Positions 1-64,000 of a stretch of 64,000 nt of DNA are shown piece after piece (position 1 is the first letter of the stretch; the number at the start of each line of letters is the position of its first letter). A model generated the notes under the pieces. That model was not told the DNA's origin. It did not search any database and saw only the letters and a list, made by a program, of their open reading frames with translations. The stretch lies in the NCBI GenBank assembly GCA_025603075.1, contig MU626324.1, positions 1 through 64,000 on the forward strand, read 5' to 3'. Source of the DNA: Neoconidiobolus thromboides FSU 785. Taxonomy: Eukaryota; Fungi; Entomophthoromycota. The translations under genes were made by a program, and so were the position numbers.

Positions 1-3000
1 GTACTACATTCTTCTATAGCTTTCAATAATTGTTGACGTAACTCTTCATAAGATTCATATTGTGGAATATCTAATTGATTAAAACTAAAAGACTAGATTA
101 ATATCTTGTCCAAAATAAAATAGATAAAATACTTACCAAGTATGTGCTGAAGGTAATCGCTTTGATGAAGCAAAATCACGGTGAATTTGGAATTTTTGTA
201 CGCCATTCGATCCTTGTAAACTGTTAAATCCACCAAGTGGTACTTTAGATGTCCCTGTAGCAAATTGTAATAATTTAGCACGTTCTGATTGATCAAAACT
301 ACGAACTGCTCTCCAAAACCATTGGATTTGGGCTGAAGATTGAGTATAACCTTGATAAGTAGTATTATTCTTCCAATCATCAATATCAATATCAGGAAGA
401 CCCGATATAAGTAGCTCTAATTCTTGCTCATCAAAAATAGCTATCAAATCTTTTGGTATAATTTCATGGAACCCAGTAAGGAAATTATCGATTTGATCTT
501 TAATAGCTGTATAAAGTCTAAATTCAGTTATTAATTTAACATATTCTTTCTTATTCTCTTCAGTAACTGGAATATTTTCACCATCTGGCTTTAATGGAAT
601 GATTTTCTTTTCTCCAAAAATCTCAATATCATCGGAAAACGTCAAAAACATATGCTCAGTTATATCATTTTCTAGTGTCCATACCATTGAGTCATAAAAC
701 TGCTTATCGTTGGCTTCTAAATCCTTAAACTCTACTGGCTTTCCTAAAATATGTTTATAGAAGGAACGTGTAAAATAAGCATCTAAAGTAACTTCACTGA
801 ATATTGCTTTTCCTATCATTCTGCCTACAAATTTGAAGAAATGTAGATGCTCTGGATTAACATGGGATGCCTTATTTGGTTGATGCGTAACTTTATCAAC
901 TGAAGAGCTAATAAACAAGGCGTAGTTTGGATCAAACATTTGATGAGAAAGTACTGTAAACCACTCTCTAGTAACACCTCCAGCATCAACACCCTCTTCA
1001 TCATGAAATTTAACATTAATCTTACTGTATTTAATTTCATTCCCATTTCTCCCTTGGAATTGACGAAATGAGTCTTCAAACACATATTGGCGTCGCACGT
1101 TCAATTGTAAAGTATTGTGGGCCTCACGAGTTGGTGTACGCTTATGTAGTTGTAGATTGAAATAAGTACGTTTATTATCAAAATCAAGTACTTTATGATT
1201 TCTGATTAAAAGTGAAAATGTACCACTCATTAAAGAAGGGTTATTGCGAATAATGGAATTGAGGAGCTTACGATGTTTTTCAGTAAATTGATAGAATATA
1301 TTTTCATTAGAGGCGTCAGAAAGATCACTTGTTTGTTTAAGGTGTAAATCAATGTCCCCACTATGCTTACATATAACCATAAATGCTTCAATCAGAGGAA
1401 GCAATGCTGTGGCCAAATGGAACAATTCAGCACCCTCTTGGATTTTATCAAGAGTTTGACTTAGCAAATTCCATATGTCAAGCGTACCAAGGTTGAAATT
1501 TGATTTTGAGAAAATAGAGTTTTTGTCCGTTTCCCCAGAACGTTTGTTCAATGAATGTTTACGTGATTGCATGTAATCAAGAGTTTTGAGCATACGAAGT
1601 AACTTAGATTGATGAGAAGAAGCAGGCGAGAACCTAGAAACAATTAAACTCTGCAAGCTTTCACTTGATTCTTCTGTTTCTATTGAATTTTCTAAAAGTT
1701 GGAGATCTTTTAAGATGAAATCGCAAAATGCATGTGACTGTTTTATAAGCTCATCAACGAATACTTTTTCGGCACCAGCTAATACAGAAAGAGATTGTAT
1801 TGCTGATAGGGTATGTTGGAATGATTTATTGGAGCATTCATTAGAAGTAAGAACAATGATAATCGATTTTAAGCAATGATCGTGTATATGTGGTGGTCGG
1901 AAAGTAGGTTTGCTAGTTTTATTTTCGGTAGATCCAGATGGCTCTTTAGTGATTGTATTACTGGTAGATAATTCTTTATTGTCAGTCTTTGTGACTAAGT
2001 TACTGGTAGTTGGATCTTTTTTATCGTTACTAGTTTCATCTTTTACTTTACTTTGATTGTATTTAACCATTGAAGCCAACTGTCTAGATGCAATAGAAAC
2101 AACATTGGTAAGTTGATCTAATAATTTGTTATTGTCTAAATATCTTGGACGATCAAGTAAACTTATTAATAAAACAATTGGGTGTTTACTGTTTTGATTT
2201 TTATGCTTTGATTTTTTTTGAGGGCGTCTAGATACAAGCTGATCGTATTCATTCATAAATAACCTTAATCCATGATTCCAACGCGTAAAAACACTATTAA
2301 GTAAATCTAAACATCTATGTGGAACTAAATTTGGTACATCACTTTCTAAAGCCTGGATAATAGATTTAGATAGATTAAGTTGTTTTGGTTTTAATGATAA
2401 GCTAACAAGTGTTTTATCAATAGATTCAAGATTTTCAGCTCCGTCTTGAAGGATAGATATTATCAAAAGTATCAATTCTCCGCATGACTCTGGGTTTTCG
2501 CTAAGATTATGGAGCACCTTAAAGATGAGAGTTTTGTTACTATTGAAAGGTAAGAACAAAAGTCTAAATATAGTGGCAAGCTCTTGGTGATCGACAATCT
2601 TAATAGCTTCTTTAGGATTTTCGTCTTGGCTATAAGCATCACCGAATCTTCTTCTGCTGTTTAGGCCTAAAAAGGGATTTCTTGCTCTTCTATGCAATGC
2701 TTCACTTCCAAAACGTTCTCTAGATCGAAGCATGTCAGCAAAATCTCGACTATACTGGGAACCTTGTGGTTCTCGATTAGTGACTCTCGAGCTATTTAAA
2801 GCTTCAAATCTTGGGAAATTATTTGTAATAATACCTAAAGCTGATCTATCTTGATTTTCATTTGTTACTTGTTCAGTAGTCTGCTCATTTTGATCTCTTT
2901 CGATTTGCAGAACTTCACTGCGAACTTCTTGTGGTAACTCTTCAAGGAATTCAGAATCTAATCCTATACTTGTCGACACAGGAACAGAGCTAGGATTTGA

Positions 3001-6000
3001 TTCAAAATGTTGACTGATGACTTCTTGTCTAAGATCATCGGGAAGAGCTTCCAAGAACGTTGGGTCTATACCAGTATTAGTTATATCCACGACATTCCCA
3101 TGAATAGTAATAGTTACAGGTTGAGAAATTGATGGTTCCTCTGATCTATTAGTTATAAGATCAGAATTGCTGCTTCCAGGGTTTGCTGCCTCTTCTCTAA
3201 CAGCTAACCCGCTTTGAGGTCGATTTGAAATAAGCCCAGAAGCTTCATCAGTCGATCCTGAAGGTCTAAGTGTAAAAGTTCCCAAGTCAATACCGCCTGC
3301 TTGTAAGAAACCAGGCTCACCAGGAGGCCCATCGCCACTTGTTTCGAAAAGCTCTCGTATAGCAGAGGTAGCTCTTGATTCCGAAGATCTGTCAGTTCTT
3401 AAAGAGGCATCTGCTGACTCTGAGGGCCTATTAGCTTCCAAAGAATCACTAGCTGGTTGCGGAGGCCTGTTTTCATTAGATCCAAAAGAAAGATCTGATA
3501 GCTGGGGAGTTCTATTCCTTGGGAAAAAAGGTGGGAATGACGGGTTGGATGATTGTCCAAAGAGCCTGTTTTGTCCTACGCCAAGCAGGCTTCTACTTTG
3601 ACTTGAGCCACCGATCGGGAATACGTTGGCTCCGTACTGGAAAGGACCAGGATTTGATTCATTGGAAAACATAGTATCGGAAGGATGTGTACTGGGATTG
3701 CGGATTGAGCTGCTAGCATTCGCTCCAGTACCTTTGTTAGCTGTTTCAGCTAGATTTGATGATTCTGAATCACTTGGTTTTATATCTTTGAGTTTTGGAA
3801 TCATGACGTTTAAAATAGATGGAATAATTCTTTTACATTGTTCTTGGACATTTGAATAGCAAAGATCATTCATCTCTGAGCGCCATCTTAAGACTGTAGA
3901 GTTAATAGTAAGTTCTTTGAAACTAGGTTTTTGAGGGATTTGTGGTGGACCTGTTTCTGGGAATGAGTAGGGGGACGCACTACCATGAATATTTTGTCTA
4001 AGAGAACCTCTAACTCCGTCAAAGAGACCATCCATAAATGGATCACCTCGCCCACCCTGTTCAGCTGCTCGACCAAAAATTCTTGAAATAAACTCAGCGC
4101 GTCCAGAAGGTAAGCCTTGAGATGCATTGATACCAGGCCCATGAACACTACTTCCATCCTGATTATATTGGTGAGGCACAACCCTTTCATTTGAAATTAG
4201 GGGATGTAACGTTCTTTCAGCTCGATCATTTCTTCTAAATCCAAATATGGATTCTTGAGCACCATTAGGTCCTAAAGTAAGGGAGCCAATTTCATTATTT
4301 GCTGATATATCGAATTGGAGTAATGAACTTCTTGGAGGTTGATCATGGCTACCGGTTCCTCGTGGATTCATGAAGAACCTAGCTAATCTAGCAATCTCTG
4401 CAAATTGTTGAATGTTTACCGAAGTGGATTCTGGATCTAATTCAAAAGTTCCAGAGATAACGTGCGGAAGGTCATTATCAAAACCAAAGTCAGTTTCTGG
4501 GAGCATGTTGTCATCATCCTCTAAATCTATATCAACTGCATTCATATTAGACTCACGTAATGGGAACTCTGGGTTGTCTTCAGCCATAGGGTCAGAAATT
4601 GTAGTTGGGGTACCACCTTCTTCATCTTCATCCTCATCTTCATCTTCTGGGTCGTATATTTCCGCATGCCATTGGCCTTCATCATCTTCTGAATTTACAA
4701 TTGACCCTTCAATGTCACCTTCATCCAATTCTTCACCTTCCACGTCTTCCATATCTAGAAGCGAATCAAATTCTGAATCTTCTAAATCACTGGCTCCTGA
4801 CATGTCGTCATCGGTTTCGTCACTTGCGTCAGTTGAATATCCGATTTCATCTTGCATATCCTCGTCATCCATATCTATATCATCGATTTCATCTTCAACA
4901 ATATTAGCAGAGCCTGACATTACACCTAATGCCGAATTTCTAAGCATGTCTTCAGCTTCATCTTCTCCACTAGAAGAATATGAAATTTCATCATCATCAT
5001 CAATTTCTTCATTATTTTCCAAATCTTGGACATTTATTTTTTTTTCTCCAAGCTTTGTTGCTATTTTAGAGATAGCATCTAAACAAACAAAAATACTTGA
5101 TACTAATTTATTAAGATCAGGGTAATTCAAGTCCAAGTCATCAATGATATTGATAAATATTTGGACAAAGTTTTTATCCAGCATAATTTTGCCAATAGAA
5201 ATTGAGACTTTTTCGTCAACTCGAGGAGTAGGAACTGCAAAAAATGTTTTTTTATCAGTTAATATTTTTGAACATAAATTACATAACACCATTAATTTTT
5301 CATATTTAATATCAACATCCGGAATCAAAAGAGCCTCATTAAATGCTTTGGCAATTAATTCTAATATAAACTTACGAATAGGAATAAGTTCATTTGATTT
5401 TGAATCAATCAATTCATCATTTGTTCCACTTAAAAAGGAACATAATAACATTATTGTCCAATTTGATTCTGCATTCATTCGTTCATCATCATATACTAAA
5501 GTACCTTCTTCATTTGCTTCTTTTACATTCATCAATAGAAGGTCGTTTAATAAAAAGGTAATAAATTGTGTTCTTGAAGTATAGAATTTGAAATCTGGAA
5601 TCATATTATCAATTAATTTATGCTTACGAGAAGTTAGATATTCGACACGACAAGAAGAGAAACAATAGAATATTTCAGTCAAAAGGTGTAAGATAGTACA
5701 TCTAATCATCCTATGTTCTTCACTATCGGTGGTGATAGGACCATTCGGATTTTTCCCTGTATTGCTATATTCCATAAGGTGGAATGCTAAAAAGTGAATC
5801 ATCAAAATAGGTAAAGTATCTAATGGGGGAATAGATACTACTTGGGTCGCATTTTCAGATGTATTTTGATCCTTTTCTTGGTCGTTAAGTAACACCAATT
5901 GGGGTGAGATATTTGGGTTAAATTCGTTGATAGTACATACATTATTAACTGCTTCAACAAATATTTTAGGATTTCTATAAATCATTTGAACATTTCCATT

Positions 6001-9000
6001 TACCATGTTATTGATATCTACAGTAAACCGATTTTTTGGGTGGATAAACATACCCTTGATAATAGATTCCATAGTATATAATAACAATGATCTAGATTCA
6101 GTCAAATGCCTAAAAATTGAAACAAAATATTTTTGAACTCCTCCAAGGGTATCAGTGTCTTTATGCAATGCTTCCATTAAAACCTTGAAACCATCTGCAT
6201 CAAAAAATATGCTTGTTAGCTCCTCATATTTTGTCAAACGGCTTAAAAGGCGAAATATTGCAAGCTTTAAATCTTGATCCTTATGATCAACACATTTTAA
6301 GAGTACTTTAACTAGTTTGGCCTTTTCATCGGTAGATAAGAAATCTTTATCAATTAATGGCACATCTTTGAGTGTTGAATTATCCCACCACCCTAATTTA
6401 ACTTTAACTTCCTCAAGTTCAGGTACTTCAGAATACATTAATAAAATGTCAAGAAGTACAAAAGTAATAGCAACACAACCAACTTGATCATCTGGCCAAA
6501 AATTGAAATCTAATGACGTTGCGATAGCATAAATATCTTTAGTCAAATCCTTTGCGACTCCTAAAACTATATTTACAGTTGACTCATCATAAAGTAAAAA
6601 TCCTAAAAGTCTGAACCTGATAGAAAGAAGCTTATACCTTCTTATATTTTTTTGGTCTAGAAGATCAGTTATTTGTTCTTTTATATACTTTGTTAAGACG
6701 TCATTATGGATAGAAGGGGCGCTAAAAGCATTTATGAAAAAGTCACGAACAGGATAAATGCAATCATGATTGTTATCTATGAGATTCATACAAGGGCTTA
6801 AGGCTGTTAAAATTAAATCATTGCTTATTTTTTCAAGTTCGCTTGGGGTTGGGATATTAGCAACTTCCTCTTTTAAATAGAAAGAGCCAAAATGAAGCGG
6901 AGGTAAATGGTCTAGAGTATCAACTTGATCTTGGTTTGAGTTGCTAGCTTCTATCTCAGCAGACTCTGAAGCATGATCGGAGCCTTCAGTGTTAGTAGTT
7001 TCCAAGCCTGATTGCCTTTGATCTTCAGGTGGGGCCTCAAATTCTGCCTCCGCTACTATTGCTGGATTATCAATTAGGTAATCTGCTGCGCGAGTTACGT
7101 TGTTTCCTCTCCTAGTTAATGCAATCCTTGCAGCTGCTCTAGAGAACCCCATATCGGTTAACTGTGTAATTCTTTCTTCGGTGGCTTCTTCTCTACGAGT
7201 CGAAAACATGGTATCAAACTCCGAATCCCCTATTCTGTTGAAAGCCAGGTTTCTACTCATCTTTAGAGCTAACGATCTTATAATATGATTGGAAGCACCA
7301 ACGAGTAAACGAATATGATTTTTCGAAAGTTTATTAAGTTGATCACTCTGCCATATTACTTTTAATATCTTATATGATGGAGGACGCACTTTGGTTAATA
7401 TGTCATTTGGTAAAGCAACATCTTGATCATGCTTGGCTAAATCTGGTATAAAAGGGTTCAAATGTGGTGAAGAATTATAATTGTCAAAAACATTGATTTG
7501 TTCTAAAAAAATTAGAATTGAGTTTAAAACCTTTTCGACGTGTTTGACTGACCCTTCCCCTACTGCATGATCATCCAAAGGCCTCGTTAACAAATAATTA
7601 TTCGTAAATTCCCATAGTTCTTCAATATACTTGAACACTTGGTCTGTAACACGGAATGCATCTAAACTCATTAAAACAAAGATATTTATGTGATCATAAT
7701 GTTTTCTATCTACCAAAAGCGCTACAATAAAATCAATAGCTGTGCCATAATATTTGAACGAATATGGGTCAAGATTAACAGATACTTTATCCCAGAGTAA
7801 TATGTCGTTAACCCCATCTACTACTAACTTGGCCATAAATTTTGATCTTCTTTTTTGAGTATGATCCATTTTCTTACTAATTGTAGTAAGTCGCGCTAAA
7901 TTTTGATAGAATGTTGTAATATGACTATTTAACTCGTGTAAAGCAGCATGTACATTTTTACAATCGTCATCTGCATATTCATAATCAGGTAAACTTAGTT
8001 GGTTTTCTGGCTTGGGTTTTCCTATCAAGCCATGTTCAAACATGTAAGAACAGTCCCATTGGAACACGCGAAACATCCTTGCTAGCGGTGATATGAATTC
8101 TTCACTCTTTTTTGATGAGAATACTTCTACTAAGCATAATTTCATTTTATCATCTGAAAACAAATCTGAATCAAAAAACGCATCAATCAAATCTAGTAAT
8201 CCACGAATAGGCTTTACAATACTGTAGAAATACTCCAATTTGTCTTTCCTTTCTGGAGAAGTGTCTTTTAAGAGTTTATAAACATAACTTTCATACTCTG
8301 TGCTGTTGAGCCAGATGTCAGCTTTACTAATATATTCATTTAACTTCGTAAAAATTGTATTGATAAAAATTGGCAAAATGGATTCAGTACAAGATTGAAA
8401 TACTTGGCTTATTGTAATTGAACAATTTGTATTAGTAAAATTATGGTGTATTGGCTCAAGTGAATAAAAATCGAAGATAGGTTCTAGGCCACCACGTTCA
8501 ACAAAAATGTCAAATGTATTAGCTGCCTGACCTTGGCCTTGGAAAAATCCATCCAAAAACTAAAAATTTAATTTAAGTTTAGTAAAAATTATATAATATT
8601 ACTCTGCAAATAGATTCAATCATTCTAACAAAAAATTGGTCAATCGTTTCTTCCTTATGAAGGGCCCCAAAATCCGGTGAATCAGACGCCTCCTCAATAA
8701 CTTTAATAAGATGTCCTCTCATCACCTCTTCATCGTTTTTATGTAAAAATGGAGTAGCTTCTTCTACAAAAATGCTGTAATTTTCTTTTCCATAGATATT
8801 AATTGATTTCAATACAGATATGATATTATCAATCACTAACTCTTTAAGTGATGGTTGATGGCGTATAAGTTCATCGAATGAACTTCCAAGTGAAGGAACA
8901 ACATCTGCTTCATCTAAACAACAAATATATTCTGGTGAAGAAAAAAGTGAGAAAAAATTATTAATTATTCCACTTTCTTTAACCATTTTTAGTCCTATTT

Positions 9001-10941
9001 CATTAAGGCAAATAGCACCTAATGCATTGCTAATTGTATATAAAGAATCCCCAGAAAGCGGTAACTTTTGATTTGCATGTTTCAAAAGGGTTTGAGGCAA
9101 ATCTTGCTCTTGTAGGATTGATAGAGAAGTTGGTTCATTATGAATTATAGTAGACATAATATTCACTGCTTGCCCATATACTGTTGGTGAAAAGAACTCT
9201 GGGAGAGTAAATACTTTTTTCAATGATTCAGGAAGAGTAGAATCTATAAGATTTCTTAAGCCAACCCCAGTTGAATAACTTTGCATCATGTGTAATACAA
9301 ACTTCGACATCCCTTTTAAAAGAATCAAATTTTCTACAATTTCTACTTGGCTTCTTAATTCATGTTGATTTTGTTTATGAGTTTCTTTTAAGAAAATACA
9401 TGAATCAATTTGGTTTTTAATTCGCTCAACTAATAAAGGCAAACCGTCTGATTCTTGGAATGAAGCAAATGCTGCTGGGAATCCATAAATGGAGTTATCT
9501 AAAAGCTGAATGCCTTTATAAAGCAATCTTATAGGAGATTCTGCCATCTCTGGACGTAAAAAATTAGCTAGTAAAGGTACAATACCAGCAGTTATAAGCA
9601 TAGATCCCCCTGATTGAGACGTAAAGATGAAAACAAGAAATGAAAACAAAGAATCGGTAAAGCGCATAAAATTAGGATCTAAATGGTATTAAAAACTTAT
9701 ATGTTGATTCATTATATATTTACCTTCTTTGTGTTCTAACGCCATTACCCTTTTAAGAAAAGAGACTAAACTTCCGTGGTTAACATTGGCTCCCACACTA
9801 GCTAAAACATCCGATAACTTTCCAGGAAAATGAGCAATTGAATCTAATGCATTTAATGCTGATGATTGTACACCTAAATGAGTGGCATCTTTTGATTCTA
9901 AAATCGATACCATATCTGCAACAAATGTTTGTTCATGAATAAATATAAGTTTAAACGCGAGATCTTCATCAGCAACATAACAATATATAGAAATAGCAAG
10001 TAATTTGATACTTAAAAGTTTTAATCTTTTTTCATAATCTTTTAAGCTTGTTGTTACTCTTATTTTATGAAATAATTCATGATGATATTTTTCTGGTATA
10101 TTGTATTCTTTTATCAAAGTTTCAAATATTTCCAAGGTATTACTTCCTTTTGAGTAAGGATCTTTAACTTTAATCATCGTCTGGGTATAATTTTTGCCAT
10201 GACTTGAAGATTTAATATCTTTTTTTGTGGTGCTTGATTCTAATTCCTTCGTATCATCTGGACGGAATGTAAATATAATATTCTCTAATGCAGATGTTGC
10301 TTCAAAATCATCTGAAATAAATCCTTTCACTCCAATATGATGAGCAGCTGTAGTCCAACGCTGTAACAACGATGCAACACGCTCTTGTGCTATCAAAAAG
10401 TTAACTCTAACACTCCTTTGGCTATTAACCCTTTGAGCGGGTCTCATAATTACCATAAGGACTAGTTCTAAAACATCCAAATCATTGGTATTCAAAAATT
10501 CGTTTAAACGCTAAAACAATTAATACTCAAACAAAACAGCCATAAATAAATTACTTCATATGAACAATATAAATTTCTATTAGTACACTTGTCAAATAAA
10601 ATCTTTGTTAATGATAATATTCCTATTATTTGTTCACGGTCTTCTTCAGCGAAATTTACTCTTTGGATTTTGGTTAAAGAATATTTTTCTATTAATTTTT
10701 CTAAAATCCCATCAAACTTATTCAAAACGCCTATCCAATTGTTCAAGTCTGACTTGGGAAGGTTTTTATCCATGATATCTTTTAATATTATTGTCAATTC
10801 GGCCCCATTAGCCTCAAAGATCCTTTGAACAAGGCTTCTTAAAAATGGGGGCTATAAAGTTAGTTAGCAAATATCTAATTTATTAAAATATACTAATACC
10901 AATGGGGATATTTTTCGATTTGGCAATCTTTTAATTAACAT
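1..10941 (-). CDS. TOM1: HECT E3 ubiquitin ligase TOM1/HUWE1 (a few C-terminal codons lie beyond position 1)
   Basis: Spliced model: exons 10900-10941, 10555-10851, 9724-10510, 8603-9678, 137-8559, 1-84, all with GT-AG introns that keep frame. Has a UBA motif (QLTDMGFSRAAARIAL), an acidic tract, UBM repeats (GIDPTFLEALPDDLRQEVI) and a HECT domain (GVDAGGVTREWF...RLPSAHT|CFNQLDIPQY) once the 85-136 intron is removed. Confidence 0.96.
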
Positions 10942-11429
10942 TCAAAGTTGATGTTAGTTAATAAAAAACTGCAATTTAATTTTAAGCAATTTTATTTAAA
11001 TCAGTATTTTACTTATGTCATATTTCTCACTAATTAGGATTTAGAGCTTAAGTTTCTCTCCTTTTTATTGGTTAAAATAATAAGAATATAACTTATTTTC
11101 TATGAGATCTAAACTTTGTAAGATAGCAAAATAGTAAATATAAAAGCACATTATTATAAATGCTTTATTGCTAGACATGTATTTATGAAACATTTATATA
11201 CCTGTTCAAATAAAATATTATTAAAAAGATATACATACCTATAATTTTATTTTCTGATATATAGCTCACCTTTAATATTAACTAAATTTGTAAATATAGT
11301 ATTTATGATCTCATTATTTAAAATGTTGCCGTTATTTGTTAGTAAAAGCACTTTAACAAGACAACGTAATAGTATTAGCTTAATATATGATCATACCGTT
11401 ATAGGTATAGTAAATTTAAAATATATACA

Positions 11430-12050
11430 ACACTTTAGTACTGCTTCTTGAAGTTAAGGTATTCTAACTTAAAGCTTTGAACTGGGCCAAGTTGAAATTT
11501 CCTTTTAATGATTTGATTTACAACCACTAGTTTGAATAAATTTGATAAAAATTGATGCAATACAAAAATAACTATTAAATCATAAAAAATCGATTAACAA
11601 AAAATAATTAGAACAGCTTGCAACTGAGATGCCTTTTGTATTTTTTAATTTAGATGCGATTTTTTAAATATGAATTTAGAGGCTGCATTCTTTTCCAGGC
11701 CTTTGATTTAATTTCATATTAAAATGATTTGACTCTAAATCAAAAACAACAAAAGACATCTAATTACAAGCTGTTCTGAGATTTGATTTTTTTAAAAAGA
11801 GGAATAGATAGATTATCAGCGCCCTTGCTTTACAAGGAATTTTTTATTTATAGGATTCTTGATGTTTAAAAAAACGGGTAAATAGATTACTGGTACACAT
11901 TGTTTTTACTTAGTGAGAGCACTTTGAAAATATACAATACTGATAATCCGCTTGCTTATTTTTCCAAACATTAAAAATTCTATAAATAAAAAGTTACTTC
12001 ATTGTGGTGGAGCCTTTCAACTCAAGGTGAACTTCTTTCTGGCTAAATCA
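11430..12050 (-). mobile_element. Possible heavily decayed non-LTR RT relic
   Basis: Ordered weak matches in mixed frames: KEV...KAP, EF..VW, KIP...LIIYLF..KK...CN*, LLIDF..FNS, LQEAVL. Confidence 0.3.
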
Positions 12051-12482
12051 TAATAGATTTCTATATAAATTTAATCAAACTTTCAAACTTGTTTATACTA
12101 AATCTACATACAAGTTTATTAATACGAATTTCAAAGAAAACCATAGCTATATTTTTCATAAGCAATAACATCAGTAAACAGTTCACTAATTTTAAAATAA
12201 ATTAAAAAATCAAGGTTTACTGTGATATTCCTATAAAAGTCAGAAGTGCATCTTTAACCACTATTGCTTAAGAGTTCTAGTAGAGCTTTCAATAACAATA
12301 GCTTGTAGGAATCCGCCTCGATATTTATCAGGCCATTACCACAAATAAACCAGTAATGATGACAAGCTCTTTTTTATCATTATAGAATAGTATACCATTT
12401 TATTATAAAAAGTAAACTAGTAAAAATTTGATCAAAATTAAAACTTAAAAAATAAAAAATATTTAAAAACAGATAATAATGT

Positions 12483-12578
12483 GGGGATGTCTTTTTTGGC
12501 TTCATTTTTTCCATCTTTTGAGCACTATTTGAGTCGAAGAATTGTTAGTAAAATTCTTAAATACAAAAATACATCCCC
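12483..12578 (+). mobile_element. MITE copy 1
   Basis: GGGGATGT...ACATCCCC termini, flanked by ATGT/ATGT. Confidence 0.88.
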
Positions 12579-12973
12579 ATGTATTCTTCAGTTTTATTTA
12601 TTGCCTTTTTTTATAGATTATAAATTATCATAAAAAATGTTAGTAAAATACTGAAACAAAAAAGGGCTTCTGTTTACAATTTAATAAAAACCATAAATTC
12701 GCTCATATACGCGACATTAAAGTAATACAATGATTAATAAGTTGCTATTATTGAACTCCATTTTATAAAGTAGAGTGCATTTATTAAAAATTAGCTGTAA
12801 CCAATAATTCTTCTAAAACTTTATTCGAAGCTAGCAACCCAATTTCCAAATTTCCTATCAAACTAATAATCCCATAAAATAAATTGAGAATAATAAAGCC
12901 CAAGTAGGATCTCGAAAAATAAATTTAAAAAAGAAAATATTTCAAATTTAACTTCTTGATTGTAAACTACAAA

Positions 12974-13465
12974 ATGGTAATAAATAAAAATTAAGATATA
13001 GAATAACTTTAATTAAATAACTGAAATTTAGACTGAAGCCAACCCAAAAGCCTTTCCTCTTGCTGATGCTACCCTTTCCAACTCGATCCTTGATCTTGTT
13101 CAACAAGCTTCCCATTATAAACAATTAAGAAAGGGAGCTAACGAAGTTACCAAAACTCTTAACCGTGGTATTTCTGAATTTATTGTCATGGCTGCCGATT
13201 GTGAGCCTATTGAAATTTTACTTCATCTTCCACTTCTCTGTGAAGATAAGGTACTTTAATTATTTTTATACTAATTTTTAATGATATTAATTTAATCAAA
13301 TTATAGAACGTTCCTTATGTCTTTGTACCCTCTCGTTCAGCTTTAGGACGTGCTGCTGGTGTTTCTAGATCCGTTATTGCTTGTTCAGTAACTACTAATG
13401 AAGCTTCTGACCTTAAACCTCAAATCAATAACCTTAAGCTTCAAATCGAAAAACTTCTCATCTAG
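12974..13465 (+). CDS. SNU13: SNU13/15.5K L7Ae-family snoRNP and U4/U6 protein, 126 aa (absent from ORF track)
   Basis: Exons 12974-12976 (ATG only), 13032-13250 and 13307-13465 give [95 protein letters not shown]... Confidence 0.97.
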
Positions 13466-13833
13466 ATCGTTAACTTTAAATGTAGATTTTCTTAGTGCTG
13501 ATACCATCTTTTATATTTTTCAGGTCACATGATGCACATGAAACTTTTAATGCTTTGTTTATAGAATTGTCATTTTTTGGTTGTCAGTGTATACTAATAA
13601 ATTTTACTATTTATTATCATTGTAATTTTTTTGAATGTTGTATAAATTAGTTTTTTGAAATTTAGAGGTTAACTGTTCTATATCCGGCCTCTATGCTACT
13701 TAAATTACATGCCTGTAATTTAATGGTAATAATAGGTACTTTGATTGATTTTTAAATAATGTTTATTATCATTATGTCAATTAAATTCAAAGTAATCGCA
13801 GCTTTTTAACCAGAGAAATATATAACATGATAT

Positions 13834-13931
13834 GGGAGTGTTTTTTTTGAATTCATTATTTTTTCGATTTTTAAGCGCTATTTAGGCGGAAAAATTATTA
13901 GTAAAATTCTTAAACACAAAAATACATCCCC
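13834..13931 (+). mobile_element. MITE copy 2a
   Basis: GGGAGTGT...ACATCCCC termini, flanked by ATAT/ATAT. Confidence 0.88.
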
Positions 13932-13935
13932 ATAT

Positions 13936-14032
13936 GGTAAAGTTTTTTTGGCCTTATCATTTTTCCCATTTTTTAAGCGCTATTTGAGCAGAAAAATTAT
14001 TAATAAAATTTTAAGCACAAAAACACATTCCT
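13936..14032 (+). mobile_element. MITE copy 2b (head-to-tail with 2a, degenerate termini)
   Basis: Same internal consensus; shares the ATAT at 13932-13935 with copy 2a and has ATAT on its right. Confidence 0.82.
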
Positions 14033-14184
14033 ATATTAAATTTTGGAATCAAATATTTCAACTATTTAACAAGTTAAAGCGAATAAAAATTCAAAATCTT
14101 CTATTAAAAGCTACTTATACACTATATATATAAAATAAAGATTTTGAATTAATTTTGAATTAAGTATAAAAGTGAAATCAATAT

Positions 14185-14284
14185 AGGGATATATTTTTGT
14201 ATTTAAGAATTTTACTAACAATTCTTCGACTCAAAAGTGCTTAAAAAATGGGAAAAGTAATGAAGCCCCAAGAAAGGCACCCCC
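14185..14284 (-). mobile_element. MITE copy 3
   Basis: Reverse orientation, flanked by ATAT/ATAT. Confidence 0.85.
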
Positions 14285-15208
14285 ATATGGAGCTTAAAAA
14301 AGAGTATAAATTTTTAATAGCTTATATTGATATTAGTAATTTTTGAATTAGTTGTTTAAACAATAATGATAAAAACTAATATAGCTGATATTATTGCTTT
14401 TATACTATATACATATTACTATTAAATTTAAAGAAAAAACCAGGGGATATTAAATTATATCAACCAAGGGAAGTTATCAAACCAAATGATATTAATGATA
14501 TCAAAGAATCTATTATTATAGATAATATTGAATTTAGAATTAAAATAAAAGTAATTATAATTTAATCAAAACAAATCAATATAGATAAACGATTTACTCA
14601 TTGTTCTTTAGCATTAATATGATACTCATAATGGAAATAATGATAAATATTTTGATATTTATAATAGTAGTTTTCATATATTAAAAGAGTTTTTAGCTGT
14701 GTTCCTTTCAATCAAAAATATATGTAAAAGATAGTTCTTTTAAATAAATTGAAATAACTGAAATATACTATTATTTAATTATATCTAACTACTTAAGTCT
14801 TATGATATTATGAAAAAAACCAAAAATATTGAACCTAGTTTTTATTAATTTGTTAATGAAATTGAATCTAGTTTAATTTATTTTCGCTAGAATTTTCAAT
14901 TAAAGATGGAACTTCTAGTAAAAATATAGTTGTTGCAACCCTTTTACAACTTATTTAACGGTAGTTTTTATAAGTGAATTTTTGAACAACTGATTTTTTT
15001 AAAAGTATGATTCAATTAGCAGAGTTTTAATCTTTTTAGTAGCATATTTAAGGATAAATTCATATTAAAAAAGAACTGCAACAGTTTTAATAATCAATCA
15101 AGAACTAAGCTAATACTAAGAAATTAATAAAATGACAGCATTTTAAAAGTGGCAAAAAAATATTTTTAAAACTTTTAATTTCAATTAACTTAATTTCAAT
15201 TTCCAATA

Positions 15209-16247
15209 ATGCCAACAAAAGGTGAAGAAACAAGTATCAATCCTGCAAGAAGAACACGTAATTGGGCATTAAGAAGTAATCCAATACAAAGGACAGATTC
15301 AGCACCAATTACAACTAGCTCCACTTTACCTAAAAAAAATTCCATTAGTTATCAATCAAGTATAAGAAATGCTAGTGTTTCTAATAGTCCAACAATATCC
15401 AAAGATAATCTATTAATAACTTCAAATAACTTGAGAAGTCCTAATAAGAATACAATTAATTACAGTCAATTGGAAGAAAATGATCAAAAGAGAGAAAATG
15501 AGTATAGATGTCCATTTTGTAATTCATGTTTTATAAGCGAATATACTATCAATAAGCATATCAACGAACAACATCCTGATTTTTCACCAAAAATAAAAAA
15601 GGAAAGTAATAAAAGTATATTTGATTCGGATTCCGAAGAAGATGTTCTTGGAGAAGCTATTAATTGGATTAAACAAAAACATCAAACTATCATTAAACCT
15701 ATACAAAAACAAACACCTAATTTACAGCAAATTCAAAAATTAGTAAGAGGAGATCATCCGGATATCGTATTTGATAAACATCTTAAAAGAGAAAATTCAG
15801 TACAATCAAATAGTAATATGGGGAATGAAACTACTATTAAAACAAGTCACTATAAAAATGTTAATCAAGCTAAAAATTGTTTTGATAAAAATTGTAATAA
15901 AACATTGGGATTATTATCAGGAAAAGTCAATTGTAAAAGGTAAATTATTTTTTATTTTAATAATGTTATTCTTAATATTAATATAATAGATGCGGAGAAG
16001 TATATTGTGAAGAACATAGTGATTTTTCAATGAAATTGGACAAGAATGCAATACACGATCCTGTCAATGGATTATGGTATAAAGTATGTTTTGATTGTTA
16101 TAAAAGTAAAGCCAATTATAAAAATGAACAAATAATAACTCGGGATCTTACTTTAAACTTTAAAACAATAAGAAGAAAAGTAGTAGATAAATTACAATTA
16201 GAAACTAATAGATTAGATACTAGATTAAAAAAATTAGCTTTAATTCA

Positions 16248-16292
<45 letters not shown>

Positions 16293-17279
16293 GTTTGGTT
16301 CTATTAAAAAGAATACAAATAGATTAGCAGAACAAGCTATTGTCCCCTGGCAACCAGATGAAGAAGTTAATAATTGTCCTTATTGTCTTCGAGTATTTAA
16401 TAGAATAACTTTACGTAAACATCATTGTAGATTATGTGGTAAAGTAATTTGTAGTAATATCAAATGTTCATCTAAAATAGATTTAAGTTCATTGATTGAG
16501 AAAGGTAAATTAGTATATTTTAAGAAATAAATTTTATTATTAAATATTAATTCAACATTTTGTTTTATTTAGTAAATACCAATTCAATGAATAAATTAGA
16601 AATACTTTGTTGCCAAGAATGTCGTAAAATAGTACTAAAAAAACAAGAAGTCTTGAATTTTAAAAAAGAAGATTTAACATTAATAAGAAATTATAATCAA
16701 TTAAAAAGATATCAAACGATAATTCAAAAATCATTACCTAAATTCAATTCACTCATTTATTCTATTAAAAGTAAAGCATCATTTAATGAACAAGATAATG
16801 AAGTTCAATCTGCATTAATAATAAGAAAAGAATTATTAACTACTTTTTCCCAATTTGAAACTTCATTACAAAGTTTCAAAAGAATCCCAACTAATAATCA
16901 TTTACAACAAAGATTATGTCAAGGTATTATTACTGAAGCTATTCAATTTTTACAAGCTAACACAGTGTCTCTATCAATGTTACCTAAATTACTAAATCAA
17001 AATCAAAAGTTAAATAAATCTATTGCTACCCCAACTTCTAAAATTAATGTTGTTAGTTTAAATACAGAAGCCAATTTGGATTTATTGGACAATAATTTAA
17101 ATCCAGATTTATTTGTTTTAAAACAACAATTAGATGTATTTGAAGAACAAAAATTCAATTTAATAGCATTTATTGAAGCAGCTACTAAAGAACGTAGACT
17201 GGACGATGTGAGAAATTTGTCTTTAAATTTAAAGGAATTAGAAGATGAAATTCAATTATTAAAAAATAAAATTAAATAA
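15209..17279 (+). CDS. PEP7: PEP7/VAC1 (rabenosyn-5-like) FYVE zinc-finger vacuolar sorting protein
   Basis: Exons 15209-15939, 15990-16505, 16573-17279. Has a C2H2 finger (CPFC...HINEQH), a degenerate FYVE, a canonical FYVE (WQPD...RKHHCRLCGKVIC) and a C-terminal Rab-binding motif (EAATKERRLDDVRNLSLNLKEL). Confidence 0.88.
16252..16290 (+). repeat. (AAT)13 coding microsatellite (poly-Asn) in PEP7
   Basis: 39 nt of AAT in frame between the two FYVE-like domains. Confidence 0.92.
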
Positions 17280-17354
17280 TAAGAATTAATATTTGGATTT
17301 ATTTCTTTAGCTATTAAAAATAATTTATTAATCTAAACCTTAAAAATAGCAAAT

Positions 17355-17453
17355 GGGGATGTCTTTTTTGACTTCATCACTTTTTCCATCTTTTGAGCGC
17401 TACTTAAGCGGAAAATTTATTAGTAAAATTCTTAAGCACAAAAATACATCCCC
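17355..17453 (+). mobile_element. MITE copy 4
   Basis: GGGGATGT...ACATCCCC termini, flanked by AAAT/AAAT. Confidence 0.9.
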
Positions 17454-17586
17454 AAATATTGAATAATAATAATATCAAAAATTTATAAAAAAAAAGATTC
17501 AAAATAATTATAAATAAAGCCTCTATATTAAATTAAAAAAAACTAATTCTTCCCCTTTTTCAAATCTATCTTTAACTCATCTATTT

Positions 17587-19317
17587 CTACCATTCAAGTT
17601 TACTAGCTTTTTCTGCTAATTTAACTGCCTCTTGGTTTTTTTCTTGAATTTTTAATTTACGATCTAATAACTCGGCCATAGTTACTTCATCTTTTTGGAT
17701 TTGGTCAAAATGTTGAATTGTTTTAATATCTTGTGGCATATCACCATGAACTTTACGCTATTAATTAACAAATTAGTAATTCATTCCTTTATTATTCAAA
17801 ATTAAAATACTTACAATTCTATTAGCATGGCCAATACCCAATCTAACAAATATAAATATAAATATAAATCAATAAAGTTGAAATTAAAATTAAAATTAAG
17901 TTCTCATATCACTTACTTTGGCAATCCTCTATTTAAACCTTCTAAAAGAACACAAGCTTTACATAACTGATTACTTGACATATACCCACATCTTTCACAT
18001 GTTTCTTTATAATATATAAAAATTAAATATCTATTTTAACCTTATTTTTTATAAGAATTTAAAACTTACTTTGAGTTGGTAATTTAATATTTGTTTTGAG
18101 TACAAAAGCTTCACCAGAATGAATAACATCTGAAAAATAATAAAATTTAACAAATCAGAATAATGCAAGAATTAGAATATTTACCCAAAATACTAGTAGC
18201 TCGAATAGCTTCTAAATCCTTTAAAAAAACTCGAGCATGACCTCTATAAGCATTAGGTGAATAGATACACTCTGTTGAAAAATAATCCAAATTTTTGAAA
18301 TAAGCGTACCTAAAAACTTATATTAATTCTTTTTCTTTTCCCTTTATGACTACTCTATAGTAGCTAATAAATTCATTTACATAACAATTTCTTTTTCATA
18401 AGTATATTTAAAAGGTTTGGATCTTTTCATACCCGATTCACCAGATGTTACAATTTCCGTACATCTTTGTAATCGTGCAATATCACCTCTTAACACTAAT
18501 TTTATTGAGTATTAGTATTTACATTAACAATAAAATAAAATAAAAGTTTTTAGAATGATGATTTTTTTTTGATCGTTTCAGTTTTTTTTAACTTACCATT
18601 CATTAATATAGTTTCTGCAATATCATCTGCATTATGACCGGTAACAATATGATGAACATCTAACATTGTAGCTCCTCGATCTAATGCTTGTCTTCTAAAA
18701 ACACCACAAAAAGTGCCTAAAGATTCAATCAATTAAATTAATATAATTTTATAACTCAATAAATGAAAACAACTTACAATTATTTTTTCTACCCACTTGT
18801 TTAACAATATCATCCATAGACCACTCATATAACTCTTTATAAGACACGATTTTTAATGGTAAATCATATTGTTCTTTATTTCTTTTAACCGTCTATAAAT
18901 TGATAATTAAGTTTTTATTAATTTAATTTTATATTTAAATTATTTGTATCTTACCTCTAAAGAATCATCTCTATAACCAGTAATACCTTCATCAACTGAA
19001 AGAAGAATTAATTCAAGTCCATAATCATATCTATCGTTAAGTAATTTCATTATATAAGCTAAGACTGTCGAATCTAAATAAAATAAATTATCAATAAATA
19101 ATATTTAGTTTACTTAATATTAAAATAATTTACCTTTTCCGCCAGAAGCACCAATGGCCACTCTATCATTACGTTGAAATAAATTATTATCTGTAATCGT
19201 ATTATGAATCTCAGTTTCAAAGACTAAAAAAAAACATGATTTGCAAATTGGTTGCCCTGTTTTTGGTCGCTTAATGATCGCTTTTGAGACTTGACATAAG
19301 GCACATGTTTTAGCCAT
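17587..19317 (-). CDS. NCS6: Cytoplasmic tRNA 2-thiolation protein 1 (NCS6/CTU1), multi-exon
   Basis: N-terminal CxxC (CALC, CKSC), PP-loop ASGGK|[26 protein letters not shown] and a C-terminal [16 protein letters not shown]; the final exon ends EW* at 17587. Confidence 0.94.
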
Positions 19318-19536
19318 TTTTTATTAGTAATTGGTAAATTTGTAATATTTTCAAAAAGAAAAATAAAATTTGAGATTTAATGGATCAAATTTGAAGCTGA
19401 GGAAATGTTATTAAATTTAAGAAATTTTGCAAATGGATGAACTATTGCAAAAAGTTTGAAATTAGGATATATGGTAAAAGTGGCACCAATTAAAAAACAA
19501 CATTGATTTTGATTTTATAAATTTTCTATTAAAATA

Positions 19537-20206
19537 ATGGTAATATCTCATTTAATAACCATCTTCATTCACTTATTAAAGTATCCTATTTTAGACAAAT
19601 CCTCCAATAAATTCCAATCTCATTGAAACTTATTTTAAAGCCATCGAATTGGGTGATAGTGATTCTGTTCGAGAGATCTTAGAAAAAGAACGAAATTTGA
19701 CTAAAATTAAAAGGAGAGGCGAATATCAATATGATACTTCTATTGAACTTGATGCTTATAAATTTCTTGGTGCTTATTTAGGCGCTGTTTCCGGTCTACA
19801 ACTTGCATTATTGCTTGGTTATGATTCAATTGCTAGAGATATTGCAGATATTACCTTTGATCAAGGTAAGTAATTAAAATTTTAATAATAATAATTTTAA
19901 TTTAATGAGTGATTAATTGGATTATTAGATTTAAATATGATATTTGGGGTAAATTAAATTTAATCTTTAGTTAATTTAAAAAAGAAAATTATATCAATAA
20001 CAGAATATTGATAATCTAACTTTTTTATATTTATTTTATAGGATAATAATACAACATTACATTTGGCCGCTTTTTTAGAAAACAAAGAAATGGTTCAAAG
20101 TTTACTAGAAAGAGGAGCAGATGCTAATGCTAAAAATGGTAAGGGATTTACTCCCTTAGATGTCTCAAATGACAGTCAAGTATCCAAATTATTGTCAAAG
20201 AATTAA
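19537..20206 (+). CDS. Small ankyrin-repeat protein
   Basis: Exons 19537-19539, 19595-19865, 19929-19948 (20-nt micro-exon) and 20042-20206 give ...DQDLNMIFGDNNTTLHLAAFLENKEMVQSLLERGADANAKNGKGFTPLD, which is an ankyrin consensus. Confidence 0.82.
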
Positions 20207-20558
20207 GGGGTTTCTAAGGGTAAATTAATTGGATTTTAGTAATAAAGAGGCTTTTTTCATATTGAAAGGTAACTGTAAATTGACTTAGAGGGATTGTTAC
20301 ATATTTTAAATATTAAATTTAGTATTAATAATAATTTATCAAATCAATTTCACTTAATTATTACTTTTAAAGAATTTATTATATTAAATAGTCGTAGAAA
20401 ATAAATAAGAGTAATTTTTATTAATAATGATACCATTTGAAATTAATTTTACTATAAGATTTTAAAATACTTTTATTTCAAATTTATTTCAAACTTATTT
20501 TTATGAAAAAAGTAGAACTATTTTTTACTTATTTCTCATTGAAAATCATCTTTGAAAA

Positions 20559-21220
20559 ATGATAAGAATTGATCAATTATGTAATTACCGTTATAGATTG
20601 AACTTGCCCTTTATTAAGAAAACAGTTAATACCTTACTATTATCAACAAAATACCCTAAATGGTCTATTGGTGTACAATTTATTAACTATGAACAAATGA
20701 AAGAACTGAATTTAGAATATCGAAATAAAAATAAATGTACTGATATTTTATCATTTCCATTTCATGAAGTAAGATTAATCAATTAATAATTATTTAATAA
20801 ATTAACCTGTTTTCTCTTATTCTAGCCGTTAACTCCAGGTAGTTTACCTTCCCCAGAAAGCCTAACAACTGATTTATCAATACAACAAAGTTATCAAGAT
20901 TTAGGGGATATTTATTTATGTTTAGAATACATTGAACTCAATTCCAAAACTCTTGATTATACAATGGAGAGCCGATTACCTATTTTATTAACTCATGGTA
21001 TTACTCATTTAATGGGTTATGAACATGAAGAAGAAAAACAATACTTTGAAGTAAGTAAAAAAAAGGAAGATAGAAAAGAAGGAAATGGAGTAATTTAAAA
21101 CAATTTATTAATATTACTTTTTTTTAGATGAATAAAGTGGAAAATGAAATGTTATTAAAATATTGGTGGTGGAGAATGGGAAAGAGAGAATTAATTAAAG
21201 AACAATACTTTTTGAAATAA
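20559..21220 (+). CDS. YBEY: YbeY/UPF0054 endoribonuclease (rRNA maturation factor)
   Basis: Exons 20559-20768, 20826-21050, 21128-21220. Motifs YRNKNKCTDILSFP, DLGDIYLC and the Zn-binding H-x3-H-x5-H (HGITHLMGYEH). Confidence 0.9.
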
Positions 21221-21506
21221 GAAGAGATAAAAGGTGATAAAATAATACTATAATAAAAATAGAATCTATAAGTTAATAAAAATTTAATTTAATTTAATTT
21301 AATTTAATTTAATTTAATTTTTTAATAAATATAAAAATAATAATTTTGAGATCAAATTATTATTCAGTGATTTTAGATAATATTATCATATTATCTAAAA
21401 CACAAATTATTTTTTTAAATTTTGATTCAATTGATTTAAAAAAGTAGTTGTAAATTTACTCGTTTTTTGATATTGCTTAGTTAGATCGATATTAATATCT
21501 TCTAAT

Positions 21507-21769
21507 TTAGGTAGTTTTGGTAAGCCTATTAACTAGGAATCAATAACAATTCAGTTTAGTTGATTGTTTTTTATTTTACCTTCATTTTGTAATTGAGTTA
21601 CTCTACGATGGGTTATTCGTGCTATTCCATGTAATACTTTACTTTCTATTAACTTCAGAGAAAAGATTAGTATAAACAGTATTATTATTATTATTGTTAT
21701 TATTATTATTACTTTTTGTGTTAATTGTCTTTCAATAAGTTCTACTAATGCTTTATTAAATAAACTCAT
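21507..21769 (-). CDS. 51-aa microprotein resembling Mrx7/NCBP2AS2-type small proteins
   Basis: Exons 21713-21769, 21580-21652 and 21507-21532 with canonical introns give MSLFNKALVELIERQLTQKLIESKVLHGIARITHRRVTQLQNEVNRLTKTT*. The family resemblance (KLxxSxxxHxxxRxxxxxV) is by eye only. Confidence 0.6.
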
Positions 21770-21965
21770 TTTGAATATGAATTTTTGTTAAAAAAAAGAT
21801 TATTAAATCAATTGGAATGAATTTTATTTCAAAATAGGGAAAATTGAGTTGATGACAATAATCAGTTTTTTTTCGAATTTCTATTGGTCAATTGACAAAT
21901 AATTTTAAAATTCAAATATTAATATTCAAAAGTTTCAATATTAATCTCTCTTTAATAAAAATAAG

Positions 21966-22902
21966 ATGGGCATATCACAAAATACAGAGATTAATTTAAA
22001 TCCTAAAGATTCTAATAATATACTATACAAATATCATCAATTTATTAAATTAAGTGAAGATGTTGTTAATTCAACTGATAATAAAGATATTAAATTGTTA
22101 AATTCAATAAAAGAGTTAACGAATTTAACTAATAATAATAATAATAACAAAATTAAGAATAATAAAGAGAATAACAAAGAAAATGATAATAAAGAGAATA
22201 AGATTAATTTGAAGAAAATCATTAATAATAATAATTTGTCGATTTATAAAGGTTATTTAAATGGGTTAAAGGAATTAAATGTGGTAAGTATTATTATAAT
22301 ATATTTTATTTATCTATTATTATATACATTATTTATTATTAGAGTATTATTAATTTAGAAAAATGTATTCAAAGTAATATTACTCAATGTAATAAAATCG
22401 AAACAGAGATTAATTGTAATAAAATTAAAGCAGAAAATATGTATACTTTGATTAGTGAAATTGAAGAAAAAAATCAATCAAAAAAGAAAGAATATTCAAC
22501 AATTATTAATTTTTTAAAAGAATATACATTAAGTGAAACCGAGATTCAATATATCTCAGAAAAAGAAGTCGATAAAAAATATATTGAATTAAGTAATAAA
22601 TTACAAACAATAGAAACACAAATGAAAAATATTAAAGAAAAAGATCAATTTGGTAAATTATCTCAAGAAATTAATAATTTTATTACAATTTATCGTACGA
22701 TTACAAATAATAAAATTATACAATATTTAATATTACAAATAAAACAAAATGAGTTAGATACATTAGATTATTATAATTCAATATTAATCGAAGCTATTAA
22801 AATTTTATGGTCAAATCAAAAAGAATTTAAAGAGTTTTTAAATTTAATTTATGATATTAGAATACAACATTTAAGTTATCAATTAAATTTAATATTAAAG
22901 GG

Positions 22903-22937
<35 letters not shown>

Positions 22938-23101
22938 TAAATAATATAAATAATAATGAAGATTATTATAATAATAATAATAGACCATTAGATATGTATA
23001 TTGCAGATCCAATTAAATATCTAGGTGATTTATTAGCTTATTTACATCAATTTTTAATTGAAGAAAAAGATTTATTATTTAATTTGTTTTTATTAAATCA
23101 A

Positions 23102-23185
<84 letters not shown>

Positions 23186-23543
23186 GATATTACACCGATA
23201 ATACAATTAATAGATCGAATATTTAATACTCTATTGAATAATATATTACAACAAATGAATAATATAATTAAAGAAATTAATAATCTATCATTAATTTATC
23301 AATTATGTCAATTAATGGAATTTTATTATAAACTATATTTTAAAGTATTTTTAAATTTCAAAGAAATAGAATTTTTAATAGAAATTAATAATTTAATTCA
23401 TTTTTGTTATCAACATTTTTATTTAATATTAGATGATCAAATTACTTTTCTTCTAGCTTCTGCTGATGTTCCAAATGAAGAATTAAGTGTTCCAGATAGT
23501 ATTAGAATTTGTTTAGAAGATTTTAAAAAAATTGTGAATTTAT

Positions 23544-23577
<34 letters not shown>

Positions 23578-24468
23578 AATATCAAAAATAAAAGAGAATA
23601 AAGAGGATAAAGAAGGAGATATAATAAAAGAAGAAAATTTCATATCAGAATTAATCAATAAAATGATATATCCTTTAATTCAATTATGTGAAAGAGAATC
23701 CAGTTATTTAATTAAAGAAAATGAAAAATCAATTTATATAATTAATTGTTTAATATTCATAAAACTTCATTTAAAATCGAATTATGAATTAGATTTAAAT
23801 ATCTTTTTAAATTTAGATAATATTATTCAAATGCATTTTGATACTTTAATTGAATTACAAGTAAGTTTTATTAATTTTAATTTAATAAAGATAATATTAT
23901 TAATGATAATTTGTTTTAGTGTGACTATTTATTAACTATGGCTGGTTTAAAAGAACTAGAAGTAAGTTTATTAATAATATATAATTTAATTTAATTTAAT
24001 TTAATTTAATATTTAACTTGTTATTAATAGGAAGATGGATTAAAATATCAAGAATTACTTACCCTCATTATGTCAAATGAAAATAGTAATATTAATGAAG
24101 AAGCTTCAATTCAAGATTTCTTAATCTCTATAATCTTTGAAAATACACCAATTTACCTTCTTAGTTTTAAAAAAATGGAAACTTTTTTGTATACTGTTGA
24201 TTTAGATGATCCCAATTTTGATGAACTAAAATTCAATCGATTAAATTTAATAGAAAAAAAACAAATATTCGAATTAAAAAAGAAAGCAATTAAGTTGTTT
24301 TTAAATAAGTATGCAATGTTATATCCATTCTTAAAGAAATTGATCGAAGTGGAAATAAACGAAGTAAAAGAAGATAAAAAGGTAGAGAAGGAATTTTTAA
24401 AATTAAAAGAGTGTAGATTAAGATCTGTAGAAGAGTTAGATACTTTATTATTTATACCAGATGTATAA
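21966..24468 (+). CDS. COG6: Conserved oligomeric Golgi complex subunit 6, with poly-Asn insertions
   Basis: Exons 21966-22283, 22343-23860, 23920-23961, 24031-24468. Motif DPIKYLGDLLAYLHQ, then LLTMAGL and a C-terminal RSVEELDTLL. Confidence 0.85.
23102..23179 (+). repeat. (AAT)26 coding microsatellite (poly-Asn) in COG6
   Basis: 78 nt of uninterrupted AAT in frame. Further shorter AAT tracts lie near 22903-22980 and 23545-23575. Confidence 0.95.
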
Positions 24469-25377
24469 AAAATAAATTAAGAACAATTATAATTAAATTT
24501 GAAATTAAGAATTCTAAATTACAACTCACAAATTCAATTTTAGTTTTGTGTTGATTTATTTTGAATATTACTTTAATAATAAAATTAATGATATCATAAA
24601 ATGAATTTTTAATATTATAAACTGATATATTCGTTTCAATAAATTAAAATCAGTTTGGTAATAATTTTAACCAAATGGAATATACTCTTTTATGTAAACC
24701 TAATAGTACAATATATCTAAGTAAGCCTTAAGGATTTTGAGGTTTTCAAGCTCAATGCCATATCAACTAATAAGTTGGCATGTAATTAAGTCAAAGTAAG
24801 TCCAATGTTTAATCAAGGATGATATTAAGTTTTAAAATTTTCCTTAACAAATGTAAGTTAAATAATATACATTAAATTAAGCCAATTGAATTAATAGAAC
24901 TAATAAAACTAATAGAACTTAAAAGAACAGTTTATTTCCAAAAACAAAAAAGCGTTTAATGAAAAGAGACCTTATTGAATGAAATTCAATCAAATATATA
25001 CTTTTTGTAAGTATGAAATTCATTAATTTACTATACTTTATATTCATACTTAATATAGATGGCATTAAATGTTAATAGTAACTTTAGTATTAGTCTTGTT
25101 TATATCATTTTCCAAAATATAGTCAACTTTTATTAAATCTTGTTGAATTAGCGTATTAAATTTTAGAAAGTAAATGATTTGAATAATAATTCTAATAAAA
25201 AGAATGAATATTATAATTATTGTTTACTGTTGCAATTGTATATCACTATGATTTTAAAATTATCAGAAGTATAAACAAGTTTGTGGAAATAAATTATATT
25301 TGGATTTAAGTTATGGTTTATATCATTTACTCTATTCATTATTATTGATATTTGTTTTGTCTAGGATAGATAATAAT

Positions 25378-25475
25378 GGGAATATATTTTGTGTTTAAGA
25401 ATTTTACTATCGATTTTTCCGTTTAAATAGCGCTTAAAAGATAGAGAAAGTGATAAAGCCAAAAAAAACACTCCC
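25378..25475 (-). mobile_element. MITE copy 5
   Basis: Reverse orientation; flanks TAAT/ATAT do not match. Confidence 0.8.
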
Positions 25476-26560
25476 ATATTGATTTTTGTTTTTATTATAT
25501 TATTTTTAACAAAAAGTCAAGTTAAAATTGGAGACTTGAATTACTTTAAATTATTTCTTTTACTATTCTTACTTTTTCACTTTCAACTGGTTTAAGTTTT
25601 ACATATTTTTATAATCAGAATGGACTTTACGCATTATAAGTTTATAACTATCAATCCTTATTAACTCCTATTTGTCCTTATTTTTCAAAACACATAGCCT
25701 TTAAATAGGGAATAGAAGAGCAATTGAGCTAGATAAATTCAAGGATAAAATAAATAATCATATTTGGTAAATCAAACTTCTAGACATTTTATTAAGTAAA
25801 TAAGAATGACTCTTGAGAATTTTATTTATCTAAATATCATGAAATTTAAAAATTCTTATTTAGAATTCTAAATAAAAGAACGTTGCTATTTGCTAATTTT
25901 TATAAAGGTTTTAGGTTATAGCTCTGAGTATTCATTATTCTAGTATAAATGGAATAAACAAACCTATTAGATAATACTTTAAAAGATTATCTTTACTTAA
26001 TCTCAAATGAAATAAGAGCCTTTATCTTTTAAAATACTTTCTAGAATATTTAAGGATATAATAATAGCAAAAAAGATACAAAAGCAAGTTGTAATAATAC
26101 AACTTACAACCTGGAGTGAAGTAATTTAATTAATAAAATTAAAAGTTCTTCAAAACAACTGATATCAAAAGAATAGCTTATTTTTTAAAGCTAGATTTCT
26201 TACAAAAAAAATTAGATACAAATTATACTTGTTTTAAGCAAAGTATTAGTAAAAAAATCGATTTCTAAGTTTGACAATATTGTTTAGGTTGAGAGCATGC
26301 TCTGCTATTAACTATTCCCTATTTTAACCTAAAATACTACAATAAAGTTAAAAAGCGACGTCTGTAATGAGAATAATGTCTCCCCCTTTTGCAGGTAATT
26401 TTTCATTTATATAATTTTACTTTGTATTTAATAAGTAAAATATAAAGTTAAAATATTTTCATTATACTATTTTAACTTTTAAACTTTATTGAAAATAAAT
26501 AGGAATGTGTTTTCAATTTAACTAGTATTTTTTGAGTTTTAAATTATTTAGTGAACAAAT

Positions 26561-26659
26561 GGGGGTGTTTTTTTAACTTCATTATTTTTTCCATTTTTTA
26601 AGCGCTGTTTAAGCGGAAAAATTTGTTAGTAAAACTCTTAAACATTAAAATACATCCCC
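26561..26659 (+). mobile_element. MITE copy 6
   Basis: GGGGGTGT...ACATCCCC termini, flanked by AAAT/AAAT. Confidence 0.9.
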
Positions 26660-26733
26660 AAATACTGAAAAAAGTTATCATATATAATCCATAACAAATA
26701 ATTAATCAAAATCGTTTTAATAAAGCATAATAT

Positions 26734-28917
<2,184 letters not shown>

Positions 28918-29021
28918 TGCTATCTATTTTTAATTTTATTGTTACTTAAAATTACAAAAAATAAAGTAATTACGTCTTATTTGTTCATAATTAAAATTTT
29001 AGACTTTGCATAAAACTATAT

Positions 29022-29117
29022 GGGGGTGTATTTTTGTGTTTAAGAATTTTACCAACAAATTTTCCGCTTAAATGGCGCTTAAAAAATGGAAAAAATAAAG
29101 TCAAAAAAAACACTCTC
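29022..29117 (-). mobile_element. MITE copy 7
   Basis: Reverse orientation, flanked by ATAT/ATAT. Confidence 0.88.
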
Positions 29118-30546
29118 ATATGTAGTTTTGCTGGAACTTTATTGTGACTTGATTAACAGCTCTTCTATCTTGAAAACAAAATTTTGCTAAAATAAGGTTA
29201 AATCTAACGATTGAGTATTAAAAAACCAAACAAGTGGCTCTAAAAATCACCGCAAATTAAGTCGCAATAAAGATGCAGCAGCTGTAATATAAATCCTAAA
29301 AACAGACAAGTTTACACCTTAAATTTAATTATTCTTATAGATATTATTTTAGAGTGGGGTAAATGGATATGTATATACTTTAATGATTTGTAGACCTTAA
29401 AAATATACCGATAGTTTTATATTTTTGTAAAGAATAGGGGGAAAAGTTTAAAGTAATGTAAAATTATTAGAGCATGTACGTTTGAAATAGAAAATGCCTT
29501 ATTTTAAAATTTTATATAAATTCACAGAGGTACTTTCTATTTTAGGATTAAGAGTTAAATTTGTATCAGGCCTAATAGGAATAAAAAACAATAAGGGGGA
29601 ATTAAATCTATACCATTTTTTTATATATACTTGTAATATAGCTATTGAAACTCTTTTATGACTTTTTTAGTAGTAATTTTAATAGTCAAATTATTTGTAT
29701 ATTCACTTTTTTAAGGCCTAATTCTTACATTTCAACTAAATATAATATGGATTTTCCTCTTAAGTAAGCTTTAAAAGTCGCACAAGAGCTGTAACAGCTG
29801 TAACTTTTTAATTTGGATGACATTTTAGACTAATTTTTAAAAAAATCTGCCTTTTATAAGTATTTAAAACATGTTCAAATGGGCAAGATTCAATATGAAG
29901 CATTACTGTAATAATATAAGCTTAACTTTAATTTGTATAACTCCTTTTAATTAGCAAATTTATCACATTGTTTTATATAATATAAATTATGTTATTAAAC
30001 CTGGTTGTAGCTCTATCTTAATTGTTTAAAAAACAAATGAAAAAATGAAAATAAGAATGTAATAATAGCAAATACAAAATACTTGAAATTAAAATTAAAA
30101 ACCAAAAATCCAACATTAAACGATGAATGATGCTCTAGCTTAACTATAGGAAATACTTGAATATTCAAAGTAAAATAATAATATCAGAAAAACTATTATT
30201 TTTAATCCTTTATAAAAATTTGATAGTAAAAATAGAATTTTATAATGTTTTTCAAAAGTTAACTAACTAGTCACGAACAAGAATGGTTATAAAACACTAC
30301 TTAAACGACTTTCGTCTCCTCTTCATTATTTTTAACTTGAAACATCTTAACAAATAAAACACTTGGGAGCCATTAACTCTGAAGAATATAAAAAAGCTAA
30401 TTCAATAATTTATTTTTAGTCTTTTTAACTATAAACATTTTCAAAGTATCGTTTTACTAATAATACTATGATTAATGTGTCCAAATATAGAGGTTAGCTA
30501 TCCTATACTATTGGTTGAATGAGATTATAAATAAAGTTGGTTATAT

Positions 30547-30641
30547 GGGGATATCTCTTTCTCTTTAGGAGATTTACTAATATATTTTCCACCTAATAGT
30601 GCTTAAAAAAATGAAAAAAGTGATGAAATCAAAAAACACCC
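30547..30641 (-). mobile_element. MITE copy 8 (diverged)
   Basis: Reverse orientation, flanked by ATAT/ATAT. Confidence 0.78.
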
Positions 30642-31625
30642 ATATACTAGTTATTTATTTTAGTAAAGATTTAAAACATAAAATTTAGGTTAATTCAACT
30701 AAAGATTGAACTCTGAATATTTAATTTAAAATTGTTTATAGTAGAATAATAATTAGCTCTGATACTTTTCGTTTTTGTTTTTTTACTAAATCAAAACATA
30801 CATAAGCATATATTCAAACATATTTAAAAATCAGGCCAAAGTTTCATATTCTTATTTTTATTGTTTTAAAAAGGCATCATTTTAACAGACTTTCCCTTTT
30901 GAAACCTTTTGCTTGGGATGGCTTTTTGCTAAAAAAAAATTGGGTTAATTTTTTCTGTTTTATAAAGTCCAATTTTCAACAACTTAGGAGATCACCATTG
31001 TATACTTGTTTAAGCTGTGTGTTTAGTCTATAAAGTTCATTTATATTTATTTGCCCATTAATTTTTGTATTTACCCCTTTCCCTTTTTTTATTTTTACGT
31101 AACTTAATGCTTGACTTTTGGCTTACCAAGTATTTTTTAAAATAATAATCATTACATCATCTATATTTTATAATTTACCTTTGCTAAAACCACTCATTGA
31201 ATAAGGTGCTAATGGCATTAGTATATTATTTTAAATCAGTTTATGAGTAAGTAAAGAAACAACATATTCTATTTAATCTTTGGTATTTAACTTTGCATTC
31301 CCCAAAGTAGCAACTACTTTCAGATCCTCAACCTTTATAATAATATAATAAATCTCACAAGTTTGAAAAATAAATCAAAACAAAAATTTAAGACAAAATT
31401 TGTAAAAATTTATATATCAGCCTACCTTTAATAAAATAAAGTAAATAGAATTCATAAAATTTAGATCCTGTAAAACAATGTAATACATCAAAAAAAAAAC
31501 ACAGGACCAAAGATACTAAGATTTGATAAATAATATTAAATTTAAATAATGTAAAAGCTATCATACATATAATTTGTAATTAAATTGAAAACTACTATAA
31601 ATAGCTAGTATTACTTTTCAGTATT

Positions 31626-34179
31626 TCACCAATCCCCTTTTAAACTAGACTCAATCATTTTTTCTTGTACAGCAGTTGATTCTTTAGATTGCTGATTATT
31701 TAATTTTTGAGATAAAAGGGATGATTTTTGCATTCTGGCTTCTGGAAATGAGAAAGAAGTGGGATCTGAAGAACCTTGCTTAGAACGTGGGCTAACTGGA
31801 ATTGATAAACTATTATGAGTACTAGTTAAACCTTTAGATAAGCTAGATTTTGGTATTTTAAGTGGTTGACTTATATTTAGATCCTCAGCTTTAAACCCGG
31901 TTTGTAAGAGTGGTGAACTAACAATATTACCATTATAGCTAGATGATCCATCTTCTATTTTATACGCTGATATATAATTTTCCATTTCTTCTCTTAACTT
32001 ACTCAAATTTAAAGATATTACTTTAAACTCGTCCAATAATTCCTTTAATCAGTCAATAAAAGTAGAAATATATGATTTATAAGAGCTACCTTTGGGTTTT
32101 TTAAAACTACGTTTTCAGCTCGTTCAGTGAATGTATTTATGAGAGGTGGGTCAGATATAAAGTTTATAAATGCACTTAAATCACTCATATATTTGTTTGA
32201 ATCAAACTAAAATTGTTATAAATTGTCTACAATTTGTAAAATAAGACTTACAGATAGACTCGTAGTATTTGCTCCAGATGAAGCTGAGTTCCGTTCAAAA
32301 AATCCAGAGTTACGGATCGAAAGGTTACGTCGTGATAAAGAAGATGGTGATGGTACATAATCTTGGCTATTTGGATTCTCTGAAATTGATCCAAAGCGGT
32401 GACCAAAAGAAGAAGATAATTTAGATGGTGCCGGAGAGCTTGGCCTTACAGTAATAGGCGTTGCTTTGGCTGTGCTCAAATGTATACCTCTTTCTAATGA
32501 TGTTACAGATCGATTCCCAAATGAGCTATTTTTCGAAGGCGGTGATATGTTGTGGAGCGAAGGAGAGGAGGAAAGAGATGGTGACTTAAATGGAGAAAAG
32601 GAAGAAAGTGAAGGTGGGCGGCGGAGGGCTGAAGTTACATGTGAAGGAGGGGACGATCTCATACTTGCAAAAATCGGAATATTTTTACCAGAGGAACCTC
32701 TTGGCAAAGATTTTGAATCGTAATTTTTTGACAAAATATCTTTGTTAGAACTAAATTTTTGCTTAAGATTGTTAACTTGGATATCTGAATTCGATGAACG
32801 GTTTATATTGCTTGAATCGGCGCTTGTCGAAGACGAGACTGGGCTGTCACCTAAATCGTCTGGAGATTTGACGATTTGAGGCTGTAAAGAAGATTCAGGA
32901 TTGTATGTTAAAGGGCTTTTATTTAAAATATCACCATGTGAAGAAAATCTCCGGTGAGTAAAAGCCTAAAAGTAATTAGTATAATTTCTGCATTTTAAAA
33001 AAGCTATTTACTTTTTGAGGCGAAAATGAATCTTCTTTAATATTGCTTATTCTAGCATCAAGGTCTTGAAATTTAGCACTCAAAAGCTTTTCTCCATCCT
33101 CTTTATAAAAATTACAATTTATACGTGAGGTAACAGAAAGCTTTAAGCTCCTAATAAAAAGTTAGTTGGTATACTATAAAACTGAGGTATTACCCTAAGG
33201 GGGTTATTAGGGGTTCAAAACTATTTGTACCAATTTTCAAATTTGATCCTTCGGAGAAATGCTCTGAATCTAAAGGAATAAATAAATCTAACAAATAATT
33301 AAAATAACCAACCAAAGCCAATTTCATGAGCTGAAGATGTACTAGAAACTGTCATTCTGTAGCCCAACTTTATCCCACTACTCTTAACTTTTTTCAATCT
33401 TTGGAAAAGTTCAAAGCATGGGAGTAGTCGGGTATATAGATAAAGAGAACGGAAAAAAGCAATCCCATATTTATAAATAGTGGGAAGCTCCAATACGCAA
33501 TCCCTTGAGGTTTTACTTTAAAAGTTAATAAGCTGTAAATAAGCCGATAAAAATATTACTCTAATTCAATTTTCCACGACTCAAGCAAGATGGTTTTTTT
33601 TGAATTATTAGGAGATAACCCTTTAAAGTATAAAGCATTATCCCCCTTGCTTAAATCAATTTTATGCTTGTTTTTATCTCCATCAACAAGCACTATGATT
33701 TGATTTGGTGTCAGTTCAGATGTATCAATATATATTTCTAGAAAAAGCGGAGGTGCAGGATCTTCAGATATACTTGCATTCCTCCAGTACCTGGTTTCAT
33801 TGCGATATTCCTCAACTTCCTCAGTCTCTATATTAAACTATTCTCATTAGTCAAATTCTATAAAAGCTATTTTAACTAGCTTAAATTACCCAACGATTTT
33901 GCTTTCTAATATTCCTATGTATTCCTTGACTGTTTAAATTTTTATCTTTAGAAATCAAAGGTAAGTTGATCCTTGACTGGAGAATTATTTGAACTGCTTT
34001 TCCATAAAAACTCTATATTATTGAGATGATAAGTAAGAAGTATATTGCAAAAGTATTGAATTTAGTACCTGGACAATCTGGTCTGATCTACTACTTTTGC
34101 TTGTTGTTGTTGCTTGTGGTTGTGGAGAAGGAGGAGGGGAAACTGAAAAAGAGGAAGAGGATAAACGATGTGAATGCAT
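31626..34179 (-). CDS. ATG13: Autophagy protein Atg13 (HORMA domain plus Ser/Pro-rich region), multi-exon
   Basis: QIVQSFYGKAVQIILQSRI, NRWFNIET, PPLFLEIYID, ILLESWKIEL and IYKYGIAFFRSLYLYTRLLP, followed by a long S/P-rich tail. Confidence 0.87.
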
Positions 34180-35516
34180 TATTTTGTAACAATTAGAATT
34201 AAATAATTTTTTTTGGTTTTAATATATATATAGGTTAGTAAAACTTTAGTCCTAGGCTATAGTCTTGGTCATAAAAGAGTAAATATAACAATTGGTATTT
34301 GCGTTTATTATTAATGGTAACGCTCAAGACAACAAAGGCATCAAACAATATAAATTTACTTGATTTCTTTGATAGGGACTTATCAAAGAAAAAGCACTAT
34401 AGTTTAGAATGCTTATTCACCACCTTTTTGTTTAATTTTCAGCATAACTTTCCTGATTGGGTCATTTGTTTATCAAATCACTTCATTTAAGGATAAAATA
34501 TAATTAGTTATAGAATTTTTGCGTAGCATTTAGTAGCAAGTGACTGCGATTTTTGGGCCATTCGATTGTTTTTATTAGAATATTTGACTAGTGCTTAAGA
34601 ATACACTTAAAACTTGACTCAATTTCAATTCATCCGTTAAAAATATTAGTTTTAAGGGCATCTATTTGCAAAGATGAAGAATTGCTAAGCAAATTTAAAA
34701 TAACGGCATGTAATTATTATCCCATGATCTACAGCTGTTTTTAATCCTAACTCTAAATATAAAACACGTTATAGCGCGTTTTAACAAAGGAACAGCCATA
34801 TGGTCTTAACTTTATTATATATGCACTTATTTATCTAAATGCAATACAATTAAAGTGATTATATATTGTTTATGAGCTTTTGTTTATAGTTTAATTAAAG
34901 AAGTATATGGACATTTAGTTTTTAAAATGCTTGGAACATGGATTAAAAGATTTTGACGAATAAATTCTTATTTTAAAAATAATTCAAAACTATTCAAACA
35001 GTAGTCAGGACATAAAAGTTATAGTTGAAGTATTAATGTTATGTTCAACATATTAAATATGTTTATGAAATTGGCAATGTATTTCTATAACTGTATAACA
35101 TCAATTAACTTTATTTTATAAATATTGATTAAATTTTATATAACGGATATTTTAATAATCAAGGTTAAATTAAATTATGTAGCGTTAGTAATAAATGTGA
35201 TAAAATATACTATATTTATTAATATTAATATTGAAGGAGTTTAAGCTAAATGTCAAATAATTATAACGCATTTATAATAAACTGATTTGTATATCTTAAT
35301 TTATATTTTAAAATAGTTATCAAATTAAAAGTTTATTAAATTAGGTAAAACCAAAACTTGAATTCAACTAATAAATTTATCTTACAAATAAAAGAGGAGA
35401 TGAGGCCGAATGATAAGAATTACTTTTATCTATCATTAGCTAGGAATATTAAAAACCTCTAGTACTTTCTTTTGTATAATTCAATTATGTAAGGTTATTT
35501 TTACACTAATAAACAT

Positions 35517-37229
35517 TTAATTTTTTGTTATTGGTAACGTTGAATTAGAAAAATTAGATTGTTTTGATTTATGTGTATGAGATACTAAATTCGCTATCAT
35601 TTGATCATACATAACTTCACTTTCTTCTGATTCTCTAACTTTAGATCTCCAATATTCTATACTTAGTGAGACTTCCTCTAATGTTTGATCAATCAACTTT
35701 GAAAGTTGGTAAAGATCCGAGTGGGAATATTTGTTTAATGAATCTAAAATCCGATTTTAATTTTTTATATCTAATTTTAAAATAATTAACCTTGAGGTAT
35801 ATTACAAAGAGAAAGAGACAAAGTTGTATCGAGTCTGTTTGCTATTATTTCCATATCTTGCTTTTTATACCCATTAGCTGCCATTTTATCTATTGAAGGT
35901 ACCTGTTTGGGAAGTGCCTAATAATACACTTAATTTTTTATAAAAAAAGTAACAATTAATAAACTAACTTCATCAATATCAAAAGGAACGCCTAAAGCCA
36001 TCATACAATGCCTTCTCATATTTGATTGTTTCCATTTTAGCCTATTTTTATTATTAAGTCTAACATCCCCTATATCTTCTTCCAGTGTTAAACTTTGCCA
36101 TAGATCATAGCTAATAATTTCAATATAATAGCATAAAGGAATAAAAATAAAATACCATAACAATGAGCCAAATTCTTGCTTTACAATTTCTTCGGTAGAT
36201 ATTTGAAAAACCTTATCTAAAAACATCTTTTTAAATTAAACATTAAAAAATTATAAATTTGTGAGTTCAACCTTCTTCACCAAAATTAACAACATCCTAA
36301 AAATAAATTAAATTTAAGGTTATCAAATTATTGACAACTTACTATTGGAAGAGACAATCCTTCTGTTTTTATATCTGTGAAAAACTCTGAGTTTATTGAA
36401 TTATTCTGAATATGCGAAGTTTCACTCAAGTCTTCAAAGTTTGTGAAAGTTTCATTTTCATCTAAACTATTAATTATTTTTATAATATTATTATATAAAT
36501 ATAATTACCAAAACTGTTAAAATCTTCGAATTTGTCATTATTTAATATTTTGTTGTCTGAAAAATCTAATTTTTTATTTTTTATTTGATTTCCATATGTG
36601 TCATCTAGTATTTCCTTTTCTTCAAATGAGTTTGTCCGAATGCTCACTTGCTCGAATTTAGAATCATCTAATGAATTAAAATTATTATGATCGGTAGCAT
36701 TATTTTCCCTTTGGACTATTTGTTTTTTGTACATGTGATCTAGTACATCTTTTTCTTTTGCTGAATTTACCTGAACTGCTACTTCTTTCAGTTTGAGATC
36801 ATTTAACATATCAAGATCATTATGATTAAAAATTTTGCTTTGTATTTTTAATTCTTCTCCATTTGATTCTAATTGGCTTGTATTTGTTTCTAACAATTCA
36901 CATTCTTTAAAGCAATCGTCATTTTGAACCTCATTTGTACTTATTTCATCTACTTGAATTTCCTGTTCACAGTCCATTAGATCTAAACTCCTTTCAACTT
37001 TTGAAACTCCTTCTTTAAATTTATTTGTGCCATCTGTTTCTGGGATCAGATTACTTTTATCAATACTTTTCTGTGAATCTGACTCAATAATTTCCTGCTC
37101 AACCTGCCCTTCGTTTTCTTTTTCTATATCTATTATACCTGTCATTTCCTGATTCAAGTCTTCTTTCTTGTATAGTTTATTATTCTCTATACCCATAGAG
37201 TTGGTACCAAAGTCATCTAACTGATCCAT
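35517..37229 (-). CDS. DUF5102 / Laa2 (YBL010C)-like protein with acidic N-terminus
   Basis: The C-terminal exons give LWQSL...LKWKQSNMRRHCMMALGVPFDIDE and YDQMIANLVSHTHK, matching the remembered WxxSxxRRxxxxxLGVPxDLDE motif. Confidence 0.65.
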
Positions 37230-37761
37230 TATTAAGTTAGACTTTTATTATGGTTACTATAACTAAAAAGTTGAATTCATTTTACATTTCATTTTTTTGT
37301 GGCACAACTAAATTATTGATTTGCAAATTTCTGTGGAAAAGATTTTGTAAATATCAAATAGTAGATAACGATAAATTGTCGGGTATTGTATATGATAGTA
37401 TAAAATATGTTCCTGGTTAGAGCTTATGTATATTCAATGGTTTTATATTATACTTTGGTATAGTTCTAAGCTTTTGGGATAACTCTAGCTATGCTAAAAA
37501 GCATCGTTGATACTTTACACTTGAGGAAATTCTATTTTACTGTTATTTAAGTATATAAAGCAACATAGATACTGTTTATAATTTTATAATAGATTTGAAA
37601 AAATCTCAAAATCAATCTCATACTAGTTTTTTTACCTCTCTTCATATTCCTTTTTGTGTCTTAACATATTAAGTATATAATATCATGGAATTTAACGTAA
37701 ATTAAAAACGAATTATTTAAATAGGGACCTTAAACTATCAAATTTTTATCTTTTGAAAAAA

Positions 37762-40344
37762 ATGATTACCACAGAACAAGTCAACAAGAGTGTAAATGAA
37801 ATAGCTGATTTTTCAGGTAACATTAAATATTGAATTTCAAAACAACATACATAATGTTTTTAGCTGAAGAAACAAAAGAACAATACACAAATAAAGGAAG
37901 AACCTTAGTTAAACAGATCGATTCTTTGAGTTTAGAAGACCTGGATTTAAGTTCAAAACTATTTGAATTAATATCGATCTATGCAAGGACTGGTAAGCAT
38001 TAAAACCCATGATTGTTTTCCTTTTTAATAAATAATACAGAGGAAATCCGAAAATTAATCCATCAAGACAACCTTGAAATATTTCAAAATTTAGCCCAGT
38101 TTTATTTGGCAGTTCAAGAAAAGACGCTCGATAATTCAGAACAAAAAGAGTTAATTAATGTTAAAATTCAAATTTTAAGAGCTATTGGTAACTTAGCTAT
38201 TGATGATGGTAATTTGACTGTAGTGTATTTTAATACTGTTTAATTGTTTTTTTGAAGATGAGGCCAGACAAAGACTATTAGATACTGGAGTGGTTAGCAA
38301 CATAATTAAAGACTTAGATTCAAAACCAGACTTAAATGTTATGAAATTTATGACTGGTTGTTTGTTAAATATCAGTTTGGGATATGGTAGATTTTATTAT
38401 TATTTCCTTATTATTGTTTTAATCTATTTTTGTTAGCACCAATGCGACAATTTATGTTAAAAGAAAATTGTGTCTCAGCGTTAATGAATTCAGTTAACGT
38501 TTTAAATTTAAAAAATAATGAAATGGCAGTTTATTTTGGTCTTAGACAACTCAGTAACTTATTTGATGAAGGTATACAATTTTAAAGTCAAAAAAATACA
38601 TTTATTCGATTTTTATTAGACGAAGGAACAAAATTATTTGCTCAAAATTATAATAATTTAATTCATCTTGTTGATATTATTGATTTTTATATTAAAAATT
38701 CAGGGGTTTACGATGTATCGATTCTTGAACATACTTGTGAAATATTGGAATTGATGTTAACTGAAAACGGTATAAAGTTAATAGCTTTATTATTAATTGA
38801 CTAATAGTTTATAGAAAATTATCAAGTTAAATTCGTTGATAGCCAAAATTATTTAAAGATTATTAACTTTATTCGTAATGCAAATGACATTAAAGAAAGG
38901 TATTCAGATAATGAAAAAGAATTTACAAATATATGTACAGTTATTGAAAGAATTATTGTATTAATTTCGTCTCATGGTAAAATAATCTGTTTTTTTAATT
39001 TAATTAATTTGATTATTTATAAGACAAAAATATGGTATTGTTTGATGAAGAAGATTTCATTGGAGATATGCTTTCATGGTTAGCTCAAAACGAAGATTTA
39101 CAATTAAAAAGTTGTTCAGCACTTGTATTAGGAAATTTAATTCGATCATGTAGGTTCTTATTTCAATAAAACTTTAACACAGTTAATAGTTTTTTATAGC
39201 TGAAAACAGTATCAAAGCAGTTGAATTTTATAAATTGCATGAAAAAATTTATAAAATTTTAGAAATTGCTCAAGATTTATCCATTCAACATGCTATGGTA
39301 GGATTATTAAAGAATTTAAGTATACCAGGTAATTATTAAGATTATATTAAATTACATTTACTAATTGAAATTTAGCTGAAAATAAAGAAACAATTGGAAA
39401 ATTATTATTTATTAAATTAATAGCTCCATTTCTGGAGAAATTTACAGCTCCTCCGCTTCAATATAATACAATCGGGGTTCTAAAACATCTATCTAATAGA
39501 AATGGTATTATTATTTATATTAGGTTATATTGTATTAAAATAATTATAGAACATAATGCCCTTGCTATTTGTGATGAAAAAAATTCGATGAATGGAATAT
39601 TACCAATAGTAAGGTTAAAAAAAGCAATTGACAAAACAGATAATCCAGGAATACGTAGTGAGGGTACAAGAGCATTAATTAACGTTATTAAAGCAATATG
39701 TAACAAAAAAGATAATTATGGTAACTTAATTTAAGCTTTGTTTAATAATTAATTGAACTTCCAATAGAAAAATACAGTCAATTATTAAAAGAGAATTCAG
39801 CTACGGAAGCTGTTATTGATTTAGTTAAACAAACTCAATTTATTGTTTTACAAAATGAAGGTTTAATTGCATTAACTGTGTTAGTTTTATCAAATAATAG
39901 TGATAGTAAAATTATTCATTTATTTATCCAATTATTTTTTTAACATATATACAATAGTTCAAGCTATTATTAAAGCCTTAAGTGAAGAAGAAAAAGAAAC
40001 CAATAATGAAGAAGAAGCAGACACATTAACTGAAGCAGATGCTAATAAAAAAATACCCTTTTATAATGCCTTAAAAGATATTGTATTAGCAGAAAGTAAA
40101 CCGTATGAAAAAGAAATGCGATTTAATGCAGTGAGTTTTATTACTCAAATTTATCATCATGTGGTTGATAATAGTAAGTCGATACTAAAAAATTATTACA
40201 TATTGAATTTAAATATTAATTACTGTTTTCTTAGATGCACCTTCAGTTAGAGAAAAACTTATTAAACTTATTGATTTATTAAAAACAAAGTTGGATGAGT
40301 TTCCTGAGGAAGTTTTAAGTATGTTAAATAAATTAGCTATTTAA
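37762..40344 (+). CDS. ARM-repeat SmgGDS/RAP1GDS1 (Bem4-like) small-GTPase chaperone/GEF, intron-rich
   Basis: Many short exons: IQILRAIGNLAID, CSALVLGNLIRS, HAMVGLLKNLSIP, PPLQYNTIGVLKHL, VRSEGTRALINVIK, VLQNEGLIALTV. Confidence 0.75.
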
Positions 40345-40722
40345 TGAATTTTGTTTTAAGTAGTTTTTTTTTATTTTTTGTTGAGTTTTTTATTGATATG
40401 AATTAACAAACTAATTAATGAAATTAGAATTTATATAGTTCTTTCTTTTTTAAAATCTTATTTTAGTTTATTGATTATTATTCAAAGCTCTTATTGTTGA
40501 ATATAATATTTTTAAATAAATTAAAATTGCTCAAAAATAAACAACAATAATAGGATACTATTATCTAACTAATCAAATTATAATGATAACAATATAATAA
40601 TAAAAATTAAAACAAAAACAGTCTTATTATTTTAGTAAAAAAACTAACAAAACATAACTTTCTATTAACTATTTTAATAAATCATTACCCTCCCCTGCTT
40701 TCAACTATTGAATTTTCATGCC

Positions 40723-42107
40723 TTATTTTGTATACTTATTAATAATGTCTACAATTGCTAAATAAGCGCCAAGAATACAACCTACAAGAGCCACAATCAA
40801 TACTAACAACATCCAAAGATATTCCCAATAAGGTCGTCCTTTAAACCCAAATAATTTAACATGACAAATAATAGGAATAATAAACACAACAGCACAATTG
40901 GATAAAGCGCCCAAAAGTGACATAAAAAATGGGAAATCAGGTACATAAATAGCAATTAATGATAAGGAGATTAAAGCCACTAATCTTATTACACTACGAA
41001 TTAAAAATTCATTAATTTTACTATAATGTTCTCGATCAATATTGAATCGTTTTTCAACTTCCAATGAAAATGCACATAATGTTATTGGTATAACCAATAT
41101 AACATGTAAAGTTATAGTGGCAGTGGCTATAGTATTGGGCAATTCAGCTGGTAATGATTTCATTATAGGCGATTGTACATGAATACCATAAACATAGTAA
41201 CCAACAATACCAATTAAAGCATAAAATAAAAAAATTGTGGTCATTGAAAATCCTAGAACCTTAGTCCAATTTTTTGGTTTTTTCATACTAGCTTCAATAT
41301 GTGGATAAACTACATTACCACCAAAAGAAAATGCAATTGTAGCTAACGATACTGGTATTTCAGGCCAATTGACTACCTGTGTTTCATTTAAAGTTTGATT
41401 TTTTAAGTCTAATAAACCAGCTACAACAGATACTACAACTACAACAAAGGTAGCTAAAGCTCCAAAAGAAGATAGCCAAGCTACTTCTTTTAAGGTTTTT
41501 AATGAAATATAAGGAATAATAATTACTGCCCCACCAATAGCCGTCCAAACTTCCAATGGTAATTCGGTATAATTATACGTCACTGCTAATTGATAAACAT
41601 TGATACCCACTAACATAACATACAAACAAGAGACTCCTAAGAGTGTTGTATAATGAAATATTTGTACAATAAATTTACCCCATTTTCCAAACGATGCTTC
41701 CCCAATTTCTGGATATGAGTGTAATCTCTCACCTTCTTTACAATATAAACATTCCATCAATAATCGCCCTGTATAAAAGGACATACAAGCTGATAAAGCA
41801 AGGAATAAAACGGCTATCCAGCCCCCTTGTTTTAAGGCATAGGGGATGCCCAACGTACCAGTACCTGCAACGACGCAAACTACATTGAAATAAGCACCAA
41901 AACTCGAACCAGTACGCGAAAAGCCTTCTTCTCCTTTAATAGTTTGAGTTAAGCTGTTGTTGGAGTCACTATATATATTGGTGATGTCTAAGGAATTTGA
42001 GTTAGGGAAGAAATGTTAGGAAATTATCAAAAGTTTTTACCTTTTTTTACATTATTAGTAGAGAATGTATCTCTTAATTCATAATCATTGTCAACTGTTG
42101 TAGACAT
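40723..42107 (-). CDS. AAAP/AVT-family (Aa_trans) amino-acid transporter
   Basis: One 5' intron. GSSFGAYFNVVCVVAGTGTLGIPYALKQGGW, AFSFGGNVVYP and multiple TM segments. Confidence 0.9.
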
Positions 42108-43079
42108 TATGATACTTCTTTTTTATTGAAAAATTGAAGAAATCTCAAATAAAGTGGTGTTTAATTTGAATTAAAAGTTAATAAACAGAGATTATTAAAA
42201 TTTGTTTTATTTTATTTATGAAAATCTTTGTAATTTTTATCGAGAAGAACTAATTCCTTAATTTAGTAGCTTTAAATTTTACTGATTATTATTTCAATCT
42301 TTTGAATGTAATATGAGCTATAACGTGACTTGAGAATTAAGGTGTTTTGGTATTATATAAGCGAATATATGAATTTTTTTGAGATAAAAACTATTATGTT
42401 GAGAATTTAATATTTTAAAATATTTAATATTTTAACAATAAACAATAGTAAGTAATTAGAATCGAGAAGTTATGAGTCATGATTTTAAAAATTTATTCTT
42501 TCAAAATAATATGAAATTGGACTATTTTACTGGTAATTAATTATGATACTCCTTTGGTAATTGAGCAATTAACTAGAAATATTTATTAAGTATACTAGAT
42601 CTTATTCAAATAGGATTTAGTAAAGTTTTATTCACTAATATTAGCGAGGTAAGTTCTTAATCTTATTTTTTACTTTGCTAAATTGAATAATATAGAATTA
42701 AAGTTTTAAGAGTTGAATTTTGAAATATTAAAAAAATATAGACAGATAAAGATCTTTTTCCTCCTTTTATTTAATATAAAAAAGCCCATAAATACTTTAA
42801 CTTATGGTTGTTTAAAAAAACTCTACAAAAATTAGCTTATAAAAGAGGCCTTATAAATCAATTTAATAACAGGCCCTGTTATCTTTCATAAAATATAAAA
42901 ATCTAGATAATAATAACACCAGACTATATCTTTTTGATGATAGCTTTGTTTTTTATCTGAGCCTTTATTTAAATATTTATATTGTTTAAAAGCTGATAAT
43001 AACGTATTAGTAATTCGTTATAAACTATAATATTATATAAAAAGTTTTAAAATATTCTATCAGTTTTATTTTTATAAAT

Positions 43080-43168
43080 GGGGTATTTTTTCCAGTTTCA
43101 TCACTTTTTCCTTTCTTTAAGTACTATTTAAGCGGAAAAATTCTTAGTAAAGTTCTTAATATGTCCCC
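43080..43168 (+). mobile_element. MITE copy 9 (internal deletion near right TIR)
   Basis: GGGG...CCCC termini, flanked by AAAT/AAAT. Confidence 0.8.
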
Positions 43169-43886
43169 AAATTTTAAATTTAATTTTTTTATATTTTGGC
43201 TAACAAATAAGATAATGATAAGTTAATAACTTTAGCTAAAATAGGCTAATAAGTTTGCTTTTGAAATGCACCTGAATTATTTATTATATAAGTTATCTTT
43301 ATTATATAAATATCAAAATTGTTTTGAAAGTGCATCAAGTTATTTTTGAGGTCACATACTTGAATCTATCTTCAACCTTTGTTTCTTACTACCAAATCTT
43401 TATAAGTAATGAATAGTAGTTACTGAAAGGGCACTCTTTTTTAATAAGATTTTGTCAAATTAGTTTTTTTAAATTCATTTAAAAAAGCATTTAAAATAAT
43501 AGTCTTTTTAAATTTTAATCCAAAATTGTCATTTTTTATTTTAAATTAATATTGTTATGAGGAAAAAAGCTAGGAACTCGAAAATTTAAAATAATAAAGC
43601 TCATGTCTAATTTTATTATATTCGAAGTTTAAAAGTTTTCAAAATGTTTCTAAAGAATTATAAAAAATTTATTTAAGCTTTTGATTTATCTATGTTATCA
43701 AATAATTTAAAAAAATAAAATCAAAAAATCAATCTTTTGATTTTATATCTACAAAAAAGAAAATAAAACTTTGGAAATTTATTTATATTATTCTTAATAT
43801 CTCTTCAATATAAAAAACAAAAGTTATAAAAACAAGAAGTAAAAAAGGAAAAGGCAATAAAGTTAACTAAAAGAGTACGATTGAAA

Positions 43887-46800
43887 ATGGATCCCAAAAC
43901 AGAAGAAAATGAGCGGCTAAATACATTGTATGCTGTGACTAGTTTTTGCAATAAATTACCTACTCAAACAAGTCACGAAGAGGCCAAGGCAGTAGTGATG
44001 CAACTAGTAAAGCTGATACTAAAGCAGCAAGGTGATTTTATTGTTGTTAAATATTAATAAAATTAAACACTTTTTTAGCCACGAATTCTACTAACTTGTT
44101 AACGTCTATCAATCTTATACAATATCTAGTCGTAAATCATGCCAAAAAATTGGTGGATATTGTGATTTATCCAGACTTCAATAATGTGGGCAACAAAGTG
44201 GATATAGAGCCAGATAGCAGGTTTGAGGACAATGAATATGATGAGGATGACTTAACAATCACACCATCACAGAATATCATAATTGAAACTTTCATGACAC
44301 ATAAATTTTTACACTCCGAAGACGAAATACCAAACTGTAATGTTGATTACTTAATCACTTATTGTATTTTGAGATTATTTTCTAAAGAAGAGTTAGATAA
44401 TAAATGTTTGGAAATATCCAATGAAACATTGAAAAATATTATTAGTGTCTATTATAAAGATTTCGAGTTTACCCATGCCTATATTTATTTTACCCACCTT
44501 TGGGCATGTTTGAAATGTAATCATCTTTATTATTTTTAAGTTTGAGATTAATCTTTTAGGTACTGTTGTGTGTATTTTAAATGAAACGTTCGACCAAGAA
44601 AAACTCAAACCCCGAGACATATATTCAGCTGAAATCGATAAATTGACAGAGCGTTTTTATAGTGATATACCCCTTAAAAATGCAGTACTTAAGGTAATTT
44701 TTTAAATCAGCTATTTTTATTGAATCTCATCTTTTTAGAAATTCAAATTTTGTCTTCAACCGGAAATAACAAGTATTAAAAATGCATTAGCTTATTTGAA
44801 AAGACTTGCTAAAATTATATTATACATGATGGAGCAATATGAAGGGCTATCAAACTACTGCCCAAGGATGCTTGACTTCTTTATCCAATTGTATCAAGAT
44901 AGAGATGATACTGAAATCTTAGAGGTAATAGTTTGTCAATAATTGCTCACAATGGATTTACTTCTTTATAATAGGTTTTAATCTTAATGAGCAATGTTGA
45001 CGAATTTGATTCATGGGTTCGCCCTTATAGCAAAACTCTACAGCAGAACATTTTTGAATCAGTGCTATTCTATGCCTCTAATTCACTTAGAAACCAAATT
45101 ACTTTGTAAGTTTGTTATTTTGTTTATTTATCATACTAAATTTTTGTAAAGAACAGAAAAGGAAAAAGAAAATCTTATAAGGCAGGAAAGAATTTTTAGC
45201 AGAGCTCTACCTCTTGCTTCACGATCCAGCTATTCCCACGGACAAACTAACTTTCCCAGTACTGATTATTTACATAATCTTGTAACAACTTTTTATCATT
45301 CACCTCCTTATGATGTTGCCATTCTAGTAAGTTTCGATAGATATATCTAAGCTAATATTAAATTTTTATTAGATATCATTATGCAAGTATTTATGCAAGT
45401 ATTTAAGTTCTTTTAGTGATTACCACTTAATTGAAAAGTTAGGATATAACTTTAAATTCCCAACAATTCATTCACAGCTATTTAATTTGATGGGATTAAA
45501 CCAACTTATTCAGTATTATTGGAAAGAAGAAGTTTTTGATGGAGAATTTTATTTTGATATTAACCCAGTAAGTTTATTTTTATTATAAAAGCTATTCAAT
45601 TTTTGACTTTTTTGTAATAGGATATTTTAGAGCATAACAATGAAGATGGCTATACAGATTCAGAACTAGAAGCTGAAGAAATGGGGTAGCTAAAAGTTTT
45701 TGTATTTATTCAAATAATTAATAGGATTCAATTCATTAGGATTACAAAGAAGTTCAAGATATCACATAACAAAGAAACACTCATCAGTAGCACAAAGCCC
45801 CGTAAAATAGGTAGAGGAAGATTCTCAGTGACAGAAAATCTCGATATAATAGATGAAATGATAATCGATGGTAGCCAGAGAAGTAATTTTGAAGCTACAG
45901 TATTGGGCTTTTTAAGTTTGTCTTTTAAAGCATGCTATCAAAAAATTACTAAAGAGGGTAGTTTGGATTGCAGCGATTTTCTTGCTTTTAGTGAGCTATT
46001 CACTACTTTTGGCACTTCACGTTTTAAAGATTATGCTTTCATCTTGGAAAAGTTCCTTGACCTTGCTATGGATGCCATAAAGCTATGGATTGAAGTAAAT
46101 TGATCTATGTGAATGAATAATTATTTAATGAGCTTAACTTTAGGAAATTAGTAATGACATTGAATCTTTTTGCTTAAAAAATGTAGTCAGTTTTATTAGA
46201 GATATTTCTATCTTAGCTACTATTAATACAAAATACACAGGTAATTTTATTAATACAAAGATACAAAGGATTAATTTTTATAGGAGAAAATGCTATTAAG
46301 TTTTATAAGATTTTTTCAGCAGTATGGAGCTATGAACTAGAAACTTCTAATATCGACTTTAACATTGAAAATCGAGAAGTAGATTCAAAAATGATTGAAA
46401 TGCGTGATGAATATATTATTGAGCTTGGAAACATATTAGGTGGATACAAAATTGATTTGAGTAAGGTAAAAAATGACCAAACAGTTTATAACTCTATGTT
46501 ACTTGAAACATTAAAAGGCTTTTCTTGCTTGAAAATTGATAATTTCTCCTTTATTAAAGGATATGCTTTATTGGTATCCCTTGCAAAACCAGAGTCAGAC
46601 GAACTTAACATTGAAGCTCGTCGATTAAGCCCCATTTTTATTCAAACTAGTCCCGATAAATCAAAAAAAAAACTTTTCCAAGGGATTTTGGAATTCTTGA
46701 AGTAAATTAATACATTAAATCTTTACTTTTTTAATCATTGTACACTAGGCCTGTACCTATAGATGATGTTCATAATGCTGACGAGATTAATTATGGTTCA

Positions 46801-49800
46801 GTTAGAACTTTTGGTATGTTATTTTGCGCCTATTCTGGCTTATGCGAAAATCCAAGTAGTGTATTTGATGGTGACTCAAACATTATGTTTTGTAATTTGT
46901 GCGATGTTGTATCTTCAAATAACCCTCATAGAAATTCTAAGGTAAAAAATACATTAAGTAGGAAGCATCTAATAGATAAGGAGCTCTTAAAAAGTTTTGA
47001 TTGGAGTGTCTACTTAACATATCTAGATAGTAGAAATGCTTCTTTAATAAGAGAATTATGTATGAATAGTTTCTATAAAATCATTTCTCATTCCCCATCA
47101 ATTGATCTTAGCAAAGACATTCCTGTGATCATCAATGTTTGTTTTAACTTTTTAAAGGATGCTAGTCATAAAGTAAGACATATAGCTAACTTAATATTAG
47201 TAAAGACTGTAGAATCTGAAAATAAGGCTGAGATTAAAGAAATTAATTATCGGATAGTATTTGATAAAATTGAAGCAAGCTTTATTGATTCTAGTAAATT
47301 CGCAAGTAGAAATATTCTTTATTCATTAATAGATGAGCTTGCGTTTAATGCACCCGAATTTATATTAGCTAAAATTATAGATTTACTAATCAAATTACTT
47401 ATGGACGCTAATGTTATAGATGCAGCGATGATCAGTAATCGAATTCAAAATATTGAAAGGAATAAAAAAACTTGTCTTAAAGAGATTTTTGAGCCACTGT
47501 GGGATTATTTGGTTCCGACCATATTAATTGATTTAGAAAAGGGACGTCGTGCTATTAAAAAGTTAGCACATTTAATGGGATTTTATGTTAGTGATTTAGC
47601 TCAAATAATACATCCCTTTATTTTGCCACAAATTATGTTGAATTGTGATACCAAGAGTTTAGATATTTTGTGTTTGGTTAGTGCTCAAGGCCCAAATGAA
47701 AATACAGAAGTAAATTTAGATTCGACTGAAATTGCTAGGTTGAGGGCTAGTATATGTTTAGCCAATTTAGATAAAATTTTGTCTATTTTACTTCTTGACT
47801 TGAAGAATAATGATGAGCCTATGAGTTTGTTTCTACAGATTGTATCTGAGGAAGATAAACCTTTTTCACTTGCCAAAGCGATAAAGTACTGCACTGATGA
47901 TTTGGTAGAAAATTTAGTGTTTGAGCTCGGAAGTCCAGATAATATAAGGAAGAAAGAAGTAAAGAAAATTTTAAGTTAGCTATATTTTATACTTATTTGA
48001 TTTAGGCTCTTGACGCTTTAAGTTTAGTAGCTAATGCTCTAGATGAATCCAACGGTCAAAATGAAGCAAAAAGTGAAGTAAAAGACTTGTTAGCATCAAA
48101 ATTCATGGGATTTGTTTCAAGGTTTAATATCAAATTGATGAATAAAACAGATAATACAATAAACTCTATTCATCTAAAAATGATCACTGGTGTAGATCGA
48201 GTCATTTCAATAATTGATTCAAGGGTAGATGAGTATGTAACCCAAATACAGGCATTTTTAAGAACTATATTGAGATTTAGAAAGCACCTCACCATTGCTT
48301 TAGAAGTTTGGAAAAATTACATATTTACTCTTGATGAAAGGTCTTTAGCTTTGGTACTAAATGTAGCAGTAGTAACCTTGACAGAGATTTATAGTAAACT
48401 TTCAAAAAAGCAAAAAAGAATCGTAATAGAGATATTGGATGACATATTTAAAAGGTGCTCGGAGGATCGTTCGCTCAATGATTTATCTTTCAAAAAAGAA
48501 GATTACTTGAAATGTATAGGGGAACTTAGTTTACTTCCAGAGAATATTGAAGAGTTCTCAAAGTACAACAAAAAGATTAAAAAACTAAATTCTACAAAAA
48601 ACATTGAAGAGCTCGCTAATCTCCTAATCAGTAATACGAATCACCTAAATAGAGTAGGAAGAGAAAGAGCATTAGAGAAGCTTTATGAGTTTCTATGTGA
48701 TAACCAAGATGTGATATCAAGTTGGGCAATCGAAGTTCCAACAAATACAGTTATTGATAATGCTATTAAACAGCTGATGGACATAATTCACAAACATAAA
48801 GAGCAAGATGATGAAAAAACCAGATATTTAGTTGCTAAATGCTTTGGGGCTATTGGAGCTATTGATCCAAATTGTTTCGAATTTAAACACACACCAAAAA
48901 GAAAATTAATGTTGTTCGATCCTGATTCTAAAGATTCATGCATGAAACTTGCCGCAGATCTAATAAGTAGTAAATTAGTTGAGTTATACCACAAATCGGA
49001 AAATTACTCTGTTCAAATATCGATATCATACTGTTTGCAGGAGTTAATTTCTTTATGTTCATTTGATGATCCAGATATGGATAGTAAGGAGTATAATACA
49101 GATAAAACAATATCACCTAGACTTTGGTTTAGCTTTCCACAATCCACAAGAGAAACACTTCAAGCTTTTACGAGAACTAGACTATCAACTTGGCCTTCAA
49201 CCGCAGAAAAACTTGTATATCCTTATTATAGCCCAGGATTAAATTTCCAAACATGGGTCAAGTCATGGACCATGGATCTCATTGATTATATAGAAGGGGA
49301 GTATTCTAGTCAGCTTTTCAAGCCTTGTTATTATTCAGCGAGTAGCTTTATTGACATTTCGCTCTTTTTATTACCATATATTATATTGACATTGATTGTT
49401 AGAAACAATATAAATATAAAAGTGGGACTTTCAAAGGAATTTAACGCTATTTTAGATATATGGGAAGAAGCCGATAAGTTTAAAGATAAAAAGCTTGATC
49501 CACAGCCAATCCATTTAATTATTAATATTATTGAAGGCTTGAGTCAAATCAAAATGGATATGGAAATACATTTATTTGAGATGTATAATGGTGTATATGG
49601 GGATAGTCTTGGTATGATTAAAAAAAGTATAGAAAAAGATGAAGCTTATTCTAGGTTAAAGAACTTTATCAAAGATATATCGCCATTCAAATTGGCAAAA
49701 GCGGCTATTAATTCAAACTGTTATTATGAGGCTTCGAAATATTTAGAGCAATGCATTAAAATTGAAGAAGCTAAAAATAACTCAAATCAGAAAGTACTAG

Positions 49801-52800
49801 GTGATTTGAATGATGATCTACATTTTGTCTATTCAAAAATAAATGATGAGGATAGTGCAAAGGCAATAATAGATAAATTGGATACCAAAACTATCGAACA
49901 TAAAGTTCGAAATTATGAAGCTATTAAAAATTGGTTAGCAGTAGAAACGAGCTATGAAACATTAAGTAGAAGCAATTCGACCAATTTGGAGAATCAGGTT
50001 GGTTTTACAAATTGTTTGCAAAAATTAGGCTATCATGGGTTAACTAAAAACTATATTCAAGAAATCATTGGGAAGGATCCGGAACGGGAAGCAGATAGTG
50101 GATTAATGAGAGTATTGGATGAATGCTCTTGGAGGGTTTGTAGTTGGGGCGACCCGGATAAGTACTTGAACGATAACACTTTCGATAACGTTGATAAATC
50201 CTTAGGCCAAACATTACTTTCATTTAAAAAGAATAACGGAAAGGGATTTGATGCTGTCAAACTAGAAAATACATGGATGAAGATGTTACCAGATTTTACA
50301 ATAACTATGGATAAGTCATATACTGATGGCTATGAGTCATTAATGTGGGCTCATATGCTATATGAAGTTGAAGACTTTAACAAGTCTTTAGGTGAAGCAG
50401 TTAATAATGAAGATCAAATTGATATAATAAAAAACAAAGCGGCCAAATGGGATTCAAGGCTAAAGGTGGTAGCCCCAACTTATAAAGCTCAAGAAAAAAT
50501 ATTGAATTTGCAACGATCATTGGTTACCATGTATACTAGTCTTCCAGCACCGACAACTTATAATACTCAAACTGTAAGGGCCTCGGACAAAATTAAAGAA
50601 GCTTTGGCTATTAATTTAGTCAAAAGTTCAAAAATTTCAAGAAAAGGAGGATACTACCAAACCTCATTAATTTCTATCCATGAATTCCCAGAATCTGATA
50701 ATCCCCTTTTTATCATAGAGAAGGCAAAATGGTATCGAGGTCAAAACGATATACATAGTGCAATGAGAGTTTTGTCCAACAAGCTTAAAACTGATAATGC
50801 AGAAAAGGAGATTGATTCGAAGCGCTCTAGTAGAAATGGATTTGTTAAAGATGATAAAAATATCTCAGAAATTCGACTTGAATTGATAAAATATCAAATT
50901 GAAGCTAATACTGAGAGTTATGTAGATATCCTTGGTGAATTGGATAAAGTTATTAAAAGTCAACCACATTGGGATAAAGCCCATTATATATCAGCGCTTT
51001 ATTATTTAAATCAAATGGAAGATGAATTAAATGGGCGTGAAGAAAATATTAAATATGACTCTTTAGTACTTAATCTATCAAATGCTGCGGAGCATACCCT
51101 AAAATGTTTGATGAGTAGCTCCAAATATATTTATCAATTACTTCCAAGAATTATTACTTATTGGTTGGATTATTGTGACACAACTTCAGTCAAAGAATAT
51201 AACAAAAAATATGTAGATCTGGTGAATAAATATTTAAAGGGTATGGCTGAAAAACTAAAACCTTACCAATTCTTACCAGTATTGTCTCAATTAATATCAA
51301 GAGTATGTGTAGGATGCAAAGACTTATATAAAATACTTAGTGCTATGATCATAAAGATATTTATAGCATATCCCGATCAAACATTATGGGGATTTTTTAG
51401 TTCATTTTTATCAGAAGACAAGACTAGAAAAGCGCTTAGTATTAAAATAATTGATAAAAGTTCACAAGAAAATAGTAGAGTAGGGGAAATTTACAAGGAA
51501 ATGTTGAAGTTTGAAAGGTTTTTACTTCAACTCAAAAAACTATCTCGAAGCGAAAATCTAAGACCAGGGGCATATAAATTACAAGATGTTATACCTAATT
51601 TTGATACTAAATATCAATTTACTTCATTGTTAATTCCAATAGAATCTCAACTAAAGTTTACCTTACCAAATGATATGAACACGAATTATGATAATAATTT
51701 GAACTTCAACCCTTATAATAACAATTTGATTACAATGAATGGATTTGGTTCAAAGTTACTAGTTATGCCATCAATGATGCGTCCCATCAGATTTGAAATT
51801 AAAGGAAGTGATGGAAATTTATACAGATTTTTATGTAAACCAAAAGATGACTTAAGGAAAGATGCTAGATTAATGGAGTTTTGTAATATATTGAATAAAA
51901 TGTTTTATAAAAATCCGGAAAGTCGAATGAGACACATTAATATCAAAACATTCACTGCACTTCCTATTAATAATTCGGTAGGATTGGTTGAATGGGTGAA
52001 CGATACAGAATGTGTTAAGACTATTATTACAAGTGAATTAAATAAGATAGGTATTGGAGGCAATGATTTATACCTTACTTTAAAAAATGTCCTTGATGCC
52101 AAATTAGCAACTACAAGAGTCAAAAGGATAGATAAGTTTGAGAACAAAGCTAAACCGGCATGTCCACCAGTCTTAATAAATTGGTTTTATAGGCAGTTTC
52201 CTAACGCTGAAGAGTTATATATTGCAAGGAATAAATTTGCACATTCTTTAGCAGCTATGTCAATAGTTGGCTACATTGTCGGCTTAGGTGATAGGCATGG
52301 AGAAAATTTGATGGTAGATACAAAAAGTGGCCAAGTAATGCATGTGGATTTTTCGTGCCTATTCGAACAAGGGCTTGATTTGAGTGTACCAGAGCTTGTC
52401 CCATTTAGATTGACTCATAATTTCGAAGCAATTTTAGGACCCTCAGGATGTGAAGGTGCTTTCCGTACAACATGTGAGATTGTATTACAAATCATGACTG
52501 ATAATAAGCAGATTTTAACATCCAACTTAACTACCTTTTTACATGACCCGTTGGTTGACTTTAATAAGATCCGTCAACCAGCTGATCCTAGTGCTATTAA
52601 TTTTATTGATGCAATTAGAACTGAAAGAATGAGGTTTTTAGAAGAGAAATCCAAAAAACGGCCTCATCCCCGTTTATCCGAGTTTGCACCTGTAAATTCG
52701 CCAATAGCTTTGTGGGTCCTTAAGAGAATTTCTTATAAATTGGATGGTGGATATGGAACTAATATTAAATTATCCCGAAGTGGTTTAGTGACTAGATTGA

Positions 52801-52865
52801 TTAAAGAAGCCACAGACTCAGAGAATTTGTTCTTAATGTATATTGGCTGGGGTAGCGTCTACTAA
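43887..52865 (+). CDS. MEC1: ATR/MEC1/Rad3 PIKK checkpoint kinase
   Basis: Intron-rich 5' part joins in frame to a 4860-nt terminal exon (48006-52865). Has UME-like and FAT regions, kinase motifs (KPKDDLRKDARLMEF, YIVGLGDRHGEN, HVDFSCLF, VPFRLT) and FATC (NLFLMYIGW). The exact start and 5' exon structure are less certain. Confidence 0.92.
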
Positions 52866-52989
52866 AATTAAGTCAAAATAAAACTATTGATCTTATGTAA
52901 GTGAAATTGTTTGTTTATTTTGTTATAAAATAGGTTCGATTTTAATATCTTTTTACCTTATATCTAACTATACTGTTTGCTAAACATGT

Positions 52990-53088
52990 GGGGGTATATT
53001 TTTTCACTTAAGAATTTTACTAGTAATTTTTCCACTCAAATGGTACTTAAAAAATGAAAAAAATAATGAAACCAAAAAAAACATCCCC
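52990..53088 (-). mobile_element. MITE copy 10
   Basis: Reverse orientation; flanks ATGT/ATAT (one transition). Confidence 0.85.
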
Positions 53089-53614
53089 ATATAGTGCCCA
53101 AAATACTGTCAATGGCTGTGATGATGAGATTACTGATGGTTACCGTATTTGAACCATTATTAAACAATAAAAGTGTTATTAATGAATCTCCAATCAAAAG
53201 TGAGTCCAAAAAAACCACAAACATATATAATATTATAGGTCGTTAGTCATTTTATTTTCTTTATGAAATATGTTTTTTATAGTTTATTTTAAATCTAAAA
53301 CTCGGAATTTTTTCTATGAATATAAAACAAACTAGAAATAAATATAATATTAAAAGGCAGTAATTAATATGGTGATCTCTTATTTAATTTCATTTATTTG
53401 GTTGTTTTTGAATCTATTGAGTGGAAATTTTATTAATAGAGTCTTTAAACAAAAAAAAGATGTGCATGTGTTTTGAGTTAGCTGTATTTTAGTTATGATT
53501 CTTTTGAACTAAAATATGATTTGTAACTTATTTTAAAATATCATTAATATAAAATAGAGAAGTATGAATTTAATAGTAACTGAAATTGAAAGGTATCCCT
53601 TGTAGCAAGAATAG

Positions 53615-54242
53615 CTATTCCTCTTTTTCGCCTTCAGCATTAAGAGTAGCAGGGATGTTTGAATTGGTGTTTTCTTTATGATTAGTACTATTACTACTAT
53701 TGTTTAAATTATTGTTTTGTGTAGTTGCATTATTTAATGAAGCTTGGATAGCTGCTAATGTGTTTTCTTTTTGTGCTTGTTTACTATTCTTAGCATTATT
53801 GATTAAGCCGACTTTTCCAATATAACTATTGGAGATATTTGGTTTACGAATAGTCCTGATTTCTTCAGATGCAAATCCTGGTATTCTTATATTCCAATTT
53901 CTCTCTGTTTATTATTAAATTACTTAATCCTATATTTATTTTTGATTTTATTTACCTAAATGAAGCTGCACGTCTTTTACTTCCAAATTTTGTGTTTTAC
54001 GGTGCTTGGCTAATCGACATGCTGTACCTACAACGCTTTCAATAAATTCATCTGCTATTTCTAATAAAATCTATATATAAAAATTAACTGTCTAGCCATT
54101 GAAATATTCTTTTACTTACATCTTCTGCGTCTGGATCCATTCTTTCTAATGGGTTTATTTTGCTAACCAAATCTTGTATTCTACGCTTTGACACCAATTT
54201 TGTGTTTTCACTCATCCCTATAGTGCGTGGTTTTGGTTGCAT
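53615..54242 (-). CDS. TAF12: TFIID/SAGA subunit TAF12 (histone fold)
   Basis: [25 protein letters not shown]|[38 protein letters not shown]|[11 protein letters not shown] across two introns. Confidence 0.94.
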
Positions 54243-54386
54243 TGTTAAAAAATGAAAATGAAATTTTACAAAATTAGAAATAAAATGTAATCTCATCTAA
54301 AACGATTGGCTTGAATGCACCAATAAAATAGAAGACGTAATTTTTTTAAAAATAACTTGGATGATGGTTTCTTTCATCGTTTTACT

Positions 54387-55374
54387 ATGAGTAGTATAAA
54401 TTTATTATTAAACTATACTTTAATAAATGAGGGTAGCCTTCATCCAAGCATCAAATATAGATTGAAGCTGGTTGAGAACAGAGAAATAAAGGAGGATAGT
54501 AAGAATAGCCAAAGTAACAATATATTAAATATAATCAATAAAATAACAAACAAGAAGGAAGATGAGCGTCAAGATAAGTGTAAAAATAATAATTATTTAA
54601 TAATAATCCATCAAAAAATCACTAAAGATTTATTTGTCGATCCCTATCAACTAGAACAGCACAAAGAATATTACAAAGATTATTTCAAAAATAAAAATAT
54701 AGGTATTCAGTTAATTTATTCTAAGTTAGATTTAGAGTTACCAATTTACGAAGTCAATGATAGCTTTGTTAATTATTTTCAACTGTTATGGAATGTTAAC
54801 AATTTCACCAATAAAAACGAAATTAAATTTACATTACCATTACATTTAAGATATAGAAAACCAAATTATGATACTAGATATGAGATAATTAATATAAATC
54901 CCCCTAATTTGAGCTTAATGTGTTTAAATGGTAACTATTGATTATATTTTAATTTTCTTTAAGCTAACTATTTTAGATGTCAATTATAATACAAATAATT
55001 ATAATAATTTGATTGATAATATAAACAATGTAAAGCAAATGCCATACAACTTAGCTCTATTTAATAGTAATATGGATATAAACGATAAAAACGTTATTTT
55101 AGTTAATAATACCAATGATAATTATAATTTACGAAAGATTAATAAACAAGAATACTACTTCCCAAATAACAATTTAGCTTTACCAAAAATGAAAATAAGA
55201 GCACCAAATGGAGATTTAAATTATGAAATAATAGTCGGTATAATCACTTTATTATCCTTATTAATAGTCATTTATTACTTGATAACCAGTATCAAATCTT
55301 ATTCTCCAAAAAAGAATTTACTGTCTCCCCCTAATTCACCTACTTCATTAAAGCTTAAAAATAAAAACAACTAA
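54387..55374 (+). CDS. PBN1: PIG-X/PBN1 GPI-mannosyltransferase I accessory subunit
   Basis: GSLHP, DLFVDPYQL, DLELP, LPLHLRYRKP and a C-terminal TM helix; one intron near 54930-54977. The start codon is uncertain. Confidence 0.75.
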
Positions 55375-55391
55375 AGTTTGATTTATTTATT

Positions 55392-55628
55392 TCAGTTTCT
55401 ACCTAAGGCGCCTAAGGCACCACCACCAAATACATTTCCTAACATCTCTTGAATTAAATTAACTGGAATAAATGGACCCATCACCCTTGGTGCAAAGTTT
55501 TGAGTAGTTGAAATTGGACCCCACGTACCTGACGTGACCTCAGTTGGATTGCTATTATTATCTGCTGGAGCACCAATTATAAGACTAAGAGATAATAATA
55601 AACAAAATAAATAAGCTGTGATGTTCAT
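55392..55628 (-). CDS. 78-aa predicted secreted small protein, unknown function
   Basis: Single exon. Signal-peptide-like MNITAYLFCLLLSLSLIIGA followed by a Gly/Pro/Thr-containing mature part; GC-richer and more coding-like than its flanks. Confidence 0.65.
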   Translation of the reverse strand: MNITAYLFCLLLSLSLIIGAPADNNSNPTEVTSGTWGPISTTQNFAPRVMGPFIPVNLIQEMLGNVFGGGALGALGRN

Positions 55629-55977
55629 TAGTTGTATAATTTTTATTTTATTTTTATTTTGTATTTATAGTGTTCTAATTTAATTTATGAGTTACTCAAG
55701 TTTGAATTGTCTTTAATTTTTTAACGGTTCTGATTTTATATATCAAATTAATAATTAATTTCAGTAAGTGTATCAATTAATTATTTATAAATAGTTGCTC
55801 ATTCTTATTTATAGCATATATTAATATTTATAATATATCAAATATTATGATGTACGCCATTATTTATATTTCATTTAAATTACGACGAAAAAGTATTTAC
55901 AAAGAATGACTAATTTAAATTAACTTTTTTTAATTTAACAAAATAAAATAACAAACTTTAGATCTTAAAAAACGATA

Positions 55978-56835
55978 ATGAATCAGCTAAAAAGAATATT
56001 ACAAACTAATCAACATATAAAGTTATTAAAATCAAACTCATCATTTAATAATTTATTGAAAGCAAAATTTCATACTCAGATAGCCTATGGTTTATCTTCT
56101 GGATATCATTTTGATACCTATCAATTCTCACAAAGGTTAGAAGCAGAAGGATTTAACTCAAAGCAAGCGGAGACCATTGTCAATGCTTTGGATGAAGTAT
56201 TGAATCAAAGGTAAAGTCATAGTCATAGTACTAATAGGAATAATAGTAACTGTAATGCATATGAATCAAAAGTTAAATAATAGAATGATTAACGTAAAGT
56301 TTAGTATAGATGATTTAGCTAAGGAGATGGTAACCAAAGAAGAGCAAGAAAAAGTAATTTAATAGTCATATTTAATATTCTTGATTAATTAAATAATAAG
56401 AGCATTTATACATATAAAATTGATTTTACGCAATTAAAAAATGAGATTAAGATGCATGAAAAGAAGGATTATGAGTTACTGAAGTTAGAAAACGAGCGTT
56501 TACTTTCTGAAGTTGAAAAACTAAGGAGAGAATTTAAAGATGAAATTAATAAGTCTCAAGCTGGCTTTCGACTCGATATGAATTTAGAAAAGGGTAGATT
56601 AAAGGATGAAGCTAATAATCAAGCTAGTAAATTAATTGACTCTCAAGCTAAAGTAGAACAAGAAATTTTTTCTCTTAAAGCTCAATTAGAGAATATTAAG
56701 TTTCAAATTTTACAATATATGGTCGGTACCATCACTGGTACTTCTGCTTTAATCTTAGGTAATTGGTTTTTATTTCATTTTATATTAATCATGCTCATGT
56801 GTTTTATCTTAGCTTATTTAAGAATGTTTAAATAA
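55978..56835 (+). CDS. DUF1640 / CCDC90-MCUR1 (Fmp32/Put6/Put7-like) mitochondrial coiled-coil protein
   Basis: Basic presequence-like N-terminus, YHFDTYQFSQRLEAEGFNSKQAETIV, FRLDMNLEKGR and C-terminal LQYMVGTITGTSALIL|AYLRMFK. Confidence 0.85.
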
Positions 56836-56915
56836 AAGTATATTGTTTTTATTACTGCTTTTTATTGTTTTAATAGAAATGAAATTTAAAAATTATAACT
56901 ATAACTGTTTATAAT

Positions 56916-58673
56916 TTAAAGTGGAGGAAAAAGAATATTAGGATCATTAATAACAGAATCAGTAGTTTCATCTCGTACTTGTTTAAGGAAAGGTATAAGA
57001 TCTGTACCACCTGTACCACGGAATGTATCACTATCGGATTCTGCACTAGCTTTACTTCTGGCTAATCCAAATTCTAAATTAAATTTTGCACTATTTTTTC
57101 GGGTCAATTTGTTGGCTGAGTTTGCTAACTGTGGGTAAGACAAATCAACACTTCCTGACCCCGTTCCGCTTCTTAATCTTGGGCTCTCTCTTACAAATGA
57201 GTTTGGGTTAGAGCTATTTGAAGTTGGACTTTGACTAATTCCATTGCTACTATTATTTACATTGATAATAGATATAGGAGAAGAAGACCTTGTACTCCCT
57301 TTTGTATCATTTTCTGGTATACTATCTAGAATATTAGTACTACTATTAGGGTTAGGATTAACTAAAGATGAAATAATAGAATCCTTTCTTAGATTGTCAG
57401 GTTTAATAGTATGCTCAGAGTCAATAGTAAAACTACCAATAGAAGGCCCTTTTCTTGCAGGTACAATAATATATCGGGTTACTATTTTTATGTGTTGATC
57501 TCTGAACTCTTTTAAATTTAATACGCACTCATTATATGCCTCTGCACATTCTCCTCCATTTCGTTCCACAAATTCTTTTATATTGCTAACTAATGCTAAA
57601 TCTTCTAAAAATTTACGATGTAACCCTGGCATGTAAGCGCGCATACTGTATAAATAAGTTTCACTTGATTTCTTAATTTCACCTTTTTCCTTCATTTTTT
57701 GCCATTCAGAATTTGTCGGATAATGCACAATGCCTAATGCAATGTCTAATACTTGAATCAAAGCGCTTTGTGCTGCCGAGCCACCAGCGTACTGACGAAA
57801 TTGAATAGGATCTCCGACTTTCCTATCAATATCATCAACCCCTTTATAAAGAATACCATGAGGCAATCCAGCTTCACTCATGTTTTCCCAGCCTGCTAAA
57901 TAAGGTCTTAATTTCCAATAAAATAAATAGGGATCACATTTCTCATACATTCTATCTAATAGTTCGGTCATGCCTTTGATTGAAGCTGCCATTTTTTTTA
58001 GTTCAATTATTACGTTTTGTGTATCAATTGATTTTATATAATTTAGCGTATTTATTATTGATGATAATGCTATTCCTCCTTTTGCTTCAATTGCTACTGT
58101 AATTAAATAAAACCATGCTTCATCTAAAGATCCTGTAAATGAGCTTAGTGTACTCAAATTATTTAAGTCGACTTCTTCTTCTTCGTCAATCAATTTCCAA
58201 TTCCACAATACAACCGCTGCATTACAGCTTACTGGATTAATGCCTAATTTTTCCGATATTTGAACTAGTGGCACAGCAATGCATTCGGGTAAGGCTTGAG
58301 AAACAGGTTCATTTTTACCCCAAATAAATGAGTGTTGAAGGAAAGTCAAAATTGAAAAAGCTCTCTGATATTCTTTTAAATTGATTAATTTATCGATTGA
58401 TAACACTTTCAATTGTAAAATTCTATTACGATATTTCCCACATAATAAGAGATCCTTCATATCCGCAATTAATGTTTCCCAAGGTTCATAATAGATATCG
58501 CTTAATCTCTTTAGTGGCGGTGTAGCTGGAAGAAATCCAGTTTTTGGGTTCATGTCATAATCTTCAAGTTTGGGTATTTCCAATTTACTATTGTCTTCTT
58601 TTTTAGTAAATAACTTTCCCAATTCACTGATGTAATTCTTTGGAGGAATACTTTCTACTTTAGTTTGTGTCAT
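56916..58673 (-). CDS. BNA2: Indoleamine 2,3-dioxygenase (kynurenine pathway), single exon
   Basis: GFLP, DEAWFYLITVAIE, YAGGSAAQSALIQ, MRAYMPGLHRKFL, FRDQHIKIVTRYI and GTGGTDLIPFLKQVRDET. Confidence 0.95.
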   Translation of the reverse strand: MTQTKVESIPPKNYISELGKLFTKKEDNSKLEIPKLEDYDMNPKTGFLPATPPLKRLSDIYYEPWETLIADMKDLLLCGKYRNRILQLKVLSIDKLINLKEYQRAFSILTFLQHSFIWGKNEPVSQALPECIAVPLVQISEKLGINPVSCNAAVVLWNWKLIDEEEEVDLNNLSTLSSFTGSLDEAWFYLITVAIEAKGGIALSSIINTLNYIKSIDTQNVIIELKKMAASIKGMTELLDRMYEKCDPYLFYWKLRPYLAGWENMSEAGLPHGILYKGVDDIDRKVGDPIQFRQYAGGSAAQSALIQVLDIALGIVHYPTNSEWQKMKEKGEIKKSSETYLYSMRAYMPGLHRKFLEDLALVSNIKEFVERNGGECAEAYNECVLNLKEFRDQHIKIVTRYIIVPARKGPSIGSFTIDSEHTIKPDNLRKDSIISSLVNPNPNSSTNILDSIPENDTKGSTRSSSPISIINVNNSSNGISQSPTSNSSNPNSFVRESPRLRSGTGSGSVDLSYPQLANSANKLTRKNSAKFNLEFGLARSKASAESDSDTFRGTGGTDLIPFLKQVRDETTDSVINDPNILFPPL

Positions 58674-60201
58674 TTTTAGTACCCTTTGTTTTTTCTCTTT
58701 TTTTCCACAATTTGATTATCTTGGTTTTTGCTTTTATATCTTTATCTTATATCTTTATTCTTAAAAGGTTTTTATTCTAATAATGTATTAATAATAAACG
58801 TGATTTGACTTTAAGCTAATATTTAAATAAAAAGGACTAAAACAAGCAATTTTCGTAATAGTTTTTTTGCAGATCTAAATTTATGTAAAATTTATATAAA
58901 AAATGAAATAATGTAGAATATAAGCGAGACGTAAATGTTACCAACTTAGCAAAAAAAGTTCTTAATAAAATAAGGTTTTTAAATCAAACCAATAATATCA
59001 TTACTGAATATTAAATAAATGCCTGTTGTTGTTTATAACTGTTATTTTATGTGTTGTTGTATTTAAAATTTCTGTTTTACAAAAAAAAGTATTTTATTCT
59101 CAAACAAAGCTATTAAACTAGTTTTAACGAATAGGTCAATAATGTTTTCAATACGTTTACACTAATGCTAATAAAAGCAGTAATGAAATGTTTAAGAAAA
59201 ATGAATTCTTGAACTTTAAACATTTGCTATAAAAAAAACATATACTATTCTCAATTGGATCAAATAAAAGTAATTTCATTTAAATAGAGCCTATGAATAC
59301 AACTATTGTACTTTTGTTGACACAAATAGGAATAAAAGTAGTATTATAATCTGCTTGAAAGTAGTACGATTTTTAATTCATTCTCACTTCAATCAAAAAA
59401 ACTTAAGAATATTATTTAAAAATTTGAGCGTTGTGTTATAAATAAGGTAAATAATAACAATAATTAGATCTTGTATTAGTATTCGATGCTCACAAAAAGA
59501 ACAAGACGGATGATGACTCACCTTTAGCAGTGTTTTTAATAATAATATAAGTAAATAAGCCCTAATCGTGGGTAGATAACTATAAATATAGCAATCAATA
59601 AAAACCAAGTGAATTGTTATAAGTTTACTACTTGATACTTATATTAATAAACTGGAACTCTGAACTTTAAATCAATATTATACTAAGTATAGGAATAATA
59701 ATGCTAGAATAAACTTTAATTCAATATTAACAATTATAATAAACTTAAAAATTTCACATAATTGTTATAAAGAATTACATGAAAACAAATGAATACCAAT
59801 ATTAATTTTTACTCGTTTTTAAATACCTCTTATACAGATTATAGTGATAGTAGCATAGAAATATAAAATAAGAAAGTATATATTTTTGTAGTATGTTTAA
59901 AAAAAATATATTCGAAATTCGTTTTATTTTTTATAGATGGTTGAAAATATAACGCATCAAGCGTTATTTTTTGCAAGCTGCTACTAAAACTCTATTAGTC
60001 TAACATAACCTTTTATTCCCTCTTGTGTGTTATGTGTACTAAATAATACGTATAATGGTCAAAAAAGAATTTATCAAAAATGTAACTTTTATATAGCTTT
60101 TGTAGATTAAAGGGTTTAAATATAATAAAAGTATTCTAACCCCCTATTATTTATCAGTGTTACTATTATAAAAAAGTAAAAACATAAAGAAATTAGAATA
60201 T

Positions 60202-60299
60202 GGGGATGTATTTTTGTGTTTAAGAGTTTTACTGACAATCTTTCCACTCAAATAGTGCTTAAAAAATGGAAAAGTAATGAAATCGAAAAAAACACCCCC
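60202..60299 (-). mobile_element. MITE copy 11
   Basis: Reverse orientation, flanked by ATAT/ATAT. Confidence 0.88.
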
Positions 60300-60336
60300 A
60301 TATAATGCAACTCATTAGTAGTTAAAGACATTATAT

Positions 60337-60434
60337 GGGGATGTATTTTTTTGTTTAAGAATCTTACTACAATTTTTCCACTCAAATAGTGCTTAAAAAA
60401 AGAAAGATAATGAAACTAAAAAAAATAGCCCCCT
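60337..60434 (-). mobile_element. MITE copy 12
   Basis: Reverse orientation, 135 bp after copy 11; flanked by ATAT/ATAT if the terminal base is a C>T variant. Confidence 0.84.
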
Positions 60435-60515
60435 ATATTCAAGTTATTAGTTGATTGTAAATAATGGTTTTAAATTATATTTTTCAAAATTACAGTAAAT
60501 CCAACAAAAACATTC

Positions 60516-60612
60516 AGAGGTGTTGTTTCTGGTTTCATCACTTTTTTCATTTCTTAAGTGCTATTTGAGTGGAAAATTTTTTAGTAAAATTTTGAATAAA
60601 CACATTATCTCC
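60516..60612 (+). mobile_element. MITE copy 13 (degenerate termini)
   Basis: Internal consensus TTCATCACTTTTTTCATTTCTTAAGTGCTATTTGAGTGGAAAA retained; flanks ATTC/ATTT. Confidence 0.7.
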
Positions 60613-60815
60613 ATTTATTTTGAATAGCACATTTATAAATAAAATAATAAAAGTCTTCTTTTCACATATATTGTTTCTATCTTCCAACATAAATTTTTAC
60701 GAAAATAGTTTATACCATATAAAATTATTACTATTTTAAGTCAAACAATTAAGCTTTTATTTCATTAATTTAAAAATCATATAAAACCAAATTAAAGATA
60801 AATTATTAAGGCTAT

Positions 60816-60914
60816 GGGAGTGTTTTTTTTGACTTCATTATTTTTTCCATTTTTTAAGCGCTATTCAAGCGGAAAATTTGTTAGTAAAATTCTTAAGCAC
60901 AAAAATACATCCCC
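60816..60914 (+). mobile_element. MITE copy 14
   Basis: GGGAGTGT...ACATCCCC termini; flanks CTAT/ATAT. Confidence 0.87.
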
Positions 60915-61619
60915 ATATGTTGCTAAAACCAACATAAAGCTTTATTATAAATTTCGAACTAAAAAAGAGTATTATAATAGAATCATTGATTTAACTATGA
61001 TATATGATGGTTCAAGTTTTGTTCAATAATAATTTTAATATTTATTTTAATACCTTTTTAGTACTACTTGTAATTGCCTTTTTCATTTTTTAAATGCCTT
61101 AAAAATTCAAAAGTATTTTTTGCATCATTTTGTTACTATTACTTATGATTGATACGTTTAATTATTAAAAATAGAATATAAAAAATGCTAATAAATGTAT
61201 AATAACACTGTGAGGAAGTTTCAATGACAATGCCAACAACCACAAAAATCCTATGAAGTCATCTGCTAAACTGTAGTAATCCCTTGGGTTTGCTCATTTG
61301 TTATACTGGCAACCTTTTGACATCTCATGCCCTATAATTAATAATATACAATTAAATCTATATATTATTATAGTCACTATAATGGCTATAATTTGCTATT
61401 TATTATTATTATATACTTTTGTTAAACTTTGTATAGCTTTGAAGATAGAATAAAGTACAAAAGTATAGTGGTAAACTAGATAAAATTATACTAACTTAAC
61501 AAACTTATCTCGTTCTTATTTTGAGAGTATACGTTACCAATTCTCAAAATTTAATCTGAAATCTGTTATCAAAATTTTTATCCCCTTTTATTCAAGATAA
61601 GCATTATCTTACTAATATT

Positions 61620-61975
61620 TTAAATTCCAAGGGCATTTATACAGCGTTTTATAAATGCAATAGCTATTTTAATGGGTAAATTGGTGGATTAATAAGGTTG
61701 ATTTTGATGTTGATGCTCTAGAAATACAACAAATTCTAGTTTAACTTTAGCTTTTTAACAATAGGGTGAATGTTTTTAGCCCTTTTAAGGAAATTCTCTT
61801 TATGTTATAGCTAAAGTCAGGAACTACAACATGAAAACCTTTTCAGCATCCAATTAAATCAAGCCAGATTTTGCTTCTAATGCATTAATTGTATTTTAAG
61901 CAAATGATGCCTCTACTTTATTACACATTATAGGATAAAAATCGACATGCTAAAGTATAAAGCCGAAACGTGAAT
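61620..61975 (-). mobile_element. Decayed non-LTR retrotransposon reverse-transcriptase fragment
   Basis: Across stops and frameshifts, motifs appear in the expected order: FGFI / CRFLSYNV (cf. QxGFxxGRxIxDN), GLI*LDAEKVF (cf. LDAEKAFD), PIYPL...MPL (cf. QGCPLSPL...EPL). Confidence 0.5.
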
Positions 61976-62020
61976 TCTTTTCAAATTTCATTTTTTAAAC
62001 TCCAAATAATATAAATTGTT

Positions 62021-63040
62021 ATGATTGCTGCTAATGATAGTTCCAAACCCAAAGAAAGTAACAAATTGTTAGATTGTTCATTAGATCAAGTTGTCTCTGA
62101 AATGAGAAAAGATCGCAGAGGTAATTCTAGGAACAAAAGACCAAATAGGAACAATAGACCAAGACGCATCTCAAATTCTCCTACTAATAACAGTAACGGC
62201 AGATGGAAACATGATAAGTTTGAGCAGAAGGCTGATAGAAGAGATGAGCGTCCAAAGGCTCTGTTTACTAGGGACCTTCGTAAAAATCGTGTTCCAGAAA
62301 AGGGTTTTACCACTAGTGAACTTAGAAAAAGAGCTTCTCGATATCCTTCTTCGAGGAATGCAGACCATTATGACACTGAGTCTGGTCATCAAGGTGCCTC
62401 TTCTCAAAGCTGGAAGAGAGAGTTAGTAACTTATGACGACGCTGAAGATGAAGATTACATTAACGAGGAAAATGACTCACTTTTGGTTAACTTTCAAGCA
62501 CCTTTGTCACCATCTTTAGATAAGGACCCTATCACTATCCGTGGTACTTCTAAGCCAGCCACTGTGCTAATTTCTAACATGAGCTTGGGTGCATGTTCTG
62601 AAGATATTGAAGCTACGTTTAGCAAGGTTGGGCAAGTACTTTCGGTTGAGATGCTTTACAACTCTGAAAATAAATTTACGGGTAATGCTGAAGTATGTAT
62701 GGGGTCCTTACAAGATGCTAAAAAGGCTGTTGCTGAATATAATAATGAAATTGCTGATGGTCATCGTATACAATTAACCATCAAACCAGACTATTCTAGT
62801 ACTAATAATAATGATGGGTATGGTAGCTCTGAAAAAGGTAATAGGGGTCGTAATAGATCTCGTGAAGTTAGTTTAGAACGTTATGGCTCTGACTCTAATG
62901 ATCGTTCTAATTATCGTCGTGATGAAAAACTATTGGATGAAAATAAACGTGGTGACCGTCGCTCTACTCATCCTATTCGTCACCATAAAGAGTCATCTAA
63001 ATACAGTCCATATCCAAAGAACTCAACTCGTCGTCGCTAA
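62021..63040 (+). CDS. ALYREF/THOC4/Yra1-like RRM mRNA-export adaptor, single exon
   Basis: N-terminal UBM-like LDCSLDQVV, WxHD motif (WKHDKFE), and an RRM (VLISNM...FSKVGQVLSVEMLYN...FTGNAEV). Confidence 0.75.
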   Translation: MIAANDSSKPKESNKLLDCSLDQVVSEMRKDRRGNSRNKRPNRNNRPRRISNSPTNNSNGRWKHDKFEQKADRRDERPKALFTRDLRKNRVPEKGFTTSELRKRASRYPSSRNADHYDTESGHQGASSQSWKRELVTYDDAEDEDYINEENDSLLVNFQAPLSPSLDKDPITIRGTSKPATVLISNMSLGACSEDIEATFSKVGQVLSVEMLYNSENKFTGNAEVCMGSLQDAKKAVAEYNNEIADGHRIQLTIKPDYSSTNNNDGYGSSEKGNRGRNRSREVSLERYGSDSNDRSNYRRDEKLLDENKRGDRRSTHPIRHHKESSKYSPYPKNSTRRR

Positions 63041-63238
63041 TCTTTCTTTTAATTATTGTAAGGTATAGAAATTATTTATGTAATTTAAATGCTGATTTTT
63101 ATATAAAATTCTAAAAAAAATAAAGTTTAATATTTTAATTTAATATTTCTACTATTTTAATATTTTATGAAAACAATGTCAATAGTAGTGAAAGTAAACT
63201 AGTGCAATTATATTTATTACAATAATTGAAAATAATAA

Positions 63239-63957
63239 CTATTCTTTTTTAAACTCCATTACTTCGACTTGTACTTCTCCATCCTTGAGTTTATAAATAT
63301 AACTTGTAACTAAAGAATCTTGTAAATCTAATAAAATAAAAGATGGAATAGGTTCAATACTAAATAAAGAATAAATGTATGCAAATTAATATCGAAAACT
63401 CTTTTACCTTCCGCCTAGAGAAGAAAAAGCACCTGTACCCGTACCAGGATTAATAAAAAAGCGATTGTTTTTATCGTAAACTTGTAATTGATGAGTATGA
63501 CCGAAGATTAAAATATCAACGTCCATCTGTTGAGCTTTACTTTCTAAAGTATCTGGATGAGCCCAAGGGGTAAATTGATGACCATGAATTAAACCAATCT
63601 TATAATTCCCATGAGTTATTATTTTACTTGTTGGCCAGGCACCTACCTTCATAATGGATTTAAAATAAGTTGCTATTTTAATAAAACTATCAAATTATAA
63701 ACTTTACTGTATCATATTCTCCTTGAACTACGTGCACTTCATTACATACACTTTTTAAATACTGATAAGTTTCTGAACTATTTAAATTTCCTGTACATAA
63801 TATCTGTTGAATTCTACCCGGAATCTATATTTTAAATAAGTATTAGTATTTAAATTACAGGCACATTAGCAATCTTCTTTACCATTAACTTTTTAAATGC
63901 TTTTGGTAGATCGCTACTTCTGTCAGGTATGTGTAAATCCCCTATTGCTAATACTAA
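63239..63957 (-). CDS. VPS29: Retromer subunit Vps29 (first exon lies beyond the window)
   Basis: LVLAIGDLHIPDRSSDLPKAFKKL, LCTGNL, VQGEYD, IGLIHGHQ, MDVDILIFGHTH, FINPGTGTGAFS and PSFILLD. Confidence 0.95.
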
Positions 63958-64000
63958 CTAATAAAACAAGAACAAGTTACTTATATGCTTCCATTAGCGT

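Follow-up and report, generated by a model that had tools for sequence, protein, structure and literature searches.

An apparently undescribed 99-bp family of probable MITEs, plausibly of Sola2 type, between the genes of Neoconidiobolus thromboides

Neoconidiobolus thromboides FSU 785 is an insect-pathogenic fungus, and the window analyzed here comprises positions 1 to 64,000 of its contig MU626324.1. This window contains, among others, genes for a HECT E3 ligase, L7Ae/SNU13, a FYVE/Rabenosyn-like protein, an amino-acid transporter, the ATR kinase and IDO, and between the genes lies, at a density of about one copy per 4 kb, a non-coding repeat with a majority consensus of 99 bp (Table 1). A repeat search of the window (families D3 and D4) yields 15 clear copies, eight on the plus strand and seven on the minus strand, and an nhmmer profile built from them returns exactly those 15 as strong matches (E 1e-22 to 2e-34), together with one weak relic at approximately 53371-53460 (E 6e-4). 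A previous sequence-only reading of this DNA had likewise listed 15 copies in both orientations, a total that holds for the clear copies but leaves the decayed sixteenth uncounted; the consensus given there matches the one computed here. The 35-nt core pattern has four matches in the window compared with 0.00 expected, and a good 17th copy is located 1.8 kb past the window end (L001:2788-2886). Were the density of 16 copies per 64 kb to hold genome-wide, the copies could number in the thousands and amount to about 2% of the DNA.

Table 1. Copies of the 99-bp element, a probable MITE, in the 64-kb window
Feature	Positions	Strand	Length (bp)	TSD or flanks (left/right)	Identity to consensus (%)	Setting and remarks
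Copy	12483..12578	+	96	ATGT/ATGT	87	divergent spacer, HECT E3 ligase gene / L7Ae/SNU13 exon 2; within annotated 1,622-bp intron
Copy	13834..13931	+	98	ATAT/ATAT	90	dimer unit 1; begins 369 bp past L7Ae stop codon (13465)
Copy	13936..14032	+	97	ATAT (right TSD of the 13834 unit)/ATAT (own)	80	dimer unit 2
Copy	14185..14284	-	100	ATAT/ATAT	84	
Copy	17355..17453	+	99	AAAT/AAAT	90	308-bp spacer of convergent genes, 650-aa FYVE/Rabenosyn-like (stop 17279) and ATP_bind_3 (stop 17587)
Copy	25378..25475	-	98	ATAT/ATTA (2/4 match)	88	ORF-free gap 24.5-26.7 kb
Copy	26561..26659	+	99	AAAT/AAAT	89	78 bp from last open frame, minus-strand Metallophos-type gene
Copy	29022..29117	-	96	ATAT/ATAT	89	~100 bp upstream of first open frame, Metallophos-type gene
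Copy	30547..30641	-	95	ATAT/ATAT	69	old copy
Copy	43080..43168	+	89	AAAT/AAAT	76	9-bp internal deletion; amino-acid transporter gene on one side, next plus-strand ORFs on the other
Copy	52990..53088	-	99	ATAT/ACAT (3/4 match)	83	convergent genes; 125 bp past ATR-kinase stop codon (52865)
Decayed relic	53371..53460	+			~63	found by nhmmer
Copy	60202..60299	-	98	ATAT/ATAT	90	3.35-kb divergent spacer, IDO gene / RRM gene
Copy	60337..60432	-	96	ATAT, one base displaced/ATAT	84	
Copy	60517..60613	+	97	none recognizable	75	ends degraded
Copy	60816..60914	+	99	CTAT/ATAT (3/4 match)	94	nearest copy to consensus

The element is bounded by imperfect TIRs of 14-15 bp (GGGGRTGTnTTTTT ... AAAAAnACAYCCCC), with termini that vary from copy to copy (GGG or GAG at the start, CCC or CTC at the finish). 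Compared with an expectation of 1.8, the TIR pattern has 21 matches in the window, all but one of them within copies. In the alignment of the copies, 83% of the cells of the terminal helix are paired; self-complementarity is limited to the terminal ~20 bp, which sets the element apart from a near-perfect foldback. Further inside, an inverted pair, TTTTTCC/GGAAAAA, flanks two direct TTTAAGCG motifs. Both the imperfect TIRs, put at ~14 bp, and an internal inverted pair around a duplicated motif had been noticed in the sequence-only reading, as had the absence of a transposase, which we find neither in the 64-kb window nor in the 4.7 kb past it. The kilobase-scale element with the same termini envisaged there is likewise absent from the window and from these 4.7 kb, and the TIR pattern search detects no larger element bracketed by solo TIRs within the window.

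Perfect 4-bp direct duplications flank 10 of the 15 copies (ATAT in six cases, AAAT in three and ATGT in one), compared with a chance level of 0.92% for random 99-bp intervals (binomial probability ~1e-17). All four non-palindromic duplications (three AAAT and one ATGT) are direct rather than inverted, and accordingly the flanks represent true target-site duplications (TSDs) located outside the TIRs. The duplication is 4 bp long in all 10 perfect cases, with the outer A and T duplicated in each, and the head-to-tail dimer shows the layout ATAT-copy-ATAT-copy-ATAT that is expected for insertion. These TSDs are copy-specific and do not figure in the earlier listing for this element.

Ten copies (those starting at 12483, 13834, 13936, 14185, 17355 and 52990, and the four at 60.2-60.9 kb) were compared with annotated genes, whereas those at 25378, 26561, 29022, 30547 and 43080 occupy regions devoid of Pfam-supported ORFs, so that their intergenic status is approximate. 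The claim that no copy resides in an exon or intron stands for exons but not for introns, given that the copy at 12483-12578 sits in the annotated first intron of the L7Ae/SNU13 gene. The first exon of this gene model looks doubtful, as does the intron. The distances to start and stop codons reported previously were recovered here (76 bp past the stop codon at 17279 and 125 bp past that of ATR), and the copy outside the window precedes the Arf start codon by 72 bp. No orientation rule relative to the neighboring genes is seen among the copies. The ATAT and AAAT targets are only ~1.7 times more common in non-coding than in coding DNA, and the absence of the element from exons thus requires selection or a chromatin preference.

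Identity to the consensus ranges from 69 to 94% across the 15 copies, which are thus of different ages; with a divergence of 6-31% the family may be long inactive. Linked diagnostic sites split the copies into at least two subfamilies; the 3' half of the copy at 14185 matches the copy at 12483 in 48 of 50 positions. No copy was found in 52.7 kb surrounding the Tom1 and IDO orthologs in Massospora cicadina and Entomophthora muscae, and the conservation at orthologous positions in distant species that the earlier reading had named as the case against mobility is not seen beside these orthologs in the two distant relatives. Word sampling, a weak test applied to the copy at 60816 only, revealed no empty site; of the 14 sampled words over this copy ± 31 bp, 6-10 were found in all four DNA data sets.

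In view of the lack of RNA-type covariation and of any Rfam match, of a larger element within the window, and of copies near the orthologous genes in the two relatives, the element is, as judged from its sequence, very probably a MITE, i.e., a non-autonomous cut-and-paste DNA transposon. The earlier proposal of a non-autonomous DNA transposon is supported by the non-coding, multi-copy form, the short length, which is below the 800-bp limit for MITEs, the presence of both orientations, the TIRs and the 4-bp TSDs. The opposite case, in which the copies would be a module conserved for its function (a gene for a structured small RNA, or a promoter, terminator or UTR element under selection next to genes) and not mobile DNA, appears very unlikely to us. 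It would be compatible with the location of all copies outside exons, several of them at 72-125 bp from a start or stop codon, with the occurrence of 2-3 of 14 sampled words of one copy in RNA data sets, with the folding of some single copies, which is better than that of shuffles (z -3.7 and -4.0), and with a switch from G-C to A-T (seven copies vs. seven) at one pair in the stem of the small central hairpin. However, the folds of other copies do not surpass those of shuffles (z -0.8 to -1.8), and the switch is a lone double change at two CpG sites that tracks subfamily descent. Pairing in the predicted hairpin is 83.7%, compared with 82.7% in shuffles (78 of 500 shuffles reach the observed value), and the covariation score is 0.142, compared with 0.129 for shuffles. 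The element has no match in Rfam at the gathering score, the best sub-threshold match (34 bits, with a cut-off of 80) lying on a hairpin formed by two adjacent copies; thus, neither Rfam nor covariation beyond shuffles favors the structured non-coding RNA that the sequence-only reading had also weighed. Furthermore, copy-specific direct duplications of 4 bp are what insertion leaves behind, not the mark of a conserved gene, and both the lack of an orientation rule relative to neighboring genes and the lack of copies beside orthologous genes in the two relatives argue against such a module. Individual copies may nevertheless have been exapted.

Taken as a whole, the best explanation, which we consider quite probable, is a MITE mobilized by a transposase encoded elsewhere in the genome. 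Such a transposase would bind the 14-15 bp TIRs (GGGGRTGTnTTTTT) and perhaps additionally the two internal TTTAAGCG direct motifs; the element would be excised and then reinserted at an AT-rich 4-bp target, A-W-R/W-T, via a 4-bp staggered cut, the repair of which would yield the 4-bp direct duplication. We infer that mobilization occurs in trans and that insertions in exons are lost through selection. The mechanism itself is not of a new kind. The element resembles classical MITEs (Stowaway with Tc1/mariner, Tourist and mPing with PIF/Harbinger and, as a fungal example, mimp in Fusarium) in its size of ~100 bp, TIRs, AT-richness, high copy number, location near genes or at UTR-like sites, division into subfamilies and dependence on a transposase in trans, but differs in the TSD, which is 4 bp (A-N-N-T) as opposed to TA (Stowaway, mimp) or TWA (Tourist).

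Sola2-type DNA transposons reportedly go back to Bao, Jurka and Kapitonov in 2009. Sola elements produce 4-bp TSDs (PMC10741241), and the dictyostelid Sola2 families have AT-rich TSDs of the AWWT type (ATAT, AAAT, ATTT), TIRs of 12-21 bp and the ends GAG/GAA ... CTC (PMC3627910). The N. thromboides element has the 4-bp TSD of the Sola2 group; the ATAT and AAAT targets fit the AWWT type, from which the single ATGT departs. Because the AWWT-type 4-bp target, the short TIRs and the termini with G first and C last are in keeping with published Sola2 elements, we moderately favor assignment to the Sola superfamily, specifically to the Sola2 type, an assignment that uses only the length and composition of the TSD and the terminal bases, with the Sola2 ends compared by their published description. 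The closest comparison is with the dictyostelid families DFa and PPa (Bao and Jurka, 2013; PMC3627910): the AWWT-type TSD is common to these and to our element, with ATAT and AAAT occurring in each, the TIRs are short in both, the ends begin with G and finish with C, and the host genomes are alike AT-rich. By contrast, the described Sola2 elements are 2-15 kb in size and encode a DDD transposase and sometimes Fanzor, whereas the N. thromboides element is 99 bp long and non-coding, with the termini GGGG/CCCC vs. GAG/CTC in the dictyostelid elements.

It is possible, although we think it rather unlikely, that the MITE belongs to a superfamily other than Sola, either Ginger1 or one whose DDE transposase is undescribed and also cuts AT-rich sites with a 4-bp stagger. 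A superfamily call from the TSD and termini alone is weak, the transposase was not found in the window, and both the GGGG termini and the one ATGT target are unlike the dictyostelid Sola2 ends; moreover, Sola2 is nearly unreported in fungi, with one report only (PMC5751038), and Ginger1 likewise makes 4-bp TSDs (PMC6839031). Against this stand the AT-rich 4-bp target of the AWWT type and the short TIRs, which are exactly as described for Sola2, and Ginger1 in particular is rejected on its LTR-like TG...CA termini, which contrast with the GGGG...CCCC of the element. A Stowaway-like (Tc1/mariner) MITE, in which only the central TA of ATAT would be duplicated and the element would read T-GGGG...CCCC-A, is highly improbable. 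Six perfect flanks are indeed ATAT, which contains TA, and among the DNA transposons of entomophthoralean genomes Tc1/mariner is the most frequent (PMC11105155; PMC5751038), but in four copies, with AAAT or ATGT on both sides, TA is not in register, and a 2-bp duplication leaves unexplained the outer A and T, the whole 4-mer being duplicated in 10 of 10 perfect cases. The 3-bp TWA duplication of PIF/Harbinger (Tourist-like) elements disagrees with the 4-bp length in the same 10 cases. PiggyBac, whose short TIRs end in a C/G triplet, and Kolobok have a 4-bp TSD in common with the element, but both require TTAA, which flanks none of the 15 copies.

We found no description of the 99-bp family in the searchable literature, and it is apparently an undescribed family of an ordinary, known kind of element. 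We know of no report of Sola in zoopagomycete fungi, the host lineage of N. thromboides, and if the Sola2 assignment is true, it widens the very patchy fungal range of the superfamily. A bolder and rather improbable scenario is a Sola2-type burst in Zoopagomycota, maybe following horizontal transfer (e.g., from amoebae or insects sharing the niche), in which some copies in very short spacers, 70-130 bp from a start or stop codon, may have been recruited as UTR, terminator or promoter modules shared by neighboring genes. The genome of N. thromboides is compact and retrotransposon-poor, with 13.5% repeats and 0.01% Ty3 (PMC11105155). At about one copy per 4 kb, the element would rank among the main repeat classes of this fungus, and it probably falls in the 'Unknown' repeat class of the published landscapes. 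The element marks UTRs and promoters, and strain typing would be possible if any copies are polymorphic. For annotation, the stakes are concrete: one copy lies in the doubtful 1.6-kb intron of a gene model, and the dimer generates a spurious open frame of 100 codons.

A repeat search of the window resolves the repeats into one element in two orientations, with eight copies on the plus strand and seven on the minus strand (denoted here by their start coordinates), and a profile HMM built from these 15 copies recovers exactly the same 15, with E-values between 1e-22 and 2e-34. The next profile match, at 53367-53457, is weak (E 6e-4) and, as its alignment to the consensus shows, is a decayed relic of this family. 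The majority consensus is 99 bp long and ends in imperfect inverted repeats (TIRs) of 14-15 bp; internally, two direct TTTAAGCG motifs are enclosed by a TTTTTCC/GGAAAAA inverted pair. A 35-nt core pattern occurs four times, against 0.00 expected, and the terminal pattern GGGGRTGTnTTTTTT 21 times, against 1.8 expected, with copy ends accounting for 20 of the 21 occurrences. The profile matches, the pattern counts and the agreement between the majority consensus and that of the sequence-only reading show that the dense repeat is real and far beyond chance; the number and mixed orientation of the copies, the TIRs of about 14 bp and the inverted pair around a duplicated motif were all correctly recognized in that reading.

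Element copies and genes discussed in the text (coordinates in contig MU626324.1 unless preceded by L001, the sequence that runs past the window end)
Feature	Position	Setting
HECT ligase (Tom1)	133-10941	N. thromboides FSU 785 protein by NCBI naming
Copy 12483	12483-12578	Inside the 1,622-bp first intron of the deposited L7Ae model
Head-to-tail pair (dimer) and copy 14185	13834-14032; 14185-14284	Between the L7Ae/SNU13 gene and the FYVE/Rabenosyn-like gene
Copy 17355	17355-17453	In the 308-bp spacer (17279-17587) of two convergent stop codons, 76 bp and 134 bp away
Copy 52990		Starts 125 bp past the ATR stop codon
Four copies		Within the 3.35-kb divergent spacer of the IDO and RRM genes
Extra good copy	L001:2788-2886	1.8 kb beyond the window end; ATAT on both flanks; 72 bp upstream of the Arf gene

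The decisive feature, the target-site duplications (TSDs), lies outside the element itself. When the element proper is taken as GGGG...CCCC and the flanks are read outside those ends, an identical 4-mer is present on both sides of 10 of the 15 copies (ATAT in six, AAAT in three and ATGT in one), and three of the four flank positions match in two further copies. Among random 99-bp intervals of the same sequence, a 4/4 flank match is found in only 0.92% of trials, so that the binomial probability of 10 perfect duplications in 15 copies is ~1e-17. Being palindromic, ATAT could belong to a longer TIR. AAAT and ATGT lack this symmetry, and each of their four flank pairs is direct (AAAT...AAAT), never inverted (AAAT...ATTT); the 4-bp flanks accordingly are duplicated target sites. 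An initial reading of the flanks as a Stowaway-like TA duplication was dropped on the AAAT and ATGT cases. The layout of the dimer is ATAT-copy-ATAT-copy-ATAT, as expected if a later copy had inserted into the target site that the first had duplicated.

The fixed 4-bp duplication excludes Tc1/mariner (TA expected) and PIF/Harbinger (3 bp expected), and also hAT, Mutator, P, Merlin and Transib, whose duplications are longer; piggyBac and Kolobok require TTAA, which is absent from the flanks of all copies. Ginger1 elements do generate 4-bp duplications, but their ends are TG...CA (PMC6839031), whereas those of the present element are GGGG...CCCC. The duplications of Sola elements also are 4 bp long (PMC10741241), and Sola2 of the dictyostelids Dictyostelium fasciculatum and Polysphondylium pallidum combines TIRs of 12-21 bp with AT-rich targets (AWWT, ATAT, AAAT, ATTT; PMC3627910) and with ends that read GAG.../...CTC (PMC3627910 supplement). 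The element resembles Sola2 in the length and composition of the TSD, the length of the TIRs and the G-first/C-last ends, and some of its copies even read GAG or GGGAG. No transposase is in view, and the likeness is one of footprint rather than proof; on this analogy, the element can be assigned to the Sola type with moderate confidence and most probably would be mobilized by a Sola2-type transposase. The occurrence of Sola2 in fungi rests on a single report, a survey that did not include N. thromboides (PMC5751038).

The readings of the repeat as a structured RNA or as a conserved module have to be weighed against that of a transposon. Folded as DNA, single copies pair via the TIRs and form a central hairpin of 4 bp, with z-scores from -0.8 to -4.0. 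In an alignment of 16 sequences, pairing in this structure does not rise above that of column shuffles (83.7% vs 82.7%; 78 of the 500 shuffles are as high) and the covariation score is unremarkable; the one pair that switches from G-C to A-T, in seven copies vs seven, represents a single event because it involves the two CpG sites and follows the division into subfamilies described below. Neither tRNA nor Rfam features were found in the window, where no Rfam model is matched at its gathering score and permissive searches returned only microRNA-model noise (RF03589, 34 bits vs a cut-off of 80). At 60284-60353, two adjacent copies in the same orientation leave only 37 bp between opposite TIRs and thereby form the hairpin that gives this sub-threshold RF03589 score. 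The IDO and Tom1 proteins of N. thromboides, an entomophthoralean fungus, have their nearest relatives in Entomophthora and Massospora, and neither copies nor TIRs are present in 52.7 kb at the orthologous loci of Massospora cicadina and Entomophthora muscae, where ~13 copies would be expected at the window density. Since these genomes are built very differently, the absence argues only against deep conservation. Scans for part-element patterns in JGI metagenomes, IMG/VR viral contigs and prokaryotic genomes gave single chance matches to the pattern alone, and the element was not found on the metagenome contig L011. In public sequencing runs, 6-10 of 14 words from copy 60816 and its surroundings (+/-31 bp) are present in each of the four DNA data sets containing this locus and 2-3 of the same 14 in the RNA sets; these counts, from a test too coarse to speak against polymorphism, are compatible with presence everywhere together with transcription of some copies. 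Thus, the 4-bp TSDs, the TIRs, the lack of RNA covariation and the lack of an Rfam match bear out the proposal of a non-autonomous DNA transposon, and the repeat is a true MITE family with a high density of copies in the DNA sampled. A prior description of the family was not found in the searchable literature (outside Repbase and Dfam). The family, a new member of an already known kind of element, involves no new mechanism; it can aid annotation and inform the natural history of fungal Sola elements.

Identity to the consensus ranges from 69% to 94% across the copies and averages 78% between pairs of copies, and several linked variant sites (e.g., AAGCGC...AAGCGG vs AAGCAC...GAGTGG) define at least two subfamilies; multiple source copies are typical of transposon families. 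No two of the sampled copies are near-identical, so the sample gives no hint of very recent activity. Copy 12483 has a mosaic appearance, with the best match to copy 17355 over the 5' half (42 of 46 positions) and to the inverted copy 14185 over the 3' half (48 of 50 positions); given the small numbers, this suggests possible gene conversion or template switching among copies a few kb apart.

Substitutions in the copies are biased from G/C to A/T, with 20-22% of cells changed at C/G vs 9% at A/T, and at CpG sites 33% of cells are changed. The case for a repeat-specific CpG decay is nevertheless weak: the excess over other C/G sites is slight, and CpG stands at ~0.63 of its expected frequency in both the coding and the non-coding DNA of the window, so that the decay is not particular to the repeat. 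Cytosine methylation across the genome or a mutational bias would each be in keeping with this window-wide depletion; GpC, unlike CpG, is at or above expectation. Most of the window has a G+C content of 25-30%. The COG6 exons (21945-23935, plus strand) fall to 15-17% and contain long (AAT)n tracts encoding poly-Asn; a homology search with the exon protein, whose query words were dominated by this low-complexity sequence, gave no matches.

Placement relative to genes could be assessed against the deposited gene calls, which cover 1-21 kb and 47-68.7 kb. Several copies indeed lie close to start or stop codons (see copies 17355 and 52990 and the extra copy in the table). The earlier statement that no copy occurs in an exon or intron holds for exons but, by the deposited models, is not strictly confirmed for introns, given the position of copy 12483. 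In this L7Ae/SNU13 model (11323-13465, plus strand; 154 aa), the exon structure of which is uniquely reconstructed from its coordinates and length, a 29-residue exon (11323-11409) is joined to exon 2 at 13032. The long intron is doubtful and the first exon probably mis-annotated, because exon 2 already opens on what looks like the conserved N terminus of SNU13, lacking just the initiator codon, and the other intron is only 56 bp. For the five copies at 25-43 kb, the surroundings of which contain neither open frames of at least 70 codons nor Pfam-supported exons, intergenic status is approximate. The copies follow no consistent orientation with respect to neighboring genes. Given that ATAT and AAAT are only ~1.7x more common in non-coding than in coding sequence, the absence from exons reflects selection, chromatin preference, or both. 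Copy 17355 makes up one third of its spacer; the 3' UTRs of both genes probably extend into it, so that the convergent transcripts could share complementary sequence there. At 13831-14130 (plus strand), the dimer creates a 100-codon stop-free open frame, which could easily be called as a spurious ORF.
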